Virus record (IMG/VR): IMGVR_UViG_3300036770_006296
Location: 124,001 to 188,000 of that record
DNA length: 64,000 bases
Direction: 5' to 3' (one strand)
Shown: piece by piece, positions 1-64,000 of the stretch
How positions within the stretch are numbered: the first letter of the stretch is position 1
Layout of the letters: each line of letters starts with the position of its first letter
Notes under the pieces: model-generated
Databases searched by the model: none
Told to the model about the DNA's origin: nothing
Seen by the model: only the letters and a program-made list of their open reading frames with translations
Made by a program: the position numbers and the translations under genes

Positions 1-153
1 CCTTCTTCTGATAGCTTTTATCCTACTCCTGATCCTCTTGAAGATATTAGTCAAAATCAGATACTTTTAGATATGAACAAGCTTCCTGGAGGATTAGATT
101 CTTTGATACCTTATTCTGTGTATAAGGAAGATCCTTTTTTATATGTTAATTAA
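1..153 (+). CDS. 3' end of hypothetical protein (truncated by window edge)
   Basis: Frame 1 open from base 1 to TAA at 151-153 (PSSDSFYPTPDPLEDISQ...PFLYVN); T-ending codon bias like the next genes. Confidence 0.5.
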   Translation, partial: PSSDSFYPTPDPLEDISQNQILLDMNKLPGGLDSLIPYSVYKEDPFLYVN

Positions 154-155
154 TA

Positions 156-230
156 GGGCCGGGGTCCTAAAATCTGGGTGTGTTCCAAAACGAAATTTTT
201 GCGTGCGTACTGGAATGGGTGTTCCCTCGA
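156..230 (+). repeat. GC-rich degenerate intergenic repeat, copy A
   Basis: Blocks GGGCC..G..CCTAAAATC, AAATTTT.CG.GCG...TGGAA..GG.GTTCC and CCTCGAT shared with 1142-1229. Confidence 0.55.
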
Positions 231-231
231 T

Positions 232-239
232 GATATATA
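232..239 (+). promoter_or_regulatory. Putative late promoter GATATATA (representative of more than 20 copies)
   Basis: (G)GATATATA or AATATATA lies about 4-25 nt upstream of many starts, e.g. 1323, 10781, 13579, 17140, 27685, 28654, 29775, 40911, 49742, 58915 (+) and 7067, 31923, 42657, 52206 (-); analogous to the T4 late promoter TATAAATA. Confidence 0.65.
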
Positions 240-244
240 GATGT

Positions 245-1117
245 ATGAAGTATATTAAGCTATTTGAAAATTTTAATGAGCCTGAACAGTTCTGTGAGTA
301 TTGTTTAGAGCCTGTTGATCTTAAGCTTCTTTCTTATGAAGATAAAAGATCTTTTATAAACACAGGGTTATGCTCTAAGTGTTTAGCTGCAAAGAATGAT
401 AAAAAATTTAATCCCGAGATAGGTTTTGATGACGTTGATGATTACCCTGAAATTGGTAAGAGAGGCAGTGAATTAGATTCTGCAGCTCTTGATGAATTGG
501 AAAGCCTAGTGGAAAGGGCTATGAACTATCCGGTAACTAAGGATGGATATTTTAGGTTTTGGGCAGATTTCTTTAGATGGGAGGTTGCTAATAATTATTA
601 TGGGGGCACACAGTTTTTTACTTTTGAAGTAGGAGGTAAACCATCTAAGGATAGAAAAGAATGGATTTATAAGGAGTATTCTCCTAGAACTTTAAAAGCA
701 AGACCTGCTCTTAGAATAGGGGTTAAGCTTTTGGCTCTTAGAAAAAGATTTGCACCTGTATGGAAGGAATCTTCTGACTCTTCTTTTATGAGAAATACAA
801 ATCCAGACGTTTCACCGAATACTCCATACCAGGATGATCTTAACAGGCTTGAGACATCTATTAAAGGGAACGTAAGAGGAGCCGTTATACATAATTGGAG
901 TAATGCTGACCGTAAGGAATTCCATATGACACTTAGAAGAAATGCGTTGAGAAAAGTTGGATTGGCTAATAGACAAAAATTAATGGCTGATCTTGATTCA
1001 GGTGAATATTTTAAAAACCTTAGCTCTAGAGAACTTGAGGAATTAATGAATAATGCCTTAGATTCTGGTGATTTTAAAACTGTAGAGATTTTAAGAAAAA
1101 TTATGTATCCTGGATAG
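245..1117 (+). CDS. Hypothetical protein with CTS-like N-terminus, CxxC..CxxC zinc-finger-like motif and UVR-like C-terminal helix pair
   Basis: Start moved from 143 to ATG 245 (MKYIKLFENFNE) behind GATATATA; FCEYC...LCSKC; ELEELMNNALDSGDFKTVEIL. Confidence 0.8.
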   Translation: MKYIKLFENFNEPEQFCEYCLEPVDLKLLSYEDKRSFINTGLCSKCLAAKNDKKFNPEIGFDDVDDYPEIGKRGSELDSAALDELESLVERAMNYPVTKDGYFRFWADFFRWEVANNYYGGTQFFTFEVGGKPSKDRKEWIYKEYSPRTLKARPALRIGVKLLALRKRFAPVWKESSDSSFMRNTNPDVSPNTPYQDDLNRLETSIKGNVRGAVIHNWSNADRKEFHMTLRRNALRKVGLANRQKLMADLDSGEYFKNLSSRELEELMNNALDSGDFKTVEILRKIMYPG

Positions 1118-1141
1118 TAATCCTATTTCTTCTATAATGGT

Positions 1142-1314
1142 GGGGCCAGGCCCTAAAAATCATCATTGATTGGTTTTAAAAATTTTACGAGCGCGGTGGA
1201 ACAGGGGTTCCTATGGCTTCGCCTCGATTACATACCTTGCCCTCCGGGCTCCTAGATTTTTCTACAGATCTTAAAAACGGCCCTTGGGGCCTTGAGCCTA
1301 AGAATTCATTGATT
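1142..1314 (+). repeat. GC-rich degenerate intergenic repeat, copy B (1142-1229) and partial copy C (1286-1314)
   Basis: GGGGCC....CCTAA.AA(T)TCATTGATT at both 1142 and 1286; block similarity to 156-230. Confidence 0.55.
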
Positions 1315-1334
1315 AGATCTTGGATATATAAGAT

Positions 1335-1847
1335 ATGAAACATATTAAGCTATTTGAGGGTTTTAACGAGGAGCCTATTGTTATACCACAGTTTGTTAAG
1401 GATAGGTTAAGAGATCTGTGTCAGTACTTACGGTCAAGAGATTTATGGGGTTTGAGTATAGATTGTAATATTTATTATAGGGATGACGGGACCTGGAAAA
1501 GCGATTGGCCTATTAGAATTCAAAATAACGAGGGTAAATATGGAGTTTATATTCACTTTAATAGAACCCCAGAGAATTTAAGTGCTAGTGGGGGTATGTA
1601 CTCTGATAAGAATCCTCATATCTATTTTACTAAGGAGACTAATCCTCGTGAAGTGGGTGAGGATATTTATATCCCTTCAGACAATCCATTGGGTAGAGCG
1701 GCTTCTGGGACTCTATATAAAGGAACATATTTATCTGGACGTGGCTATATCAACCATGTAATTTCTAGAGCTTGCGGAGAGGATGAAGAATTTAAAAAAT
1801 TATTATGGGCTCTAATAACAGATATACAAGGAATTTTACCTTATTAA
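1335..1847 (+). CDS. Hypothetical protein, CTS-like N-terminus
   Basis: MKHIKLFEGFNEE; GGATATATA upstream. Confidence 0.8.
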   Translation: MKHIKLFEGFNEEPIVIPQFVKDRLRDLCQYLRSRDLWGLSIDCNIYYRDDGTWKSDWPIRIQNNEGKYGVYIHFNRTPENLSASGGMYSDKNPHIYFTKETNPREVGEDIYIPSDNPLGRAASGTLYKGTYLSGRGYINHVISRACGEDEEFKKLLWALITDIQGILPY

Positions 1848-1860
1848 TCAAATATATCGT

Positions 1861-2355
1861 ATGATCTTTGTTAATGTATACGAGTACTCTTCAACATCAC
1901 ATGGCGATTATATAGTGTATAGATTTTACTCTGGTGACACCGAGGATTCTGTGAAACGTATGATTATAGAGCATACCATCGATTCGTGGGATGGTGCCGG
2001 TGATGTAGTTGTAGATGCTTTGGAAGAATTGAAAGCATCTTTGAGTTTTAAGGAGATTGCAAGAGAGATAAATGATATCATTAATGATCTAGTTATTAGT
2101 GATAATGGACAATTACAGGAATATGATTTAATAATAGGAGATCCCACTTCTGATATTTCATATGGTTTAGATCTTTATGATGACTATAAGAGTGTAGATG
2201 ATAATGATAATTATCAGGGTGTTGATTTTTATTTCTATGGTGGATATGCTATTAAGGTACAGAAGCTATTTCCTTATGCCTATGATCTCATGAAAAATTA
2301 TGGTGTTGTTATAGACAATAAAATCTTTGACAAGATGGTTAAGGAGTTGCTTTAA
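1861..2355 (+). CDS. Acidic hypothetical protein
   Basis: 164-aa ORF in tandem array, AATATAT upstream. Confidence 0.75.
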   Translation: MIFVNVYEYSSTSHGDYIVYRFYSGDTEDSVKRMIIEHTIDSWDGAGDVVVDALEELKASLSFKEIAREINDIINDLVISDNGQLQEYDLIIGDPTSDISYGLDLYDDYKSVDDNDNYQGVDFYFYGGYAIKVQKLFPYAYDLMKNYGVVIDNKIFDKMVKELL

Positions 2356-2370
2356 TATATAATAAATTCT

Positions 2371-2880
2371 ATGAAACACATTAAGCTATTTGAAAGTTTT
2401 GGTATAAAATACAAGGTGATTGCAGTTAATATGGAAACCAGAGAAGCTGTGGGTGTGTTTCCTTCGTATCGAGATTTAGAGGATAATGCTAAAAAAGGTG
2501 CTTCCATGTTAAGTAGATTTGGAGCGGTAGAAGGAGCCGAAGATATCTATGATAGTCTTAATCCGAAAGCAACTGATCAGAGTTATTATTTTGTTTACCC
2601 TATGATAGATATACCAGATGATCATGACATTGTTGTTTGTAATAACTCTTCAGGAACTCCTGAGATATCTACTATGTCATCTAGGGATTTAAAAGAACCT
2701 GCTGTGGGTGATTCTTCTATGTATAATTGGTATACGAATGATGATGGTAGTGTTCATAATGTTTATTATAGAGTAGACAGAAATTCTGGAAAATTTGTAA
2801 TGGTGGGAGCGTATGGACATGTTGATAGAATGAGTCCAGATGAGATAGTTGAAATGTATAACTACGGCGCATCACTTTAG
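2371..2880 (+). CDS. Hypothetical protein, CTS-like N-terminus, internal KGASMLSRFG motif
   Basis: MKHIKLFESF; KKGASMLSRFG encoded at about 2491-2523. Confidence 0.8.
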   Translation: MKHIKLFESFGIKYKVIAVNMETREAVGVFPSYRDLEDNAKKGASMLSRFGAVEGAEDIYDSLNPKATDQSYYFVYPMIDIPDDHDIVVCNNSSGTPEISTMSSRDLKEPAVGDSSMYNWYTNDDGSVHNVYYRVDRNSGKFVMVGAYGHVDRMSPDEIVEMYNYGASL

Positions 2881-2906
2881 ATATATAGAAAAATAAATAT
2901 AAATAA

Positions 2907-3812
2907 ATGAAAAATAAATTTACATTGTTAGCCGTGGCTCTCTTGATGTTTACAAGCTGCGGTATTTTAAAAAAATCATCCTATTCCCCCCCACCTTCTG
3001 GACAGGTACTTACTGGTGTATTGAACACTGTGATTCAAAGCGAGGCGGTTCAGAACTATCAATTTGTAATTGAGGATGGGTGCACGCCTTCAGTTCTTAA
3101 TGATCTTGAATTTTGTAACTCTGTAAAGAGCAAGAATGATATAACAACATCTGTAGTAGATCAAGCGTGTGTTGATGCTTGTAATGTTGCTTATGATATT
3201 TGTCATGGCGGATGCTCCACTATCGACTGGACTTGTAACAACTGTTGCACTAAGGAGTGTAAGAAAGGAAGGGATCTATGTAAAGATGCCTGTGGCTATT
3301 TAAACGTTAAGATTGGATATTACGAATACCAGGTGATTAATGCTAAGGGGCTAGGAGCTCTTAGAGTTACTAGTGTGACTGATCCGGTTGTTGATCCTAA
3401 TAACGACACTTTGTTTAGCGTGAATATCACTATGGATGTACCCGCTGAGGTGACATCCAAAGTTCATTATGAATTTCAAATTGATGGCACTCCTGCTATT
3501 AAAGGAGATATGACACTTTCCACTACTGGGGTGTCTGCAAAAGGAACTGGAATTCTTAAAGATAGATGTGGTGATGGCTACTACTTGGAGATCACTACAT
3601 TAACTATTGATATACCGGAGAACATATTTGATAGTAACGAGTTAACTAAGATAGCTGAAGAGCTTATGATTGCTGTTTCCGATCTCACATTTGGGACTGT
3701 TGATCTGAGAAAAAAACTGATGGATAAATTAAATGACACTGTAAGTAAGCAAGTGATGAAAGCTCTTAACGAAGTGCTAGATGACACTAAGATTGCTCCT
3801 GCTGGTTGCTGA
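2907..3812 (+). CDS. Cys-rich lipoprotein, possible TULIP/BPI-like C-terminal fold
   Basis: Signal peptide with lipobox LLMFTS-C; dense Cys cluster; beta-rich body ending in long helix (LRKKLMDKLNDTVSKQVMKALNEVL). Confidence 0.7.
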   Translation: MKNKFTLLAVALLMFTSCGILKKSSYSPPPSGQVLTGVLNTVIQSEAVQNYQFVIEDGCTPSVLNDLEFCNSVKSKNDITTSVVDQACVDACNVAYDICHGGCSTIDWTCNNCCTKECKKGRDLCKDACGYLNVKIGYYEYQVINAKGLGALRVTSVTDPVVDPNNDTLFSVNITMDVPAEVTSKVHYEFQIDGTPAIKGDMTLSTTGVSAKGTGILKDRCGDGYYLEITTLTIDIPENIFDSNELTKIAEELMIAVSDLTFGTVDLRKKLMDKLNDTVSKQVMKALNEVLDDTKIAPAGC

Positions 3813-3834
3813 GAAATTCCTTACGTATTTTATG

Positions 3835-3862
3835 AAAATCCCGCACATAGCGGGATTTTTTG
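3835..3862 (+). terminator. Rho-independent terminator
   Basis: AAAATCCCGC-ACATA-GCGGGATTTT followed by further T residues. Confidence 0.8.
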
Positions 3863-3877
3863 TTTGTATATGATTTA

Positions 3878-3915
3878 GAATCATTTTTTTTATCTCTTTG
3901 AATTTTCTATCTTTG
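3878..3915 (+). promoter_or_regulatory. Putative early promoter (representative of 9 copies)
   Basis: GAATCATTTTTTT followed exactly 30 nt later by TATCTTTG (Bacteroidota -7 consensus TAnnTTTG); same geometry at 4281, 18581, 21274, 23699, 24651, 34561, 39148, 56810. Confidence 0.7.
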
Positions 3916-3929
3916 GTAAAAACACAGAT

Positions 3930-4280
3930 ATGGCTTTAAATTATGATCTTAGAGAGATAAAGAGTTATAAGAGACTTTTTGAAAAATCTACAGAAACTGG
4001 AGGATCCAAAATGAAGGATGTTCCAAGGACTATAGTCATGAGCACTATAAGTGTGGGGATGAGAGAAATCACCAAGGATAATTATAGAAAATTCTACAAT
4101 CGGCTTAGTCTGCTTGAGAATGTTTATGGGCATTTTTTCTACGTGAGGAGGAGGGGAGGTAAAATGATTCCTCGACCTATTACTTTAGGTGAAGTGGAGA
4201 GAATGATAGGACTGAAGACTAATGCTTCTGAAATTTCGAGAACTAAGTTCTTAAGTAGAATTGATAAGGATAAATTTTAA
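3930..4280 (+). CDS. Hypothetical protein
   Basis: 116-aa ORF directly behind early-type promoter. Confidence 0.75.
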   Translation: MALNYDLREIKSYKRLFEKSTETGGSKMKDVPRTIVMSTISVGMREITKDNYRKFYNRLSLLENVYGHFFYVRRRGGKMIPRPITLGEVERMIGLKTNASEISRTKFLSRIDKDKF

Positions 4281-4331
4281 GAATCATTTTTTTTAAGGAT
4301 GAAGGATTTCTAACATAGCAAAAAAATAATC

Positions 4332-4673
4332 ATGGAAAAGAAAGAGGTAAGGGTGCTTAACGCAATCCCAGAGAACATGACACTAACTGAATACTTTGAC
4401 TCGTTGGATGTCTTTGGAAAAAGAGAGTTGATTGATGAGCTAAAATACATGGGCGATGTTTATGCTAAGAATTTATCTAGGAATATGATTCTTGCTGGTG
4501 TATCTTGGTTGTGTTCTTTCTTGTGTTATTTTGGAATACAGGAGACTTGGGCAATCTATTACTTGATCGGTATCAATATCCCTTTAACAATCTTCTTTTG
4601 GCTGAATGTTAGAAACTTTACCAACTACAAAGGGGTTGCTAAGCATTTAGAAAAACGAATGGGTGAACAATAA
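4332..4673 (+). CDS. Membrane protein (2 TM)
   Basis: Two hydrophobic segments; behind early-type promoter at 4281. Confidence 0.7.
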   Translation: MEKKEVRVLNAIPENMTLTEYFDSLDVFGKRELIDELKYMGDVYAKNLSRNMILAGVSWLCSFLCYFGIQETWAIYYLIGINIPLTIFFWLNVRNFTNYKGVAKHLEKRMGEQ

Positions 4674-4902
4674 AAATAGCATAATGGTAAAAAGAGGATT
4701 ATCTGGAATTTATTTCAGAGCAAAAAACGAAGAGACGGGGAAATTTGAAAATCTCGTGTTTGAGGACTTATCTGAAGAGCAGCAAGATGAAATGATGAAT
4801 GGGAGATCTGAGGAGTGGCTAAAGAGCTTAGCAAAGCAATTAGCAAATACCCTACGGACCATTGGTGATCAATTTGATATTTCAGTGGGATCAGATGAGT
4901 AA
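4663..4902 (+). CDS. Small hypothetical protein
   Basis: Overlapping operon-style ORF (start may be the downstream ATG GTA AAA). Confidence 0.65.
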   Translation: MNNKNSIMVKRGLSGIYFRAKNEETGKFENLVFEDLSEEQQDEMMNGRSEEWLKSLAKQLANTLRTIGDQFDISVGSDE

Positions 4903-5200
4903 CAAGAAATATAAAAAAATGGAATATAGAATCAAGAGTATCGAATACTTCGACGAACATGGAAAATCTAAATACTTAAATTACTTCATAGAGTATAGAG
5001 TGAAATTTTTATTCTTTTGGGAAAGATGGAAAGAGGTTACTCATTTAAGCTGCGGAATGTGTGATTGTCATAATGTAACAACATACTTTAATAGTTTAGA
5101 GGAAGCAGAAGAATTTGGTAAAAATCATTTGTGTAGTGGAAAAATTTATGACGGGCATGAGATTACCACTATTAAGACTTTAAGTTGTAAATCTGAATAG
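4895..5200 (+). CDS. Hypothetical protein
   Basis: Start moved to ATG 4895 overlapping the previous stop. Confidence 0.65.
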   Translation: MSNKKYKKMEYRIKSIEYFDEHGKSKYLNYFIEYRVKFLFFWERWKEVTHLSCGMCDCHNVTTYFNSLEEAEEFGKNHLCSGKIYDGHEITTIKTLSCKSE

Positions 5201-5201
5201 G

Positions 5202-5516
5202 ATGACTAAAAAGGAAATTGACTTGATAAAACTCAAAGCTCAGTACGAAGTTCTTTCCGAATTAGAAAGTGCATTTCCTGTATCTTCAAAACATGCAGTC
5301 TTCCTATTGATCCAGAAAAAAATGGACCAGCTGATCGCTATCATTGAATCTGATGAAAAAAATCAGAAGAATGAGTTTATTGGTAAATTCTTACAGAAAG
5401 CTATGAAAGATTATAATCTCTCGTATGGTTTACAATATTACAACCTTCTTGCTGAGAAGTCGGATCTTGCTGAAAAAGCCTGGACAAAACACAGAAAAAA
5501 ACAGGTGGTAAAATAG
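5202..5516 (+). CDS. Hypothetical protein
   Basis: 104-aa ORF coupled to previous gene. Confidence 0.7.
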   Translation: MTKKEIDLIKLKAQYEVLSELESAFPVSSKHAVFLLIQKKMDQLIAIIESDEKNQKNEFIGKFLQKAMKDYNLSYGLQYYNLLAEKSDLAEKAWTKHRKKQVVK

Positions 5517-5593
5517 AGAAAGTAAAACACGTTATCGTGGATGTGTGCTAACGTACTGAAACTTTTAATTACTTTTGTATATATAATAAAAAT

Positions 5594-6011
5594 GGGCCCG
5601 CTTTGGATTTGACAGGCGGAGGTAGTTCTTTGAAATGATGCAGGCAGGGTTAGATTGGAAATCCTTAATCACCTATCAAACAATAAACGCAAACGTTTAC
5701 AACGCAGAGGATATGATGAGTATCCCAACTTCTATTACTCGCGTAGCGGTAGCAGAAGAGGCTGAGTTGCTAATGGCAGCTTAACCGGCGGGCCGCACCG
5801 GCCTAGGAACAGAAAGGTGATGGTGGAGTCAGGTCTTACCTTAAAGACCGAAACGGAAATTCGGTTCATCCCGAAGAGTACACAGACCGAGCATTAAGTT
5901 TGTAATAAAAGAAATGCAAAAAAGTTTGTCCGTGTCGAATAACGGAATAAGCCTGTGAATGAGTTTCTTGAGCATTCGATCTGGACGAGGGTTCGACCCC
6001 CTCCGGGTCCA
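5594..6011 (+). ncRNA. ssrA: tmRNA
   Basis: 5' GGGCCCG pairs with 3' CGGGUCC-A (G3.U70 alanine identity); GGAUUUGAC 5' motif; T-arm GAGGG-TTCGACC-CCCTC; resume context AATAAAC-GCA; tag ORF 5689-5784 ANVYNAEDMMSIPTSITRVAVAEEAELLMAA*; CCA not encoded. Confidence 0.95.
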
Positions 6012-6029
6012 CTAGATTTAATCCCACTC

Positions 6030-6482
6030 TTATGGAGTGGGATTTTTTGTGGTTATTGATTTCAACATTTTTTGGTAATCTGGAGAAAGTAATGATGATC
6101 CCTCTATCAGAAACTCCATATAATCATTAGTAGGATTAAGCCCTTCAACTAGATAATCTTTCTGGGCTATGTATGTTATACATTCAATTTTTTTACCATC
6201 GGAGATAACATTAATCTTTTCCCTTCTGTAATGTAAAGGAGCACCCTCGAATTTATCTAGTTTTTCAAGGTGTGATTCACTTATATCAAATATTATCCCC
6301 TCTACTGTATCACCTTCGCTTTCTTCTATGTTTGCAAAAGACCAATCCCCTTTAGAGGATTTTTTATTAAATTTTAATACATAATTGTTAAGGATTCCGT
6401 GAGATCTAGAAAGAGGAGTTACCCCTCTTTTTATCATTCTAGAAACACTCATATTGGAACCGTATGCAAAGTATTTTACCAT
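6030..6482 (-). CDS. Gamma-glutamylcyclotransferase (GGCT/AIG2-like) family protein
   Basis: YFAYGSNM N-terminal motif; LDKFEG..HYRR catalytic-Glu region. Confidence 0.85.
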   Translation of the reverse strand: MVKYFAYGSNMSVSRMIKRGVTPLSRSHGILNNYVLKFNKKSSKGDWSFANIEESEGDTVEGIIFDISESHLEKLDKFEGAPLHYRREKINVISDGKKIECITYIAQKDYLVEGLNPTNDYMEFLIEGSSLLSPDYQKMLKSITTKNPTP

Positions 6483-6493
6483 TATAGATTAGA

Positions 6494-7060
6494 TCATAAT
6501 GATTTCAATCGATCTATTGGAAAATTATCAATAGAATATTTGGTAACTATAGCATGAGAGTTTGGTCCTCTTAGGTTCCGAGTTAAGTTGTTGTATGTGT
6601 CTGTTATATCGGTAGTTTTTGTAACAATCATACCAGCTTCCTGTGCTTTTTTCATTATGAAATGGCCATATATTCGGGATCTTCTATCGTCACCTTCAGA
6701 CTCTGACTTTGCAACAACTATAATGGAAATGAGATTGCCGCCTTTACTTCTTTCTTTAGCCCATTCTTTTACTGCCCACCATACACTCCCCATAACATCT
6801 TGCATATTATTTCTTCCTGTGAGATCGTCCGTATATTGATCTCCTGAGGTTTCTGCTTTAGATGAGAAATGTATTTCGAGTGTTACTGTGTTGTCCTCCC
6901 ATCTTCTAACTAGAATAAAAACACGGTATGGGTATCCGTCTATCTCAAATTCATATGTTATATCCTCATCCCTTGCAGGAATCTTGTTTATAACTTTGAT
7001 GTCTGGGATTGTGTCCCACATCTCATTAAGAAATTGACGGTATTTAAGTAAGGAACTCAT
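6494..7060 (-). CDS. Hypothetical protein, CTS-like N-terminus
   Basis: MSSLLKYRQFLNE; GGATATATA upstream; domain resembles C-terminal half of 14291-15232. Confidence 0.8.
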   Translation of the reverse strand: MSSLLKYRQFLNEMWDTIPDIKVINKIPARDEDITYEFEIDGYPYRVFILVRRWEDNTVTLEIHFSSKAETSGDQYTDDLTGRNNMQDVMGSVWWAVKEWAKERSKGGNLISIIVVAKSESEGDDRRSRIYGHFIMKKAQEAGMIVTKTTDITDTYNNLTRNLRGPNSHAIVTKYSIDNFPIDRLKSL

Positions 7061-7087
7061 TCAATTTATATATCCTTATTTTATAGG

Positions 7088-7891
7088 TCATGATTTTTTA
7101 GAATACCTATTATTATAGTTTTGAGCGTACTTATCTAATTCTTTAGGATTAGATTTTAAATATTGTACCTCCTTAGATGTTAATGGATATATCTCCTTTA
7201 TTAATTCCCCCATTTTTTTAGTAAGAGCCGGGGTGAAATCTTTTTGTGTTCTATACGGAGAAAAATAATCTATGAATCCCAGTAATTTTGCGGGGTGTTC
7301 TTTAGGATCTGTAGAAATACTAGGATCTGATATTTTTCTAGTAAGTATGAAAGTTCCGTATCCTTCTCTTCCTCCGTCTAGAGGGTTTGTGTTTCCCTCT
7401 ATTCCTGTCCATGTTCCTGCTGATTTATCTACCGAAAGAACTATTCCAGTATGGCCCTTTCCTGGATATGCTCCTTTTTTATCTCTGCTTAGATAGCAAA
7501 AGACCATGCCTGGTAATATTTTATTTGCGTCCATTCCTTCTGTATAGACTAATTTTTTACCTTTGGTTGTTTCCCAGTGATATTTAACCGCTGCGCTGCT
7601 TGGTATTTTACTAAGATCCTCTGGTTTAAACTTTGTTTTAGATAGAGCACCTTTAACGAAGCCAACACACCAAGGATTTCCTGGGGTTACATTTACTCCT
7701 TTTAGTAGGGTTTCGACTTCTGGTCCCTTATTGCTTCCCCTCGGCTTTTCCTCTGCTATAGAAGATTTAATTGCAGAATAAAAACTATCTATTAGATTTT
7801 TATTTTCTTGTGAGGTGTTTACAGACTCTTGGAGACTACTTTTTTGTAGATCATTATTTTTAAAATTCTCGAAAAATAATATATGCTTCAT
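7088..7891 (-). CDS. CHAP-family peptidoglycan amidase/endopeptidase, CTS-like N-terminus
   Basis: SNKGPEV...PWCVGFV (Cys), GHTGIV (His), IEGNTN; MKHILFFENF. Confidence 0.8.
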   Translation of the reverse strand: MKHILFFENFKNNDLQKSSLQESVNTSQENKNLIDSFYSAIKSSIAEEKPRGSNKGPEVETLLKGVNVTPGNPWCVGFVKGALSKTKFKPEDLSKIPSSAAVKYHWETTKGKKLVYTEGMDANKILPGMVFCYLSRDKKGAYPGKGHTGIVLSVDKSAGTWTGIEGNTNPLDGGREGYGTFILTRKISDPSISTDPKEHPAKLLGFIDYFSPYRTQKDFTPALTKKMGELIKEIYPLTSKEVQYLKSNPKELDKYAQNYNNRYSKKS

Positions 7892-7894
7892 TGA

Positions 7895-8257
7895 TTATTT
7901 ATCCTTTAGTTTTTGTGTTTTTCTTTTGGATGCTTCACACTTAGATACCGCGTAATCGTGTGCTCTCTTAAGCCTACTTTTAGTGTCCGGATCTTTTGCT
8001 CTTCTCACAGCAACACGCAGTCTTTGTTCTATGAGATTTAGTATTTGTGACTGTCTTTGATGTGATTTGGATTTAAAAGCTTTACTGTTAACTGTTGCTT
8101 GTACGTCTTCTTTTGTACGAAATTTAACTGGAACGGTGTCACTAGGATTCTCATCCGTGTATAGTCTTCTCCCTGATCCTTTAGGTTTTTTTCCTGTGCC
8201 TTTTCTTGGATCATTTCCTTCGTTGATAAAATCATTAAAGTTTGACAGATGCCTCAT
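7895..8257 (-). CDS. Basic hypothetical protein, CTS-like N-terminus
   Basis: MRHLSNFNDFINE; DPRKGTGKKPKGSGRRLYTDENP segment recalled from conserved viral hypotheticals. Confidence 0.8.
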   Translation of the reverse strand: MRHLSNFNDFINEGNDPRKGTGKKPKGSGRRLYTDENPSDTVPVKFRTKEDVQATVNSKAFKSKSHQRQSQILNLIEQRLRVAVRRAKDPDTKSRLKRAHDYAVSKCEASKRKTQKLKDK

Positions 8258-8289
8258 GTGGTATATATTAAAAAAAGAATATATAAAGC

Positions 8290-8757
8290 ATGATACAACA
8301 CTACGAAGAATTTATAGCAGAAAAGAAAAATCCATGCTGGCCTGGTTACAAGCAGATAGGCACAAAAAAGAAGAATGGTAGGATGGTTCCTAATTGCGTA
8401 AAGGAAAGTGAACTTTCTGGTTACTCGCAAGATTCCTATATAAACGAGGAAAGCGAATCCCACCAAGAATTTGCAGAGAATAGATTAGCGGGAGCAACAA
8501 AAATATCCAAAGCGGCAAAGGAGAAGGGTGGCGATGCTCTACTAACATACCATCATTTTCACGTGAAACTTCCATATTATCAAAAAGCCGTTGATGGTGA
8601 ATTAGAGATGGAAGAACTTAAGGGTGAATATGATAAATTACTAACGGATCTTTATGAAGCCACTAGAAATTCTATGAATATCACGCAGGTAAAATTCCAA
8701 GAGCTTGTTGGAAAGATAGAAGTTGTAGGTGAGCTTTTAATTGAAAACAATAAATAA
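8290..8757 (+). CDS. Putative internal head protein
   Basis: MIQHYEEFIAE nearly matches the T4 IPII/IPIII CTS MKTYQEFIAE; followed by CWPGYKQIGTKKKNGRMVPNCV module. Confidence 0.75.
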   Translation: MIQHYEEFIAEKKNPCWPGYKQIGTKKKNGRMVPNCVKESELSGYSQDSYINEESESHQEFAENRLAGATKISKAAKEKGGDALLTYHHFHVKLPYYQKAVDGELEMEELKGEYDKLLTDLYEATRNSMNITQVKFQELVGKIEVVGELLIENNK

Positions 8758-8765
8758 ATGGCATT

Positions 8766-9572
8766 TTGAAATATATTAAACTATTCGAGTCTTTCCTTAA
8801 CGACTCCTCTACTATTATATTATTCGGACCCCAAGGGGTTGGTAAAAGCACACTTGCAAAAGAACTAGGTAAACAACTAAACATGGAAGTAGTTGGATCC
8901 GATGATTTTATTGATCAGGGAAATTGGTCAAAAGAAGAGATATGGAGTAAAGGGTGGCAAGTTAGAAAACAAAACGAATATAAAGGTATGATTAAGTACC
9001 TTAATGATAATTTAGGTAAGCCTGTTATATTGGACGTTGGTGGTAGCCATGGAGTATGGGACGGTAGAATGTTAGAAGATATTATGAATATGCTAGAACC
9101 ATATCCTAATAGATTCTTAATAATACCTTCTAAGAATGAAATAGAAAACCAAGAGTTTTTAAGAGGTAGATTATTGAAAAGAGAATTGGATATGCACCCA
9201 TCCAATATTAAATATTGGGAAGCTGTTTTGAAGGGTGATACAAGCTTTGCAAAAGATTTTGACCAAGAAAAAAGGAATGAATTTTTAGAGAGAGTAGAAC
9301 TAGTAAGGAAAGAAGAAAAATATAGAACAATGGCTATGAATATGCTTAAATCTAGCCAGAACAGATATAACTCTCTAAAAAGCGGGGTTGAGTGGATGGT
9401 TTACGGTAATTCACCAGAACAAAAATTCGATTTTGAAATGAATAAGATTGAGGATTATTCTAAGTTCTTTATAGACACGATGAAAAATTCAGGAATAGCT
9501 AATCACATAATTTATAATAAGGATAAGCCCTCCAATTTGTTAGTTGATGAAATAAAAAAATTATTAAAATAG
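8766..9572 (+). CDS. P-loop kinase (shikimate/nucleotide kinase-like), CTS-like N-terminus
   Basis: IILFGPQGVGKST Walker A, VVGSDDF, ILDVGG; TTG start LKYIKLFESF (an ATG GCA TTT lies 8 nt upstream, out of frame). Confidence 0.8.
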   Translation: MKYIKLFESFLNDSSTIILFGPQGVGKSTLAKELGKQLNMEVVGSDDFIDQGNWSKEEIWSKGWQVRKQNEYKGMIKYLNDNLGKPVILDVGGSHGVWDGRMLEDIMNMLEPYPNRFLIIPSKNEIENQEFLRGRLLKRELDMHPSNIKYWEAVLKGDTSFAKDFDQEKRNEFLERVELVRKEEKYRTMAMNMLKSSQNRYNSLKSGVEWMVYGNSPEQKFDFEMNKIEDYSKFFIDTMKNSGIANHIIYNKDKPSNLLVDEIKKLLK

Positions 9573-9573
9573 A

Positions 9574-10299
9574 ATGAGACATTTAAAATTATTTGAATCG
9601 TTTATAGCTAAGAAAAATCCTAACTATAAAAAACCTGAGTATGAATTTAAAGAGTTCTATAGGGCTTTTAAATCTTATCCAGAGTTAAGAGAGCTTCTCC
9701 CCTCGGAGATAGACCAAGATATATTTGATATTAGAGAAGATGGATTTGGGGGAGAGCCAAAATGGTTAGAAAACCACGTGGATCCGCCTAGCAAACCGGG
9801 CGAAATAACAACTGATGAACTCTTAGATATAGCTGAGGAAAGAGATCCAAGATTTGTTCCTTTTATTCTTTGGTGTCGTGAATTATTTGAATGTGGGGAA
9901 ATGGAAAAGATTCCTCTTGATTATTTAAGGAGAGGATTAGCTACTACATTTAAAAATCATGATTGGGATATTTTAGAGAAAGATCCGGATTATTTAGGTA
10001 AATGTGAGAGCGAATACAATAAAGCAATCGAAGCAGGATTAGACGACTATACCCTTGGTAATACATTAGGGCTTGTAAAAAAATATCCAGACATTGCTAT
10101 AAACATGGCTCAATTCTGGGCGACTTACATAAAAGGATCCATAGCACACTTTAACCGTGTTGAAGAAAGTGGAGGACAATTACCATGTACACAGTTTATA
10201 TTGTATAGAGGTAATTACTACACAATAGGAGGTAGAAGAAGAATGTTCTGGCACTTCTATAATCACATAGATCCCACAGTTTGGATAATGGAACAATAA
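9574..10299 (+). CDS. Hypothetical protein, CTS-like N-terminus, weak ParB/Srx-like C-terminal motif
   Basis: MRHLKLFESF; YYTIGGRRRM. Confidence 0.7.
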   Translation: MRHLKLFESFIAKKNPNYKKPEYEFKEFYRAFKSYPELRELLPSEIDQDIFDIREDGFGGEPKWLENHVDPPSKPGEITTDELLDIAEERDPRFVPFILWCRELFECGEMEKIPLDYLRRGLATTFKNHDWDILEKDPDYLGKCESEYNKAIEAGLDDYTLGNTLGLVKKYPDIAINMAQFWATYIKGSIAHFNRVEESGGQLPCTQFILYRGNYYTIGGRRRMFWHFYNHIDPTVWIMEQ

Positions 10300-10303
10300 G
10301 TGT

Positions 10304-10771
10304 ATGTATTTATTAGAAGCTTCACATTTTGATACCACTTACGGAAGGGCTAGTTATGGCTATTATCTTATCGGATACAAGAGCGACGAGGAATGTAGAA
10401 AAAAAATAGAGGATATCCTTTTCGATCTAGAATTTGAAAGAGAACACGCTCGTATGATTATAGATGGGATACCTGATGTTTCTTTTGTTCAACATGGGGA
10501 GGATGATCATTATGAGGTTAACAAGATTGGAAGAATAAATTCTCCTTGTGAGTTCTATAAAACTATAGCAGATAGCTATTATAGATTTAAGAGTTATATG
10601 GACGATGACACTAACACTGAATATGATGAGTACTACTTTACATATTATGACGAGGATTATTTCGTAAGCGGTGACAGTATAAATAGCAACAACCGCCACT
10701 TCTTTTATAACATAGAATTAATGAGAAGATATAGAATATGTTTTAATCCATTAAAGAATCTTATAAAATAG
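10304..10771 (+). CDS. Acidic Tyr-rich hypothetical protein
   Basis: 155-aa ORF in co-oriented array. Confidence 0.7.
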   Translation: MYLLEASHFDTTYGRASYGYYLIGYKSDEECRKKIEDILFDLEFEREHARMIIDGIPDVSFVQHGEDDHYEVNKIGRINSPCEFYKTIADSYYRFKSYMDDDTNTEYDEYYFTYYDEDYFVSGDSINSNNRHFFYNIELMRRYRICFNPLKNLIK

Positions 10772-10797
10772 GATATATAATAGTAAATAATAAAAAA

Positions 10798-11538
10798 ATG
10801 AAAAAGCACCTTAAATCTTTTGACGATTTCTCTTTAAATGAGGGGATATTTGACATCTTTAGAAGTAAGAAAGAAATGCCTCCTAGCTTTGGTTATTCAC
10901 CGGATAAGAGTAAAGACTCTTATTTAAAATCCGCTACACATTCACAGATAAATATAACTTATGAAACCAGCTGGGATGCTTCTTTTGTTATTGATATTTC
11001 GGGAGATTTAATATCAAAAGGGAGAGATAGCTATGTTATAACACCTAGAAAAATTAAGGTTTTTCCTACATATAAAGGATCAACATACGGTGGTACAGTA
11101 AATAATATTCCTATCGATTTTTATGGACATTATTATAATAGGGGAACGGATCAATATGAGAAAAACCCAATTCCTTTACAACAAAGTCAGCGTTTGAGTG
11201 AAATTGATGATTTGGAGGATGATATTAACAGAGAAATGCAGTCTCATATAGGAAAAGATTTAACACTTAGTTTTTATGAATTGGATCTAGAAGCTTGGGC
11301 AGAAGAACATTCGGACCCTCTGTTTATAATGGGAAAGAAAACTCCTAGTTGGGTAAAAAATGGTGTTAAGCTTCCTTTGATTGAAGGAGGGGAACTTCCA
11401 GAAACAAATTTATTAGACGATAGAAATAGGTTAAAAGAGGCTATTTGGGTAAGCATCTCTGGGATGGGATATGCCTTTGCAAGACCAGGAAATGGTATAT
11501 TGAGAGAAATATCTGTTTATAGCACAGAAATGTGGTAA
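10798..11538 (+). CDS. Hypothetical protein, CTS-like N-terminus
   Basis: MKKHLKSFDDFSLNE; GGATATATA at 10781. Confidence 0.8.
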   Translation: MKKHLKSFDDFSLNEGIFDIFRSKKEMPPSFGYSPDKSKDSYLKSATHSQINITYETSWDASFVIDISGDLISKGRDSYVITPRKIKVFPTYKGSTYGGTVNNIPIDFYGHYYNRGTDQYEKNPIPLQQSQRLSEIDDLEDDINREMQSHIGKDLTLSFYELDLEAWAEEHSDPLFIMGKKTPSWVKNGVKLPLIEGGELPETNLLDDRNRLKEAIWVSISGMGYAFARPGNGILREISVYSTEMW

Positions 11539-11553
11539 AATAAAAGGCAAAAA

Positions 11554-11841
11554 ATGAAAACATTCAATGATTATAAATACGGGAGATTAGATGAATACCA
11601 AGCTCCTTTTTATTCCTCCGCCGAAAAGATCAAGGCAATAGTTTCTAGCGACACTGTTGCTAGTAAAATGGGAATGCAAAGTGTAGATTATATAAATCAA
11701 AAGTCTGAATTAGTTTACGCACTTAAAAGTAATGCTGTTCCTGGATATTATTTTAAGGTCACTTTAAACGAGACGCCAGGAAATCAGTACGGGGAAGGTA
11801 AAAAATATTCCGTACTATCGGTAGAAAAACTCGTACCTTAA
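11554..11841 (+). CDS. Small hypothetical protein, CTS-like N-terminus
   Basis: MKTFNDYKYGRLDE. Confidence 0.7.
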   Translation: MKTFNDYKYGRLDEYQAPFYSSAEKIKAIVSSDTVASKMGMQSVDYINQKSELVYALKSNAVPGYYFKVTLNETPGNQYGEGKKYSVLSVEKLVP

Positions 11842-11844
11842 CAG

Positions 11845-12489
11845 ATGAGATATATTAAATCAATAGATCAATTTATAAACGAGCAGCTATTTTCTGATGC
11901 TAATAGATTTGCTAAATTACTAGGTTTAGGAGGAGGTGAGGCAGGTGCTTCTGGCTCAGACTCTCCCAGCGGACCAGTTTCCACTTCCCGAAATGACGAG
12001 GCATCGTGCCCAAACTACGACTGCTGGACTCACTTTGGTAAGGATGCTTTTTGGAACGGAACAAGTCAAATAGGAGGTAGAACAGTACCAAAGATAACAA
12101 TCCAAAAATCTCCAACATCTTTTAATATTAATTATGATGGACCTGCTTCGGGATTTCTACTTAAACATGCCAAAGGGGGTAAAGGAGATACTATCCATCA
12201 GTTATTAAATGTTCTAACATTAGAGCTTAATGAGTACCTTAAAACTATAAGTGTCAAGCCTGACGTGAAAAATATTAAGATGGAAATGGTGGGAAGTAAA
12301 TTAAGTGTTTCTGTTCCTCTTGTTAAGGTTCCCGAAGGCGTCCACTATCTTATAGCAAGAAGAGGAGGATTAGGTCATGGAGGGGATTTTACTGGACTAA
12401 TGAAATATAAAAAAATGGAAGGATACGAGGAGGCTAAGCACAAATCGGGTAGTCTCACAGAAAAGTTTGTAACGGTAATAAGCAAATAG
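11845..12489 (+). CDS. NEQLF-module protein 1 (unknown C-terminal domain)
   Basis: MRYIKSIDQFINEQLFSDANRFAKLLG then Gly/Ser linker. Confidence 0.8.
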   Translation: MRYIKSIDQFINEQLFSDANRFAKLLGLGGGEAGASGSDSPSGPVSTSRNDEASCPNYDCWTHFGKDAFWNGTSQIGGRTVPKITIQKSPTSFNINYDGPASGFLLKHAKGGKGDTIHQLLNVLTLELNEYLKTISVKPDVKNIKMEMVGSKLSVSVPLVKVPEGVHYLIARRGGLGHGGDFTGLMKYKKMEGYEEAKHKSGSLTEKFVTVISK

Positions 12490-12494
12490 TTTAT
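12417..12494 (+). repeat. 78-bp direct repeat, copy 1
   Basis: 76/78 identical to 13497-13574; covers the 3' end of the 11845 gene. Confidence 0.95.
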
Positions 12495-12500
12495 ACTAGT

Positions 12501-13490
12501 ATGAAAGATCTTAAATATATTTTATTGTTTGAAAATTTTTCTAATGCTATTGATATTAATGAAAATGCTAAAGAAAATTTAAAAACATCCACTAAATTTT
12601 TAAGACTAAAGCCTAGATTTTTATCGAAGATCAAAAAGATCCTTGGTGTATCTAATGATAAAGAACTTGCTAAAGAAGACATCAAGCAATTTCAGAAAAA
12701 AAGAGGAATAAAAGAGGATGGTAATTTAGATCACAGAACTATTCTTTCCGGGTTAAAAGGTGAAGAACCAGATAACACTAATAATCTCTCCAAAGAAACC
12801 CCTACTATACCGGGTGAAAAATCTCCCATAAAAAATGCTAAAGCTAATGAGAATTTTATAAGTGAAGAGAACGAGACCGATTATTTAGCTAAATATACGT
12901 CGCAAAAAAAACAAGTAATAGGGTTCTTAAACTCGATATTTCCTTCAACGTTACCTTTTATAAATGATAAGGTTGATTCCGCTATCCCGCCTAAATTTGA
13001 AAAGTGCTATACAGTAAATTATCTAGTTTCCTCTAAGGAGGTTTGCTTTAGTGCGGGTCTTAGTGTTGAAATTAAATCAATAAAAATAAAAGACGCTACA
13101 TTCACTGCTCCCACAGAGTTTAAAGCAGATGGATATGTTAAAGGTAAACTAAAAGGGACTGTTGATCTTAAATTTTTTGCCCATATTATAGGGGAAAAGG
13201 GAATAGGCGATGATCTTTCGATAGATTTCGAGCAGAACGTTTGGTTTTATAAATTCTCTCAAATACAGATATATCCTCCATTATTAAACATATCAACAAA
13301 GATCTATGATCTTGGGGTTGTTTGGGCTTGGGTTTCTAATAATAATTTCAAAATAGAAAACTCATTAATTGGAACATATAAATGGGATCTTCCTATCCAA
13401 AAGAACGTAAACACATGTTTTGATCCTAAAGGAGGACCTTACATAAAAAATGTATCATCTTCGGATCTTAATAAATGGATATCCATATAA
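12501..13490 (+). CDS. Hypothetical protein, CTS-like N-terminus, PG-binding-like motif
   Basis: MKDLKYILLFENF; IKQFQKKRGIKEDGNLDHRT resembles PG_binding_1; flanked by the 78-bp repeats. Confidence 0.75.
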   Translation: MKDLKYILLFENFSNAIDINENAKENLKTSTKFLRLKPRFLSKIKKILGVSNDKELAKEDIKQFQKKRGIKEDGNLDHRTILSGLKGEEPDNTNNLSKETPTIPGEKSPIKNAKANENFISEENETDYLAKYTSQKKQVIGFLNSIFPSTLPFINDKVDSAIPPKFEKCYTVNYLVSSKEVCFSAGLSVEIKSIKIKDATFTAPTEFKADGYVKGKLKGTVDLKFFAHIIGEKGIGDDLSIDFEQNVWFYKFSQIQIYPPLLNISTKIYDLGVVWAWVSNNNFKIENSLIGTYKWDLPIQKNVNTCFDPKGGPYIKNVSSSDLNKWISI

Positions 13491-13496
13491 AGGCAG

Positions 13497-13574
13497 GGAA
13501 GGATACGAGGAGACCAAGCACAAATCGGGTAGTCTCACAGAAAAGTTTGTAACGGTAATAAGCAAATAGTTTAT
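13497..13574 (+). repeat. 78-bp direct repeat, copy 2 (orphan gene 3' end)
   Basis: Encodes EGYEETKHKSGSLTEKFVTVISK*; exactly 1080 nt from copy 1. Confidence 0.95.
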
Positions 13575-13605
13575 TTTCGGATATATAAAAAATATTAGAT
13601 AAAAA

Positions 13606-14313
13606 ATGAGACACCTTAGATCTTTTGAAGAAATAAACGAACATCTCGGAGGCAGAGATACAAGCAGCATCGATAGAATGAAAGCTAAATATCCTAAAGG
13701 CATAGAAATACCACGGAGTATCACAGCAAAAGGGACGGGAGCTTTTGAAATTGGCGTAGACTCATTAGATCCTAAATCTAAAAAATTCTTAGATATAGTC
13801 CAATTAATTAATGATCTACTTCAAAACTCTAAAGGAACTGTTAACGTTACTGTTAGTGCTGGAGCCTCTGCAGTAGGACAGGGAAGATATGATAATCAAG
13901 GTCTTGCTGAAAGAAGAAGAGATAACACTATAAAAGCTCTTAAAAACTATCCATTCATTGACCCAAGCAGAATTAAATTTACCGCAGGTAAGGCGATTGT
14001 TGGTAAATCTACGGTCAAAGACTCAAAAGAGGCAGAAGCTGAACAATTTGTTAGTGTTGACATTTCTGGAACTGGAAGCTTAAATGTTCCTGTGACTGGA
14101 GTAGAAGGAGATAACACTAACGTTTATCGTCCTGAGCTTTTTAAAAATTCTTTAGATAAGGATGATAACATACCTGTAGATATAAAAAGAATCTGTATCC
14201 AATTACCTAAGCCTTATGTTGAAAAATTTGTTAAAATGTTAGGGGAATTTAGAAAGGAGAATAATTTTAAGACAATACCTTACGGAATCTATGACATCCT
14301 TCCTAAAAAATAA
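13606..14313 (+). CDS. OmpA-like (peptidoglycan-binding) domain protein, CTS-like N-terminus
   Basis: MRHLRSFEEINE; VTVSAGAS...YDNQGLAERRRDNTIKAL resembles the OmpA-C N..L...RA motif. Confidence 0.65.
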   Translation: MRHLRSFEEINEHLGGRDTSSIDRMKAKYPKGIEIPRSITAKGTGAFEIGVDSLDPKSKKFLDIVQLINDLLQNSKGTVNVTVSAGASAVGQGRYDNQGLAERRRDNTIKALKNYPFIDPSRIKFTAGKAIVGKSTVKDSKEAEAEQFVSVDISGTGSLNVPVTGVEGDNTNVYRPELFKNSLDKDDNIPVDIKRICIQLPKPYVEKFVKMLGEFRKENNFKTIPYGIYDILPKK

Positions 14314-15232
14314 TGGTGATTTCCTCAAAAAAAATAAGGACAACTTAAAAATAGATGAGGGTACTTCATTTGAAGGTATAAGACTTGCTTATAAAAGAGC
14401 TAAGGAAATTGCTTATAACGTTTTCAATGCCTTTAAAACTGAGGGAAGAGAAACCACAGAGATGATGAGGGTTTTCAATTATCATCTAAGAAAAAAACTC
14501 AGACTAGATACCAGAGGGGATCAACCAACAGAGGATGAATTTAAAAATGCACTGGAACAATTAAAAGAAATTCCTAAGCTAGCCCCTTATGCTATTATTT
14601 TATTGACTTCTCCTATACCTTTTTCTTCTACTATGTACACAGGTTTAGGTGTATATCTAAGAAAAATTTCTGGAGGATATATTAATTTATTACCTGATTC
14701 ATTCAATGATATTTTCAAAAAGAATGAAATCGCTGGACTGGAAGAAAAACACAAGCATGGGAATATTCTTAAGTACTCTAAATTTTATGACGATTTTTTT
14801 GTTTATGAATCTATGATTAATGAAATAGGTGAAGCAAACATAGAACATCTTCCATGGAACGTTGTATATAGTAACAAAAAAGAAGCTCTCTATAGTTTCT
14901 ATTTTGGGCCAGAACTTTACGAAGTACATATAGAAAGAAAATCTTTAGAAAACATAACTATGTATTTCTCATGCGACGGTAATCGTGACGATATTACTAA
15001 TGCTGGGCATCCATTTACAATAATGGGAACTATTATCGGGATTCTAAAAGATTATCTTAGTAATAATCCAGAGGTTAAAACTTTTTCTTTTGTTCCTAGT
15101 ATATCTTATGAGGATGATAGAAGAAGACTTAATCTTTACAAAGCCTATATAGTAAAGAACTTTCCTGGCGCAAGGATAACGACCGAGAATTTGCCTAGGG
15201 GATATGTTGGGGTTGATGTTACAATAAAGTAA
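14291..15232 (+). CDS. Two-domain hypothetical protein with internal CTS-like peptide
   Basis: Internal NILKYSKFYDDF..MINE precedes a domain similar to 6494-7060 (DDRRRLNLYKAYI vs DDRRSRIYGHFI). Confidence 0.75.
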   Translation: MTSFLKNNGDFLKKNKDNLKIDEGTSFEGIRLAYKRAKEIAYNVFNAFKTEGRETTEMMRVFNYHLRKKLRLDTRGDQPTEDEFKNALEQLKEIPKLAPYAIILLTSPIPFSSTMYTGLGVYLRKISGGYINLLPDSFNDIFKKNEIAGLEEKHKHGNILKYSKFYDDFFVYESMINEIGEANIEHLPWNVVYSNKKEALYSFYFGPELYEVHIERKSLENITMYFSCDGNRDDITNAGHPFTIMGTIIGILKDYLSNNPEVKTFSFVPSISYEDDRRRLNLYKAYIVKNFPGARITTENLPRGYVGVDVTIK

Positions 15233-15663
15233 TGATAGCAAAGAGACCATTAAATATTGGGACTTTCGAGGTTTTACCTAAGGTAAAACAATATGAAAAT
15301 TATCTGGAATTTCTTAATGATTATTCTAGGGATACACCTAATAGCGAAGGAATAAGAATAGCTAAATATAAGGAGGCTAATTATCTTCTGACAGAATTTA
15401 AAAAATTAAAAGTATCCCAATACTTGACTGAATATTATTACACTTTCGTAACTGAAATAGTTGTAAGATATGATCCTTATGGTACTGGAGCTTACAGAGA
15501 AGCCATCATAGATGATCCGATTGAGATTGTTAAATTCCACGAGGGAGAGCCTGCCTTGGGATATGATAACGACGGAGACGAAAGTGAATTCACGAGGGGT
15601 TCTAGTAGAATAGATGACTGGACTAATGAAAGTTCTGTATTTTTTTTAGTTAGATCGTTATGA
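15232..15663 (+). CDS. Hypothetical protein
   Basis: 143-aa ORF coupled by TAATG overlap. Confidence 0.7.
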   Translation: MIAKRPLNIGTFEVLPKVKQYENYLEFLNDYSRDTPNSEGIRIAKYKEANYLLTEFKKLKVSQYLTEYYYTFVTEIVVRYDPYGTGAYREAIIDDPIEIVKFHEGEPALGYDNDGDESEFTRGSSRIDDWTNESSVFFLVRSL

Positions 15664-15690
15664 AAAAAGATCCTAGATAATTTAATTTTT

Positions 15691-16029
15691 ATGAAGGAGC
15701 TGATAATGTTTAAAACCGACAAAGAGGATTATCAGAAATTTATAATCAACTTTGGTATAATCCCTACACTTATACTACTTCAGAAATTTGAAACACTAGA
15801 ACTTTATGAGGAATGCGCAAAAATTTTAGGAGCTATAAATGCTATAAATAAAAAAGCATTAATCTACAAACAAACAAAGCTAACAGACGATCTGATAAGT
15901 GAGGTGGTGGACGATTACAGAAAAATGGGAATGGAAGATATGGATAAAGAAAAATTAATGGTCAGATCTGAACGTTACGCCTCTATGTTTATATCCAATA
16001 ATTCCTTTATGATTTTTAAATCTAAATAG
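15691..16029 (+). CDS. Hypothetical protein
   Basis: 112-aa ORF; FETLELYEECAKI UVR-like helix. Confidence 0.65.
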   Translation: MKELIMFKTDKEDYQKFIINFGIIPTLILLQKFETLELYEECAKILGAINAINKKALIYKQTKLTDDLISEVVDDYRKMGMEDMDKEKLMVRSERYASMFISNNSFMIFKSK

Positions 16030-16393
16030 ATCCTCTTTTTATAGACAGATACCCATCCTCGTGATATTCAGCACCTATACTTTTCCAAAAATCCATACTC
16101 TCCTGTGTGGGCATTGCTAGGAAGTAGTTCACGCTGGGAAATTTATCAAACAATCTTCTTATTGCTAGTCTACCTATCCCTTTCCCTCGAAATTCTTCGT
16201 ATACATGAATCCCTGCGATCTCGGCCTCATCATATCTAAGATTTTCCTTGTAAAACCCGACATCTAATATACCAGCTTTTCTGTTATTAAAATAAATTGC
16301 AAAGGATTTGTATTGTGGTGCTTCTTCCACTAAAACAAGATCGAGATGAGCTAAATCAAGATAGTGTTCTTCGAAAAGTTTAATGTGTATCAT
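16022..16393 (-). CDS. GNAT-family acetyltransferase, CTS-like N-terminus
   Basis: IHVYEEFRGKGIGR acetyl-CoA motif A; FWKSIG motif B; MIHIKLFEE. Confidence 0.85.
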   Translation of the reverse strand: MIHIKLFEEHYLDLAHLDLVLVEEAPQYKSFAIYFNNRKAGILDVGFYKENLRYDEAEIAGIHVYEEFRGKGIGRLAIRRLFDKFPSVNYFLAMPTQESMDFWKSIGAEYHEDGYLSIKRGSI

Positions 16394-16427
16394 TGAGATA
16401 TATATTTTTATCTAATAAATAATCGAC

Positions 16428-16637
16428 TTGAGTATGAGCAGCAATGAGGATTTTTTTTATGATGTGTACCACGATATAAGAGCGAAAGGGATCGTGGATG
16501 ATTTTTATACACAAATTGAAAAAATGAAATTTCAAGATCATCACAAATACAAAAGTGTAAAAGAAACATGGGAATACGCTTATAAAAAACTCACAAGCTC
16601 TAAATTTTCAGAATTCAAGTCTAAAAATCTTATTTAA
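16428..16637 (+). CDS. Small hypothetical protein
   Basis: 69-aa ORF. Confidence 0.55.
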   Translation: MSMSSNEDFFYDVYHDIRAKGIVDDFYTQIEKMKFQDHHKYKSVKETWEYAYKKLTSSKFSEFKSKNLI

Positions 16638-17138
16638 CCATTCAGGAACTTCTGGTATTTCTTCTAGAGAAGATATGGTAAATGGTGTGTTCTTGCCCCA
16701 CTGATACTCCCATTTTTTGAATTTAGAAGGCGTTGTAAAGGCTTTACCGGAGTTTAGAATATCAAACCTTATATCGCCATCTGAAAGTCCTTTAAAACTC
16801 TTTATACGAGATATCTCTTTCCTCCTAAAATACACGTGAATGCCCCTCATGCTTTTTTCCCAGAATAAAGAATCCAGATCTATTTTGTTTGATTCTAATC
16901 TTCTTTTGAATTCTTCTACCGAATTTTTTGTTCCCTCTATATCAAGGCAAGATATACCGGAGTCGCTTAGATCTATCCCAATAAAATTATAAGTGGACCA
17001 TAAGGGATTAATAGGATCTTCTATATCAACTTCGAGTAATCCTTTTGTGTGTTTGATGTTTCCTATTTTTCCTGTGCAATTTGTAAGGTATGTTTTAACC
17101 CCTAGTATCTGCCACCTTAACACAAAGTCTATAATCAT
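16608..17138 (-). CDS. Stand-alone bifunctional primase/polymerase (Prim-Pol) N-terminal domain
   Basis: ISCLDIEG, KSMRGIHVYF, DIRFDI..GKAFTTPS..YQW motifs. Confidence 0.7.
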   Translation of the reverse strand: MIIDFVLRWQILGVKTYLTNCTGKIGNIKHTKGLLEVDIEDPINPLWSTYNFIGIDLSDSGISCLDIEGTKNSVEEFKRRLESNKIDLDSLFWEKSMRGIHVYFRRKEISRIKSFKGLSDGDIRFDILNSGKAFTTPSKFKKWEYQWGKNTPFTISSLEEIPEVPEWLNKIFRLEF

Positions 17139-17164
17139 AGGATATATAATATTATATTTATAAA

Positions 17165-18061
17165 ATGGAAAAAAGAGTAAAGAGTTTCACACAATTTTTT
17201 GAAAGCACCTCCTCTGGAAATAATCAAAGCTATACATATTCTATATTTATAGAAGCAGCTGAGGAGTATGGATATCCAATTTTTGTTTTAAAGGAGAGTG
17301 GAGATCTTTTCGACGTCGATGGGAATCTTCTTGATGCTCCTGATGTGGATGATTTATTTGAAGAGTATATGGATGCTGAACATGGGCCTATGAATGGGAT
17401 TGATGGTTTTGGGGACCTTGTTGATGCAGTTGAATATTATTTAGAGGATAGATCTGAAGAAAATTTGGAAGGTATAGATTCTTGGCTAGACACTTTAGGT
17501 ATAGATGGGACGGATCCAGAGAAACTAGCGGATTCGTATGAGGGGGACAACTCATATTGGAACGAAACAGTATCTAAGTTCAACTCAAATATGAGAATTC
17601 AATTTGATGGTGATTATTTTGGAGAATTCGGAAAAAAAGCATGGAATTTTTTAGTTCTTTCTCCAGAAAGTCTAGATCCTGAACTTTATGGTCAGGATGC
17701 TATACATAACACTTCTCCTTGCTTCGATGATTTCTTCGATGAGTGTCCTTTTAATTTGTGTTATAATAATGATTCTGATATTTTGTATACATGGTCAGAT
17801 GCAGGAAATCATAAATATGAATTCTTAGAGACAGGGTTAATGAAGCAGGATCTACAATTACCAATTATTGATGTCCTATTAAAGATATTAAATAGTGATA
17901 GAACTGAGATAATTACTCAATTAATTAAAAATTTCCTTTCAAAACAAACGGCAAGCCAATTATATAAGGAGATAATACAAAGATTACAAGAAGAAGGAAA
18001 CTCTAAAATAATTAGCACAATAAAGGGAGCGAGAATGCTGGGAAGATTCGGTGTTATTTAA
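17165..18061 (+). CDS. Acidic hypothetical protein, CTS-like N-terminus and C-terminal KGARMLGRFG motif
   Basis: MEKRVKSFTQFFES; GGATATATA at 17140. Confidence 0.8.
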   Translation: MEKRVKSFTQFFESTSSGNNQSYTYSIFIEAAEEYGYPIFVLKESGDLFDVDGNLLDAPDVDDLFEEYMDAEHGPMNGIDGFGDLVDAVEYYLEDRSEENLEGIDSWLDTLGIDGTDPEKLADSYEGDNSYWNETVSKFNSNMRIQFDGDYFGEFGKKAWNFLVLSPESLDPELYGQDAIHNTSPCFDDFFDECPFNLCYNNDSDILYTWSDAGNHKYEFLETGLMKQDLQLPIIDVLLKILNSDRTEIITQLIKNFLSKQTASQLYKEIIQRLQEEGNSKIISTIKGARMLGRFGVI

Positions 18062-18077
18062 AAAATAAAATGAATTA

Positions 18078-18581
18078 ATGAAACATATTAAACTTTTTGA
18101 AAACTTTGATCCTATAAATGAATCCGACTTTGTTGTTGATAACTATAAAATGAGTGCAACAAAAGACGGTGAGATACAAGTAGTGGACACTGCTGCTAAT
18201 AAAACTTATGTTTACGTTGTTAGTGCAGGTGTAGTTGGGATAAAAGTTAAGGATTTCCCAGAGGGTAATTCTATTCTAGTTAGTGCTTTAGGTAAAAGCA
18301 TAACTAGTCCTCTTTCTAAAGAAGGGACAACAATTAAATCCATCAAGGAAAATTTAGGGAAGTCTAAAATAAAGTTCGATCTTCCTGGTGCATCACTCAC
18401 GCTGACATGTAAAACCGGATGTGAAAAATCTGCAGATAATGTTGCTAACATAAAAGTTACTGCGGAAGAAATGGATATAGATTTGAGTGATGTACTCGAT
18501 TCAGCAAAAGAAGCAGGGCACAATGTCATGAAAGCGGTAGAGGGAGGAGCAGATAAATTAAAATCGCTCCTTAAATGGTAA
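18078..18581 (+). CDS. Hypothetical protein, CTS-like N-terminus
   Basis: MKHIKLFENFDPINE. Confidence 0.8.
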   Translation: MKHIKLFENFDPINESDFVVDNYKMSATKDGEIQVVDTAANKTYVYVVSAGVVGIKVKDFPEGNSILVSALGKSITSPLSKEGTTIKSIKENLGKSKIKFDLPGASLTLTCKTGCEKSADNVANIKVTAEEMDIDLSDVLDSAKEAGHNVMKAVEGGADKLKSLLKW

Positions 18582-18632
18582 AATTGTTTTTTTCACTTTA
18601 GTTTAATTTCTACATTTGTAAAAATAAATTAA

Positions 18633-18830
18633 GTGAGAAAAATGAAATTACATCTGATAACCATTCTTGTAGTAGCAACAGTGCTTTCAATTTTGTACTT
18701 TTTGTTAATAAGTCCAACTATAATGTCTTTTATTCTTTTGGTAGGCATAATATCATTAGGCACGTGGGCTTTGATTAAATTTTATAAATTTGTCTACGCG
18801 ACAGTTAAAAATCTAGTTGGAAATGAATAA
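18633..18830 (+). CDS. Small membrane protein (2 TM)
   Basis: Hydrophobic; behind early-type promoter 18581-18618. Confidence 0.65.
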   Translation: MRKMKLHLITILVVATVLSILYFLLISPTIMSFILLVGIISLGTWALIKFYKFVYATVKNLVGNE

Positions 18831-19107
18831 AGATAAAGCATTCGGCAAACTTATTACCTCAGATGGGATCGTTAAGGATTTGCAATTTTCTAAAAAAATG
18901 GTCACACTAAAAGAAATGCAGGATTGTGTTGGCGGATACATTGAATTCGTTTGGCTTAAGGATAATAAAATTCTCGTAGTTAATGAGGATGGAAAAATAA
19001 CAGGATTACCAGATAATCTTACTGCCACTAAGTTAATAAGAGAACAGGGTATAAGCGACCACATAGTAGGCGATGCTCTTTTAATAGATCTTAAATACGT
19101 AGATTAA
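18817..19107 (+). CDS. DUF3846-like phage protein
   Basis: LKEMQDCVGGYIE...VVNEDGK..GLP.N..AT...IVGD pattern. Confidence 0.75.
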   Translation: MEMNKDKAFGKLITSDGIVKDLQFSKKMVTLKEMQDCVGGYIEFVWLKDNKILVVNEDGKITGLPDNLTATKLIREQGISDHIVGDALLIDLKYVD

Positions 19108-19274
19108 TGCACAAGAAGGAAAAAAACAAACAATCTAATTCTTTTTACGCGTACAACAATTTAAAAAGACGAGTGATGGAAAATCCTAATCCAGAAGAAA
19201 AAGACTGGATAAGACTAAAATATGAGGATAAAATGGATTGGATTAACAAACACGGAAAGATCCTAGAGTTCTAG
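19107..19274 (+). CDS. Small hypothetical protein (55 aa, below track cutoff)
   Basis: ATG overlaps previous TAA; MHKKEKNKQ...GKILEF*. Confidence 0.55.
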   Translation: MHKKEKNKQSNSFYAYNNLKRRVMENPNPEEKDWIRLKYEDKMDWINKHGKILEF

Positions 19275-19275
19275 A

Positions 19276-19671
19276 TTATCTTAATTCGTAGTAATCTATT
19301 CCATTCGTTATCACCCCATAGATGTTGTCATCTATTATAAAATTATACGCTCTTCCTATTATAGATTCGGGAAGTCTTGAAAGATCTCTTTTAGAGACAA
19401 GAACCGCTATAGGCTTTTCCCTCACGTATCCACTAGGACTCATTACTATCTCTCTATTTAATATTTTAGAAAATTGATTAACTGAAGCCATCGAAACAGA
19501 TCCTGGATATTTCCATTCCTCTTGGGATATTAAATAGGGATCAATTAAATCATCAATAGCAAAAATAAAAGGAGTTTTACCGGTTTTTGTAATCAGGTAT
19601 TCTAGCTCACTTCTTGTTATAGGAGCAGGATCTTTCGTAAAGAAATTTTCAAATAATATTAAATTTTTCAT
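19276..19671 (-). CDS. Hypothetical protein, CTS-like N-terminus
   Basis: MKNLILFENF. Confidence 0.75.
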   Translation of the reverse strand: MKNLILFENFFTKDPAPITRSELEYLITKTGKTPFIFAIDDLIDPYLISQEEWKYPGSVSMASVNQFSKILNREIVMSPSGYVREKPIAVLVSKRDLSRLPESIIGRAYNFIIDDNIYGVITNGIDYYELR

Positions 19672-19675
19672 TTTT

Positions 19676-21271
19676 TCATTTCTTTAATTTCCAGCTTATT
19701 GCTCCAGCCCATGAGTCTTCCAGAGTTCTGAGATCGAAAGGAATAGTAATCTTTCCTGTTGCACTACCAGAAGTTCCCATTACTCTGTACGTCCCCCTTT
19801 GTCTATCTAAGTCGTGGATTACTCCTTCGGAATTTCCTGAACTTACTCTATCCCCTATTTTTATGTAATCTAAATGTGGGTATTTAGAAGAGATTTCTTT
19901 CTCTGGCTCTTCCTCTACAACTAGTAAAATTTTATTTATTTTATTTTTTAATATTTTCTCTAGATCTGCTCTTATTTCCACTTCTGGATCCTGGGATATT
20001 TTTTTCAATTCATTTGTAGCATAGTCAAGTACTGAGTTCAATAATATTTTTTTCTCGCCAGCATTAATAATTATTGGGGTTGGTTCTTTTAATAAATAAC
20101 CTCCTGGTCTCCACATTCTTCTCTCTATGCTTTCCGCTGATGTTCCCTGCATATCTGCTACTGCATCTAAGAAAGATTTTTTAAGGAGATTAACTTTATA
20201 TCTTTCGTCCGGCTCGTATTTTTTACCGCTTGGTCCAAAATTGTATAGGGCGTAACAAAATATATTTTCATTTATTTTTTTTATTGATTCTTTGGCGATT
20301 TTAGAGAAGATGTCAGATCCTTTTAATCTTTCCTCAGTTATATTTTTTGTTATGTCTACAATGCCTGATAGAATTTCAACTATTTTATTGGAGATATCTC
20401 TTAGGTCTACTCCTTGATTTATATTATCGTCTATGATGATCATTTTTCCGAAGTTGCCAGCATTATCCCCTAATCCACAATGGTGTACAGCGCTTATAAA
20501 TGCTTCTGTTGCTGTGTTATATTTTGGTCTTAGCGAGCTTCTTATTCCTCCCATTTCCCCGGAGGATCTTATTTCAAAGCTAGGATCTTTCCCTTCTTGT
20601 GCTTGTATTGATAGATTAGCTATCATTCCATCTATCCATGGCTCTACCCTTCGCATAGTGGGTGAATATCTAGGTTTCTCGTCTCCTTTTCTGTGTATTA
20701 CTTTGCCAGTCCTTTTATTGATTACATCTTTCTCGTAGTATCCTCTGGGTATATCAAGCTCTGATTCTATTTTTCTGTTATATGAATCCCAGTCTACAGC
20801 CTGCATAACATCTGTATATTTTATTTTTGGTATACTGATTACTGTAGCATTTGGATAGATATTTAAAAAAGATCCCTCCATTTTCTTAACAAGATCCCTG
20901 CTACTTCCTATGGTTACTATGTAGTCTATATTTCCCTCTATATTATTTGTGAAGGTGTATCTAAAAAAATCCTCCAAGGTTTCACCAGGAGCCATCGAAA
21001 AACGGTCATCTTTTAAAGGATCCATTATAAATTTCTTAGCATTATCACCTTCCTCTGTGTCAGCAACATATGGAGTTCTTGGATAAAGACCAAAATATAT
21101 TTTTATATTTGCTATACCTCTTTCCGAAAAATTAAGATTGTTTGGATTTATTGTTTTTAGTAGCTCATTGGGGTTACTTGGATCGTTTTTTACAGATAAA
21201 TATGTTTTCCCCTCACTATCGTACCAAGCACCCTCGTTTATAAACTGTAGGAAATTTTTAAGATGATTCAT
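19676..21271 (-). CDS. Phosphoribosyltransferase-like protein with C-terminal SH3/KOW-like domain, CTS-like N-terminus
   Basis: MNHLKNFLQFINE; KMIIIDDNINQGVDL resembles the type I PRTase PRPP-binding loop; IKIGDRV..GVI..L...GTYRV. Confidence 0.6.
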   Translation of the reverse strand: MNHLKNFLQFINEGAWYDSEGKTYLSVKNDPSNPNELLKTINPNNLNFSERGIANIKIYFGLYPRTPYVADTEEGDNAKKFIMDPLKDDRFSMAPGETLEDFFRYTFTNNIEGNIDYIVTIGSSRDLVKKMEGSFLNIYPNATVISIPKIKYTDVMQAVDWDSYNRKIESELDIPRGYYEKDVINKRTGKVIHRKGDEKPRYSPTMRRVEPWIDGMIANLSIQAQEGKDPSFEIRSSGEMGGIRSSLRPKYNTATEAFISAVHHCGLGDNAGNFGKMIIIDDNINQGVDLRDISNKIVEILSGIVDITKNITEERLKGSDIFSKIAKESIKKINENIFCYALYNFGPSGKKYEPDERYKVNLLKKSFLDAVADMQGTSAESIERRMWRPGGYLLKEPTPIIINAGEKKILLNSVLDYATNELKKISQDPEVEIRADLEKILKNKINKILLVVEEEPEKEISSKYPHLDYIKIGDRVSSGNSEGVIHDLDRQRGTYRVMGTSGSATGKITIPFDLRTLEDSWAGAISWKLKK

Positions 21272-21324
21272 CGGAATCTTTTTTTTATTTACTTTATAAT
21301 CTCTACCTTTACAAAAAATAGAAT

Positions 21325-21801
21325 ATGACTTATATATCCTTTACTAAAGTAGATCTACCTTATGGATGGCTAGGAAACATGTCACCTTATCCAGTAAAAT
21401 ACGATGGTAAGATCTGGAGGACAACAGAAGCTCTCTTTCAGGCTCTTCGGTTCAACGATGATTCTATAAAAGAAGCTATAAGAAACGAGAAAAGTCCAAT
21501 GGGGGCTAAATTAAAAGCTAAGTCTCTTATGAAATTAGATCCATCTAAGGTTTGCGTTTCCCCTCTTTCTGATACTGATTTGGAAAATATGAGAATGTGT
21601 ATTAGACTTAAATTGGAACAGCACCCTCATTTACTTAGCGAGTTATTAAAGACTGGAGGCTCCAAAATATACGAGGATGTTACTTCACGTGGTAAAAGAG
21701 GTAGTAATCTATTCTGGGGAGCTCTAATGGAGAATGGGGCATGGATAGGAGAAAATCATTTGGGAAAAATATGGGAGGATATTAGAGAATCTTACAGATA
21801 A
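21325..21801 (+). CDS. NADAR (YbiA/gp30.3-like) family protein
   Basis: GWLGNMSPYP, TTEALFQALRF, FWGA...GENHLGKIWEDIRE. Confidence 0.9.
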   Translation: MTYISFTKVDLPYGWLGNMSPYPVKYDGKIWRTTEALFQALRFNDDSIKEAIRNEKSPMGAKLKAKSLMKLDPSKVCVSPLSDTDLENMRMCIRLKLEQHPHLLSELLKTGGSKIYEDVTSRGKRGSNLFWGALMENGAWIGENHLGKIWEDIRESYR

Positions 21802-21871
21802 TTTTCTCCCTCGTATTTTTATTTTTGTGTTTATTTTTGTATTATAATTAAAATCAATAAAAAGTTCAATT

Positions 21872-22213
21872 ATGGCTGTTAAAATGGAATCAGCAGATTT
21901 GCTGAAAGAGTACTTTAATGGGGTTCTAAGTAGAGCCGATCATCACGCTCAGGGTGTTCAAGAAATTTCACTAGCTCTATTAGGTGCTGTCATCTGGAAA
22001 GCTGATGGCGACATAGAAGTTAAGTCTGTTAAAAACGAGGGGATGGGTAATATCCTTTGGTTCAACACTAGCGGTAGTAGGTATGCAATGTACTACAATC
22101 ATGCTAATGTTAAGATAGAACTTCGTGAGAGAACTATGAATGGTGACACTCTCCATGAGTTCGACAACACTACGCCTATTTCTGAGGTGTTTACTGTTTT
22201 TAAGGATCTGTAA
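21872..22213 (+). CDS. Integron-cassette-protein-like (VCH_CASS14-like) protein
   Basis: EYFNGVLSRADHHA..V.EI.LAL.GA.IW...NILWF..SG.RYA..YNH...IELRE....G..LH.FDN.TP pattern, recalled and not searched. Confidence 0.65.
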   Translation: MAVKMESADLLKEYFNGVLSRADHHAQGVQEISLALLGAVIWKADGDIEVKSVKNEGMGNILWFNTSGSRYAMYYNHANVKIELRERTMNGDTLHEFDNTTPISEVFTVFKDL

Positions 22214-22222
22214 AAGATCTTT

Positions 22223-22348
22223 AGTCAGGTGGCGGAATTGGTAGACGCATAAATAAAGGTTAACAGTAAGGATAACGTAGAGTAACCTTGAAATACCCAT
22301 AAGTATAGCTCATAAGTTATCATACAGGTTCGAATCCTGTCCTGACTA
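22223..22348 (+). ncRNA. tRNA-like RNA with non-canonical, expanded central region
   Basis: Acceptor AGTCAGG/CCTGACT plus discriminator A; D-arm GCG-GAATTGGTAGA-CGC; T-arm ACAGG-TTCGAAT-CCTGT; 126 nt total with 75-nt centre. Confidence 0.75.
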
Positions 22349-22362
22349 CTAAATTAAATATT

Positions 22363-22488
22363 ATGTGGGTAAGAAAAACACCAAACAAATGGCAAAATGT
22401 AGTTGAGATAATAATAATTTTATTATTAATGATAACCTGGTCATTATTAGTCAAAAGTATAACAAATGAAATACTTCCAATAAAATAA
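22363..22488 (+). CDS. Possible small membrane peptide (41 aa)
   Basis: MWVRKTPNKWQNVVEIIIILLLMITWSLLV...; single TM segment. Confidence 0.35.
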   Translation: MWVRKTPNKWQNVVEIIIILLLMITWSLLVKSITNEILPIK

Positions 22489-22534
22489 GTATTTAATGAA
22501 TCAGAAAAAAGTGTGAATTTTTAAAACATTTAGT

Positions 22535-22873
22535 ATGAGATCAAGAGTTGAATACATTTTTCATAGGGAATTTAAAAACGATAAATCCTTTATGGATAAG
22601 CCATCCTTACTAGGGGCAATTTTCCCTAGAAAATATTCCGATACTGACATGCGAGAAACATTTCATAGGGGTGCTAGAATTGGCATTGAAATAGGATTAA
22701 ACGAAGCATCCCCACAGGGGCAGAGAATACAATTGGACAATAATACTGATCTTAAACATAGAGAGTTTCTCGAAAAAATGTATGCACTTTGCGAAGAATA
22801 CGAATGCTCCATTGAATATCATCCCGAAGTTGGTATGATCGTTTTAGATAAAATGAATAGTTATGAAAGATAA
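22535..22873 (+). CDS. Hypothetical protein
   Basis: 112-aa ORF, first of an overlapping series. Confidence 0.7.
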   Translation: MRSRVEYIFHREFKNDKSFMDKPSLLGAIFPRKYSDTDMRETFHRGARIGIEIGLNEASPQGQRIQLDNNTDLKHREFLEKMYALCEEYECSIEYHPEVGMIVLDKMNSYER

Positions 22874-23066
22874 TAAACAAAGTCCAGTAGAAAGAATATT
22901 TGAACAATTCAATCTACTATCTGATGCTGAATTTAAATCCTGGATGTTAAACCAGCATGATAATTTACACGAAGCGGAAAGAAAAATTCTTGCAGAAGAA
23001 TATATGAAAGGCAAAAAGAAGGGTAAAAGATTAACCACAACAAGCACTTTAGTAAGGGGAAAATGA
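22863..23066 (+). CDS. Small hypothetical protein
   Basis: Overlapping series. Confidence 0.6.
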   Translation: MKDNKQSPVERIFEQFNLLSDAEFKSWMLNQHDNLHEAERKILAEEYMKGKKKGKRLTTTSTLVRGK

Positions 23067-23302
23067 ATAGATTAATTATAATTTTATTAGTAGCAATTTT
23101 TGCCTCTTGCTCAGAAAGAAGAGGATCTAAAGCTCCTGATTCAAAAAGAATGGAATTAGATTCTACATCCCAATACTACGACCAGAACTACAAAGTTTAT
23201 ACACTTGAAGGGTGTGAATATATTGTAGTTGGATATGGAAATACTAGATGGGGATCTCATAAAGGTAATTGTAAAAATCCTATTCATAATGGAAACAAAT
23301 AG
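23063..23302 (+). CDS. Small lipoprotein
   Basis: MNRLIIILLVAIFAS-C lipobox. Confidence 0.7.
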   Translation: MNRLIIILLVAIFASCSERRGSKAPDSKRMELDSTSQYYDQNYKVYTLEGCEYIVVGYGNTRWGSHKGNCKNPIHNGNK

Positions 23303-23495
23303 AATAGTAACATTCAGCTGTAGTAATAAGATACACATCTACGAAAGAGGATGTGGAAAATTACCTAATCCCCCATATAAAAAACACGATAACATAGATT
23401 CAGCTGTTTTTTATATGTCCCAGGTTTTAGGTGTTAATGATATAGAGATAGTAATAGAAAAAAAATTAAAAAGAGAGAGTGATGAAATTAACTGA
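23289..23495 (+). CDS. Small hypothetical protein
   Basis: Start moved to ATG 23289. Confidence 0.55.
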   Translation: METNRIVTFSCSNKIHIYERGCGKLPNPPYKKHDNIDSAVFYMSQVLGVNDIEIVIEKKLKRESDEIN

Positions 23496-23691
23496 TGATC
23501 AGAAGGAATTTATAATAAAAAAGTATGAATCAGCAGATATGGAAGGTTTTCCTTTCGAAGAAAAAGTTGAAATCATAGTAGATTACATGTTGGATGAGGA
23601 TATTGAAGATATTTCGGACGACGAGGACGGAGACGCGCATGAAGATCTATATAACACAGTTTGGGAATATCTAGAATCTCTTCCTGAATAA
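23479..23691 (+). CDS. Small acidic hypothetical protein
   Basis: Very D/E-rich 70 aa. Confidence 0.6.
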   Translation: MMKLTDDQKEFIIKKYESADMEGFPFEEKVEIIVDYMLDEDIEDISDDEDGDAHEDLYNTVWEYLESLPE

Positions 23692-23747
23692 AATTAATAA
23701 ATCCTTTTTTATAAATATCATTTTTCTCTATCTTAGTAGAAAACAGA

Positions 23748-24041
23748 ATGATAGATTATCTAAAATCCCAGGGATACTACGAAATAAGAGAAATTAATTC
23801 CAGGGGAATCTGCGGATTGATGGATTTTATGTTCACTACAGGACTTGTGATAGGAATGGACAGGATTGGCTATTTCGGAAGGTACTGTTATAAAACTAGG
23901 CAAGAGGCTCTAGATGCCCTTAATAAATGGGATGGATCAGGAGATCCTCCCGGAAATTGGATAAAATACAAAGGATCTGGCGGGGAAAGAGAGAATCCCA
24001 ATAATACTAATGGATGTTTAAATTGTTCTAAAAATGGATAA
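23748..24041 (+). CDS. Hypothetical protein
   Basis: Behind early-type promoter 23699-23736. Confidence 0.7.
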   Translation: MIDYLKSQGYYEIREINSRGICGLMDFMFTTGLVIGMDRIGYFGRYCYKTRQEALDALNKWDGSGDPPGNWIKYKGSGGERENPNNTNGCLNCSKNG

Positions 24042-24648
24042 GATTTTTTTACCCGAGGATCTAATTGATATGGTTTCTAAACAAAGAGATTCTTTTTCTC
24101 ATCTTATGGCTTTAAGAGATAAAGGAATGGAGCTCTACAAAAGATACGATTCTAGAGAAAAATTTAGGAGCGGTGTTTCTTGGCATGTTCCAACTCAATC
24201 TCTTGTAGATTTACTTAAATTACATTCTCCTTTAGTTTCTGTGGGAAGTGGATTTGCATACACAGAAAGTATAGCCAAAGAACAAGGGGCAGATATTATA
24301 GCAACGGATTTAAAACCGAACAAAGAAAATGCGTGGTGTAGAGATGGCGAGTTCTTTTGTGATGTCGAAGAAATAGATGCAGTTTCTGCAGTCAAGAAAT
24401 ATAAAGAACGGAATGTATTTATGGCTTGGCCTCCTTATGATACAGACATGGCTTATAATGTAGCTTTAAATATGATGCCCGGATCAGTCTTGATATATGT
24501 CGGAGAAGGATGGGGAGGATGCAACGGAGACGACGAATTTTTCCAATATCTTAGCGATCAATTTGAGGAGATTGATGATCTAGCGATTCCTAAATGGTTC
24601 GGATTGAATGATTATTGTTCAGTTTATCGAAAAAAAGACAAAAAATAA
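24034..24648 (+). CDS. Class I SAM-dependent methyltransferase-like protein
   Basis: LVSVGSGFAY motif I, DIIATD, DAVSAV, FMAWPPY, LIYVGE. Confidence 0.65.
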   Translation: MDKIFLPEDLIDMVSKQRDSFSHLMALRDKGMELYKRYDSREKFRSGVSWHVPTQSLVDLLKLHSPLVSVGSGFAYTESIAKEQGADIIATDLKPNKENAWCRDGEFFCDVEEIDAVSAVKKYKERNVFMAWPPYDTDMAYNVALNMMPGSVLIYVGEGWGGCNGDDEFFQYLSDQFEEIDDLAIPKWFGLNDYCSVYRKKDKK

Positions 24649-24716
24649 AGAAATCCTTTTTTTATAAAGATCCAATATTCTAACTTAGCAGACAATTTAA
24701 ATTAAAAATATAAAGA

Positions 24717-25577
24717 ATGAGACAACTTAAGATCACATCGAGTATTACAAGTAGGGAAGATAAAGCTTTAGAAAAATATTTACAAGATATTTCAAAGGAG
24801 GAAATGATTACTGCCGACGAGGAAACACATTTAACCAGAAGAATAAAAGATGGGGACCAGGAGGCTTTAGATAAAATGGTTAGAGCAAACTTAAGATTCG
24901 TTGTGTCAGTTGCCAAGCAATATCAACATCAAGGTCTTCCCCTGGTTGATCTAATAAACGAGGGAAATGTTGGACTGATAAAAGCTGCTAAAAAATTCGA
25001 TGAGACAAGGGGATTTAAGTTTATATCGTATGCTGTTTGGTGGATTAGACAAGCAATAATGGAAGCTCTTTCAGAGAAAGCGAGAGTTATAAGAATACCT
25101 TTAAATCAAGTTGGTGTTTTAAGTAAAATAAACAAGGCATATGCTAGATTAGAGCAGGATCTAGGTAGAGCTCCATCCTCTGAAGAGATAGCAGATGAAC
25201 TGGATCTCCCAGAACAGAAAGTCAAAGACACTTTAAGCAGTTCGAGAAATCATGTATCCTACGACGCTCCAATGGGGGGTGACCAAGAAAACTCCTCAAT
25301 GATAGAAGTACTAAGCAACGATTTCCCCTCAACAGATTCTATAATGATAGAGGAATCCTTAAGGGTTGATATTGAAAGAAGTCTCTCCGCCTTAGATCCT
25401 AAATGTAGAGAGATAATAAAATTAAACTACGGAATAGGATACACACATCCTAAATCATTAGATGAGATTGGTGAAAAATACTCTCTGACTAAGGAAAGAG
25501 TAAGACAGATTAGAGAAAAGGGTCTTAGAAAGCTAAGGGTTGAATCTAGAAGCAAAACACTAAAACAATATCTCTAG
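24717..25577 (+). CDS. rpoD: RNA polymerase sigma-70 factor, Bacteroidota primary-sigma type
   Basis: MRQLKITSSIT.RE..LEKYLQDI; NLRFVVSVAKQY; DLINEGNVGL; KFISYAVWWIRQ; LTKERVRQIREK; no region 1.1. Confidence 0.95.
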   Translation: MRQLKITSSITSREDKALEKYLQDISKEEMITADEETHLTRRIKDGDQEALDKMVRANLRFVVSVAKQYQHQGLPLVDLINEGNVGLIKAAKKFDETRGFKFISYAVWWIRQAIMEALSEKARVIRIPLNQVGVLSKINKAYARLEQDLGRAPSSEEIADELDLPEQKVKDTLSSSRNHVSYDAPMGGDQENSSMIEVLSNDFPSTDSIMIEESLRVDIERSLSALDPKCREIIKLNYGIGYTHPKSLDEIGEKYSLTKERVRQIREKGLRKLRVESRSKTLKQYL

Positions 25578-25589
25578 GATAAATAATAT

Positions 25590-25790
25590 GTGAAAGATTT
25601 TTTAAAATATCTAGTGGTGTGGATAAGTGAGAACTTATCCATTCCTTTTTGGATAGTTGGACATATACATCTTACCATGAACATTTACGGGGATCTCTAT
25701 GAGGTCCTTTGTTCTTTAGGGATGAATATTATTGTTGGTGCTGGTTTTTACCTATCTTATAAAGAATGGAAAAAGAATAAAGATATATAG
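25590..25790 (+). CDS. Small membrane protein
   Basis: Two hydrophobic segments, GTG start. Confidence 0.6.
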   Translation: MKDFLKYLVVWISENLSIPFWIVGHIHLTMNIYGDLYEVLCSLGMNIIVGAGFYLSYKEWKKNKDI

Positions 25791-25810
25791 AAAGAACAAA
25801 AAAAATAAAT

Positions 25811-27415
25811 ATGAATTACATAGAAACTTTCGAATCCTTCTACAACTTTGCTCCTAATGATGGAGGTGCTAACATTAACGAATTATTCTCTTTAAATCAG
25901 AGCTGTATGCCTAAATATACATGCGAAGAATTCAAGAATTTATTTTCTTCCTATCTAAACGAGTCAGAAGAATATATGGATGATGATTCTTTAAATGAAG
26001 CTCACGCATACTACGAAATCGCAATGCTTTCTGAAGCTAGATCTTCGTGGGGAGAAACCGAAGGGGATATTCATTATGTAGACGCAGAAACACACGTTAT
26101 ACTAGTTAAAAATTCAGAGGCTTTTATTATAGAAAAGAAAACTTTAGACTATGTACAGAATAACAATCTTAATGAGTTTAAAATGTTTTCGTTTAGTGAT
26201 CTTAAAAAAGCATATCACAAATTAAAGGATAAAGCTGTTGATTATGCTAAGAAAAAAATAAGCAACGCTAAGGAATTTGTTGCTAAGTCTTGGGATAAAA
26301 TGTCAGATGGTGCTAAAAAAGCATGGGAATGGATGAAAACAGCAGTATCGGCCAGCGCTAAATTTGTAGGAGATAACTTAGAAACAATAACGATTGTTCT
26401 TACTGTACTTGGTTCAGTTTTAGGAATAGCTGGAGGACTTTTAACAGCAGTAGGAATAGGACCTATACTTACAGCAATTGCTGGGGGTATTATGGCTATA
26501 AATGGTGGTATACACATATATGAAGGATTCCATAAAATTCATCACGCAACTGAGATATCTAAGGATGTACCGGTAGATCCTATTGCTAAATTTGCGGCAG
26601 GTATGATTAAAGCTGGTCCTGATCTTTTCCTAGGATTATTATTTCTTCCTCTTGGATTTTATGATATAAGCCACGGATTAACAGAAGCACTAGCAAATCC
26701 AGCAGCAGGATCTATTGCCGCAGGGGTTAAAGAAACTGCTAAAGCTGCTTCAAAATCTTGGTTAGGAAATCTGGGCCACACTATAGAAAAAGTATTAGGT
26801 GGATTTCTTAAAAATTTCTTTGCTAATCCTAAAGTTGGCGCAGCAGTTGGCGCGGGTGTAGTCGGGGGAATTACAATCCTTGGTGCTAAATTCTTTACCG
26901 ATGTTTGTGGGTGGCTTTATGAATTTATGCTTAAAAGTAGTGATTCGATACTTAAAGGAATAAATTGGCTTCTCGACATACCTAAAAAATTAACGGATGC
27001 GATTGATAAATTTTCTAAAGTTGCAGATGGATTTTTATCGAAGATAATAGCTAAAGGGTTAAGTGCTATAGTTAAGCCTATGACATCTTATTTAGCTAAA
27101 ATATGTGAAAAATATTTTAAACCATTAGTTGATAAATCACGAAAATTTATACAAAGACAGATTGCTGCTAAAAAACTCTTAGATGCAGAAATGGAAAAAG
27201 CACACGGGGGTCATGGAAAAGGGGCGGACAATAAAAAACACGGAGAAATTCCAAAATCTAAAGGCAAGCCCTTATTTAAAATGGGAACTGTAGAGATTGA
27301 AAAAAAGGATGCCAAATATGCTTCTAAGGTAAATAAAGGAATTAAAAAAGTTAAAGAATCACAAGTCTGGGAAAATAAATATATTGGTTCTTTTGATGAT
27401 TTAGAATTCATCTAG
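25811..27415 (+). CDS. Large Gly/Ala-rich multi-TM protein, CTS-like N-terminus
   Basis: MNYIETFESF; repeated INE/LNE/LSE sites in the first ~125 aa; several long hydrophobic Gly/Ala helices. Confidence 0.8.
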   Translation: MNYIETFESFYNFAPNDGGANINELFSLNQSCMPKYTCEEFKNLFSSYLNESEEYMDDDSLNEAHAYYEIAMLSEARSSWGETEGDIHYVDAETHVILVKNSEAFIIEKKTLDYVQNNNLNEFKMFSFSDLKKAYHKLKDKAVDYAKKKISNAKEFVAKSWDKMSDGAKKAWEWMKTAVSASAKFVGDNLETITIVLTVLGSVLGIAGGLLTAVGIGPILTAIAGGIMAINGGIHIYEGFHKIHHATEISKDVPVDPIAKFAAGMIKAGPDLFLGLLFLPLGFYDISHGLTEALANPAAGSIAAGVKETAKAASKSWLGNLGHTIEKVLGGFLKNFFANPKVGAAVGAGVVGGITILGAKFFTDVCGWLYEFMLKSSDSILKGINWLLDIPKKLTDAIDKFSKVADGFLSKIIAKGLSAIVKPMTSYLAKICEKYFKPLVDKSRKFIQRQIAAKKLLDAEMEKAHGGHGKGADNKKHGEIPKSKGKPLFKMGTVEIEKKDAKYASKVNKGIKKVKESQVWENKYIGSFDDLEFI

Positions 27416-27487
27416 TCTAGCTTATCTATTATCCGCATTGTAATAGATAGCGATAACAAGATTATTAATGACCCCGTTTAATTATAT

Positions 27488-27694
27488 ATGATAGCATATA
27501 CAATTTCTGTCATCTTATTTACCCTTATAATAGCATCTGGAATTTTCTTTTGGGTAGTATCGATGTTTACTGGAAAGGTAGAAAAGCCAATTCTATCCCT
27601 AATAGGATATGTATTTTGGCCAATAAGTCTTGTTTTTATATGGATTTATGCCTATTTTTACAATAAATACCAGAAGGGAAGAAAGGATATATAA
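27488..27694 (+). CDS. Small membrane protein (2 TM)
   Basis: Hydrophobic; YVFWPISL motif. Confidence 0.65.
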   Translation: MIAYTISVILFTLIIASGIFFWVVSMFTGKVEKPILSLIGYVFWPISLVFIWIYAYFYNKYQKGRKDI

Positions 27695-27698
27695 ATCT

Positions 27699-28382
27699 AT
27701 GAAGAGGATAAAACTTTTTGAAAATTTTGACAATGAAGGGAAGTACTTATGGCCTGAAGCGGCGCTGTGGATAGAAGAACTTCATCCAGAAGAAATATGT
27801 TTTTTAGCTCTTTATGTTTCAATTGTAGAATACAACAAAAATCTTCCCTATAACAGAAGTACAGAAGATCTGCTTTTTCCTATAAAAACCGATTATAAAA
27901 GTTATGAATTAGAACCGGATTCTTATGACGATGAAGATGGAATTTCTAATTTTGAACTCTATTATGAAATACCATCAAAGAACAAAGAAAATTGTATATT
28001 TTCTATTGATGTTACAGGCAAAGGACATTTCACCCAAATTAGAAGAGGTGGATATATGGAGCCAGACGAAGGGGGTGAACCTATCCTTGATTCAATAGAA
28101 TTTGATTCTGCTTACTATTTAGATTCCAAAGAGGAGACGGAAATAAATTTTTCTGATAACTCTTATATTTTTAAATCTGACATTCTAACAAAAAAAGATC
28201 TAACTAACATAATAGAGTATGCCGCAGCTCAAAGAATAGAAGCTGATGATAATACGGATACTCATAAGCCTTTTATTCCACAAAGATTAATGGACAAGTG
28301 TCAAGAAATTAGAAAGAATCATCCGGATTCAGTAAAAGGTGGTAATTTGCTGAACAGATTTGGAATTTTGGGAACAAACTAG
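27699..28382 (+). CDS. Acidic hypothetical protein, CTS-like N-terminus and C-terminal KGGNLLNRFG motif
   Basis: Start moved to ATG 27699 (MKRIKLFENF) behind GGATATATA. Confidence 0.8.
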   Translation: MKRIKLFENFDNEGKYLWPEAALWIEELHPEEICFLALYVSIVEYNKNLPYNRSTEDLLFPIKTDYKSYELEPDSYDDEDGISNFELYYEIPSKNKENCIFSIDVTGKGHFTQIRRGGYMEPDEGGEPILDSIEFDSAYYLDSKEETEINFSDNSYIFKSDILTKKDLTNIIEYAAAQRIEADDNTDTHKPFIPQRLMDKCQEIRKNHPDSVKGGNLLNRFGILGTN

Positions 28383-28416
28383 AATTTATTAGTATAAGGA
28401 TAGTTAAATCCTTAAA

Positions 28417-28674
28417 ATGAAAAATATATTTTTAGCTCTATCTTTATTTGTTTCTTTATTATCTTTTTCGCAAGATTATAAATTCAACAAATTATCTGTT
28501 GTTTCCCCTAATAGGGATACTCTCTGGCTTCTAAATGACCCGTCGGGAAGGCTAATTGCTTATTCTTGGGAGCTAGAACAAAATCTACCTGAGAAAAAAC
28601 CAGTAATTATTCTTGTTGAATCATTACCAACTATCGAGAAAAAAAAGAAAAAAGGATATATAGAAGGTAATTAA
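28417..28674 (+). CDS. Small secreted protein
   Basis: MKNIFLALSLFVSLLSFSQ, Bacteroidota-like signal peptide. Confidence 0.65.
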   Translation: MKNIFLALSLFVSLLSFSQDYKFNKLSVVSPNRDTLWLLNDPSGRLIAYSWELEQNLPEKKPVIILVESLPTIEKKKKKGYIEGN

Positions 28675-28682
28675 AAACCTTT

Positions 28683-29075
28683 ATGAGACATATACGATTA
28701 TTTGAAAATTTCGACCAGGATAAAACAGTAGACTCATCTGGATTATTATTTGATTGGATTCCCTTTGATACGGAAGTTAATAATCCAATTAATTCTTCAG
28801 TCCCTACAGAAATAACTCCACAGAAACTTATAGAGTATTGCAACGCTAATCCGGAGATAGGTAAAGTAGGTTTGTATATTGCGCATAAAAAAAATCCTGC
28901 TGGGGGATTTACTAGATATGTAACCACTTCAACAAATCCTTTGTTATTAGAATCGGCAATGTTTGATAGCGAGTTTAACAAGATTAATGATGTGAAAGGA
29001 ATAAGTGCAGCATCTCTTGATTCATTTGGGAAGGGAGCTTCAATGATGAACAGATTCGGATTATTCGACAAGTAA
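28683..29075 (+). CDS. Hypothetical protein, CTS-like N-terminus and C-terminal KGASMMNRFG motif
   Basis: MRHIRLFENF; GGATATATA at 28654. Confidence 0.8.
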   Translation: MRHIRLFENFDQDKTVDSSGLLFDWIPFDTEVNNPINSSVPTEITPQKLIEYCNANPEIGKVGLYIAHKKNPAGGFTRYVTTSTNPLLLESAMFDSEFNKINDVKGISAASLDSFGKGASMMNRFGLFDK

Positions 29076-29103
29076 TTATAAGTTATACATATTAAAAAAT
29101 ATT

Positions 29104-29127
29104 AAAACCCGGTAACGGGTTTTTTTT
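29104..29127 (+). terminator. Rho-independent terminator (possibly bidirectional)
   Basis: AAAACCCG-GTAA-CGGGTTTTTTT. Confidence 0.8.
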
Positions 29128-29225
29128 ATGAATTTTTTTTCCTATTTTTTCAAAAAAATATAAACTTTTTTAAAACCCCTGCATATAATATAAGTATAAA
29201 ATAAAAACAATTTAAATTTTTAATT

Positions 29226-29699
29226 ATGGAAAAAAGAGAAGCAAAAATTGAAGCACTTTTGGCTTTAAAGAATGACAAGTCAGTAAAAGCATGGATTGGT
29301 CCTAATCATGTTCTTTTCAAGGACAGTGACGAAAATAGGGACATGTTCCTTACTACTTATCGAATTAGAAATGCCTATGAGGAACTGCTATTAAAATTAG
29401 AAGTTAATGAGGAAGTTACAGAAGAAAGAGATCTTCTATTAATCAAAAGGTTTTTTGAAATGATGTTTTATCCACCTAGAAAAATGAGCATCAGCGATTG
29501 GAAAAACGGAAGAGATCCTATTGTTAAAATAGTAAAGGCTTATAAGGATGTTAGATGGAAAGGTAACAGAAGAAGAAAACATGAAATAACTCTTTTATTA
29601 GATGACGGAAAAAAGATACAAATTAATCCAGGGGATGTTTTGAATAAGTTTTTCCATATATGGGGAAATTTCGATTCACTTATAAATTCTAAGTTATAA
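29226..29699 (+). CDS. Hypothetical protein
   Basis: 157-aa ORF between two terminators. Confidence 0.75.
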   Translation: MEKREAKIEALLALKNDKSVKAWIGPNHVLFKDSDENRDMFLTTYRIRNAYEELLLKLEVNEEVTEERDLLLIKRFFEMMFYPPRKMSISDWKNGRDPIVKIVKAYKDVRWKGNRRRKHEITLLLDDGKKIQINPGDVLNKFFHIWGNFDSLINSKL

Positions 29700-29723
29700 G
29701 TATTTTCTTGTTAATAAAATATT

Positions 29724-29753
29724 AGCCGGCTTCACATTAAGCCGGCTTTTTTT
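29724..29753 (+). terminator. Rho-independent terminator
   Basis: AGCCGGCTT-CACATT-AAGCCGGCT plus T tract. Confidence 0.85.
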
Positions 29754-29805
29754 GCGGGTTTTTTTAAGGCGGGGGGATATATAACCAGTAAATAATTACT
29801 AATTG

Positions 29806-30177
29806 ATGGAAGAATTTGGCCCTCACATAACTATTGATCTAAAAGGATGTCCTAAAGAAACATTATCTAACTACGAGTTACATTTTAATTATCTTAAGAA
29901 TCTTCCGGAATTAATAAGTATGACACCAATAACACAGCCTTATGTGTTTCCTTATTCTGGATTGGTTCCAGAGGATAAAGGTATAACTGGAATAGTTATA
30001 ATAGCCGAGAGCCATATATCTGTACATTCATTTGAAGAGAAAGGATATTGCTTTATTGATATTTTCTCTTGTAAAGATATGGATGTAGAAAGAGCTATAC
30101 AAATAACATTGGATACTTTTAAACCTACTGACTCAGAAATTAATATAGTTAAAAGGGGAAAAGATTTTCCTAGATAG
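29806..30177 (+). CDS. speD: Pyruvoyl-dependent S-adenosylmethionine decarboxylase proenzyme (class 1B) homologue
   Basis: FGPHITIDL; GITGIVIIAESHISVHSF (E-S self-cleavage site); IDIFSCK. Confidence 0.88.
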   Translation: MEEFGPHITIDLKGCPKETLSNYELHFNYLKNLPELISMTPITQPYVFPYSGLVPEDKGITGIVIIAESHISVHSFEEKGYCFIDIFSCKDMDVERAIQITLDTFKPTDSEINIVKRGKDFPR

Positions 30178-30636
30178 TTATTTTTTAAATTTTCTTTTCA
30201 TCTCTTCAATCTCGCTTATGATATTTTTCATATCATTCTTAACTATCACTGTTGATGTGTTTCTTACCGAAGTGGAGGAGGAGTCAACTTTTTTCAATGT
30301 TTCCATATTCATTTGACTTAATATCTTGTTATCCTCTTTTTTAGCTTTGTCCTTTAGATAGTCGAGCATTGTCACAAATTCTTTTTCCCTTTCTAATATT
30401 TCGTTGGTACAACTTTTTTGTTCTTCCCTTATCTTAGTATCTTTTTCGTTTAATTCAGTCTCTAATGACTTTATTTTATTTGTTTTTGCCTCTACTTCCT
30501 CCTTTAGTTCATCTTTACTTTCTATTATAGAAGGACCTATCGTGATTACCACTATGGAGAATAAAATAAGTGAAAGAGCTATCACCTTTTGCGGGGTTGA
30601 AAACTGGGCTAAGATCTCTGCAATATATTTAAACAT
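30178..30636 (-). CDS. Single-TM coiled-coil protein
   Basis: N-terminal TM followed by heptad-rich region. Confidence 0.7.
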   Translation of the reverse strand: MFKYIAEILAQFSTPQKVIALSLILFSIVVITIGPSIIESKDELKEEVEAKTNKIKSLETELNEKDTKIREEQKSCTNEILEREKEFVTMLDYLKDKAKKEDNKILSQMNMETLKKVDSSSTSVRNTSTVIVKNDMKNIISEIEEMKRKFKK

Positions 30637-30676
30637 ATTTTTAGTTGTTATTTGCTGATTCTTAATATATACTCAT

Positions 30677-30985
30677 ATGGCCAATATAATTAAAGGAAAT
30701 TTAGAAATAATGGGACAGGATCTTCCTGGTAAGATGTCATGGACCAGTGTTCCTGCTCAATTAGAGTTATTAGGGGGAAATGGATGGAGACTTCCTTATG
30801 AAAGTGAATTTTTAGAGATCTTCCAGCTATATAAACTTGGTATTGGTGGATTTAAGCCATCACGATATTGGTCATACTCATCGTATCTTAATAAAGCTTG
30901 GTATTATGATCTTAGCGTGGGATATTCTCCACACATCATAGATAAAACTAACCTGTATTACGTTAGACTTGTTAGAGACATCTAG
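30677..30985 (+). CDS. DUF1566 (Lcl C-terminal-like) protein
   Basis: GWRLP..SE...YWS...AWY.D...YYVRLVR. Confidence 0.8.
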   Translation: MANIIKGNLEIMGQDLPGKMSWTSVPAQLELLGGNGWRLPYESEFLEIFQLYKLGIGGFKPSRYWSYSSYLNKAWYYDLSVGYSPHIIDKTNLYYVRLVRDI

Positions 30986-31002
30986 AAATAGATAACAGAT
31001 CC

Positions 31003-31218
31003 TTAACTTGAATTCCTCATACGGAAAAGATTTTTTCTGACTGACTTATCTAAATCCTCAGAAGTTGTTCTTAATCCTTTATCGTATATGTTAGAAAGGG
31101 ATCTTGCTACTTTGTTTTGATCGAGAATTATCTCCCATCTGGGATCTTTTTCCTTGTTGATGATTTCCTCTGCTATTTCTTTGCCTAGCTCTTCAACTTT
31201 TTTTTCGTATGCTCTCAT
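31003..31218 (-). CDS. Small hypothetical protein
   Basis: 71-aa ORF co-oriented with neighbours. Confidence 0.6.
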   Translation of the reverse strand: MRAYEKKVEELGKEIAEEIINKEKDPRWEIILDQNKVARSLSNIYDKGLRTTSEDLDKSVRKNLFRMRNSS

Positions 31219-31245
31219 AATATTTTATACCAGATGATTCTGGTT

Positions 31246-31560
31246 TTATTTCATCTGGTTGTATATTTTTTGCAAATCCCCAACAATCCAGTCTTCGGGG
31301 TATCCATCATCTTTAGAATTTTCTATAGCATCACTTATTATTGAGATGTATTTATACTCCTCGCTTCTACGATTAAATTTAGGAGTGTTTTCTTGACCAT
31401 TATAGTAGTTTAGTATATCTTTGATTGTGGATTTTAAAACATAAAGATCCGCGCCAAGTTCTATAGCTTTATTTATTTTTTTAGAAATAGCTGTGTAAGG
31501 ATCTTCTGATCCTGGATGGAATTCGTATAATTTTAAAAATTCTTTGTATTTAGTTAGCAT
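31246..31560 (-). CDS. Hypothetical protein, CTS-like N-terminus (paralog of next gene)
   Basis: MLTKYKEFLKLYEFHPG. Confidence 0.75.
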   Translation of the reverse strand: MLTKYKEFLKLYEFHPGSEDPYTAISKKINKAIELGADLYVLKSTIKDILNYYNGQENTPKFNRRSEEYKYISIISDAIENSKDDGYPEDWIVGDLQKIYNQMK

Positions 31561-31561
31561 T

Positions 31562-31918
31562 TTAAAATGAGTATTCTTTTATAATATTCTCTATCTCCTT
31601 CATTATTAGATCCTCGTCGTACCAATCTTCCTCAGCTAATATAAATTTTTGTCTTAGTGAATTTATGGCGGAGTTTAAGTCCGTTCCTATAGAAATACCT
31701 TTTTTTTCTTTAAAATCCATAATGTCTCTGTCACTATAAGCTGTTGCTTTATTTATTTTATAAAAATCTAAATAGAAAGATAAAGCCTCCATAATAACTG
31801 GTATAGTAAATCCTCCATCCATCAATTTTTTTATACCTTCTCGTATCATATCTTGGACAGGAATAGCACCGGGGTGATGTTCATTTATTGACAAGAAATC
31901 CTTGTATTTTTTTATCAT
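31562..31918 (-). CDS. Hypothetical protein, CTS-like N-terminus
   Basis: MIKKYKDFLSINEHHPG; GATATATA upstream on minus strand. Confidence 0.75.
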   Translation of the reverse strand: MIKKYKDFLSINEHHPGAIPVQDMIREGIKKLMDGGFTIPVIMEALSFYLDFYKINKATAYSDRDIMDFKEKKGISIGTDLNSAINSLRQKFILAEEDWYDEDLIMKEIENIIKEYSF

Positions 31919-31974
31919 AGATTATATATCAAGAAATAAAAACCAATTATTAACTATAATTAAATAAAAATAGA

Positions 31975-32955
31975 ATGGTAAAGAAAAAAGGACCTATCAG
32001 TATGTTTATAGAAAGAAACTATAAACACTTTAATGCAGCAGCTCTAAAAGATGCTGCTATAGGATATGAAACACACATCGACGGTGGAGGAAAAATGCTG
32101 GTCTCTCTTGCTGGTGCAATGAGCACAGCAGAACTTGGTATTTCTCTTGCTGAAATGATTAGAGCTGGTAAAGTTGATATTATTTCTTGTACTGGTGCCA
32201 ACCTAGAAGAAGATCTCATGAATCTTGTAGCACATTCACATTACAAGAGAATACCTAATTACAGAGATCTTACCCCAAAAGAGGAGCGTGATTTATTAGA
32301 CAATGGACTTAATAGAGTTACAGATACTTGCATTCCGGAGGAAGAAGCATTCAGAAGACTACAGAATCACATATATGATATATGGAAAAAAGCAGAAAGC
32401 AGAGGAGAAAGACACTTTCCACACAAATACATGTACGAATTAATAAATAGCGGAGTGTTAGAGCAGTACTATGAAATTGATCCTAAGGATTCATGGATGG
32501 TTGCAGCAGCAGAGGTGAATTTACCTATGGTTGTTCCAGGGTGGGAAGATTCCACCTTAGGAAACATCTTTGCTTCGTATGTAATAAAAGGTGACTTGAA
32601 GCACGACACTGTAAAAAACGGGATAGAGTATATGGTTTCTTTAAGCCATTGGTACAGGGAAAATTGTCAAGAGCCAGGAATAGGATTCTTCCAGATAGGT
32701 GGGGGAATTGCCGGGGATTTTCCTATCTGTGTTGTACCTATGATGTACCAAGATCTTGAATGGGAGGATGTACCATTTTGGTCTTATTTCTGTCAAATTT
32801 CGGATTCAACAACATCTTATGGTTCTTATTCAGGAGCAGTACCAAATGAAAAGATTACTTGGGGCAAATTGGACGCAGACACCCCTAAATTTATTGTAGA
32901 ATCGGATGCCACAATAGTTGCTCCCCTGATTTTTTCATGGATATTAAATAAATAG
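31975..32955 (+). CDS. Deoxyhypusine-synthase-like protein (bacterial type)
   Basis: HFNAAAL; ISCTGANLEED; IGGGIAGDF; SYSGAVPNEKITWGK with catalytic Lys position. Confidence 0.9.
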   Translation: MVKKKGPISMFIERNYKHFNAAALKDAAIGYETHIDGGGKMLVSLAGAMSTAELGISLAEMIRAGKVDIISCTGANLEEDLMNLVAHSHYKRIPNYRDLTPKEERDLLDNGLNRVTDTCIPEEEAFRRLQNHIYDIWKKAESRGERHFPHKYMYELINSGVLEQYYEIDPKDSWMVAAAEVNLPMVVPGWEDSTLGNIFASYVIKGDLKHDTVKNGIEYMVSLSHWYRENCQEPGIGFFQIGGGIAGDFPICVVPMMYQDLEWEDVPFWSYFCQISDSTTSYGSYSGAVPNEKITWGKLDADTPKFIVESDATIVAPLIFSWILNK

Positions 32956-33051
32956 AGTTTGAATATATATTAGATGAAAGAGATATACGGCCTATTGATA
33001 TTCTCTATAGTTATTTTATTAGCAGGCTATATCAACATAAAAAAAGAAAAA

Positions 33052-33783
33052 ATGAAGCATCTTAAAAGTATAGATGAATTTAAAATAGCAAATGAACAGC
33101 TTTTTTCTGACGCTAATAAATTTTCTAAGCTCTTCGGATTAGATTCACCATCTAAAGACTCAAGTGATAATAAAGATTCATCTTCAGGAGGGACAGATTC
33201 TTCTGGAGCATCCTCATCAATTTCTGCCAAAACAGAACTTGGTAATTATGGTAAATTTAGTGAAGCATCTAAGAAAAATGCTCCTCTAATTATGGTTTAT
33301 GGAGGTATAGATGTAGGAGGCAAAAAGAGTGGAGAATATATGTATGACTATTTAGGAAAAATAGGAAGCTCCGCTAATATTTTTGTGGCAAAGGATCACA
33401 AAGTAGATGGCAAAGGATCATACAAAGCAGTCAAAGATAAATTGTCTGAAAAATCGATATCGCCTTCTAAAAAAATATTATATCTTTTTTCTGGAGGATA
33501 TAAACCAGGAATGGAATTATTAAATAGTGTTTCGGCTTCAGAGTTCGACTTAATATATCTAGTTGATATTTGGATGGGTAATTCAAAAGTTGCTTCCTTT
33601 TATAAAAATTTAGCAGAGAATAATAGAGGTAAGGTTAGGTATTTTTATAGCGGAGACGGAGCTCAAAATGCAGATGCAAAAAACAGTTTAATTAAAACTC
33701 TGAACTTCTACAAGTCAAATGATCAAAACAATCATATGGCAACAAACACAGATGCCGTCTCTGATCTATCAAATAAATTATAA
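33052..33783 (+). CDS. NEQLF-module protein 2, alpha/beta-hydrolase-like C-terminal domain
   Basis: MKHLKSIDEFKIANEQLFSDANKFSKLFG; Ser linker; LYLFSGG, IYLVD, late His; an in-frame ATG at 32974 would add a 26-aa TM leader. Confidence 0.7.
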   Translation: MKHLKSIDEFKIANEQLFSDANKFSKLFGLDSPSKDSSDNKDSSSGGTDSSGASSSISAKTELGNYGKFSEASKKNAPLIMVYGGIDVGGKKSGEYMYDYLGKIGSSANIFVAKDHKVDGKGSYKAVKDKLSEKSISPSKKILYLFSGGYKPGMELLNSVSASEFDLIYLVDIWMGNSKVASFYKNLAENNRGKVRYFYSGDGAQNADAKNSLIKTLNFYKSNDQNNHMATNTDAVSDLSNKL

Positions 33784-33784
33784 A

Positions 33785-34561
33785 ATGAAACACATAAAGA
33801 ACATACAAGAATTTAATCACCTTTATGAACAGTTATTTGCTGCTGATATTGCAAAATTTAACAAATTGATGGGTATATCAGTGGAAGAAACCGGTATGGA
33901 GGAACCAAATATATCTCCTGCTGAAAATCCTTCTGGTTCAGGGTCAGCCTTTGCTTCTGTTGTTAAACTTAACACCAGTCAGTTAGATGAATATGGATCA
34001 ACTGTTGGGATTAGTGAAAAAGGAGATAATGCTCCATTACAGCAGCCAGCAAGAGGGCCTTTAGGAAATATAGTAAATTCAGCTTATGCTAACTTAAATG
34101 TTTCAACTAGAAAAATACCAGGGACTCTCGGAGGTAATTTAGGTTGTGCAGCAGCAGTTTCCATTATATTTTATAGAGCTACTGGATACGCAATAGCTGG
34201 TTCTGGAGCTATCACACTAGGCACCGCTCACATGTGGAACCATTTTGAAAAAGAAAGCAGAAATCCCAGCGGAGTTTGGCAGAAAATAACTAATTGGAAG
34301 ACTGACTCACAGCCTGGAGATATAATATTAACATCTAGAGGGTCTAAAGCAGGACACGTGGGTGTTGTTGTAGAGGGAGGTAACATTATATCAAATTCTT
34401 CTGGAGGATTCCAAGGAGATAAAAAAGGACAGATCGAGCTAAACTATAATCTAAACACATGGCAAAGTGTTGCTAATAGAAATCCACAGCAAACTGCTTC
34501 TTTTAGATATAAAGGACCCTATAAAAACACCTGGGGTAAAACGGAAAAACCAGTAGCATAG
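33785..34561 (+). CDS. NEQLF-module protein 3, NlpC/P60-like papain-fold domain
   Basis: Start moved to 33785 (MKHIKNIQEFNHLYEQLF); GGNLGCAAAVS (Cys), QPGDIIL, GHVGVV (His), ISNSS. Confidence 0.75.
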   Translation: MKHIKNIQEFNHLYEQLFAADIAKFNKLMGISVEETGMEEPNISPAENPSGSGSAFASVVKLNTSQLDEYGSTVGISEKGDNAPLQQPARGPLGNIVNSAYANLNVSTRKIPGTLGGNLGCAAAVSIIFYRATGYAIAGSGAITLGTAHMWNHFEKESRNPSGVWQKITNWKTDSQPGDIILTSRGSKAGHVGVVVEGGNIISNSSGGFQGDKKGQIELNYNLNTWQSVANRNPQQTASFRYKGPYKNTWGKTEKPVA

Positions 34562-34612
34562 AATCATTTTTTTATTGGTGCTTTAATCTCTATATTTGGA
34601 CAAAAATCATTT

Positions 34613-34837
34613 ATGGGAGAAAAAGTAATCAAGGTAAAAGACAATTACCGAACGAATCCGGAAAGCCACATTCCTGGCGGATCCGTAGTGGAAACCTTTA
34701 ACGATAAAGGTATAAGATTAGTTTACGATAAGATTAAAAATCCGGGCGCATATATCAGGAGAATTACTAAGGATGAATCTATAATCAGGGTATATGTAGA
34801 CGGGGAACTTAAATTCGATAGGAATGGAGAACAGTAA
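34613..34837 (+). CDS. Small hypothetical protein
   Basis: Behind early-type promoter 34561-34598. Confidence 0.7.
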   Translation: MGEKVIKVKDNYRTNPESHIPGGSVVETFNDKGIRLVYDKIKNPGAYIRRITKDESIIRVYVDGELKFDRNGEQ

Positions 34838-35171
34838 ATTTACGGATCTGGTCTACTTTGGACATGATCACTATGGGGAAAAAGCAAACAATGCACAGAA
34901 GGAGGAAAAAGAATTTATAGAAACCCTTAGAGAAAGATTTCCTTCCGTTCAATTTAAGGATGCTTACGATGAGATCAAAGGATTTAGGCAAGAAGTCATT
35001 TTAGAGAAGTCTTTTCAGGACGAATATTATTCGTGGGTATTTGCATTCGGATGGATGGACTACTCACTTAGTACTTGTTTAATGGTTGCAAATATAGACG
35101 GGAAAGATGATGCGAAAAAATACATCAATTTAGCAAAGGCCGAATATCCAGAAAATTTTAAAACCCAATAA
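34824..35171 (+). CDS. Hypothetical protein
   Basis: Overlapping series. Confidence 0.7.
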   Translation: MENSKFTDLVYFGHDHYGEKANNAQKEEKEFIETLRERFPSVQFKDAYDEIKGFRQEVILEKSFQDEYYSWVFAFGWMDYSLSTCLMVANIDGKDDAKKYINLAKAEYPENFKTQ

Positions 35172-35178
35172 AATTAAA

Positions 35179-35685
35179 ATGAAATATCTAGATTATAAAG
35201 TAACAGAGCTACCAGATAGCATAGAGAATCTTTTTTGTAAGCCTCTGGATGAAAGAGGAGAAAGAGTTGGATTAGATGATATACAAATCCAGATTATAAC
35301 TCTAGCAATGGTTTCGTCTAAAGAGAAAACCGACTACATGTACGAGAAGCTAAAGAGCGATAACTATCTCTCACTTATACTGGAGGACCGTCTAAAATCT
35401 ATTAACTGCAAAACTGATAATGGGGTTAAGATATTAATTACATACTCATGTAAATCCCCAGGAGAAGTTGTGATGTACACTTACTACTTAGCATACAAAA
35501 TGAAGGAATTAGGAATAGAATTTTTAGATATGGAGGCACTGTGCTTAGAAGTTTTTCCTAAGGGATTTTTTTCTAGTGAGACATTAGAAAAATATTGGTA
35601 CACACAAAAAGTGGATACAGGGGGTAAAAAGGGCGGAGACAATTTGTTGGACTATAATAAAGCAGCCGAAAGTCTCGTGAAATAA
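35179..35685 (+). CDS. Hypothetical protein
   Basis: 168-aa ORF. Confidence 0.7.
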   Translation: MKYLDYKVTELPDSIENLFCKPLDERGERVGLDDIQIQIITLAMVSSKEKTDYMYEKLKSDNYLSLILEDRLKSINCKTDNGVKILITYSCKSPGEVVMYTYYLAYKMKELGIEFLDMEALCLEVFPKGFFSSETLEKYWYTQKVDTGGKKGGDNLLDYNKAAESLVK

Positions 35686-35720
35686 ATTCTAACTCCTACT
35701 CTATAATAAGTAAAGTCTAT

Positions 35721-35861
35721 ATGGAAAAAGATAAAGACGTTATTAAAGATATTACCAATCTTATTAAGAAGTATCCAAACGATTACGAGCTTGGTAAGAA
35801 AATAAGGGAGATGTTTAGTTCTGTAGTAAAAGACGGGGAAAATAATGAACATCGTAAATGA
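35721..35861 (+). CDS. Small hypothetical protein (46 aa, below track cutoff)
   Basis: MEKDKDVIKDITNLIKKYPNDYELGKKIREM...; stop overlaps next start. Confidence 0.55.
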   Translation: MEKDKDVIKDITNLIKKYPNDYELGKKIREMFSSVVKDGENNEHRK

Positions 35862-36370
35862 TTAAATATTATGCTGGGATAGGCTCAAGAGAAACCCCTC
35901 CGGGTATTGAACCTATGATAGAGGAAATAGTTAAGATCCTTACTAAATTTGGATATGTTCTCCGCTCTGGTGGAGCAGATGGATCTGATTTTATGTTCGA
36001 AAAATATTGTGAGGGTGAAAAAGAAATATATCTTCCCTGGAAAGGATTTAATAAAAACACCTCAGATCTTTATTTAGATAATATGGATCCTGGAATTATA
36101 GAGAGATCCAAAGAGATCGCAAAGAAATTTCATCCCTCTTGGAACTTTTTATCCGATGGAGGAAGAAAACTTATGATCAGGAACACTTTTCAGATTCTAG
36201 GTAAAGATCTAGAAAGTCCAGCTTCTTTTGTTGTGTGTTGGACACCAGGAGGAAAGATATCAGGGGGCACAGGACAAGCTTTAAGGATCGCAAAAAGCTT
36301 ATCCATACCTATATTTAACTTATATGAAAAAGACTGCTTATACAAGCTAAAAATACAAATAAATAAATAA
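35858..36370 (+). CDS. SLOG-superfamily (DprA/Smf/YspA-like) protein
   Basis: YAGIGSRETP; LRSGGADGSD; RN..QILG; GGTGQALRIA. Confidence 0.8.
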   Translation: MIKYYAGIGSRETPPGIEPMIEEIVKILTKFGYVLRSGGADGSDFMFEKYCEGEKEIYLPWKGFNKNTSDLYLDNMDPGIIERSKEIAKKFHPSWNFLSDGGRKLMIRNTFQILGKDLESPASFVVCWTPGGKISGGTGQALRIAKSLSIPIFNLYEKDCLYKLKIQINK

Positions 36371-36943
36371 ATGGCAGACACAATTAACTTACCAAACCCT
36401 AAAGAAAGAAACCTTTTCTTTGACAAACAGGTCTCACAAAGTTCTGTAAATACCCTTTCGAAAGATATCATAGAAATTAACGAGCATGACGAATACATTA
36501 AAAAAATCTATGATGCTCACGACTTAAACTATACTCCTAAACCAATTAAGATCTATATCGATTCTTATGGAGGATATGTTTACCAGTGTCTAGGTTTAGT
36601 TGGTATAATGAGATCCTCTAAAACTCCTATTCATACAATAGTTACTGGGTGTGCAATGTCTTCGGGATTTTTGATAGCTATATCGGGACACAAAAGATTT
36701 GGACATCTTAGATCTACATATTTATATCACCAAGTTGCAGGAGGTGCTTTTGGAAAGGTGAAGGACATGGAAGAAGAACTTGCTGAGATTTTAAGATTAC
36801 AGCAAGCAGTGGAGGAGATAACACTAGAAAGTACTGCTATAACAAAAAAGATGCTAGAGAAAGCATATAGAGGGAAAAAAGACTGGTATATTACATCAGA
36901 ACAAGCAATTAAATTAAAAATAATAGATGAAATAATATCTTAA
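36371..36943 (+). CDS. clpP: ClpP-family protease proteolytic subunit
   Basis: IKIYIDSYGG; GCAMSSG (Ser); YLYHQ (His); KDWY..EQA...IIDEI. Confidence 0.9.
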   Translation: MADTINLPNPKERNLFFDKQVSQSSVNTLSKDIIEINEHDEYIKKIYDAHDLNYTPKPIKIYIDSYGGYVYQCLGLVGIMRSSKTPIHTIVTGCAMSSGFLIAISGHKRFGHLRSTYLYHQVAGGAFGKVKDMEEELAEILRLQQAVEEITLESTAITKKMLEKAYRGKKDWYITSEQAIKLKIIDEIIS

Positions 36944-38370
36944 TGGAAGAACCTAAAATAATTCCTAAGCCTATTATAGATCTTTCGTCTTTAAATAAAG
37001 ATCAGAAAGAAGCTTTTGATAAGCTTAAGAATTTTATATACAATAGAAAAGATGATGATATTTATGTCCTAAAAGGTTGGGCAGGAACGGGAAAGACCTA
37101 TTGTGTTAGTGTACTTGTTAGATATGTTCTTGATGTTATTTATCCCGATAAAAATTGGTATAAGATAGCAGTTACTGGGCCAACTAATAAGTCTGTTAGG
37201 GTAATTAAGAAAACAACTGGGATAAAAAATCCTAGAGTTATTTTCCAGACTGTTCATAAAATGCTCGGTCTAACAGAAAGAATAACACAGGACGGGCAAC
37301 AGGAATTTGTTAATCAAGGGGATTTTGTTCCTCAAATAGAAAAAGTCAAACTTCTTATTATAGATGAAGTGTCTATGCTTAATGATGACTTGTTTCATGA
37401 AATATTAAGATATAGAGACAGAGTCAAGATTATATGTATGGGTGATCCCGCACAAATCCCTCCAGTCGGAAAACCTGATTGTATTCCCTTTAGAGACGAA
37501 TTTGCTGAAATGTATGGAATAAAAACTATAGAGCTTAAAACAATAATGAGGCAAAAAGGAGATAATCCTATTATAGACACTTCAGTTAATATAAGAAATG
37601 ATTTAGAAAATCCCTATGTTGACACAGGTAACACATCTAAATTAAATGATAGGGGGGAAGGAATAGAGATAATAAATATAAACTCTAGCGATCGAAGGGT
37701 TACTTTCTCGGATATACTTTCTAGCTATTTTAAAACTGAAGAGTTTAAGGAGGATTCCGAATACTCTAAAATAATAGCTTGGAGGAATAAAACAGTAGAA
37801 ACTATGAATAATCTTGTTAGGAAGGTTATTTACGGAGAAGAAAATATCGGATCTAAAATATTAATAGGAGAAAAGCTTATAGCCAATAATCCTATTATGG
37901 ATATGAATCAGATACTTTTTAATACCAATGACGAGTTTAGTGTGGAGAACTTCGAAATAAAAAAAGAAAAAGTTAAGGTAGATGGCGAGGAAGGCACTTT
38001 GAAGTATTATGAAACTAGAGTTACCTATTTAAATGATGACGACAAGAAAGTTTGTTATTATATAGACATACTACACGAAGACAGCGAATCATATTTTAAT
38101 GTTTTAGCGAGTAAGCTTAAAAAGATAGCTATAGAAAAAAGAGGCAAAGAAAAATCGTGGATAAAATATTATGATTTTCTTAGAAGGTTCGCAGATGTTA
38201 GTTATGCCTATGCTATAACTGCCCATAAATCTCAAGGGAGTACGTATAACACTGCTTTCGTTCTCGAAGATGATATAGATGTCAACACTAATATCGTGGA
38301 GAGAAATAGAATAAAATACACAGCATACACAAGATCAAGTAAAAAATTATATGTACTTAAACGATTCTAA
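36943..38370 (+). CDS. dda: SF1B DNA helicase, Dda/RecD-like
   Basis: GWAGTGKT; LIIDEVSM; GDPAQIPPV; TAHKSQGST; KYTAYTR. Confidence 0.88.
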   Translation: MEEPKIIPKPIIDLSSLNKDQKEAFDKLKNFIYNRKDDDIYVLKGWAGTGKTYCVSVLVRYVLDVIYPDKNWYKIAVTGPTNKSVRVIKKTTGIKNPRVIFQTVHKMLGLTERITQDGQQEFVNQGDFVPQIEKVKLLIIDEVSMLNDDLFHEILRYRDRVKIICMGDPAQIPPVGKPDCIPFRDEFAEMYGIKTIELKTIMRQKGDNPIIDTSVNIRNDLENPYVDTGNTSKLNDRGEGIEIININSSDRRVTFSDILSSYFKTEEFKEDSEYSKIIAWRNKTVETMNNLVRKVIYGEENIGSKILIGEKLIANNPIMDMNQILFNTNDEFSVENFEIKKEKVKVDGEEGTLKYYETRVTYLNDDDKKVCYYIDILHEDSESYFNVLASKLKKIAIEKRGKEKSWIKYYDFLRRFADVSYAYAITAHKSQGSTYNTAFVLEDDIDVNTNIVERNRIKYTAYTRSSKKLYVLKRF

Positions 38371-38695
38371 AATAAAACACCTATTAGCAATATTTTTTGC
38401 GATAGGCATATCTCACGAACTGGTTGTTTTATTGAGATTTTCTATACCTGAATTATCCTTAATTTATACGGTGGGTTTATTGATATTAATATTTAATTTT
38501 TCCGCAGTAAAAAGATATGTCTGGCCTCCTGGATTGGGCATCATAGGTATTTTTTCTTTACTCTATTTTGTATTTCTTTTGATAGGATATGGAGCTGAAT
38601 TTTTTAGAGATTTATCATCTGTCATATCTATAGCAGTCTGGCTTAAATGTATATCATGTCTAAATAATGAAATAGATATGGATGATTATGAATAA
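38351..38695 (+). CDS. Membrane protein (about 4 TM)
   Basis: Hydrophobic throughout. Confidence 0.65.
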   Translation: MYLNDSKIKHLLAIFFAIGISHELVVLLRFSIPELSLIYTVGLLILIFNFSAVKRYVWPPGLGIIGIFSLLYFVFLLIGYGAEFFRDLSSVISIAVWLKCISCLNNEIDMDDYE

Positions 38696-39149
38696 TGTAA
38701 AAATAAAAAAGAGGATGAAGACATCGGAAAAATATAGACATATAGGGTATTCGTATCCTGGAGTACCTAGCGGATGGAAGCCTATAGTTGAGAAGACAAT
38801 AGTAGAGATAGAAAGAAAAATGTGGCCTAGATGGATTCCATTGTTTGTTAAAAGATGGATACACTATCTAGCTACAGGAAACAGTGTGGTTAGGGTTAGA
38901 AGTAGATTTTGGTATAAGATAAGAACTAAGCTAACAAGGGGTCAAATGGTAACTGATATTAAAGACAAGTTTGCTACTCTTAGAATATATGGACATTTTC
39001 ATGAGGAGATAGAAAAGATAATAGAGAAAGCAGAGGATAACTGTTACCGCACTTGTGAAAAATGTGGGGGAAAAGAAAAAGTTAGAAGCGTAGGGAAAGG
39101 ATGGATATACAATCTTTGTAAACCTTGTAGATTTTCTAAATCTAAATAA
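38682..39149 (+). CDS. Hypothetical phage protein with C-terminal Cys cluster
   Basis: IKDKFATLRIY...TCEKCG...LCKPC. Confidence 0.7.
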   Translation: MIMNNVKIKKRMKTSEKYRHIGYSYPGVPSGWKPIVEKTIVEIERKMWPRWIPLFVKRWIHYLATGNSVVRVRSRFWYKIRTKLTRGQMVTDIKDKFATLRIYGHFHEEIEKIIEKAEDNCYRTCEKCGGKEKVRSVGKGWIYNLCKPCRFSKSK

Positions 39150-39189
39150 ATCCTTTTTTATTCTTTAGTAGAATTTCTATTTTTATATC

Positions 39190-40008
39190 ATGAAAGTATT
39201 GACGTTGGGAGATGTGCACGGAAGAGATAGATGGATGTTTCACACCCATGGAAGCCCTTATGAGTTTAATAATTGGATGACTATGATTGGAAAAGGGGTC
39301 CCCGCGGATGATGTAGAATTCTGGAAAGAAATGCCATATTTACAATATGACAAAATTGTTTTTATTGGAGACTATGTTGACAGCTTTGATATTAGCAATG
39401 TTACAATCCTAGACAATCTTAAAAAGATATTGTTTTTTAAAAAAGCATTACCAGATAAAGTAGTTCTTTTATTGGGAAATCATGATATTCAATATTTTGT
39501 TCCTAATGAAATATGCAGCGGATATAGAGCAGAAATGAAACCGGATCTTTATCAGTTATTTACAGAGAATAAAGAATGTTTTAAAGTTGCTCATTTAGAA
39601 AAAGATAATACCGGTATTAAGTATCTTTGGACACATGCAGGTGTTACTAATGGATGGCTAAAAGATGTTTGTAAGGATATTAATAATCCAAGATATAGGC
39701 ACTATGAAATAGCTAAAGACTTTGATCCTAATGATCTGGAGAAATTTATAAACGATCTATTTGAACTCAGAGTTGATAATATATTTAATGTAGATGCACA
39801 TAGTGGTGGTTATAGCTTGTGGGCTGGTCCTTTTTGGGTTAGACCAACAATTCTAAATAATTATCCTCTAGAAGGTATTAATCAGATAGTTGGACACACA
39901 CCGCAAAAAACTGTCGAGCATATTAAGTGTGGAGATGTTACTCATTATTTAGTAGACTGCCTTTTTGACGATTGTGATGATGTTTTAGTTCTAGATATAG
40001 AAAAATGA
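39190..40008 (+). CDS. Metallophosphoesterase (calcineurin-like)
   Basis: GDVHG, GDYVD, LLGNHD, THAG, VGHT; behind early-type promoter. Confidence 0.9.
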   Translation: MKVLTLGDVHGRDRWMFHTHGSPYEFNNWMTMIGKGVPADDVEFWKEMPYLQYDKIVFIGDYVDSFDISNVTILDNLKKILFFKKALPDKVVLLLGNHDIQYFVPNEICSGYRAEMKPDLYQLFTENKECFKVAHLEKDNTGIKYLWTHAGVTNGWLKDVCKDINNPRYRHYEIAKDFDPNDLEKFINDLFELRVDNIFNVDAHSGGYSLWAGPFWVRPTILNNYPLEGINQIVGHTPQKTVEHIKCGDVTHYLVDCLFDDCDDVLVLDIEK

Positions 40009-40325
40009 CAAGAAAGTTTAAGTTCGATAAGGAAGACAATAGATGGTTTGTAGAATTACCCGAGTGGGAGGGGGAAAAAGAAGATCTTGAAATGGTAATG
40101 GGTGCAGACATTCTATTAGACATTCTTTCTGGAGGTTCTGACTATTGCTATGTTACTTTTAGTGACGAGCCATTTGACGAAGCTAAGATTCTTTCTTATG
40201 ACTATAACGAATCTACTGCGGGCTATTACAACAATGACGCTTGGCACGGGCCATCAACGGTTTGGCTTTGTTATGTTACTGAATTTGTTTTTGGTAAATA
40301 TCCAGAAAAAATATATTACAAATGA
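40005..40325 (+). CDS. Conserved phage hypothetical (DUF6717-like)
   Basis: WFVELPEW...LEMVMGAD.LLD...WLC.VT.FVFG.YP pattern, recalled. Confidence 0.6.
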   Translation: MTRKFKFDKEDNRWFVELPEWEGEKEDLEMVMGADILLDILSGGSDYCYVTFSDEPFDEAKILSYDYNESTAGYYNNDAWHGPSTVWLCYVTEFVFGKYPEKIYYK

Positions 40326-40393
40326 AAGCCGGGGTGGTTGCGATTTCCCCGGCTTTCGATGATACTTGCGTAACATCACGGTCCTAAGCCGTG
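40324..40393. other. Three-hairpin structured intergenic element
   Basis: GAAAGCCGGGG/CCCCGGCTTTC 11-bp stem; GATG-A-TAC/GTA-A-CATC; (C)ACGG-TCCTAAG-CCGT(G). Confidence 0.55.
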
Positions 40394-40445
40394 TAATATT
40401 TTTGAAATTTTTGTTTTTAGTTAGCCTATAATATATTTATTCGCT

Positions 40446-40652
40446 ATGAAAAAAAAACAAGAAATCATCAGGGAAAAAGAGATAGATATTCCTACCTTAG
40501 CTGGTAAAAGAAAACAGCTTTTCGATAATATGAGAATTCTATATCCTAAAGGAAAAAAAGAGGCACAAATGGATCTTTGTCAAGAATTACATGAAAGTAG
40601 GATCGATTATTATCTTGAAAGTATCTTTAGCTTAAAAATTAAAAACAAATGA
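40446..40652 (+). CDS. Small hypothetical protein
   Basis: 68-aa ORF. Confidence 0.6.
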   Translation: MKKKQEIIREKEIDIPTLAGKRKQLFDNMRILYPKGKKEAQMDLCQELHESRIDYYLESIFSLKIKNK

Positions 40653-40891
40653 GAAAAACATTATTTATTCCTGCTATCGTATCTGTTCTTTGTTCGTGTG
40701 CTATTAAAAACGGAACTAAGGAGATAGATTGCGTTGTCACTAAATCTGAGGCGATACCAAAGAAATCTATTCATGACGAGATGAATCCTACTAAATATAT
40801 GATCGAAACAGATTGTGGAAAATTTTTTAGCTCTAGAGAAAATTATCAAGTTGGTGACACAGTTAAAATGACTATAGTCTATTACAAGTAA
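40649..40891 (+). CDS. Small lipoprotein
   Basis: AIVSVLCS-C lipobox. Confidence 0.65.
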   Translation: MRKTLFIPAIVSVLCSCAIKNGTKEIDCVVTKSEAIPKKSIHDEMNPTKYMIETDCGKFFSSRENYQVGDTVKMTIVYYK

Positions 40892-40937
40892 AATTTAGGT
40901 TTTTATTTTGGGATATATAATGTAAAAATTATATCCC

Positions 40938-41750
40938 ATGATACTTAAATTAGGCTCCAAAGGTACAGCGGTAGAAAAACTACAGAATTTTTTAGGTGTA
41001 CCGATCAATGGAAATTTCGACGAAAGCGTAGATAAAGCTTTAAAAACTTGGCAAAAATCAAACGGATTAAAAGATGATGGTATAGCAGGACCAATCACTC
41101 TTAAAAAAATGGGTATAATCCTAGAATCCGATATCCCTGTTCCTACTTCTTCTTTTAAACTTGATAAGTTAAAAGGACATATTCCCGATTCTGTTATAGC
41201 TCAAATACCAGATACCGCAGCTAAATTTGGAATAACAAACGTGCTTAGACTTTCGCATTTTCTTGCACAGTGTGGGCACGAGTCTGGAGGTTTTAAGGCA
41301 GTATCAGAAAATCTTAACTATTCAGCCGATGGTTTAAAAAAGATATTTGGAAAATATTTCCCTGGTAATCTTAATGAGTCATATGCTAGACAACCAGAAA
41401 AAATTGCTGCTAGAGTTTACGGAAGTAGAATGGGAAATGGCGATGAAGCTTCCAAAGACGGATGGAAATTTAGAGGAAGAGGATACATCCAATTAACAGG
41501 AAAATCTAATTACGAAGCATTCGACAAATTTGTAGATGATGACATATTAGGTAATCCAGATTTAGTTGCAACCAAATACCCTCTAATGTCAGCAGCTTGG
41601 TTTTTCAATAAAAATGGTCTATGGACTATTTGTGATAAGGGCGCGGATGATGCAACGGTTACTGCTGTTACAAAAAGAGTAAACGGAGGAACTATAGGAT
41701 TATCTGATAGGATTAAACATTTTAAAGAGTATTATTCTTTGCTTAAATAA
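40938..41750 (+). CDS. Endolysin: PG-binding domain plus GH19 (chitinase-like lysozyme) domain
   Basis: LKLGSKG.AV..LQ...WQK.NGL..DGIAGP.T; HFLAQCGHESG; FRGRGYIQLTGKSNY; VTKRVNGG; behind GGATATATA. Confidence 0.9.
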   Translation: MILKLGSKGTAVEKLQNFLGVPINGNFDESVDKALKTWQKSNGLKDDGIAGPITLKKMGIILESDIPVPTSSFKLDKLKGHIPDSVIAQIPDTAAKFGITNVLRLSHFLAQCGHESGGFKAVSENLNYSADGLKKIFGKYFPGNLNESYARQPEKIAARVYGSRMGNGDEASKDGWKFRGRGYIQLTGKSNYEAFDKFVDDDILGNPDLVATKYPLMSAAWFFNKNGLWTICDKGADDATVTAVTKRVNGGTIGLSDRIKHFKEYYSLLK

Positions 41751-41775
41751 TATATACAGTAAAATAATTTATAAT

Positions 41776-42384
41776 ATGTGTTATACTAGAGAACAAATAG
41801 AAAAGGCTGTTAAAGCAAAAGGATATGTTTGGTTCGCGGATGATGCAAACAAAACATACGACGTAAACATAGTTGGTGTTAGAAATAATGCACCAAGTGT
41901 TGCTGATAAGGTAACTAATGTTTTTGATGACTGTTTAACAATCTCTTATAAAGACGAAGCTGCTGCATGGCAATTCTTCTGCTGGATGGGAACTTGTGAC
42001 CCGGGTAAAAAAGGGGTTATGGAGTTTCATAACAATAAAGGAGTTGCTAGATTAGTACCCGGTCAATATAGAGGGGTTTGGAAAATAGACAAACACCAGG
42101 GCAAATACGATGCTCTTTGTCAAAGAAACGGAAACGTAACTGTTTGGAGAGATGCTAATAGAGATTTGCTTTTTGAAGAAAAAGTAACAGACACTGGTAT
42201 GTTTGGTATTAACATACACAAAGCAGGACAAGATTCTACATGGGTAGAAAATTGGTCAGAGGGGTGTCAAGTATTTAAAAGAGTTAAGGATTTTGATGCT
42301 TTTATGGCTATTTGTAGAAAAGCTTCTAAAATTCACGGGAATAAGTTCTCTTATACTCTATTAGAATCTACGGATATAGTTTAA
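41776..42384 (+). CDS. L,D-transpeptidase (YkuD)-like cell-wall enzyme
   Basis: GINIHKAG......NWSEGCQV (His...Ser-x-Gly-Cys motif). Confidence 0.6.
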   Translation: MCYTREQIEKAVKAKGYVWFADDANKTYDVNIVGVRNNAPSVADKVTNVFDDCLTISYKDEAAAWQFFCWMGTCDPGKKGVMEFHNNKGVARLVPGQYRGVWKIDKHQGKYDALCQRNGNVTVWRDANRDLLFEEKVTDTGMFGINIHKAGQDSTWVENWSEGCQVFKRVKDFDAFMAICRKASKIHGNKFSYTLLESTDIV

Positions 42385-42385
42385 T

Positions 42386-42652
42386 CTATATTCTTTTTAT
42401 CAATATTTTAAGATCTTTAGATCCTTTTATGAGGCGATGATATTCGCCTCTTTTTATTTGTATAGGCCCTTTTAGTTCGATCGGGAGAAGATTATCAAAT
42501 TGAAATTTCCAATCAGTTTCTCCTATAGCTTCTATTATCCTGTCCTCTTCATCGAAGTGCCATTTAAGCTCCTCGTCAAATAAAGATTCTTTAAATATCC
42601 TGATGGATTCTTTCTCTGAAATCCATTCCTCTCCGAAGGGTAAATCTTCCAT
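42386..42652 (-). CDS. Cupin-like conserved phage protein
   Basis: ELKWHFDEEDR...WKFQFDN.LP...YHRLIKG; GATATATA upstream. Confidence 0.65.
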   Translation of the reverse strand: MEDLPFGEEWISEKESIRIFKESLFDEELKWHFDEEDRIIEAIGETDWKFQFDNLLPIELKGPIQIKRGEYHRLIKGSKDLKILIKRI

Positions 42653-42705
42653 AATTTATATATCTTTTTTAAGGCCACGAAGGAATATATAATACAACTA
42701 ACACT

Positions 42706-44472
42706 ATGTCTACTCTATCTAAAATCTCTCTGGTATTATCTGCTTTAATAATGTCTATTTATTTTAGTATACAATCTCTATTAGTTTTCAATTATATCGA
42801 TTATACGGAATCTTTGGGTAGATTTGAATATGGATGTTTCGTTTTATTTGTCCCACTTTTTTCGATAGTTGTTAGAGAGTTTATAATAAAAAATAAGAGG
42901 AGTATTAAATTAAATATCTATGGTAAAAAATTAAATGACGTTCTTGTGAAGCAGTCGCATAATAGATTATTCTATAATGGAAATCTATCAGAGGCTGCTA
43001 AAGAATTAACTAAAGAGGTCACACAATCCATTAATGTTGAGAGATGCTCAGTTTGGCTATACAATAGGGATAAAACATCAATAGTTTGCCAACAGCTTTA
43101 TATTAAGTCAGAGTACACTTGGTATCAGGGATCTGAATTACTCGAGAAAGACTTTAGGCCCTATTTTGATGCTTTGAAAAATAATCCTGTCATTGTAGCA
43201 AATAATGCAGAGAAACATCCCTCTACATCTTGCTTTAGTGAAGTTTATTTAAAACCATTGGGCATAAAATCGATGTTAGATGTACCTATCCTGTTTAAAG
43301 GTGATGTAATAGGAGTAATATGTATAGAGAGCTTAGTAAAAAAAGAATGGTGTGAATTCGAGATTAATTTTTCCAAGTTGCTCTCTTCCTTATATACTTT
43401 TTCTTATTCAGTAAAAGAAAACAAAAAACAAGATCAAAAAATAGATGACATTAATAATTTTATAGATGAAGCTGCCCTTGTTTCTAAAACAGACGCAAAG
43501 GGAAAAATTGTATATGTGAATAAAAAATTCGAGGAGGTATCAGGATGGAGTCTGAAAGAAGTAATAGGTAAGGACCACAATATAGTTAATTCAGGTGAAC
43601 ATCCCAAGGAAATGTGGGCAGAAATGTATAAGAGTGTTTTAGTAGATAAAAATATTTGGAATAGGGTTATTACAAACAAAGCAAAAGATGGACATTTATA
43701 CCATGTGGACACTTATATAAAAGCGGAATTCGACACGGAGACTGGAGATCTAATAGGATTTATTTCTATCAGGCAGGATGTAAGTAAAATAGTATATACA
43801 TTACAAGAGATAGACAAGAAAAATACTTATTTAGAACATGCTGCTAAAATAATTAGACATGACATGCACTCGGGAATAAACACCTATATTCCAAGGGGGA
43901 TTAGCTCACTAGAAAGAAGACTTTCCGACGAAGATATAAAAAATCTTAAAATAGAAGCTCCATTAAAAATGATTAAAGAAGGGCTTAGACATACTCAAAA
44001 GGTATATAAAGGAGTTTATGAGTTTACTAATCTTGTTAAAAAGGACGCAGCCCTTAACAAGGATGAAATAGATCTAAAGTATATCCTCGACGATTATCTT
44101 TCTTCGACTGCTTATAAAAGCCAGGTTGATATATCAAACTTAGGAAAGTTTAGTGTCAATGAGGCTCTTTTTTGCACTGCAATTGATAATTTAATAAGGA
44201 ACGGACTTAAATATAATGATAGTAACAACAAATCTGTAAAAATATCAAGAATAGGAAATATTATTTATGTTGAAGACAATGGTAGAGGCTTAACATCTGA
44301 AGAATTTAAGACTCTTTCTAAACCATATACTAGGAAGGAGGGTCAAAAAGAAACCGGTACTGGCTTAGGATTAAATATATGTATATCAATACTCAAAGAA
44401 CACGGATTTTCAGTCGATTGTGAAAAAAAGGTTGAAGGCGGATCTAGAATAAAAATAAAGTTAGATAAATGA
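42706..44472 (+). CDS. Sensor histidine kinase (2 TM-GAF-PAS-HisKA-HATPase)
   Basis: GAF ERCSVWL...LDVPI...IGVICIE; PAS VNKKFEEVSGW...HNIVNSGEH...NKAKDG; H box IIRHDMHSG; N box DNLIRNGLKY; G1 VEDNGRG; G2 GTGLGL. Confidence 0.92.
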   Translation: MSTLSKISLVLSALIMSIYFSIQSLLVFNYIDYTESLGRFEYGCFVLFVPLFSIVVREFIIKNKRSIKLNIYGKKLNDVLVKQSHNRLFYNGNLSEAAKELTKEVTQSINVERCSVWLYNRDKTSIVCQQLYIKSEYTWYQGSELLEKDFRPYFDALKNNPVIVANNAEKHPSTSCFSEVYLKPLGIKSMLDVPILFKGDVIGVICIESLVKKEWCEFEINFSKLLSSLYTFSYSVKENKKQDQKIDDINNFIDEAALVSKTDAKGKIVYVNKKFEEVSGWSLKEVIGKDHNIVNSGEHPKEMWAEMYKSVLVDKNIWNRVITNKAKDGHLYHVDTYIKAEFDTETGDLIGFISIRQDVSKIVYTLQEIDKKNTYLEHAAKIIRHDMHSGINTYIPRGISSLERRLSDEDIKNLKIEAPLKMIKEGLRHTQKVYKGVYEFTNLVKKDAALNKDEIDLKYILDDYLSSTAYKSQVDISNLGKFSVNEALFCTAIDNLIRNGLKYNDSNNKSVKISRIGNIIYVEDNGRGLTSEEFKTLSKPYTRKEGQKETGTGLGLNICISILKEHGFSVDCEKKVEGGSRIKIKLDK

Positions 44473-45074
44473 AAAAAATATTTTTAATTATTATCCTATT
44501 GGGGATAAGGGGATTTTGCTTTTCTCAAAACTTTTATCCGATACAAACAATTTTAAAAGGAGATTCTGTTGTTATATACACGCTAGAACAGTCTCAAGAT
44601 ATAAATCTAATGATACAGAATCAAAAATCATTAAATGTAAGCTATAAGAGCAAATATGAGCACTATCTAGGAAAAACAGACAGTTTAGAAAAAATAGTAG
44701 CTGCGCAACTGTACTTGATTGATAGCTTAAGATTAGTTCAAAAAAATCAAGATAGCTTGGAAAAAAAATTACACACAATAGAAAGTTGGTTAGTAAAAGC
44801 ATCAATCGATAACTCTTACCTCTATATGTCATGGCAGGATTCTAAAATTAAATCGGTGGACCTAACATTATATACTGTTCATTGCAGTATGCAAACAGGA
44901 ACGATAAGAATGGTTAGGAGAGGTCCTAATGATGAATTTTATACCTGGAAAGGAATAAACCACACAAGAAGAGAAAGCCCCTCCATTAACTGGGAATTAA
45001 AATATCCAGAGGAAGATAGGCCGATAGTTAATAATTTACCAGTAGATATCAAAATAAGTCAATATGTAAGATGA
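44469..45074 (+). CDS. Secreted/periplasmic hypothetical protein in two-component cluster
   Basis: Signal peptide ending FCFSQ; overlaps both kinase genes. Confidence 0.75.
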   Translation: MKKIFLIIILLGIRGFCFSQNFYPIQTILKGDSVVIYTLEQSQDINLMIQNQKSLNVSYKSKYEHYLGKTDSLEKIVAAQLYLIDSLRLVQKNQDSLEKKLHTIESWLVKASIDNSYLYMSWQDSKIKSVDLTLYTVHCSMQTGTIRMVRRGPNDEFYTWKGINHTRRESPSINWELKYPEEDRPIVNNLPVDIKISQYVR

Positions 45075-46510
45075 AAAAAATAGTGCTTTTAGTAGTAATA
45101 CTATTCTCTTTCCAGAGCTTTTCTACCGCTCAAGGAATAACCCCGAATAAAAAATCTATAGTTGAAGCTGTTTGGGATCAAGGAATACCAGTTTGTCCTG
45201 ATGACAAATACATATCTTCACTTATCGACAAAGTTGGATTTGATAATCTAAGAAATAATAAAAAACCTATTGATAAGAATGAAGCTAAATTGTGTAGGGA
45301 GATAGGGATTGCTTTTTACAATAGGGGAATGTATGAAGCTGCTGACTGGTATTTAGAAAGAGTCAGAGGATACGTTGAGGTTGTAGAACTCGAGCCGGAG
45401 GTGGTTTTTGAAACACCCAAGCAGGAAGAGGAAGAGGAGGATGTTTCTATAGATGATATAAAAAGTCTAGAAGCGGACAAGGAATTTTTACAAAATCTTC
45501 CTAAAAGTTACGACAACGTTTCTCCCGGTGACATGAAAAAGTTAGCGGACCAAATTGAAGACCAAATAAAAAAGCTCATTGCAGAAAAAGAAGCTTTATT
45601 AAAAAGAAATGCTCCTAAATCTGTTATAGATGCTAAGGATGCTGCTATAGGATCTTTAGGAAAAGAAAAAGAAATCATAGACCTATCTATAGAAAAAGAA
45701 GATTTAGAGGTAGAAGTAGTTGACTTAGAAGACGATAAAAAAGTATTAAGGAAATATTTAATAGGATCCGTTATAGGAATTATTATAGCTATTTTAGCAA
45801 TAATAGCTCTACTACAAAGGAAAACAATAAGAGTAAAAGACGTAGAGCTAGAAAAGCAGTTAGATGATATCAATAAGAAAAATACTTATCTTGAATATGC
45901 TGCTAGAATTATTAGACATGATATGCACAGTGGTATTAATACTTATATGCCTAGAGGCCTTTCCTCTCTACAGAAAAGAATGGATCAGGAAAAAATCGAT
46001 GAACTAAAGATCGGTCCTTCTTTAAAGATGATTTCAGAGGGATTAGCACACACCCAAAAGGTATATAAAAATGTATATGAATTTACAAATCTCGTAAAAG
46101 TTAAGGCAGATTTTAGTACTAAAGAAATAGATCTAAAGGAGGCTTTGGAGAAATATCTAGCTAACACCTCATACAGAAATCAAGTTGTAATAGATGATCT
46201 TGGTTTGGTAAATGCTAATGAGCAATTGTTTTGTAATGCAATAGATAATCTGATTAAAAATGGCCTCAAATACAACGAGAAAAACGACAAATGTGTTAAG
46301 ATATATAAGGAAGTAGATGTAATAGTTGTTGAAGATAATGGTATAGGATTAACGTCTAAAAAATTCGAAGAATTAATCAAAAAAGGCATTGATACAGAAT
46401 CTGATACCGGTATTGGATTAAGTATTACAAAAGCAATTATTGAAGAACATGGCTATTCCATCTTTTGTGAGAAAGTTGAGAATGGCACAAAAATGAAAAT
46501 AAAAATATAA
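45071..46510 (+). CDS. Sensor histidine kinase (signal peptide, coiled coil, TM, HisKA, HATPase)
   Basis: IIRHDMHSGINTY; DNLIKNGLKY; VEDNGIG; GIGLSI; kinase core closely similar to 42706 gene. Confidence 0.9.
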   Translation: MKKIVLLVVILFSFQSFSTAQGITPNKKSIVEAVWDQGIPVCPDDKYISSLIDKVGFDNLRNNKKPIDKNEAKLCREIGIAFYNRGMYEAADWYLERVRGYVEVVELEPEVVFETPKQEEEEEDVSIDDIKSLEADKEFLQNLPKSYDNVSPGDMKKLADQIEDQIKKLIAEKEALLKRNAPKSVIDAKDAAIGSLGKEKEIIDLSIEKEDLEVEVVDLEDDKKVLRKYLIGSVIGIIIAILAIIALLQRKTIRVKDVELEKQLDDINKKNTYLEYAARIIRHDMHSGINTYMPRGLSSLQKRMDQEKIDELKIGPSLKMISEGLAHTQKVYKNVYEFTNLVKVKADFSTKEIDLKEALEKYLANTSYRNQVVIDDLGLVNANEQLFCNAIDNLIKNGLKYNEKNDKCVKIYKEVDVIVVEDNGIGLTSKKFEELIKKGIDTESDTGIGLSITKAIIEEHGYSIFCEKVENGTKMKIKI

Positions 46511-46511
46511 A

Positions 46512-46943
46512 ATGATTAATTCTATACTATTAGTTGATGATGAGGATTTATTCCACTTAGTTTTTGAAGATGCCTGCAGTCTTTTGGATATAACACTTTC
46601 TCTTGAAAGTCTAACTTCTGCTGATGAAGCAGAGAAACTGTTTAAAGCATGGCACAAAGAAGCCGATGGAAAACCTGAGTGTGTGTTTGTAGATCTTAAT
46701 ATAATAGGTTCTTCTTTCGATGGCATAGAGCTAATAAGAAAAATAAATTTTGAATACGGTAATCATGTTGTTATCGGTATTATCTCCTCATCAAACGAAC
46801 CAGAGGAACAATCAAAAGCTTTACAGGCCGGAGCTCAGTTTTGGATAATAAAATCCGACGACATAGAACCTAGGTTAGAGGATTTTAAAAAAGATTATGA
46901 GGGATATAAAAACAGAACAAATTCGTTCAAGGTTTATAAATAG
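46512..46943 (+). CDS. Single-domain response regulator (receiver)
   Basis: ILLVDDE; VFVDLNI phospho-Asp; IISSS; IIKS; no output domain. Confidence 0.9.
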   Translation: MINSILLVDDEDLFHLVFEDACSLLDITLSLESLTSADEAEKLFKAWHKEADGKPECVFVDLNIIGSSFDGIELIRKINFEYGNHVVIGIISSSNEPEEQSKALQAGAQFWIIKSDDIEPRLEDFKKDYEGYKNRTNSFKVYK

Positions 46944-46948
46944 AATAT

Positions 46949-47626
46949 ATGAAGCTAAACAAAGAAACTAGGGGACAGCTTCTAGATTTATGGAAGAAAA
47001 GAAAAATAAGTCTAAGTGGTAATATCCTAAAGGTTATAGATGCTGATGGTGACGAGGAGCTGAAAAAATATTTAGACGAATCTATCCAAAGAGACAACGA
47101 AGTTAGAAGAAAAAGACTGGATGTTACTAAGAAGGTGCAATCACAAAATGATGAGCTAATAGTTTGGAAAGAAGAGAATGAAAAGATACAAAAAGAACTT
47201 CTAGATTCTCTTAAAAAAACTGAGGAGTCAATGCAGGAGTCAGAAAGACTCAGAGAAGAAGCAGAAAAAGCCAAAGAAGAAGCAGAAGCTTCAATGTTAG
47301 AAGCTCAATCTGCTAAAGAAGAAGCTGAAATAGCTAGAGAAGAAGCAGAAAATGCTAAAAACGCTGCAGAAAATGATCTAGATCTGATACAGAAAAAAAC
47401 GCAGTTTGAATTAATAGGAACTATTATTAGAGTTGCTCTTTGGGTAATTCTTGGAGTAGGTGTTGTAACAACTATGGTTTATCTTATAGCTCTTTTTACT
47501 GGAGTTGATACTGCAGTTATTGGATCAACTTGGTCAAATATAGTTGGTATACTATTGACCAACTCATTTAGCATAGTTGGTACTATAATGGGTGTAAAAT
47601 ACGCATCTGAAAAGGAAAGTAAATAG
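46949..47626 (+). CDS. Coiled-coil protein with two C-terminal TM helices
   Basis: EAEKAKEEAE-type repeats then two hydrophobic segments; co-oriented with the two-component genes. Confidence 0.8.
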   Translation: MKLNKETRGQLLDLWKKRKISLSGNILKVIDADGDEELKKYLDESIQRDNEVRRKRLDVTKKVQSQNDELIVWKEENEKIQKELLDSLKKTEESMQESERLREEAEKAKEEAEASMLEAQSAKEEAEIAREEAENAKNAAENDLDLIQKKTQFELIGTIIRVALWVILGVGVVTTMVYLIALFTGVDTAVIGSTWSNIVGILLTNSFSIVGTIMGVKYASEKESK

Positions 47627-48196
47627 TTATTCAAATCTTTTTTCTTCCGCTATAGAATTTAAATATTCGTTCAGTTCTAGTTCTTTTCCTCCTTTACTTA
47701 CAAACAGAGTATATTTATTATTATCCGCTTCCTCATCGGTCGTTCTATCTATGACATCGTCAGCTCCTAGTTTGAATTTTATTCTATTTGCTAAATCTGA
47801 TCTTGTTTTTTCGTCATTGAATTCCCATTGATATTCAGAAATAATGTTTGTTATTTCCTCTCTAATTATATCCGATTCAACACTAGAGGGAAGCAAATTA
47901 TTAAGATATACTACATTTGATAAATGCGATGCAATAGTAGGAACTAGATACATTTTCATCATAAGAACCGGGGTCATAGAAACTTCATCTATCCAAGACT
48001 CAAATTCAAAATCCATGATCTTGTCTTTGTGTGTATGTATGTAATCCTCGATAACTTCGATACATCCCTCATAGTCCTCTATAAGATCCTCTATAGTAAA
48101 AGGAAAAAACTTTTTAATTGTTTTTGGTCCTCTCTGAAGAGATTCTATTTTTTCAAATATTGAATCTCTAATATCAACTTTTATATTTTTTTCCAT
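47627..48196 (-). CDS. Hypothetical protein
   Basis: 189-aa ORF; WEFNDEKTR segment. Confidence 0.7.
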   Translation of the reverse strand: MEKNIKVDIRDSIFEKIESLQRGPKTIKKFFPFTIEDLIEDYEGCIEVIEDYIHTHKDKIMDFEFESWIDEVSMTPVLMMKMYLVPTIASHLSNVVYLNNLLPSSVESDIIREEITNIISEYQWEFNDEKTRSDLANRIKFKLGADDVIDRTTDEEADNNKYTLFVSKGGKELELNEYLNSIAEEKRFE

Positions 48197-48258
48197 ATTA
48201 TTTCTAGATATTTATTGTAAAAAAATTTCGTTCTCAATAGGATAAATAAAGATAAAAT

Positions 48259-48459
48259 ATGGACTATAGAGAATACCTTGAAAACATAAAAAAGAAACTA
48301 GACTCTTTAAATAAAGTTGCTGGAGTTAACCCAGAAGCAGACAGGGAGCTTAAAAAACAAATGCAACAATCTCAGATGCCATCCGATGAGATATTCGATA
48401 TGTTAGGGCACGGTGCTAAAATGTGGATGGATAAGAATAAAAATCAAAATCCTTTGTAA
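48259..48459 (+). CDS. Small hypothetical protein
   Basis: 66-aa ORF. Confidence 0.6.
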   Translation: MDYREYLENIKKKLDSLNKVAGVNPEADRELKKQMQQSQMPSDEIFDMLGHGAKMWMDKNKNQNPL

Positions 48460-48510
48460 CTAATCTGGCTTTAGACCGTAAGAAGTTTATAATCCATTAA
48501 AAATGTATTA

Positions 48511-49392
48511 ATGCGGGATTTTAAAATAATTAACCGGATAACAAATACCTCTGATAATCTAAACCGATACTTCAATGAAATATCAAAATATGAATTATTA
48601 AGTGCTGAGAAAGAGGCTGAACTTGCTTTTAAAGCTAAGGCTGGTGACGAAAAAGCTAAAGAAGCAATATTAAAATCTAATCTAAGATTTGTTATTTCTG
48701 TTGCAAAATCGTATGTTTCTGGCAACTCCCCACTGGAAGATCTTATATCTGAAGGAAACAAAGGATTAGTAGAAGCAGTCGAAAATTTCGATCCGACTAC
48801 CGGATTCAAATTTATTAGTTATGCTGTTTGGCATATTAGGAAAAACATACTTGTATATCTTAATAATCACACAAGATCCATAAGAATCCCTTCTAACGTA
48901 AATAATGAGATGCGAAAATATCATGCTATAGAGGAATCTTTTATCTCTTATAATGGTAGGGAACCTTCAATAGATGAGATGCTAGAGATAATAGAAAATC
49001 CTGAATATGGGATCCAGATTTCTAACGCCACAATAGATACAATTAAAAACACCCCGTTATCTATTCCTCTCGAAAATTACGGAAAAGAAAATGACGAGAT
49101 TGGCTCTCCTCTAAGTTGGTTGCAATCATCTGAAAATAGTGATGGTATAACATTGAGTGACGATATCAGGAATATTATCTTGCGAGTTCTTTCAGAGTTA
49201 AAGCCTATGGAAAGGGAAGTTACTATTTTAAAATACGGACTTGGAGACTCAAAAGAACCTATGAGCTATAAAGCTATAGGGGAGAAGCTAGAAAAAACAA
49301 CAGAATGGGCTAGGATTATTTCTAAGAAAGCTGAAATGAGGATGAAGGCTATTATTAGGAGAAGAAAAATAAAAGAATTATTCTTCGATTAA
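48511..49392 (+). CDS. Second, divergent sigma-70 family factor
   Basis: NLRFVISVAKSY; DLISEGNKGL; FKFISYAVWHIRK; region 4 TTEWARII. Confidence 0.9.
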   Translation: MRDFKIINRITNTSDNLNRYFNEISKYELLSAEKEAELAFKAKAGDEKAKEAILKSNLRFVISVAKSYVSGNSPLEDLISEGNKGLVEAVENFDPTTGFKFISYAVWHIRKNILVYLNNHTRSIRIPSNVNNEMRKYHAIEESFISYNGREPSIDEMLEIIENPEYGIQISNATIDTIKNTPLSIPLENYGKENDEIGSPLSWLQSSENSDGITLSDDIRNIILRVLSELKPMEREVTILKYGLGDSKEPMSYKAIGEKLEKTTEWARIISKKAEMRMKAIIRRRKIKELFFD

Positions 49393-49706
49393 GCTAGTTC
49401 CATTTCCTCTATTCTAAAAGGCAATTTAGTTCCGTATCTGTACATACAAAAATGATCAAATTCTTCTTCGTTCATTTTGTCAGTGTGGAACTCCATTTCA
49501 TCCCACAGAACTTTATTATTCTTGTCTTTTAAATAGAGATCGAAAACATCTTTGCCTTTCTCTATCTTTTTTACGAGAGAGTTATTTAGATCTTTTTTTA
49601 TTTTTTCCGCTCTTTCTTTAGAGATTGTTATTTTTTCAATCCACTCTTTTCTAGACCCTTCTTCAATTACAGATCCTCTTATTATGTAAGCTTTCTTATT
49701 ATTCAT
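49389..49706 (-). CDS. Hypothetical protein
   Basis: Start moved to ATG 49706 (MNNKKAY). Confidence 0.65.
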   Translation of the reverse strand: MNNKKAYIIRGSVIEEGSRKEWIEKITISKERAEKIKKDLNNSLVKKIEKGKDVFDLYLKDKNNKVLWDEMEFHTDKMNEEEFDHFCMYRYGTKLPFRIEEMELA

Positions 49707-49768
49707 ATCTGCTAATTTAATAAATAAATTAAAAAGCAAAAGGATATATAAAGATAATAGAGACAAAA

Positions 49769-50596
49769 ATGAGACATCTTAAATCATTAGAAGAGTTTAG
49801 AATAGTTAATGAGCAGCTATTTAAAGATGGCGAAGCATTAATGAAACTCTTAAGCGGAGGTAAACTTCAGGATTCTCCTGTAGAAGGATCAGTAACAATA
49901 AAAGGAGGAGCTATATCAGGGGATAAAGCCAAAAATGCACAAGCAGTGATAAATTCTATGAATAAGCATGGAATAACAAACCCTTACACACAAAAAGCAA
50001 TACTAGGTGTAATTGGTAAAGAGTGCGGGTTCATACCTCAAAATGAGACATCATACTCTACCACTTCTTCTGCTAGAATAAGAAGTATATTTGGTGAAAG
50101 AGTTAGTAAAATGACTGATGCACAGATTGATCAGTTAAAAAAGAACGATGAAGCTTTCTATAATTACCTGTACGGCGGAAGATACGGAAATGCTCCTAAT
50201 GAGGGATACAAATATAGAGGTAGAGGATTTAATGGTATAACATTCAAAGGGGTTTACCAAAAAATGAATGATCTCATGAATCGGATTGGAAAGCTGGATA
50301 GAAAGGTTGATCTAGTGGCTAATCCAGATGTCATTAATGATATAGATGTTGCTGCAGAATCTGCAGTGCTTTATTTTATAGACAGGGCTTCTTCCCCAGA
50401 AATGAACAAGAAATATGGTGTTAAGGATCTAAACGGATTCAAAGACGAGGAAACAGCAGTTAAAGCTATGGTTCATGCAAATGCTGGATGGGGATCTAAT
50501 ATGAATTCTCCGTTTCTAGCAACTAGCTTAAATAAGGCTAAGGATATGGCTAAGCAATTTAGTATTGCAGATTTAGGTCAAAATAATTTAGCTTAA
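49769..50596 (+). CDS. NEQLF-module protein 4, GH19/lysozyme-like domain
   Basis: MRHLKSLEEFRIVNEQLFKDGEALMKLLSG; AILGVIGKECG...QNE; YRGRGFNGITFKGVY. Confidence 0.8.
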   Translation: MRHLKSLEEFRIVNEQLFKDGEALMKLLSGGKLQDSPVEGSVTIKGGAISGDKAKNAQAVINSMNKHGITNPYTQKAILGVIGKECGFIPQNETSYSTTSSARIRSIFGERVSKMTDAQIDQLKKNDEAFYNYLYGGRYGNAPNEGYKYRGRGFNGITFKGVYQKMNDLMNRIGKLDRKVDLVANPDVINDIDVAAESAVLYFIDRASSPEMNKKYGVKDLNGFKDEETAVKAMVHANAGWGSNMNSPFLATSLNKAKDMAKQFSIADLGQNNLA

Positions 50597-50597
50597 A

Positions 50598-50939
50598 TTA
50601 TCTTCTAAATTTATTAGGAAACATTCTTCTCCACTCGTGACCTTGTGGAATGTCCTTTGCTCTTACACCGAATATCTTTTCTTCTGGGCATGGATCCATT
50701 TCTCTAACCATTCGATTGTTCATCCAGGTCTCTATTTTAACAAAGTTATTATTACAAGCCCAAGATTCTATTGATCTGTTCCATGATGAACCTGTCATAA
50801 ACGGAAAATTTGTATTTGAGTTATTAACGACATCCGTTATTTGACTTCCTTGAAGTTCAACTTTTATCTCACCAAAATTCCTATGCTTAAGAATCATAGT
50901 CCTTTGGTTGAAATTTTCGTATAGTTCTATATAATTCAT
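50598..50939 (-). CDS. Hypothetical protein, CTS-like N-terminus
   Basis: Start moved to 50939 (MNYIELYENFNQ). Confidence 0.75.
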   Translation of the reverse strand: MNYIELYENFNQRTMILKHRNFGEIKVELQGSQITDVVNNSNTNFPFMTGSSWNRSIESWACNNNFVKIETWMNNRMVREMDPCPEEKIFGVRAKDIPQGHEWRRMFPNKFRR

Positions 50940-50940
50940 T

Positions 50941-51615
50941 TTATTTTTTACATCTTCCTGTTTTAAAACCATCTGGTATTTTTTCCCCCTCGGGTATTCT
51001 TTTGTTTTCTAGCAATACAGGATTGTAATACCATTTATAATTCTTTTTTCTCATTGGATTATTATCGCCTGAAAATCTTTCCCTATATCCATTTATTATA
51101 CTTTCGTAATTTTCACCGAATCTTTGTCTTTCGTTTTTATATTTGGATCTTGATTTTTTTAAATTTATTTTTATATTTTCTGCTTTTTCTAAACCGTATA
51201 TTTCTTCTAAAGATTTTCCTTTTTTCCTTTTTGTGCTGTCGTGATTCTTTGATAATTTTTCCTTGTGGTCTAAAGAGAATTCCCTATTTTTAAGTGCTTT
51301 ACTAATTTTATTTTTTATTTCATCCAATTTAGGATTATTGCTCATTGTATCTCCTCCGTCGCCGCCTTTAGATATATTATATCCTATATTCCTATCATTA
51401 GATTTATAAAATTCTATCCAATATTTTTCAGAATTAGATAGATCCTCGTAATTATCTGTTTCGTATATTATTTCTTTTTGAAAATATTCTATTCCATATT
51501 TTTTTATAGCTCTTTTAATTAATACACCCGAACCCATATAATTTTTATTAGAAAGTGTATCTTTACCTATGTATATTTTGCCGTCTAATATATTAGTTAT
51601 TATATAAACCTGCAT
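50941..51615 (-). mobile_element. Free-standing GIY-YIG homing endonuclease (Seg-like, NUMOD3-type tail)
   Basis: VYIITN...KIYIGK; YMGSG; E.YWI; GYNISKGGDGG; KISKALK...DHKEKLS. Confidence 0.88.
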
Positions 51616-51626
51616 ATTTTATATTT

Positions 51627-52199
51627 TTACCAAGGATTGCTAGATTTAATACCTATCAATTTACGATAACGTGAGATATTGCACGACCAGTATTTAGCTT
51701 TCCATTTAGGCCCAGGTTGATCACAGCGCATTCTTTTTTGAAACGATCTTGCTTTTTTAGGATCTGCATTATTAACTCTCATTCCTGGTTCACCGAATCC
51801 AACCTTAACAATGTTACCGCTTTGATTTTTTGTGTATACACCAAATTTCCTAGGACCTGAAGGTGTTCTGAAAGGTCTATTGAGGTTTACTTTTCTACCC
51901 CTATATTCTGCCTCATGTAGCTCTTCTACATCTTCAAAAGGTATGTCGAGAAAAACCTCTCTTCCCTCATATATTCCCCTTTTGCCAGCATCAGTACCAA
52001 CCAACCAGATTTCATCTTCAGTTAGTCCAATATTTCCTTCATTAAATAATATTCTAGCTTCGTTAACAAGATCTAACCACGCTTCTGATTCCACCCTAAA
52101 AACGCTTTCTAGTAAGCCTATACCGTTGTTAAAGTGATAAGATAAGTTCTCAGATAAGGAATTATTATTAAATGCGTTAAAATCGCTTATATGCTTCAT
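51627..52199 (-). CDS. Basic conserved viral hypothetical, CTS-like N-terminus
   Basis: MKHISDFNAF; AEYRGRKVNLNRPFR...KFGVY...VGFG...KAKYWSC; GGATATATA upstream. Confidence 0.8.
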   Translation of the reverse strand: MKHISDFNAFNNNSLSENLSYHFNNGIGLLESVFRVESEAWLDLVNEARILFNEGNIGLTEDEIWLVGTDAGKRGIYEGREVFLDIPFEDVEELHEAEYRGRKVNLNRPFRTPSGPRKFGVYTKNQSGNIVKVGFGEPGMRVNNADPKKARSFQKRMRCDQPGPKWKAKYWSCNISRYRKLIGIKSSNPW

Positions 52200-52214
52200 A
52201 TAAATTATATATCC

Positions 52215-52937
52215 TTATTTGATTAGATCATTCTGAAACATAATATCACATATGTATCTTGAGATTTTTGTATCCGATGGATAGTGGATGCCAACCACCT
52301 CCCTGCTTCTTGCAATTTTTTCTCCTACTTCTCTAACCTCGGACGCAATTTCAGGATGTTTTCTTGCATAATGCTCTGCCATTGTAAATGCAGTGAGTGC
52401 GTGCCCGCTCGGGTAAGCTGCGGTCATGGCATCAGTTCTTATTAATGGATACAATGGAATGTCATAAGCTTTAGCTAACTGATATGGCCTAGGCCTATTA
52501 ATGACGTCCTTCAAATAATTAAGAATCGCGTCCGTTTGGTTGTCTATCCTAAAATATCCATCCATAGTCTCTTCGTATCCTTTTGAATTTAAAAAATCTA
52601 TAAAAATGTTTGGTAGATTGCTCTGGTCATCAGCGTATCTAGCAAATGTAACATCATCTCCCGTTGCATTTGATGTTAATTCTAGTAATTCTTCTAGGTC
52701 TTTTCTTGTAGTTTCGCTGTCGTTCAAAGGAGCTTCTTTTATGATCTTTTCTATTAGCCCCTCTTTTTCGAACCATTTTCTTATGGGATCATTCTTATCT
52801 TCTATGATCTCCTTGAATTCAATCGGTGCATTTCCATAAACTATTTGATTAATATCAACGGTTTTTTCTGACTTATTTAAAGATTGCTCAAGAATTATAG
52901 AATTATTTAATTCTTTAAAATAGCTTATATACTTCAT
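52215..52937 (-). CDS. PAP2-superfamily phosphatase, CTS-like N-terminus
   Basis: K....RPRP, YPSGH, SR...GIHYPSD; MKYISYFKE. Confidence 0.88.
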   Translation of the reverse strand: MKYISYFKELNNSIILEQSLNKSEKTVDINQIVYGNAPIEFKEIIEDKNDPIRKWFEKEGLIEKIIKEAPLNDSETTRKDLEELLELTSNATGDDVTFARYADDQSNLPNIFIDFLNSKGYEETMDGYFRIDNQTDAILNYLKDVINRPRPYQLAKAYDIPLYPLIRTDAMTAAYPSGHALTAFTMAEHYARKHPEIASEVREVGEKIARSREVVGIHYPSDTKISRYICDIMFQNDLIK

Positions 52938-52964
52938 ATAGCTATATATCGATCCTAGATATTC

Positions 52965-53741
52965 TTAATCTCTAAACCACCAAATCATTCCGTCCCAAAG
53001 AGCATCCCCGTGATTGATCCAAGGAGCACGTTCTTCTTCGAAATATTCTTTATCTAATATATCATCCTCGTCTTTTCTATAATCGCTAGGAGTTATTCTT
53101 TCTTTTTTCTTTTTTAATTCTTTCCACCAATCTTTTTTATCAATATAAGAGTAATCAGGAACTATTCCTATTTCTCCAGGATATGAATCATTGAGTCTAA
53201 CTGTTGCAGGTAGTCCATAATACCAGATCTTTCTACCGTTTTCCTTTTCTTGGTTTAAGAAATCGAATGGGTGTTCTAATAGTATAGTTTCTAAAGATTG
53301 AGCGCGGGAGAGAGCATATCCGATTTCTCTAGAAAAGAATGAGTATACCAATTTTCCGTTTGCATACATCTCACATTTTCCACCATTTCTCATATCCCAC
53401 TCATCCCATTTATATTTCATGGTGTTGTATTGACGATATCTGATTTCCCAGCATATTCTATGAGCTCCTTTATCTATATAAGGAATTAGCTCTCTTATAC
53501 AAGGCTCGTGAATATCTCCATCCTCGTCAGAAATAGCTTCGTAGTCTGACCAATCTAACCACCATGTATCTGGACATCCATTGGATTTACCAAGTTCGTG
53601 TTCGTATCCAGGGATGGAATATACTGGATATAGTTTTCCGTCTATCGCTACATCAAATATTTTGTGTAGTCTTTGAAATGGTGCTCCTTCGGATTTTCCG
53701 TATTTCTCCTGAGCTTGAGCTAATGTTAATGTTTCTTTCAT
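52965..53741 (-). CDS. Hypothetical protein
   Basis: 258-aa Trp-rich ORF. Confidence 0.75.
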   Translation of the reverse strand: MKETLTLAQAQEKYGKSEGAPFQRLHKIFDVAIDGKLYPVYSIPGYEHELGKSNGCPDTWWLDWSDYEAISDEDGDIHEPCIRELIPYIDKGAHRICWEIRYRQYNTMKYKWDEWDMRNGGKCEMYANGKLVYSFFSREIGYALSRAQSLETILLEHPFDFLNQEKENGRKIWYYGLPATVRLNDSYPGEIGIVPDYSYIDKKDWWKELKKKKERITPSDYRKDEDDILDKEYFEEERAPWINHGDALWDGMIWWFRD

Positions 53742-53824
53742 TTATTTTTATTTTTATAAATCCCAAATACTTTTTCTCTTCTTTTTTGGAAATTTAAAAG
53801 AAATCCAGAGTAAAAATTTTTGGA

Positions 53825-53977
53825 TTATTCTTCCCATGTTTCTTCTTTGTCCATCTCTTTTAATTCAGATTGAATTTTCTTATCATTGATAAATTTAGCA
53901 TCTTCCCATGCTTCTTTTCTGTCTCTCCATTTAATCCAGAGTCTAAAGAAATCGTATATTAATTTTATCTTGCTCAT
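53825..53977 (-). CDS. Small hypothetical protein (50 aa, below track cutoff)
   Basis: MSKIKLIYDFFRLWIKWRDRKEAWEDAK...; ATG overlaps previous stop. Confidence 0.55.
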   Translation of the reverse strand: MSKIKLIYDFFRLWIKWRDRKEAWEDAKFINDKKIQSELKEMDKEETWEE

Positions 53978-54222
53978 TTTTTAAATACGATATCCCAGTT
54001 TTTATCAAACATTTTATCAATAGTTTCCTTATGATTTGGATCATCTTCTAACAATCCCATTAGATCCTTATACATAAGATAAGCAAATTTTAGATCCTTT
54101 AGATATCCCTCGCAATAATCCCCATTTGGACTTTGCTTACAAGAAATTGCTGAACAGCATCCGTCTTCTCCACAAGCATCACAAACTGAACAATATGGAG
54201 ATTTATATTTCTCTGGATTCAT
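53974..54222 (-). CDS. Small Cys-rich hypothetical protein
   Basis: CSVCDACGEDGCCSAISC. Confidence 0.65.
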   Translation of the reverse strand: MNPEKYKSPYCSVCDACGEDGCCSAISCKQSPNGDYCEGYLKDLKFAYLMYKDLMGLLEDDPNHKETIDKMFDKNWDIVFKK

Positions 54223-54228
54223 AATTTA

Positions 54229-54585
54229 TTAATAAAGATCCTCACTATATAAAGTTCTACTTCCACCTCTTGATCTGTCATTCAGTTGACCCGCGGATTC
54301 AGCAATATTATATCCTTCTTCTCTATCAACAAAACGATTTTTATTAGTTAGAAATCCTTGGATTGATTCTCCAACTTCACCTGGTATGTCTCTTAACCCT
54401 GTAATTGCAACCATTTGATATATGCAATTGCCGTGTCTCCACCCGGATACAACAACACCCCTATCGACATTGTATGGTCTAAAACCTCTATGTTCTAAAA
54501 TATCTGGTTTCTTTAAGGGAAGATCCTTGTACCAAACAGCAGCACATAAAATATACTCGTCCATTATTTTATCTTTAAAAGCCAA
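54229..54585 (-). CDS. Hypothetical phage protein
   Basis: YILCAAVWY...GWRHG...QGFLTNKNRFVDR...LYSEDL. Confidence 0.75.
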   Translation of the reverse strand: MAFKDKIMDEYILCAAVWYKDLPLKKPDILEHRGFRPYNVDRGVVVSGWRHGNCIYQMVAITGLRDIPGEVGESIQGFLTNKNRFVDREEGYNIAESAGQLNDRSRGGSRTLYSEDLY

Positions 54586-54839
54586 TTAGCTAAATGTTCA
54601 TCAATAGTTAATTCGTCCCACTCATAATCAGTGAAACCTTTCCTGCAATATTCACCAAAGTTTATAAGATCTACTGCAGTAAAACCCGGAGTTCTTTTTA
54701 AAACATCCTCGACAACTTCGGGAGATGCCTCCTCACCTTTTGCCTCTATATCTTTCCATTCTTTTTCTATAGATTCAGAATCCATAGAGTTAAATTTCTC
54801 TGCTAACATAGCAGTTAGCTTCATTTCATTTAGGTTCAT
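54564..54839 (-). CDS. Hypothetical protein
   Basis: Overlapping series. Confidence 0.65.
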   Translation of the reverse strand: MNLNEMKLTAMLAEKFNSMDSESIEKEWKDIEAKGEEASPEVVEDVLKRTPGFTAVDLINFGEYCRKGFTDYEWDELTIDEHLANWLLKIK

Positions 54840-55305
54840 ATTCTTTTATTTGTTTTATGTATGCTTCGTATACTGTTGTTCTAGTTGATCCGGTGTTTTC
54901 GTATTTGTCTACAGGAATCCATCTTGTCTCCATAGTGTCTCCTTCTTTTCTTTCACATGGAAATGCTACTATATTCGTGTCTTCTATGTCAGGTCCTTGA
55001 CAAAAAAGCTCTTTCCAAGTTGATTTCTCTAGATAATTTCTTAGAGCGCTCCATGCTTCCATATCGTGTGAGAGCCACATGTTGTCGTCGTGATTCATCG
55101 CATAATCAATCTGTCTTTGTATCTCCTCTGCTAGAGATTTCCCTTGTTGTTCTGAAAGTCTTTTACCAAAGTTTCTAACTAGATCCGACGGGTACATTGC
55201 AGATGCTATTGTGTATCTTCCGCAGAAGTATCTCAGAGAAGACCAAGTAAGATCCCATTCCCAGTCGCTCAATGGTTTAATCTTTTGCTTTTCCTTTGTT
55301 TTCAT
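54826..55305 (-). CDS. Hypothetical protein
   Basis: SLRYFCGRYTIAS motif; overlapping series. Confidence 0.7.
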   Translation of the reverse strand: MKTKEKQKIKPLSDWEWDLTWSSLRYFCGRYTIASAMYPSDLVRNFGKRLSEQQGKSLAEEIQRQIDYAMNHDDNMWLSHDMEAWSALRNYLEKSTWKELFCQGPDIEDTNIVAFPCERKEGDTMETRWIPVDKYENTGSTRTTVYEAYIKQIKEYEPK

Positions 55306-55366
55306 AAAATTTATACTAAAAATGAAGGTTTAAGTTTCTTCTGTAAAAATAAGAGATAAATATAAG

Positions 55367-55693
55367 ATGGAAGGATATGTTTATCTGATTGTTGAGGGTG
55401 ATCATAATGGGGAAGAGAAGTACAAGATAGGAGTAACTAAGAACGACCCCCAGAAAAGACTTAAGAAATTAAAAACGGGTAATTCAAATCAGCTAGATAT
55501 CCTTAAACTTTATAAGAGCAAGCACTATAAAAAGGTGGAAAAAATTCTACACCGAAAATTTATAAGTCAAAGGACATTATCAGGGAACGAGTTTTTTTAT
55601 CTAAGTGACGAACAGGTGTTTGGATTTATAAAGTATTGTGAAGAAGCAGAACACATTATAGAGTCGCTTCAGGATAATCCATTTTTTAAGTAG
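55367..55693 (+). CDS. T5orf172/MUG113-like GIY-YIG-fold protein
   Basis: GYVYLI...YKIGVT...KRLKKL.TGN...E.ILH...EFF.L. Confidence 0.8.
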   Translation: MEGYVYLIVEGDHNGEEKYKIGVTKNDPQKRLKKLKTGNSNQLDILKLYKSKHYKKVEKILHRKFISQRTLSGNEFFYLSDEQVFGFIKYCEEAEHIIESLQDNPFFK

Positions 55694-56153
55694 AGCTAAG
55701 TCCAAAACGGTTAAGTAAAGCCGCACCTTTACATCTTAGTGCTTCTAATATTTTTTCGTCTAGCACTTTATCTAGTTCTTCCCTCGGATTTTCCCTATAT
55801 AGCCTAGCCATTTCTAAAGGATATTCATTAAACGATTTTATAAGATCACATAGGCGATCATATATTTCTGTGCTTCTGCCATCATTTCTATCTGCTATGA
55901 TTTCTCTCCAATTTTCTAGGCAGTCTAGTAATTCTGCCCTTTCATATAGATTAGAGTTTTCCTCCTCTAGGTCTTCAAATTTTGATTTTAGATTATCGAG
56001 GTCTCGCTCTAAATACTCAATCCTCTCCTTTGCTTCCAAAAGTTCAGATAGGTAGTCTTCTTTTGTTTGATTTAATTCTTGATTCTCGTCTTCGAGGCCC
56101 TCTATATAAAGAATAAGCTCCTCAACCTTTTTTTCTTCTAATTTATTAGTCAT
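55686..56153 (-). CDS. Coiled-coil protein with C-terminal KGAALLNRFG motif
   Basis: Heptad-rich acidic N-terminal half; no CTS-like N-terminus. Confidence 0.75.
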   Translation of the reverse strand: MTNKLEEKKVEELILYIEGLEDENQELNQTKEDYLSELLEAKERIEYLERDLDNLKSKFEDLEEENSNLYERAELLDCLENWREIIADRNDGRSTEIYDRLCDLIKSFNEYPLEMARLYRENPREELDKVLDEKILEALRCKGAALLNRFGLSST

Positions 56154-56202
56154 AAAGAATTTTATGCAAATTTAGAAAAAATTTAGAGGAATAAAAAAAG
56201 AT

Positions 56203-56787
56203 TTATTTTCTTTTCTTTCTATTAGCTTTAGCTTGTTGGTAGAGTTTTTTGTCGTGCATTTTTGTAGTCTTTCCTCCAGTTACGAAAGAGTTTACTCTAG
56301 CCATTGCCCATTGCTGTGGATTTGTTCCTGGAATGTGACCAGTTTTCCAAGCAGCATATCCTCTCTTCCAAACTTGTGTGAGTATTCCCTGTGGGAATCC
56401 TGTTTTATCTGACTTCTTTTTAAGTGCTTTTCTGACAGGACTAGTTGGAGAAGATACCCCTTCATTTAAAAAGCCCTCGAATTCTAATAGTTCTGATTCT
56501 GTTAAATGATCGAGGAACTCTATAAATTCATTTTCTAGATCCTCTAATATACTCATGAATTCGTAAGGATCTGTAATTAGGTTTTCTCCAAACATTTGTT
56601 TGTATTTTTTTGTGTATTTGCTGGTTTTAGTCCCCACCTTCTTACCCACGCCCGCTTTGCGCGATTTATAATCTGCATCCCATGGGCCATAAGCGGAAGA
56701 ATCATCGTCTCTTTTATGAGCGTGTTTTTTTATTTCCCTCCGCATCACGTTAGGATTTTTAGTAAGATACTTCTTGGGTAATTTCAT
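56203..56787 (-). CDS. Basic conserved viral hypothetical (DUF5824-like)
   Basis: Start moved to 56787; GILTQVWKRGYAAWKTGH.PG...QQWAMARVNSF. Confidence 0.7.
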   Translation of the reverse strand: MKLPKKYLTKNPNVMRREIKKHAHKRDDDSSAYGPWDADYKSRKAGVGKKVGTKTSKYTKKYKQMFGENLITDPYEFMSILEDLENEFIEFLDHLTESELLEFEGFLNEGVSSPTSPVRKALKKKSDKTGFPQGILTQVWKRGYAAWKTGHIPGTNPQQWAMARVNSFVTGGKTTKMHDKKLYQQAKANRKKRK

Positions 56788-56848
56788 AATGTATTTATCC
56801 AACTCTATAAAAACATTTTTTTTAAACAAATGAATTTTCTAGGTTTGC

Positions 56849-57406
56849 ATGACTATAAAAAATATGAAAAGAAAAAAAGATTATCCAACTCTAATTCATG
56901 GCTCTATCTTTAGCCCTTGCTTTATGACAGAGGAAGAATTCGAGAATGGATATAAGTCTTCAATATTTTATATAGAAAAAGATTTCCGCGAGGAATACGA
57001 AAAACACATAGCAGCAATGTCTCACATTTCAAATATAGCAAAGAGCTACATTTTTAATAACTGGGAAAAGGTTAAGGATTGGAGTGATTTAGAAGTGGTT
57101 GTTAAACATGGGCCAACTGGAGAAAAAACATACTATTACTCTTACAAAGAAAAAATAAGAAAGAAAGAATACGGCAGAGGTATGATTTCGGAGCTACTTA
57201 TGAAGTCCGATAAAAAAAAGAAAAGAAACCAAAACCCTGTTTTAACTATAAATAATGTGGTACTAGATCCAACCGATGGCGATTTTTCAATCACTATAAA
57301 CGGAAAAGAACATTGGTGGATACAAGACGAGGCTGTTATAATTATAGCAGACTATATAGAAAAAAGATTAAAAAAAGAAAATAGCCCTGATGAAAAGGAG
57401 ATATAA
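56849..57406 (+). CDS. Hypothetical protein
   Basis: Behind early-type promoter 56810-56847. Confidence 0.7.
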   Translation: MTIKNMKRKKDYPTLIHGSIFSPCFMTEEEFENGYKSSIFYIEKDFREEYEKHIAAMSHISNIAKSYIFNNWEKVKDWSDLEVVVKHGPTGEKTYYYSYKEKIRKKEYGRGMISELLMKSDKKKKRNQNPVLTINNVVLDPTDGDFSITINGKEHWWIQDEAVIIIADYIEKRLKKENSPDEKEI

Positions 57407-57887
57407 AATGTATGGAATTGTTTGTAACAATATAAGTTCTTTACAGAAGGGTATCCAATTTGGTAAATCTATTGTTGAATATGCAACTAAGTATGGCAGC
57501 AATGACCAGTATAAAAAATGGGCTAGCGGGGATAAACAAGTAATGCTCTATGATGGTGGAAGTACTAATTCAAGAAGATTCGATGGAAAATATATTGGAT
57601 CAATGAACAGATACTTAGATGAGTTAGATAAACATAAAATAGAATTGGTTTCTTTTTATGAGAAAGATTTAGGAGACCAACTAACTTGTATTTGTTTATT
57701 ACTAGATGAAAGGATATGGGACACCGAAAAATTTAATGACTACGACGGGCCATTTATAGACAAGCATGGAAAAGAGCCTTCTCAGATTCCCTATAATTAC
57801 TGGAGATCAAAATTTGGTAACAGTGAAGAAGAAATAAATAAAATATTTTTTCTTAGAAAATTTTTTAAAGAATTAAAAATCTTATAG
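57390..57887 (+). CDS. Possible Pth2-fold (peptidyl-tRNA hydrolase-like) phage protein
   Basis: MYGIV...ISSLQKGIQ.G...KQVMLYDGG...FYEKDLGDQLTCIC; weak similarity recalled. Confidence 0.45.
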   Translation: MKRRYKMYGIVCNNISSLQKGIQFGKSIVEYATKYGSNDQYKKWASGDKQVMLYDGGSTNSRRFDGKYIGSMNRYLDELDKHKIELVSFYEKDLGDQLTCICLLLDERIWDTEKFNDYDGPFIDKHGKEPSQIPYNYWRSKFGNSEEEINKIFFLRKFFKELKIL

Positions 57888-57890
57888 TTT

Positions 57891-58910
57891 ATGTCAGAAA
57901 AATCCAATTCGGATGTTAGGAAAAGAATAAAAAATTTAATTAATATATCAAATAGAATGATGAAAAGAAACGAGAACAGATACGTTGACATGACAGATGA
58001 CGATGATGATTTAGGATTAGTTGATACGCATAAACATACCCAATGGTCAGTTCTTCAAAACGATCAATTTGCGCCATCATATGTTTCAGTTTCTAGAGTT
58101 CCTAGTGGTTTATATGAGATGAAATGGAACTCTCCTATGCAAACTTGGGTTTTAGCAAAGCAAGCTCTAAATATAGACGAGCTATATGAACTACCATCCC
58201 CTGAAATAGAAAGTATACTTAACGATATTAGGCTTTTTTGGAAAAAGAGAGGAGTTTATAGGGATTACAATTTTGTTCATAAGAGGGGTATACTTCTTTA
58301 CGGAGATCCAGGATGTGGAAAATCCGGAATCATACAGCTTTGTGTTAAAAGCTTAATAGAGGAAGAATCCGGAATCGTAATAAACATAAAAGAGGATGAG
58401 GATTTTAAAGCCTTCTTAGAATTTGTTCCTACTATAAGAACAATAGAGCCAGAAAGACCTCTTATTGTTATATTAGAGGATATCGACTCCCTAGCTGGAG
58501 AGGACCGGTACTCAACAACTAAACTCTTAAACATACTAGACGGTGTTAAACAGATAGAGAATGTTGTTTATATAGCAACAACAAATTACCCTGAAAAATT
58601 ACAGGAAAGAATTACCAACAGACCTTCCAGATTTGATAGAAGGTATGAGGTTCAAATGCCATCGAGAGAAATTAGAGAAGCATACATCAAAAACAAGCTA
58701 ACTGATGATGACTTAAAGACAATTAACATGGAGGAATGGCTAGACGCATCAGAGAACATGTCATTATCACATTTAAAAGAGATGGTGATTTCTGTTATTG
58801 TGATGGGAAAAGACTTTGATGAATCACTATCTGCTTTAGATGCACTCTCGGAGAGACCTAAAATTAAAGGAGGGAAAAGAAAATCTGGAATAGGTTTCGG
58901 AAAATCATAA
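57891..58910 (+). CDS. AAA+ ATPase (FtsH/BCS1-like module)
   Basis: RGILLYGDPGCGKS; IVILEDID; ATTNYPE; NRPSRFDR. Confidence 0.9.
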   Translation: MSEKSNSDVRKRIKNLINISNRMMKRNENRYVDMTDDDDDLGLVDTHKHTQWSVLQNDQFAPSYVSVSRVPSGLYEMKWNSPMQTWVLAKQALNIDELYELPSPEIESILNDIRLFWKKRGVYRDYNFVHKRGILLYGDPGCGKSGIIQLCVKSLIEEESGIVINIKEDEDFKAFLEFVPTIRTIEPERPLIVILEDIDSLAGEDRYSTTKLLNILDGVKQIENVVYIATTNYPEKLQERITNRPSRFDRRYEVQMPSREIREAYIKNKLTDDDLKTINMEEWLDASENMSLSHLKEMVISVIVMGKDFDESLSALDALSERPKIKGGKRKSGIGFGKS

Positions 58911-58938
58911 TGCGGGATATATAATCTAAGACTAACAA

Positions 58939-60003
58939 ATGAAGAGTTTTAGAGATAAATTTCCAGGGCTTACTGAAGAACAGATAAGAATCAAGTATAA
59001 AATCTGGGAGAAAGAGAAAGAGAGAGAAAAACAACTCAGGGAGTCTATCGAGAGAAGAAGACGAAATCCTTTTAAAGAGGATGATGAGGGAGACGAGGGG
59101 GCATCTTATTCGGGTAGCTTAGATATAGATGGAACGCATGGGATAGTTTCCGACGCCGCTTTAATTGGCTCCAATGTCACATTTTTTTACCAAAACGGAA
59201 ATAAAACATTTACTAAAACTGATTCGAAGGGAGCATTTAATGTTCCGAGAAGTTTCGGAGATGGTTATATTATTGTTGACGGAGGTATAGATTCGGTCAA
59301 CGGTCTTCCTTATATGGGACAATACAGAATAGACTCCGCATTTTTTCATAAGTATAGAGCAATAACCCCAATCACACACATTGCCAGTCATATTTGGGAC
59401 TGCACACCTACCAGAACTCCAGAAGAAGCGATGGATCTAGTTATCGATAATATATCGCACCTTACAAATATAAGTATACCTAATATAGACAAGGGATTTT
59501 TATTTAATAGCGATCATGTTAGGATCACATTGGACGACGTAGAAGGAGCTAAGGAGGTCCAAGCAATAAATACCATTATAGAAATATATTCTGATCTTAT
59601 AGGGGCTTTAAAATCAAATATGGAGGGGGAAATAATACCTAATAAAACCCAAACATATAAGGAAATAGCAAATTATCTTCTCACTAAAGTGAATGGGCAG
59701 GAATCAATAAATTACACAGATGATTTCTTTAAATTTCACGTGACTAATCAGCAAAAAAACCATGAGACTTGCTGTTCTTATTTAATAAACAAAGCCATAA
59801 AAAGTATAAACAAAGCTTTAGTAAAAGATTCAATACAAGCAACTAAAGAAATACAGGCTTTAAATTTTATAGTTAAGAGCGAATGGTGTGATAAATCTCT
59901 ATATATGACTAATGATTCTAGCGCAAGCCCACAAAAAATATGGGATAGCATTGAAAGAAAAAATCCAGTTAACCTGATAGATTCTATAAACCTAGAGATT
60001 TAA
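58939..60003 (+). CDS. Hypothetical late protein
   Basis: GGATATATA at 58915; central segment TKTDSKGAF...GGID...ITPIT suggests an Ig/carboxypeptidase-regulatory-like beta domain (weak). Confidence 0.7.
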   Translation: MKSFRDKFPGLTEEQIRIKYKIWEKEKEREKQLRESIERRRRNPFKEDDEGDEGASYSGSLDIDGTHGIVSDAALIGSNVTFFYQNGNKTFTKTDSKGAFNVPRSFGDGYIIVDGGIDSVNGLPYMGQYRIDSAFFHKYRAITPITHIASHIWDCTPTRTPEEAMDLVIDNISHLTNISIPNIDKGFLFNSDHVRITLDDVEGAKEVQAINTIIEIYSDLIGALKSNMEGEIIPNKTQTYKEIANYLLTKVNGQESINYTDDFFKFHVTNQQKNHETCCSYLINKAIKSINKALVKDSIQATKEIQALNFIVKSEWCDKSLYMTNDSSASPQKIWDSIERKNPVNLIDSINLEI

Positions 60004-60597
60004 TTATTTGTGGTGATCAAGGTCAGTCGGATAGTCTTTTAGCTTTTCCATTATTCTCTTAAGATCTTCATAAGAATATGGCTTATAATTATTGGTGTCT
60101 ACACCTACATCCATAGTTCTTCTTCTTTTTGATTTAGTCCACCATTCATCATCTTTAAGATTGTTGTGACAGTGTCCGTGCAATTGCCAGGTTCCTTTAT
60201 GGTAGTTGTTCCATATTTTCATTGGCCAATGACTAAGTACAATATGGTCGTCATCTATTTTTATTTCTAAATAAGAGCTCACGCTCTCAAAAACCTCGTG
60301 GCATCCGTCCCTATTTTTATAGATATTCTCGTCGTGATTTCCCAGTATAATATGAACATTCTGACATATGATTCTCTCCCTGAATCTAAAAATGTTTTCA
60401 GCCCCCCCAAAACTCCAATCTCCTAAATGGTATAAAGTGTCCTCTTGTCCAACTACTGAGTTTATTGAATCAACAATTTTATTATTGTGATCTTCTAGAT
60501 TTTTAAAATCTCTACATCTGGATTTATCATCCCATTTGCTTATTCCCGAAACTATGTTTTTATGCCCATAGTGGGTATCTGAAGTAAAATATATCAT
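60004..60597 (-). CDS. Metallophosphoesterase (calcineurin-like)
   Basis: Start moved to 60597: FTSDTHYGH, HLGDWS, LGNHD, LSHWP, LHGHCH, DVGVD. Confidence 0.9.
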   Translation of the reverse strand: MIYFTSDTHYGHKNIVSGISKWDDKSRCRDFKNLEDHNNKIVDSINSVVGQEDTLYHLGDWSFGGAENIFRFRERIICQNVHIILGNHDENIYKNRDGCHEVFESVSSYLEIKIDDDHIVLSHWPMKIWNNYHKGTWQLHGHCHNNLKDDEWWTKSKRRRTMDVGVDTNNYKPYSYEDLKRIMEKLKDYPTDLDHHK

Positions 60598-60643
60598 AAT
60601 GCTTATATTACGGAACTTTTGTAAGATTTCATGTAAAATTAAT

Positions 60644-60964
60644 ATGGTTTTCCACAAATTTAAAGAGTGCATAGATATTTTAATATCAATACACAATAAA
60701 AATATGGAAGCATATAAGTTGGGTATAGACATATTAGACTATCATGATTCTTACGATAAAGCTATTAATATTTTATTTGAAGAGATATTGACTGAAGAGG
60801 GAATGGATTGGTTAGGCTGGTATCTTTATGAAAAAGATGGCATATCGGGAAACCCAAAAAAAGATATGAAAGCGTGGGACAATAAAAAAGAGATTTGTAA
60901 AAATTTAAAGGATCTTCATGTTTATCTCACTAAAAATAACTATTTTAAGCGGAATGAAAGATAA
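60644..60964 (+). CDS. Hypothetical protein
   Basis: Start moved to ATG 60644. Confidence 0.65.
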   Translation: MVFHKFKECIDILISIHNKNMEAYKLGIDILDYHDSYDKAINILFEEILTEEGMDWLGWYLYEKDGISGNPKKDMKAWDNKKEICKNLKDLHVYLTKNNYFKRNER

Positions 60965-61154
60965 AACAAATTCTATAATTAATTGGGAACTGCACCAAAA
61001 GCTTTCTCCTAAAAGAAAAATAGATACCGAATACAAATATAAAAAGCCTAATGGAAAAAAACCAGGATGGTTCAAAAGATTTGTGTCCTACATAAAGAAG
61101 ACTCTACAAGGATTAAATGAAATGTTAAGAAATGGGTACTCATCTAGAAGCTAA
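60954..61154 (+). CDS. Small basic hypothetical protein
   Basis: Start moved to ATG 60954. Confidence 0.5.
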   Translation: MKDKTNSIINWELHQKLSPKRKIDTEYKYKKPNGKKPGWFKRFVSYIKKTLQGLNEMLRNGYSSRS

Positions 61155-61335
61155 ACCTAGCCCTAAAATAGTTATCGATGGCGAAATCTATAGGGTTGAA
61201 AAATTTTATATATCGGAGCTTGGCTATCTTATGATGAGATTATACTCAGAAGATAGAAAAGTCTACACCACACATAATCTGGGAACCCACAACCCCGAAG
61301 AAAATATATTTAAAGATGCAATCGAAAAAAGATAA
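61132..61335 (+). CDS. Small hypothetical protein
   Basis: Overlapping series. Confidence 0.6.
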   Translation: MGTHLEAKPSPKIVIDGEIYRVEKFYISELGYLMMRLYSEDRKVYTTHNLGTHNPEENIFKDAIEKR

Positions 61336-61825
61336 AGATCTGGTTCTCATAAATGTAGAAGGCCCAATACTGAAGGTTAAAAGAGCTGATGAGGGTGACT
61401 ATGTTTTATATGACAACGAAGATTCAATAGTAGATATACTGAATCCCAAAAAATTTGTAGACTTCATATTTAATGATTATCCCCTGGTCTATACAGATGG
61501 AAAGGAAATTAAATATAAAAACTATGCTCCTAAAGACAGGGCAAACAGAGGGGAGTTAGCTAGGTTTATGTTTGGTGGAGGGGTAAGTAAAGGATTTTTA
61601 GAATTTAGTAAAATTGATGGACAATGGCTATCACCAATTCCAGAGGAAAGGGAATGGCAGGAGGATGTTTTAAAAGAGATATTTCCGAGCTATCCAGAAG
61701 CCGCTCCCAAATGGCAGTATATGAATGGTCTATTACAGATAGCATTGAGATATAAAGAACAAATGGAGGTAGATCATGGCATTAGCTCTGGTGAAGAAGA
61801 ACTAGAAGACGATGAAAATGGGTAA
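61316..61825 (+). CDS. Hypothetical protein
   Basis: Overlapping series. Confidence 0.7.
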   Translation: MQSKKDKDLVLINVEGPILKVKRADEGDYVLYDNEDSIVDILNPKKFVDFIFNDYPLVYTDGKEIKYKNYAPKDRANRGELARFMFGGGVSKGFLEFSKIDGQWLSPIPEEREWQEDVLKEIFPSYPEAAPKWQYMNGLLQIALRYKEQMEVDHGISSGEEELEDDENG

Positions 61826-62162
61826 AAAATTAATTTATATTGCATCCCCCTATACCAATCCGGATGAGAGGGTGAGACACGAGAACTATTTAATAGTTAC
61901 TAAAATTGCAGGAGATCTAGTATCCAGAGGAGCTGTTGCAATATCGCCTATAACTTATGGACACATATTAGCTGAGCACACTAAAATGTCAACAGATTGG
62001 GATTTCTGGATGGATTTCTGTCTTGTGCTTCTAGCTAAATGCGACGAGATTCTGGTCTGTAATACTATGGTTGGTTGGGAAGAATCTAAAGGAGTTACTG
62101 CAGAAATTGAATTTGCTAAGAAGAATGGAATAGAGATAAAATATTTAAATCCCATAAAATAA
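61812..62162 (+). CDS. DUF1937 / nucleoside 2-deoxyribosyltransferase-like protein
   Basis: IYIASPYT; SPI..GH; KCDE; GWEESKGV..EIEFA. Confidence 0.75.
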   Translation: MKMGKKLIYIASPYTNPDERVRHENYLIVTKIAGDLVSRGAVAISPITYGHILAEHTKMSTDWDFWMDFCLVLLAKCDEILVCNTMVGWEESKGVTAEIEFAKKNGIEIKYLNPIK

Positions 62163-62170
62163 AGGGAAAT

Positions 62171-62527
62171 ATGACAAATACAATTGCTTTAATAATCGGT
62201 ATTTTATTTGGATTCATTGCACAGGTTATGACTTTTTTTCAACTACAGGGACCGATTAAATATGATTGGTTTAAAAATCACTACTGGTTAACTGTTTTAA
62301 TGGGAATTCCGATATCAATGTTATTCATGTATTCAGTAAAGAATATGATTATAGCATTTGATGGACAGATGTGGCCATCCAGATTAATAGGATTTAGCAT
62401 AGGAGCAATGGTTTTTACTTGGCTTAGCTGGAAGGTATTTAATGAACCAATAACTTTAAAAACTCTAGTGTGTCTTTTGTTATCTGCTGGTATATTAATA
62501 ATACAACTTGTATGGAAAACACCTTAG
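62171..62527 (+). CDS. Small 4-TM membrane protein (DMT/SMR-like)
   Basis: Four hydrophobic helices; EPITLKTLVCLLL. Confidence 0.65.
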   Translation: MTNTIALIIGILFGFIAQVMTFFQLQGPIKYDWFKNHYWLTVLMGIPISMLFMYSVKNMIIAFDGQMWPSRLIGFSIGAMVFTWLSWKVFNEPITLKTLVCLLLSAGILIIQLVWKTP

Positions 62528-62823
62528 ATATCATAATAGAAAGCATGACTGATGCTGAATGGGAGAAAGTAAAGCATAAAGCTGAAACTAACAGAGCTCA
62601 TAGAGCAGCAAAAACATTTAGGGATAAGAGAGAATCCGCTATTAAGTTTGGTGATTGGATACTAAAAAAGAATCTAGTAAATGGATATGACACGGATGGA
62701 TCTTCTTGTTGGGTAGTTCCTGACGGAAAGGGAAATACCTATACAACGGTTGAGATTTATAATATTTATTTAAGAGGAGATTGGGAAGAAATAGAGGATG
62801 ACGATATAGAAGATGAAATATGA
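62512..62823 (+). CDS. Hypothetical protein
   Basis: Start moved to ATG 62512. Confidence 0.65.
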   Translation: MENTLDIIIESMTDAEWEKVKHKAETNRAHRAAKTFRDKRESAIKFGDWILKKNLVNGYDTDGSSCWVVPDGKGNTYTTVEIYNIYLRGDWEEIEDDDIEDEI

Positions 62824-63083
62824 CGGAAAGAGAACTACAACTTTTAGGATTTGAGCAAAAAGTCCAAAATGACCCAGATTGGGGAATTTATCACTATTAC
62901 ACCTATGAAGTAACTAAAGGATTAGATTTTATATCTAATGCTAGTGATGAAATTAAGGAAGGTGAAGAATGGTACGTAGAATTTTTTGAATCCACACCAG
63001 CTATCAGATTTTATGGCTTTGGTGAGGTTCAAGCATTAATAAATCTTTTAGAAAAACATAAAATAAATGAACAACCTGGATAA
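62820..63083 (+). CDS. Hypothetical protein
   Basis: ATG overlaps previous stop. Confidence 0.7.
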   Translation: MTERELQLLGFEQKVQNDPDWGIYHYYTYEVTKGLDFISNASDEIKEGEEWYVEFFESTPAIRFYGFGEVQALINLLEKHKINEQPG

Positions 63084-64000
63084 AGATTATCAGGATCTAC
63101 TAAGAGACATAATTAGTAGTGGAGTTGTAAAACAGGATCGTACCGGCACTGGAACATTATCTGTTTTTGGTAGACAAATAAGACATAAAATGTCAGACGG
63201 ATTTCCGTTACTCACCACAAAGAAAATGTATTGGAAGGGAATTGTAACCGAACTACTATGGTTCTTACGGGGAGATACGAACATTAAGTTTCTAGTTGAC
63301 AATGACTGTCATATTTGGAATGGTGATGCGTATAAAAGATTTACGTACTATACGGACGAGGAAACCTCAATGGAAAGATTTATAGAACTTATTAAAACAG
63401 ATGATGAGTTTGCTAAGAAGTGGGGTGATTTAGGCCCCGTGTATGGTAAGCAATGGAGAGATTGGGGTGGTAAAGAAATAAAGGTAATAGATGGAAAAGT
63501 AATGACAGTAATAAACGATCAAATCCAAAACCTAATCAATGACCTTAAAACAAACCCAGACTCAAGACGATTAATGGTTTCAGCTTGGAATGTAGGTGAA
63601 TTAGACCAAATGGTTCTTCCACCTTGTCATTATGGATTTCAAGTTTACACAAGAGATTTAACTTTAGAAGAAAGAAGAAAACTCGTTAGCCCTGATATGT
63701 TTAATCAGATTTATAACGGAGGCGGACCTGAATCGTTATCTAATTCTGAAATAAATCAATGGAATGTTCCAACTAAAGCGATATCTCTGATGTGGAACCA
63801 GCGTTCTGTTGACGTTTTTTTAGGACTTCCTTTTAATATAGCTTCCTATGGATTACTTCTGGAAATCATTGCTAAGGAGGTTAATATGATTCCTGATGAG
63901 TTGATTGGTAACTTAGGTGATACGCATTTGTATTTTAATCACATTGATCAGGCGAAAGAGCAGATCGGTAAAAAATACACACCACAGGAAAGAGAATCAA
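63067..64000 (+). CDS. thyA: Thymidylate synthase (3' truncated by window edge; absent from ORF track)
   Basis: Hand-translated open frame: DRTGTGT, FPLLTTKK, ELLWFL, LGPVYGKQW, LPPCH, QRSVD, GLPFNIASY, GDTHLY. Confidence 0.95.
   Translation, partial: MNNLDKDYQDLLRDIISSGVVKQDRTGTGTLSVFGRQIRHKMSDGFPLLTTKKMYWKGIVTELLWFLRGDTNIKFLVDNDCHIWNGDAYKRFTYYTDEETSMERFIELIKTDDEFAKKWGDLGPVYGKQWRDWGGKEIKVIDGKVMTVINDQIQNLINDLKTNPDSRRLMVSAWNVGELDQMVLPPCHYGFQVYTRDLTLEERRKLVSPDMFNQIYNGGGPESLSNSEINQWNVPTKAISLMWNQRSVDVFLGLPFNIASYGLLLEIIAKEVNMIPDELIGNLGDTHLYFNHIDQAKEQIGKKYTPQERES

What the first reader, a model, noticed from the sequence alone, without database searches (positions are those of the whole stretch)
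11845..50596. NEQLF module: constant N-terminal adaptor with swappable C-terminal domains (polymorphic-effector-like family)
Seen: four dispersed genes continue past the tag with the same helix: INE-QLFSDANRFAKLLG (11845), ANE-QLFSDANKFSKLFG (33052), LYE-QLFAADIAKFNKLMG (33785), VNE-QLFKDGEALMKLLSG (49769). A Ser/Gly/Pro linker follows, then different domains: unknown, alpha/beta-hydrolase-like, NlpC/P60-like and GH19-like. Inference: cleavage after E exposes a shared amphipathic helix that docks envelope-degrading enzymes to a common site (tail tube, baseplate or ejection conduit). The architecture parallels polymorphic toxin systems. I know no description of it.
Basis: partly seen in the sequence, partly recalled or inferred. 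Interest (0 to 1): 0.8.

Follow-up and report, generated by a model that had tools for sequence, protein, structure and literature searches.

The report
Shared leader on phage wall-degrading enzymes
Four cell-wall-attacking enzymes of an uncultured giant phage share a 30-residue N-terminal leader that looks like the signal phage T4 uses to load cargo proteins into its head, followed by a second helix that the enzymes of one genome keep alike.

Summary
Four genes (starts 11845, 33052, 33785, 49769) begin with a tag of the MKHLKSIDEF type, then an invariant EQLF, a short amphipathic helix and a Ser/Gly/Pro linker. The C-terminal domains differ: an unknown fold, an alpha/beta-hydrolase, a CHAP peptidase and a GH19 lysozyme.

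The window is bases 124001-188000 of a 206.6-kb uncultured jumbo phage, probably of Bacteroidota.

An exhaustive profile search of 1.84 billion proteins found the NEQLF version only on these four families, in about ten related contigs. The C-termini are therefore not freely swappable.

The design is wider than this lineage. In distant relatives the orthologue of gene 1 sits beside SLT, CHAP and other genes that share a different, genome-specific leader. In one genome the leaders are nearly identical at DNA level, which indicates gene conversion.

The leader's first part resembles the T4 capsid targeting sequence (MKTYQEFIAE). It ends in [ILV]-N-E, and the same motif lies near the N-terminus of the major capsid protein in related phages that encode a T4 gp21-like prohead protease.

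Most likely reading (confidence 0.5): a leader that targets the prohead and is cut by its protease, plus a second helix that the enzyme set shares. Cleavage and packaging are inferred, not shown. The protease gene was not found in the ~160 kb of the contig I could read.

The parts
11845..12489 (+). P1: module, linker and a 168-aa domain of unknown fold (invariant Cys55/Cys60, RRGGLGHGG motif)
   Evidence: ORF. 78 orthologues. AF2 pLDDT 84 with the domain at residues 47-214 confident. No fold match.
11845..11925 (+). P1 module: tag MRYIKSIDQF, then INE, then the QLF helix up to Gly27
   Evidence: Predicted helix at residues 7-25, low confidence.
33052..33783 (+). P2: module, Ser-rich linker and an alpha/beta-hydrolase with a Ser147-Asp172-His228 triad
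32974..33051 (+). In-frame 26-codon hydrophobic extension upstream of the P2 tag; probably translated in this sub-lineage
   Evidence: Conserved in orthologues. Differences by codon position against L006 are 6/1/11, like the coding domain at 26/13/72.
33785..34561 (+). P3: module, the conserved segment GISVEETG..EPN, and a CHAP / NlpC-P60 peptidase
49769..50596 (+). P4: module, linker and a GH19-type lysozyme domain
33052..33138 (+). P2 module (29 aa)
33785..33874 (+). P3 module (30 aa)
49769..49855 (+). P4 module (29 aa)
40938..41750 (+). Context: an untagged, endolysin-like gene (PG_binding_1 plus GH19). The tagged enzymes are therefore not the only lysis candidates.
7088..7891 (-). Context: a fifth tagged wall hydrolase (MKHILFFENF... 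plus CHAP) that has the generic tag but no EQLF helix

Best explanation
The 30-residue module has two parts.

Part 1 (about 13-15 residues, M-K-H-[IL]-K-x-[IFL]-x-x-F-..-[ILV]-N-E) is the local form of a leader that about 28 ORFs of this window carry, as do hundreds of uncultured phage genes. It works like the T4 capsid targeting sequence. It takes the protein into the assembling prohead, where a gp21-type prohead protease removes it by cutting after the Glu.

Part 2 (Q-L-F plus about 11 residues, moderately amphipathic, ending in Gly) occurs only on the wall-enzyme set. After cleavage it would form the new N-terminus. A flexible Ser/Gly/Pro linker tethers it to the catalytic domain. It is kept alike among the enzymes of one genome. 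The likely reasons are that they all bind one partner or bundle with each other.

The cargo is a GH19 glycosidase, a CHAP peptidase, a Ser-Asp-His esterase-like hydrolase and one unknown domain. It would travel in the virion and act on the host wall at infection. A separate untagged endolysin would serve lysis.

Shown: the module, selection on it at protein level, the concerted change between genomes, the domain identities, and the motif shared with capsid proteins of relatives.

Inferred: cleavage, packaging, and time and place of action.
For: 1. The module is real and under protein-level selection. EQLF is invariant in 39 sequences from the four families.

2. The two parts are separable. P1 lacks two residues between the tag and NE that P2-P4 have. 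P1 orthologues P0047 and P0048 carry a 28-residue Cys-motif insert exactly between '...EEFIFE' and 'VNEQLF'. The same insert follows 'EEFIAE' in window ORF 8290-8757.

3. The leader follows the genome, not the enzyme family.
- Between the window and contig L179, the post-NE 14-mers of the P1 orthologues share 1 of 14 residues.
- Within the window, P1 and P2 share 11 of 14. Within L179, the SLT, P1-type and 219-aa genes share 10-14 of 14.
- The L179 leaders are almost identical at DNA level over about 85 nt, with sharp borders.
- In L182, the P1-type and SLT genes share a third version.
- The L179 version sits on at least five C-terminal families.

4. Resemblance to the T4 CTS, MKTYQEFIAE (PMC8442874).
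- The generic tag occurs in more than 120 IMG/VR stretches against about 1 expected. Its consensus is MKHIKLFEQF[IV][NS]E.
- In tag-bearing contigs, tagged genes lie inside clusters of portal, gp21-like protease and MCP genes.
- The gene after the MCP in L200 starts MKTLKTYNQFIAE.

5. The same x-I-N-E motif sits near the MCP N-terminus. It reads MYANQLINE-AEV in 76 of 76 MCPs and ...WSEFINE-AAP in the isolate Chryseobacterium phage MA9V-2. In MA9V-2, two small head-cluster genes start MKTFTYFINE and MKNFFSFINE, beside an annotated prohead core serine protease.

6. Prohead proteases of T4, phiKZ and SPN3US all cut after Glu in a short motif (PMC5694885).

7. The lineage belongs with these phages. 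A relative has an MCP-like paralogue (E 1.7e-16 to the L200 MCP). The contig carries T4_Y16D, and relatives carry gp32.

8. An untagged PG_binding_1 plus GH19 endolysin candidate exists.
Against: - No gp21-type protease, portal or full-size MCP was found in the parts of the contig I could read, about 38.5-198 kb of 206.6 kb. The head module must lie in the unread ~47 kb.
- No proteomic or structural data exist for any member, and no cultured phage carries P1-P3.
- The four genes lie among non-structural genes.
- About 28 tagged ORFs in 64 kb is far more cargo than T4 packs. The tag also sits on apparent metabolic enzymes elsewhere, so it could have another general role.
- In this sub-lineage P2 seems to start 26 codons upstream with a hydrophobic segment, so its tag would be internal.
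- The T4 model does not explain why a second conserved helix is needed.
Confidence: 0.5

Rival explanations
1. After cleavage, the QLF helix docks the enzymes on a tail component (tube lumen, baseplate or ejection conduit), so they are tail-associated lysins rather than head cargo.
For: - GH19 domains of the P4 type occur in proteins annotated as baseplate hub, structural lysozyme or tail fibre in other jumbo phages.
- In L179 the leader-bearing gene trio lies 2-6 kb from collagen-like, fibre-like genes.
- The helix changing in step within a genome fits one common partner.
Against: - The part of the leader shared with dozens of other genes matches a head-targeting precedent, and MCPs carry the same motif.
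- No known tail protein uses a short cleavable N-terminal leader of this kind (my own knowledge).
- In the window, the four genes are not in a tail module.
Confidence: 0.15
2. The enzymes are lysis-phase accessory enzymes. The amphipathic helix (and, for P2, the upstream hydrophobic segment) holds them at the cytoplasmic membrane until lysis, and the leader has nothing to do with virions.
For: - P2's upstream 26-codon hydrophobic extension evolves like coding sequence.
- The post-E helices are amphipathic (hydrophobic moment 0.38-0.59, in the top 1.5-3% of shuffles for three of the four).
- All identifiable domains are typical endolysin domains.
Against: - The module has no hydrophobic core and is near neutral, so it is neither a Sec, Tat or SAR signal nor a cationic membrane-active helix (sequence).
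- The extension is missing in several P2 orthologues.
- A canonical untagged endolysin candidate is present.
- This model does not explain the link between the tag and head-gene clusters in relatives.
Confidence: 0.15
3. The leader has no targeting role. It is a shared 5' coding cassette spread by recombination, or kept because it gives good translation starts in an AT-rich genome. The similarity within genomes is only gene conversion.
For: - The leaders in L179 are nearly identical at DNA level, with sharp borders.
- The tag uses AT-rich codons and sits on many unrelated genes.
Against: - In the window's lineage the four modules differ at many synonymous sites, yet EQLF is invariant across 39 sequences and about ten genomes. 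That points to selection on the peptide.
- The upstream DNA is not shared.
- The specific F-x-x-F-[ILV]-N-E pattern, and its presence inside MCP N-termini, is not what a translation leader would predict.
Confidence: 0.1

Closest known systems
T4 capsid targeting sequence (CTS) on internal proteins IPI-III and Alt, removed by prohead protease gp21
   Same: - A short N-terminal leader (T4: MKTYQEFIAE) that ends in hydrophobic-x-Glu.
- It is shared by otherwise unrelated cargo proteins; the T-even internal proteins are described as diverse apart from a conserved CTS (PMC3012670, PMC8442874).
- Relatives of this phage have near-copies (MKTLKTYNQFIAE) inside T4-like head gene clusters.
   Different: - The leader here is followed by a second conserved helix and a long flexible linker.
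- The cargo is wall-degrading enzymes, not small basic anti-restriction proteins.
- The tag sits on about 28 ORFs per 64 kb rather than about 4-5 per genome.
- Neither cleavage nor packaging has been shown.
Propeptide-bearing ejection proteins of giant phages (SPN3US, phiKZ, 201phi2-1)
   Same: - Jumbo phages pack many head proteins.
- Their N-terminal propeptides are cut after Glu (A-x-E or S/A/G-x-E).
- Paralogues gp53 and gp54 keep identical N-termini although the rest has diverged (PMC5694885).
   Different: - Those propeptides are mostly longer than 100 residues.
- They have no sequence similarity to this module.
- Their hosts are Proteobacteria.
Virion-associated peptidoglycan hydrolases (T4 gp5, T7 gp16, phiKZ gp181)
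   Same: Lysozyme, transglycosylase or peptidase domains are delivered with the particle to open the wall locally at entry (my own knowledge; Iyer et al., PMC7824862, for NlpC/P60 in jumbo phages).
   Different: Those domains are parts of large structural proteins. Here they are small stand-alone enzymes with a short common leader, encoded outside recognisable structural modules.
Polymorphic toxin systems (Zhang et al. 2012, cited in PMC7824862)
   Same: A constant N-terminal trafficking part with different C-terminal enzymatic domains. There are signs of recombination at the junction.
   Different: - There is no strain-to-strain C-terminal replacement within the lineage.
- No immunity genes or orphan C-terminal cassettes were seen.
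- The domains are wall hydrolases, not toxins.

Membership tests
T4-type CTS / prohead-protease-processed head cargo | Short N-terminal leader resembling MKTYQEFIAE | tested here: met
   - Window tags read MKHLKSIDEF..NE.
- ORF 8290 starts MIQHYEEFIAE.
- Relatives have MKTLKTYNQFIAE and MKRVKSYNQFIAE in head clusters.
This is resemblance only; homology cannot be proved for 10-13 residues.
T4-type CTS / prohead-protease-processed head cargo | Leader ends in a hydrophobic-x-Glu cleavage motif | tested here: met
   The four proteins read I-N-E, A-N-E, L-Y-E and V-N-E. Across 39 orthologues the motif is [ILVT]-[NSDY]-E.
T4-type CTS / prohead-protease-processed head cargo | gp21-family (S77) prohead protease and T4-like head genes in the same genome | tested here: inconclusive
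   - They were not found in contig positions ~38.5-198 kb. About 47 kb remains unread.
- They are present in other tag-bearing phages (L161, L162, L148, L200, MA9V-2).
- An MCP-like paralogue exists in a relative of the lineage.
T4-type CTS / prohead-protease-processed head cargo | Leader removed and mature protein present in heads | not testable with these tools
   This needs proteomics of particles or an in vitro protease assay.
Polymorphic toxin / effector systems | Same N-terminus with different C-terminal domains between closely related strains | tested here: not met
   All NEQLF hits fall in the same four orthologous families. Diversity of C-termini appears only between distant lineages, each with its own leader.
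Polymorphic toxin / effector systems | Cognate immunity gene or orphan C-terminal cassettes downstream | not tested
   Neighbouring genes were listed but not analysed for this. Nothing obvious was seen.
Sec / Tat / lipoprotein / SAR signal | Hydrophobic core of at least ~10 residues near the N-terminus | tested here: not met
   Mean Eisenberg hydrophobicity of the tag and helix is -0.3 to +0.2, and charged residues occur every 2-4 positions. The only exception is the optional upstream extension of P2.
GH19 lysozyme / endolysin (P4) | GH19 catalytic domain with the catalytic Glu | tested here: met
   PDB 4ok7 endolysin at 6.6e-9, with GKECGF aligned to GHESGG. phrog_181 at 5e-19.
CHAP / NlpC-P60 (P3) | Papain-like domain with Cys and His | tested here: met
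   PF05257 scores 27.9 bits against a cutoff of 26. The Cys (GNLGCAAA) and His (GHVGVV) motifs are visible in the sequence. The score is marginal.
Alpha/beta-hydrolase (P2) | Alpha/beta fold with a Ser-Asp-His triad in canonical order | tested here: met
   Foldseek matches to esterases and lipases at probability 1.00, E 2e-4. Ser147, Asp172 and His228 are invariant in 13 orthologues. The classic G-x-S-x-G elbow reads L-F-S-G-G. The substrate is unknown.

The most novel reading that the evidence does not exclude
The second helix (QLF... here, GFFDNPV...GSIFS or LI.AA..GER.A in other lineages) is a self-assembling element. It bundles the glycosidase, the peptidase, the esterase and the unknown P1 domain into one multi-enzyme complex that is loaded into the head and ejected as a unit. 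Gene conversion would keep the helices identical within a genome because they must pair with each other. This would be a new class of modular, virion-delivered wall-breaching complex, and it would provide a programmable cargo-loading tag for Bacteroidota jumbo phages.
Probability: 0.15. Interest if true: 0.8.

Novelty: new variant of a known kind. Interest (0 to 1): 0.55.

Why it matters
How giant phages choose the dozens of proteins they pack and inject is largely unknown outside T4 and the phiKZ group.

If the reading is right, a 13-residue leader marks the cargo in a large, mostly uncultured group of Bacteroidota phages. That group includes relatives of Tenacibaculum, Chryseobacterium and Prevotella (Lak) phages.

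Cargo could then be predicted from sequence alone. About 28 candidates lie in this window, among them a set of wall-degrading enzymes with their own second address helix.

The leader would also offer a simple handle for loading foreign proteins into such phages. It would also give a testable case of concerted evolution of a targeting peptide.

If the reading is wrong, the widespread tag remains an unexplained, strongly conserved N-terminal signature that is worth explaining.

Tried and rejected
- **Cultured relatives.** Megablast of 22 kb of the window and tblastn of P1, P2 and P3 against GenBank phages found nothing.
- **Literature.** A search for the tag or module as text strings found nothing. 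The jumbo-phage comparative paper PMC7824862 does not mention such a leader.
- **Fold of P1.** There is no significant match in PDB, BFVD or the ESM Atlas.
- **Looking for the head module.**
  - I walked the source contig with all 12 look-ups, two exact-word scans and one metagenome scan. This covered about 38.5-198 kb.
  - Only replication, regulatory and unknown genes turned up. No portal, protease or MCP was found.
  - PHROG scans of ten large unknown proteins from that walk gave no structural hits.
  - A search of IMG/VR with an MCP alignment returned only the 80 closest relatives of an abundant 40-150-kb group, not this lineage.
  - A match between the MA9V-2 'protease' protein and a 148-aa gene of this contig lies in a non-protease segment (DUF5856), so I discarded it.
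- **RNA or DNA element hypothesis.** I rejected it because of the synonymous differences and the unconserved upstream DNA.
- **L179 219-aa protein.** Its relation to P2 was not supported (hhalign probability 2%). Its GDS(L)-like motif is only a visual impression.
- **P0123.** It has no Pfam domain and no significant similarity to P3.

Full report
**1. Where the window comes from**

The four proteins match IMG/VR contig IMGVR_UViG_3300036770_006296 at 100% identity. This is JGI Ga0310126_0000076, 206,617 bp. The window is positions 124001-188000 of it. GC content is 33.7%.

No cultured phage is close at DNA level. P1, P2 and P3 have no tblastn match in 50,697 GenBank phage records.

The Dda-like helicase is closest to Flavobacterium and crAss-type phages. 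A capsid-like paralogue in a relative matches the capsid type of Bacteroidota jumbo phages. The host is therefore probably in the Bacteroidota; this is an inference.

**2.

The ORFs start at 11845 (P1, 214 aa), 33052 (P2, 243 aa), 33785 (P3, 258 aa) and 49769 (P4, 275 aa).

They align over about 30 residues with M1, K5, F10 and E-Q-L-F invariant. Elsewhere they are unrelated.

The EQLF codon pattern occurs 5 times against 0.82 expected, and 0 of 100 shuffles reach 5. Four of the five hits lie just after a tag-type start.

The four copies differ in 22 of 62 codon pairs that encode the same residue. Their upstream DNA is not alike. What is conserved is therefore the peptide. It is not an RNA or DNA element, and it is not a recent duplication.

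Each helix is followed by a low-complexity linker that AlphaFold2 leaves disordered.

**3. The C-terminal domains**

- **P4** is a GH19-type lysozyme. It matches PDB 4ok7 at 6.6e-9 with the catalytic Glu aligned, and phrog_181 at 5e-19. Its relatives include proteins annotated as structural lysozyme or baseplate hub in other jumbo phages.
- **P3** is a CHAP / NlpC-P60 peptidase, just above the Pfam threshold.
- **P2** folds as an alpha/beta-hydrolase (Foldseek probability 1.00). Ser147, Asp172 and His228 are invariant.
- **P1** has a confidently predicted domain (pLDDT above 90 for most of residues 47-214). It has no relative in PDB, BFVD, the ESM Atlas, Pfam or PHROGs. Its function is unknown.

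The window also encodes an untagged PG_binding_1 plus GH19 protein at 40938-41750. This is the obvious endolysin candidate. A fifth tagged wall hydrolase, a CHAP protein at 7088-7891 on the minus strand, lacks the EQLF helix.

**4. How far the module reaches**

- A DNA pattern for the module found it in IMG/VR only in about ten related contigs of 29-248 kb. It occurred only on orthologues of P1-P4, and exactly four times in the source contig.
- I built a profile from 39 module sequences, in which EQLF is invariant.
- I searched that profile against 1.84 billion cluster representatives. It gave 17 hits. Fifteen belong to the four families or are fragments of them, one is an unassignable 44-aa fragment and one is a chance repeat.
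For the NEQLF version, that condition is met.

**5. The design is nevertheless general**

P1 has 78 orthologues. In the more distant ones, the tag and a following [ILV]-N-E remain, but the helix after it is replaced by quite different sequences.

I fetched the genomic context of two such orthologues:

- **L179** (a 330-kb contig). Three adjacent genes are an SLT transglycosylase, the P1-type gene and a 219-aa gene. All start with one leader of the form MKKIKNFS.F.NEGFFDNPV..., which differs from the window's.
  - The three leaders are almost identical at DNA level over about 85 nt, with sharp borders on both sides. This is a mark of gene conversion.
  - A search with this leader found it on at least five C-terminal families.
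- **L182.** The P1-type, SLT and CHAP genes are adjacent. P1 and SLT share a third version of the helix.

The 14 residues after NE share 1 of 14 positions between the window's P1 and its L179 orthologue. Unrelated enzymes of one genome share 10-14 of 14. The leader thus evolves in concert within a genome. This points to a shared partner, mutual pairing, or both.

**6. The module is made of two parts**

P1 lacks two residues between the tag and NE that P2-P4 have.

Two P1 orthologues (P0047, P0048) carry a 28-residue Cys-containing insert placed exactly between '...EEFIFE' and 'VNEQLF'. The same insert follows 'MIQHYEEFIAE' in window ORF 8290-8757. The hydrophobic-x-Glu positions therefore behave as module junctions.

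**7. What the first part is**

About 28 ORFs of the window start with variants of MKHIKLFENF.

About one is expected by chance. The consensus is MKHIKLFEQF[IV][NS]E.

The T4 capsid targeting sequence is MKTYQEFIAE. It is cut off once inside the prohead (PMC8442874). T-even internal proteins are described as a diverse set that shares only this sequence (PMC3012670).

I compared T4 head proteins with all fetched loci. Several tag-bearing contigs have clusters of portal, gp21-like protease and MCP genes with tagged genes inside them. In L200 the gene after the MCP starts MKTLKTYNQFIAE.

In 76 of 76 MCPs of that group the N-terminus reads MYANQLINE-AEV.

This capsid type belongs to Bacteroidota jumbo phages: Tenacibaculum pT24, Chryseobacterium MA9V-1 and MA9V-2, Sphingomonas PAU and Prevotella Lak.

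In the isolate MA9V-2:
- the MCP has ...WSEFINE-AAP at residues 18-24;
- a small gene between the portal and the annotated 'prohead core protein serine protease' starts MKTFTYFINE;
- another small gene in the cluster starts MKNFFSFINE.

Prohead proteases of T4, phiKZ and SPN3US all cut after Glu in a short motif (PMC5694885).

The simplest reading is that F-[ILV]-N-E is the processing motif of this phage group and that the tag is its capsid targeting sequence.

**8. What is missing**

I could not find the protease, portal or full-size MCP of this genome. All 12 contig look-ups, two exact-word scans and one metagenome scan covered about 38.5-198 kb. They showed replication, regulatory and unknown genes only. 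About 47 kb stay unread.

Indirect links to T4-like phages are:
- a T4_Y16D family gene in the contig;
- gp32 in a relative;
- a 294-aa MCP-like paralogue next to the P4 orthologue in a relative.

Cleavage, packaging and the time of action are all inferred.

**9. A complication**

In this sub-lineage the P2 reading frame is open for 26 codons upstream (32974-33051) and encodes a hydrophobic segment. Orthologues keep it, and most differences fall in third codon positions (6/1/11, against 26/13/72 in the catalytic domain). Other orthologues lack it.

If it is made, the tag of P2 is internal, and cleavage after NE would free the enzyme from a membrane anchor. I cannot tell whether one or two products are made.

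**10. Verdict**

- It is partly wrong: the C-termini are not freely swappable, the architecture is not without precedent, and the docking site is more likely the prohead than the tail.

It is best filed as a new variant of the T4-type cargo-leader principle, extended by a second, concertedly evolving helix on a set of wall-degrading enzymes. Confidence in the head-cargo mechanism is about 0.5.

Noticed in passing
window, about 28 ORF starts, e.g. 1335, 2371, 9574, 10798, 13606, 18078, 28683 (+); 7891, 8257, 16393, 19671, 21271, 52199, 52937 (-): A large share of the ORFs start with variants of MKHIKLFENF / MRHLKSF..F, often followed by [ILV]-N-E. The same tag occurs in more than 120 IMG/VR stretches, on contigs of 4.8-482 kb. 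Some carriers elsewhere look like metabolic enzymes, e.g. a GRFQPFHNGH nucleotidyltransferase motif in L137.
   Followed up: partly
window 8290-8757 (+); also P0047 and P0048: This ORF starts MIQHYEEFIAE, nearly the T4 CTS. A small Cys motif (KKNPCWPGYKQIG...VPNCV) follows; it hits eight PHROG families of unknown function. The same motif is inserted between the tag and NEQLF in two P1 orthologues.
   Followed up: partly
window 32974-33051 (+): A 26-codon hydrophobic, in-frame extension lies upstream of the P2 tag. It is conserved with a coding-like substitution pattern in part of the lineage and absent in other orthologues. P2 may have two start sites or a membrane-anchored form.
   Followed up: partly
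window 42706-46943 (+): The phage encodes two sensor histidine kinases (one with GAF and PAS domains) and a response-regulator receiver protein in a row.
   Followed up: no
window 24717-25577 and 48511-49392 (+); L185 4419-5264: The window has two sigma-70 family factors, and the same contig has a third upstream of the window.
   Followed up: no
window 31975-32955 (+): A deoxyhypusine synthase family gene (PF01916, E 5.7e-40) lies directly upstream of P2.
   Followed up: no
L041 1601-2485 (-), contig IMGVR_UViG_3300042307_001176: A relative has a short (294-aa) paralogue of the major capsid protein (E 1.7e-16 to the L200 MCP; it also aligns to T4 gp23 residues 242-449). A second inserted gene sits beside it, next to the P4 orthologue. 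Both are absent from the window at the syntenic place, between 48196 and 48511.
   Followed up: partly
L179 12954-16976 (-) and 16948-20672 (+): Beside the leader-bearing enzyme trio of the 330-kb relative lie three genes made of Pro/Glu/Val-rich short repeats. Collagen-like (GPTG repeat) genes follow; they may be fibres.
   Followed up: no
window 50941-51615 (-): This ORF directly downstream of P4 looks by eye like a GIY-YIG homing endonuclease, between P4 and further tagged genes. I did not check it against a family library.
   Followed up: no
L191 3996-4526 (contig positions ~54.7-55.2 kb): A small SLT transglycosylase of 176 aa elsewhere in the same contig matches PHROGs for internal virion protein / lytic tail protein. 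I did not inspect its N-terminus for a tag.
   Followed up: no

What the first reader, a model, noticed from the sequence alone, without database searches (positions are those of the whole stretch)
42706..47626. Complete phage-encoded two-component signalling operon with no DNA-binding output
Seen: five tightly coupled genes behind a late-type motif (GAATATATA near 42682): a TM-GAF-PAS kinase, a secreted protein, a second membrane kinase, a stand-alone receiver, and a coiled-coil 2-TM protein. All catalytic boxes are present. Both kinases share an atypical RHDMHSGINTY H-box and near-identical cores, suggesting duplication within the phage lineage. The PAS resembles Aer/NifL-type redox sensors. 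Inference: the phage senses host energy state and a periplasmic cue and signals by protein contact, perhaps to time lysis (the lysis enzymes lie just upstream) or to gate superinfection, or it hijacks host regulators.
Basis: partly seen in the sequence, partly recalled or inferred. Interest (0 to 1): 0.82.

Follow-up and report, generated by a model that had tools for sequence, protein, structure and literature searches.

The report
Jumbo-phage two-component system beside lysis genes
A family of very large freshwater phages carries its own sensor-kinase/receiver signalling pathway, always followed by a virus-only membrane protein and usually next to the cell-wall-degrading enzymes, so the phage may sense the state of its host to decide when to burst it.

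Summary
At 42706-47626 five tightly packed + strand genes encode a 2TM-GAF-PAS histidine kinase (K1), a signal-peptide protein (sec201), a second kinase with a periplasmic domain (K2), a 143-aa receiver with no output domain (RR), and a coiled-coil protein with two C-terminal TM helices (CC225).

It is neither chimeric nor a recent host transfer. The stretch occurs in DNA runs from at least 12 studies. At least 482 IMG/VR viral contigs, up to 322 kb, encode the RR, and one homologous module lies on a 591-kb contig.

The conserved core is kinase-RR-CC225. RR is followed by CC225 in 80 of 80 loci. RR is 77-88% identical across these phages, whereas kinase sensor domains vary. K2 and sec201 are accessory. 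The five-gene order recurs in 14 other loci.

CC225 has no Pfam family, no fold match and only viral look-alikes. Endolysin genes are about 30 times denser within 2.5 kb of the module than further out. Three different endolysin classes directly follow CC225 in different lineages.

Best reading, which is inferred: phospho-RR acts on CC225 to gate lysis.

The exact GAATATATA 9-mer is not enriched, although the related GATATATAA is.

The parts
42682..42692 (+). GGAATATATAA, a promoter-like element 13 nt upstream of the K1 start; a one-base variant of the enriched GATATATAA motif
   Evidence: Sequence read. The exact 9-mer is not enriched. GATATATAA has 16 sites against 2.85 expected, mostly 3-21 nt upstream of start codons, including the lysin genes at 40938 and 49769. 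It is not conserved upstream of K1 in other lineages except L044.
42706..44472 (+). K1: membrane-anchored sensor histidine kinase. TM 4-22 and 43-61, GAF 93-227, PAS 258-360, H-box with His385, HATPase_c 489-587
   Evidence: There are thousands of homologues, and the best 120 score above 830 bits.
43477..43785 (+). PAS domain of K1 (aa 258-360), of the MmoS/NifL/Aer type, so putatively flavin-binding and redox-sensing
   Evidence: PDB phmmer hits: 3ewk MmoS 1.1e-19, 8dik Aer 6e-12, 2gj3 NifL 9e-12. NCBIfam NifL gives 76 bits on the PAS only, below its cut-off. Cofactor binding was not tested.
44469..45074 (+). sec201: protein with a signal-peptide-like N-terminus and no known family; accessory partner of K2
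   Evidence: Homologues occur only immediately upstream of K2, with 12 distinct sequences at 23-63% identity. The AF2 model has pLDDT 70.7 and no fold match. The Atlas search was uninformative.
45071..46510 (+). K2: second histidine kinase. Signal peptide or TM1 4-22, extracytoplasmic domain of about 210 aa, TM 230-248, H-box with His283, HATPase_c 385-478
   Evidence: The periplasmic domain is found in 176 protein clusters, all with K2 architecture. K2 lies outside the K1 clade on a long branch.
46512..46943 (+). RR: stand-alone receiver of 143 aa. Acidic pair D9/D10, phospho-acceptor D61, S92-94, K114, and a 25-aa C-terminal tail with no output domain
   Evidence: It is 77-88% identical across phages whose kinases are 43-60% identical.
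46949..47626 (+). CC225: virus-specific membrane protein. A conserved N-terminal head (aa 1-35), one continuous helix of about 150 aa with a variable-length central coil, TM1 about 155-184, TM2 about 189-216 (nearly invariant, with small-xxx-small spacing), and a charged C-terminal tail
   Evidence: It follows RR in 80 of 80 loci and in distant modules.
40938..41750 (+). Endolysin (PG_binding_1 + GH19), part of the lysis context of the module
   Evidence: Pfam and phrog_181 at 6e-70. GATATATAA lies 17 nt upstream.
41776..42384 (+). phrog_3000 protein, with a weaker match to an endolysin PHROG; a recurrent neighbour of the module
   Evidence: phrog_3000 4.5e-34 and phrog_33083 endolysin 1.7e-11. 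It sits directly after CC225 or diverges from K1 in many loci.
42431..42450 (+). Terminator-like hairpin plus T-run after the endolysin/phrog_3000 unit, separating it from the K1 operon
   Evidence: 7-bp stem, 5 GC pairs, T-rich tail. Pattern match only.

Best explanation
This is a two-component signalling pathway owned by a large clade of freshwater jumbo phages, whose hosts are probably Bacteroidota.

One or two sensor kinases feed one receiver. K1 reads the cytoplasm through its GAF domain and a probably flavin-binding PAS domain. K2 is optional and reads the periplasm, probably together with the exported sec201. Both phosphorylate the same single-domain receiver RR on D61.

RR has no DNA-binding or enzymatic domain, so it must act by contact. 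Its most likely partner is the product of the next, translationally coupled gene, CC225. CC225 is a dimer-like stalk anchored by two highly conserved TM helices, with a conserved cytoplasmic head.

The RR-CC225 pair is embedded in the lysis cassette. CC225 is therefore proposed to be a holin-like protein or a holin regulator, and RR~P is proposed to set the time of lysis after translation, according to host redox or energy state and a periplasmic cue.

Shown here: domain content, catalytic residues, conservation, gene order, virus-only distribution of RR and CC225, and linkage to endolysins.

Inferred: phosphotransfer, the RR-CC225 contact, what is sensed, and the effect on lysis.
For: - Catalytic motifs are intact in both kinases and in RR.
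- The DHp helices of K1 and K2 are almost identical, which fits one shared receiver.
- No other kinase, receiver or HPt gene lies in the 64-kb window.
- RR is followed by CC225 in 80 of 80 IMG/VR loci, often with a 1-4 nt overlap. The same holds in distant modules where RR is only 41-50% identical.
- Kinase inputs vary (GAF-PAS-PAS, GAF-PAS, PAS-PAS, PAS alone, with or without TM helices) while RR and CC225 stay constant. This is the pattern expected of variable inputs feeding a fixed output.
- CC225 topology is N-in with a cytoplasmic stalk, so RR can reach it.
- Endolysin-like genes number 60 within 2.5 kb of the module (342.6 kb searched) against 2 beyond 2.5 kb (375.3 kb). In 34 of 80 loci one lies within 150 nt.
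- GH19, Peptidase_M15_3 and phrog_3000 lysins each directly follow CC225 in different lineages.
- In the window, CC225 is the only multi-TM small protein near the lysins.
- In this phage the K1 operon carries a variant of the upstream motif that precedes both GH19-type genes.
Against: - CC225 matches no holin family in Pfam or PHROGs, even with its TM part searched alone, and no solved fold.
- At 225 aa, with a 150-aa cytoplasmic stalk, it is unlike typical holins.
- Some relatives have a separate small TM protein between CC225 and the endolysin (L071, L074, L077). Others have a 170-180-aa single-TM protein after CC225 (L019 group). Either could be the true holin.
- In 31 of 80 loci no endolysin of the three searched types lies within the fetched flank.
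- No direct evidence shows RR binding CC225, and no complex could be modelled.
- The only RNA evidence is one 135-nt piece of an RNA-library contig on RR, which does not prove transcription.
- The host is not identified.
Confidence: 0.45

Rival explanations
1. Transcription control by contact. RR~P binds a phage sigma factor, an anti-sigma-like protein or host RNA polymerase, and so switches middle or late transcription. CC225 would only tether or sequester RR at the membrane.
For: Two sigma-70-family genes lie in the window, at 24717-25577 and 48511-49392, the latter 0.9 kb downstream of CC225. A sigma gene lies within 7-9 kb of the module in L003-L009, L011 and L071. From my own knowledge, receivers without DNA-binding domains that act on sigma factors are known, such as PorX-SigP in Bacteroidota and RssB. 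The window has two distinct enriched promoter-like motifs.
Against: The sigma gene is not tightly or consistently linked to the module, with distance and side both varying. The endolysin linkage is tight and recurrent. This reading does not explain why CC225, with its nearly invariant TM helix, always follows RR.
Confidence: 0.15
2. CC225 is an input rather than an output. It would be an accessory membrane protein or scaffold that modulates the kinases, as in three-component systems. The receiver's real target would be elsewhere, for instance host proteins, host two-component pathways, or a role as a phosphate sink.
For: K1 has two TM helices with almost no periplasmic loop. From my own knowledge, that type often depends on accessory membrane proteins. 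The TM2 of CC225 is nearly invariant, suggesting specific helix-helix contacts. The extreme conservation of RR would fit a conserved host target.
Against: Several relatives have only a soluble kinase with no TM segment (L032, L048, L054, L086 and the 645-aa class), yet keep CC225 with the same TM2. In L100 the RR-CC pair has no adjacent kinase at all. The gene order and overlap couple CC225 to RR, not to the kinase.
Confidence: 0.15
3. Superinfection or envelope control. RR~P acts on CC225 to alter the inner membrane, for example to block DNA entry by later phages or to remodel the envelope, rather than to time lysis.
For: K2 and sec201 give a periplasmic input that could report events at the envelope. 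CC225 is a membrane protein with a conserved polar helix face. From my own knowledge, T4 lysis inhibition links superinfection sensing to lysis, so the two readings overlap.
Against: K2 and sec201 are absent from most relatives, so a periplasmic cue is not essential to the core. Nothing links the module to injection or receptor genes. The recurrent neighbours are lysins.
Confidence: 0.1
4. The cluster is a recently captured host operon with no phage-specific role, or an assembly chimera.
For: Histidine kinases and receivers are typical cellular genes, and JGI annotates relatives with generic cellular names.
Against: - A contig in run X1 spans 42300-47149 with no mismatch. Runs from other studies match with one mismatch. 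Runs from at least 12 studies hold the stretch.
- At least 482 viral contigs carry the RR.
- The nearest RR and CC225 look-alike clusters in the ESM Atlas are viral.
- Against 1.84 billion representatives, the RR family drops straight from 80% to at most 50% identity. The three next-tier relatives whose context I looked up (41-50% identity) sit in the same module.
- The species-representative genome scan found no close cellular homologue, but it reaches close relatives only.
- GC content is flat across the region.
Confidence: 0.02

Closest known systems
Classical two-component systems with a stand-alone receiver (for example CheA/CheY, Cph1/Rcp1, DivJ-PleC/DivK)
   Same: An HK core with a phospho-acceptor His, N, G1 and G2 boxes, and a receiver with the D-D-D-S/T-K pocket and no output domain that must act by protein contact. 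JGI names relatives 'Cph1' or 'bacteriophytochrome' kinase, which reflects the HK core type.
   Different: The whole pathway is encoded by a virus. The DHp is not recognised by Pfam HisKA. RR has only weak relatives among solved structures, the best being 3ilh at 3e-5. The invariably linked partner is a membrane coiled-coil protein known only from viruses.
T4 lysis inhibition (holin T with antiholin RI) and other holin/antiholin timing devices
   Same: The proposed logic is the same: a signal sensed during infection acts after translation on a membrane protein of the lysis cassette to set lysis time. CC225 shares generic holin traits, namely TM helices, a charged C-terminal tail, and a position directly before an endolysin gene in many relatives.
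   Different: There is no sequence or fold relation to any holin or antiholin family. The signal would pass through phosphotransfer, not through direct periplasmic binding. CC225 is larger and has a long cytoplasmic stalk. The function is untested.
LytSR/CidR-type bacterial control of holin-like cid/lrg genes (own knowledge)
   Same: A two-component system coupled to holin-like membrane proteins and to membrane energy state.
   Different: LytR is a DNA-binding regulator that acts on transcription, and the system is cellular. Here the receiver has no DNA-binding domain and the system is viral.
Phage-borne signalling genes already known: agr-type kinase genes in a Clostridioides difficile phage, quorum-sensing receptors of vibriophage VP882, arbitrium (own knowledge; review PMC7790227); PHROG families 857, 10912 and 731
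   Same: Phages can carry sensors of host or population state. PHROGs already holds kinase-like and receiver-like phage families, which K1, K2 and RR match weakly to moderately.
   Different: Those cases, as I recall them, are either incomplete pathways or act on lysis-lysogeny transcription. The best tblastn matches to K1 in 50,697 deposited phage records are partial (17-41% of K1) and 24-32% identical. No paper describing this K-RR-CC225 module was found.
'Moraphages', freshwater jumbo phages of Bacteroidota (PMC12619734)
   Same: Freshwater origin, genomes of 200-307 kb, a sigma factor in the core genome, DnaK in some genomes, and predicted Flavobacteriia hosts. Here the contig is 206.6 kb, the DNA runs are freshwater and subsurface, a relative has DnaK directly upstream of K1 (L019), and there are two sigma factors.
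   Different: Membership of that lineage was not tested here. That paper mentions neither kinases nor response regulators.

Membership tests
Two-component system: histidine kinase (HisKA-type DHp + HATPase_c) | Phospho-acceptor His in a DHp helix, alignable to a solved kinase | tested here: met
   K1 'iirHDmhsg' aligns with HK853 'n-isHElrtp'. This gives His385 in K1 and His283 in K2.
Two-component system: histidine kinase (HisKA-type DHp + HATPase_c) | Recognition by the Pfam HisKA (PF00512) model | tested here: not met
   No HisKA hit for K1, K2 or ten relatives. The precomputed Pfam lists of 120 homologues also lack it.
Two-component system: histidine kinase (HisKA-type DHp + HATPase_c) | ATP-binding domain with N, G1 and G2 boxes | tested here: met
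   HATPase_c scores 9e-15 for K1 and 3e-11 for K2, above cut-off. DNLI[RK]NGLKYN, EDNG[RI]GL and G[TI]GLGL/GIGLS are all present.
Two-component system: histidine kinase (HisKA-type DHp + HATPase_c) | Autophosphorylation and phosphotransfer to the receiver | not testable with these tools
   Needs biochemistry.
Two-component system: receiver domain | Acidic pair, phospho-acceptor Asp, Ser/Thr and Lys of the active pocket | tested here: met
   Response_reg scores 39.6 bits against a cut-off of 30.2. D9, D10, D61, S92-94 and K114 are invariant in 9 diverse relatives.
DNA-binding response regulators (OmpR, NarL, LytTR, NtrC types) | An output domain C-terminal to the receiver | tested here: not met
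   RR is 143 aa, with the receiver spanning 5-115 and only a 25-aa tail. No second Pfam or NCBIfam domain is found. All close relatives are 143-145 aa.
Flavin-binding PAS sensors (MmoS PAS-A, NifL PAS1, Aer) | Sequence similarity to the flavin-binding PAS subgroup | tested here: met
   3ewk 1.1e-19, 8dik 6e-12, 2gj3 9e-12. The 'GKDHNIVNSGEHP' stretch aligns with 'GQDHRIVNSGYHG' of MmoS.
Flavin-binding PAS sensors (MmoS PAS-A, NifL PAS1, Aer) | Bound FAD and a redox-dependent signal | not testable with these tools
   Needs spectroscopy of the purified domain. Individual flavin-contact residues were not checked.
Holins (any described family) | Sequence membership of a holin family in Pfam or PHROGs | tested here: not met
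   No holin hit for whole CC225. The TM part alone (aa 150-225) gives no hit better than E = 0.02 at a cut-off of E <= 1, and none to a holin family.
Holins (any described family) | Small membrane protein with at least one TM helix and a charged C-terminal tail | tested here: inconclusive
   CC225 has two TM helices and the tail KYASEKESK. However, it is 225 aa with a 150-aa cytoplasmic helix.
Holins (any described family) | Gene adjacent to the endolysin gene | tested here: met
   An endolysin-like gene lies within 150 nt of the module in 34 of 80 loci and directly after CC225 (10-23 nt) in about 20. Three endolysin classes are involved. In the window itself the lysins lie 0.3-1.8 kb upstream.
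Holins (any described family) | Forms membrane lesions that release the endolysin | not testable with these tools
   Needs expression and lysis assays.
Chemotaxis CheY pathway | Accompanying CheA, CheW or MCP genes, or a motor-switch target | tested here: not met
   No such genes lie in the module or its flanks. The kinases are HisKA-like, not CheA-like.
Known anti-phage defence systems (PADLOC) | A match of any module protein to a defence-system model | tested here: not met
   The only hit is a marginal BrxB match on K2 (E = 0.0017, 16 bits).

The most novel reading that the evidence does not exclude
Hundreds of jumbo phages run their own phosphorelay that decides, after translation, when the cell is opened. 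A flavin-PAS/GAF kinase would read the host's redox or energy state, or nucleotide signals. An optional periplasmic kinase with an exported co-sensor would read the envelope. The phosphorylated receiver would then switch a new kind of long-stalked, holin-like membrane protein on or off. This would be a two-component analogue of T4 lysis inhibition and the first viral signalling pathway with a viral membrane effector as its output.
Probability: 0.35. Interest if true: 0.85.

Novelty: new variant of a known kind. Interest (0 to 1): 0.7.

Why it matters
Lysis timing sets phage fitness. It is thought to be governed mainly by holin clocks, with few known cases of signal input.

A virus-owned sensor pathway wired to the lysis cassette would show that large phages measure host physiology themselves and adjust the end of infection accordingly. 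The module is conserved across hundreds of abundant freshwater jumbo phages.

It also defines a large, uncharacterised, virus-only membrane protein family (CC225) with a clear hypothesis attached. It offers a compact kinase/receiver/membrane-effector set that can be tested in vitro without a cultured host.

If the lysis link is wrong, the finding still stands as a widespread viral two-component system whose receiver target is unknown.

Tried and rejected
- **Deposited phage genomes.** Megablast of the cluster found no match. tblastn with K1 found only partial matches (17-41% of K1, 24-32% identity).
- **Species-representative genomes.** The scan with K1 gave only 29% HATPase matches in Ruminococcus MAGs.
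- **Fold searches.** The CC225 model had no PDB match at E <= 10. The sec201 model had none at E <= 0.001. The Atlas search on sec201 was uninformative. The phrog_3000 protein has no PDB relative by sequence.
- **Family libraries.** PADLOC and NCBIfam gave nothing above cut-off.
- **Recent duplication of the kinases.** Rejected. The K1 core is 94% identical to its nearest orthologue but 59% identical to K2, and K2 lies outside the K1 clade. Whether the two K2 sequences form one clade is uncertain, because long branches meet.
- **Internal promoter.** A GATATATAA site inside K2 at 46300 could drive RR-CC225, but it is not conserved in relatives, so I left it open. Sigma-70 consensus promoters are not enriched.
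- **CC225 TM helices conserved because they contact the kinase TM helices.** Weakened by relatives that have soluble kinases.
- **Transcription evidence.** One metatranscriptome run holds a single 135-nt piece of RR. This is not proof of expression.
- **RR-CC225 complex modelling.** Not possible with the tools at hand.
- **Literature.** Seven searches found no description of this module. The library holds open-access papers only.

Full report
**1. The observation**

The five ORFs lie exactly where stated, all on the + strand:
- K1, 42706-44472
- sec201, 44469-45074
- K2, 45071-46510
- RR, 46512-46943
- CC225, 46949-47626

The junctions are a 4-nt overlap, a 4-nt overlap, a 1-nt gap and a 5-nt gap. 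No terminator-like site lies on the + strand inside the cluster. One lies just upstream at 42431-42450, after the endolysin/phrog_3000 unit.

Pfam finds GAF, PAS and HATPase_c in K1, HATPase_c in K2, and Response_reg alone in RR. It finds nothing for sec201 or CC225.
- K1 has two N-terminal TM helices.
- sec201 has a signal-like N-terminus.
- K2 has a signal or TM1 segment and a TM at 230-248, so about 210 aa are extracytoplasmic.
- CC225 has two C-terminal TM helices.

Both kinases contain RHDMHSGINTY and the N, G1 and G2 boxes. The first His aligns with the phospho-acceptor His of HK853. Pfam HisKA is not detected. RR has all five receiver pocket residues, and they are invariant in relatives.

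The K1 PAS best matches the PAS domains of MmoS, Aer and NifL. From my own knowledge these bind flavin.

Two details need correcting.
- The kinase cores are 59% identical. Only the DHp helices are nearly identical.
- GAATATATA is not enriched, at 3 sites against 2.78 expected.

**2. Is it phage, and is the contig sound?**

The window is identical to two IMG/VR viral contigs of 86 and 206.6 kb. It carries several phage-type genes:
- a GH19 endolysin (phrog_181, 6e-70)
- a phrog_3000 protein
- a Dda-like helicase (phrog_325, 2.5e-88)
- two sigma-70-family factors (phrog_351)

Most other ORFs have no family. GC content is flat at 31-36%.

The 5.4-kb stretch is held by DNA runs of at least 12 studies, covering subsurface, lake, river, drinking-water and estuary samples. 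A 15,990-nt contig in one run spans 42300-47149 with no mismatch. Contigs from two other studies cover the stretch with one mismatch. The cluster is therefore not an assembly chimera.

**3. What is conserved**

K1 has thousands of homologues, and the best 120 score above 830 bits. One homologous module sits on a 591-kb JGI contig in a phage-like context.

In the 80 best loci, RR is always followed by CC225, often with overlapping stop and start codons. A kinase lies directly upstream wherever sequence is available.

The five-gene order K1-sec201-K2-RR-CC225 recurs in 14 further loci: L019, L023, L024, L026, L027, L029, L030, L032, L041, L053, L054, L092, L095 and L096. It is partly visible in L021 and L068. 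Three of these loci have a homing-endonuclease gene inserted between K2 and RR. K1-K2-RR-CC225 without sec201 occurs in L010, L037, L038 and L049. The remaining loci where enough upstream sequence was fetched have a single kinase.

The core is therefore kinase-RR-CC225, and K2 plus sec201 form an accessory input arm.

The kinase sensor parts vary: GAF-PAS-PAS, GAF-PAS, PAS-PAS or PAS alone, with or without TM helices. RR is 77-88% identical throughout.

Against 1.84 billion cluster representatives, the RR family collapses to one full-length representative at 80% identity. The next tier consists of stand-alone receivers at 41-50% identity. I examined the context of three of these, and each again has a CC225 homologue immediately downstream (HMM E-values 4e-73, 6e-14 and 2e-9).

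The nearest ESM Atlas clusters to RR and to CC225 are viral. No close cellular homologue turned up in the species-representative genome scan, although that scan reaches close relatives only.

The module is therefore old within this phage group and is not a recent host capture.

In a tree of kinase cores, K2 sits outside the K1 clade on long branches. The K2 periplasmic domain occurs in 176 protein clusters, all with K2 architecture. K2 is an old paralogue, not a recent duplicate.

**4. CC225**

The family is very large. More than 6,000 candidates passed E <= 0.001, although coiled-coil composition inflates that count. The best 120 are all 220-231 aa long and 65-100% identical.

An alignment of 35 diverse members shows four regions:
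- a conserved N-terminal part of about 90 aa (G24, N25, K28, D35, Y41, R53, R56 and others)
- a central Ala/Glu-rich stretch that is deleted in variants of 185-191 aa
- a conserved membrane-proximal segment
- a nearly invariant second TM helix, WSNxxGILLTNxFSIxGTIMGxKY, with small residues spaced every four positions

The AlphaFold2 model has mean pLDDT 87.5. It shows a small head, one continuous helix from residue 36 to 184 that runs into TM1, a short loop, and TM2. There is no match among solved structures and no holin, Pfam or PHROG family, even for the TM part alone.

Charge distribution places the stalk and the C-terminal tail in the cytoplasm. That is inferred from the sequence.

**5. 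Link to lysis**

I counted three lysin types as seen in the window: GH19, the GH19-like orf275, and phrog_3000. Sixty such genes lie within 2.5 kb of the module (342.6 kb of flank searched). Only 2 lie further out (375.3 kb). That is roughly a 30-fold difference in density.

An endolysin-like gene lies within 150 nt in 34 of 80 loci, or 19 of 46 after dereplication. The arrangement changes between lineages, but the linkage persists:
- The lysin may directly follow CC225 with a 10-23 nt gap.
- It may diverge from K1.
- It may precede K1 on the same strand.
- In L058 the module lies between a GH19 lysin and an M15 peptidase.

In the distant modules, the gene after the CC225 homologue is a phrog_3000 lysin-like protein (L098) or a Peptidase_M15_3 (L100).

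In the window, the lysins lie 0.3-1.8 kb upstream. CC225 is the only small multi-TM protein in the 39-51 kb region.

Some relatives have other small TM proteins beside CC225. CC225 may therefore regulate a holin rather than be one.

**6. Mechanism proposed**

The shown and inferred steps are kept apart in the Best explanation section. In short, variable sensor kinases phosphorylate one receiver. Because the receiver has no output domain, it acts by contact, most plausibly on the cytoplasmic head or stalk of CC225. This in turn controls membrane permeabilisation or the release of the lysins.

The near-identity of the DHp helices of K1 and K2 fits a shared receiver. What is sensed is inferred only from domain type: the flavin-type PAS, the GAF domain, and the periplasmic K2 with sec201.

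I put 0.45 on this reading. The rivals are transcription control through a sigma factor, CC225 as a kinase accessory, envelope or superinfection control, and a host-derived passenger.

**7. Host and promoters**

GATATATAA is strongly enriched, with 16 sites against 2.85 expected. It lies 3-21 nt upstream of many start codons, including both GH19-type genes. The K1 operon has a one-base variant of it. The motif is lineage-specific.

A second composite motif ends in TCTAnnTTnG, with 6 sites against 0.1 expected. It resembles the Bacteroidota -7 promoter element as I know it.

Together with the freshwater origin and a DnaK gene beside the module in relatives, this fits a Bacteroidota host. It also fits the recently described 'moraphages' (PMC12619734). 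I did not test membership of that lineage.

**8. Novelty**

Phage-borne kinase-like and receiver-like families exist in PHROGs, and single signalling genes are known in other phages. I found no description of this module or of CC225 in seven literature searches of an open-access library.

I rate it a new variant of a known kind. It is a genuine two-component system, but it is virus-owned, has a virus-only membrane partner, and is wired into the lysis cassette.

Noticed in passing
window 5594-6014 (+): A phage-borne tmRNA gene. Rfam RF00023 scores 85 bits (E = 1.6e-31, full-length model), and ARAGORN gives the tag peptide ANVYNAEDMMSIPTSITRVAVAEEAELLMAA.
   Followed up: partly
window 22223-22348 (+): An Rfam tRNA match (40.6 bits) spanning 126 nt, longer than a normal tRNA and not called by ARAGORN. 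It could be an intron-bearing or unusual tRNA, or a false hit.
   Followed up: no
window, 16 sites (for example 1323, 10772, 13580, 17141, 29776, 40912, 49743, 58916 on +; 7066, 31922, 42656, 52205 on -): GATATATAA is about 5.6-fold enriched (16 sites against 2.85 expected, reached by 0 of 100 shuffles). It lies 3-21 nt upstream of start codons, which suggests a phage-specific promoter element, perhaps read by one of the phage sigma factors. One copy lies inside K2 at 46300, about 200 nt before RR. It is not conserved upstream of K1 in most relatives.
   Followed up: partly
window 3884-3915, 23705-23736, 24658-24688, 34568-34598, 56816-56847 (+); 56198-56167 (-): A second promoter-like composite, TTTTTTWT-N(8-30)-TCTAnnTTnG, has 6 sites against 0.1 expected in mononucleotide shuffles. 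Its 3' half resembles the Bacteroidota -7 element TAnnTTTG, which hints at host-type promoters and a Bacteroidota host.
   Followed up: partly
window 24717-25577 (+) and 48511-49392 (+): Two sigma-70-family factors lie in one 64-kb window (phrog_351 at 6e-70 and 1e-47). The second is 0.9 kb downstream of the signalling operon.
   Followed up: partly
window 49769-50596 (+): A second, divergent GH19-like lysin (phrog_181, 5e-19) also has the GATATATAA motif 17 nt upstream. Together with 40938-41750, this phage has two such genes flanking the module region.
   Followed up: partly
L023 3518-4240; also L030 and L054: A 240-aa homing-endonuclease gene (phrog_314, NUMOD3) is inserted between K2 and RR in three relatives. 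It splits the otherwise tight operon.
   Followed up: partly
L019 1506-3377; also L024 and L029: A phage-encoded Hsp70/DnaK (Pfam HSP70, 2e-260) lies directly upstream of K1 in some relatives. This recalls the DnaK-bearing 'moraphages' of PMC12619734.
   Followed up: partly
L016 (JGI contig of 591,103 bp), 8001-11195: The same kinase-RR-225-aa module sits on a 591-kb contig. Its neighbours look phage-like (GH108 lysozyme, adenylosuccinate synthetase, NT5C, many ORFs without a family). If viral, this would be among the largest phage genomes.
   Followed up: no
L071 8094-8411, L074 4978-5286; L019 8133-8675 and 18 homologues: Two further unannotated TM proteins recur beside CC225. One is a 102-105-aa protein lying between CC225 and the endolysin. 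The other is a 170-180-aa single-TM protein with a Pro/Glu-rich tail. Both are candidate holin or spanin-like partners, and neither is present in the window.
   Followed up: partly
window 46463-46643 in runs X4 and X5: Assembly contigs of two independent runs break at the 5' end of RR, and depth doubles there (49-56 against about 23). Reads from co-occurring relatives probably pile up on the highly conserved RR gene, which implies several related phages in one sample.
   Followed up: no
window 40649-40891 (+): An 80-aa ORF just upstream of the GH19 endolysin has a lipoprotein-like signal (…VLCSCAIK…). It could be an outer-membrane spanin-like component. It has no family match.
   Followed up: no
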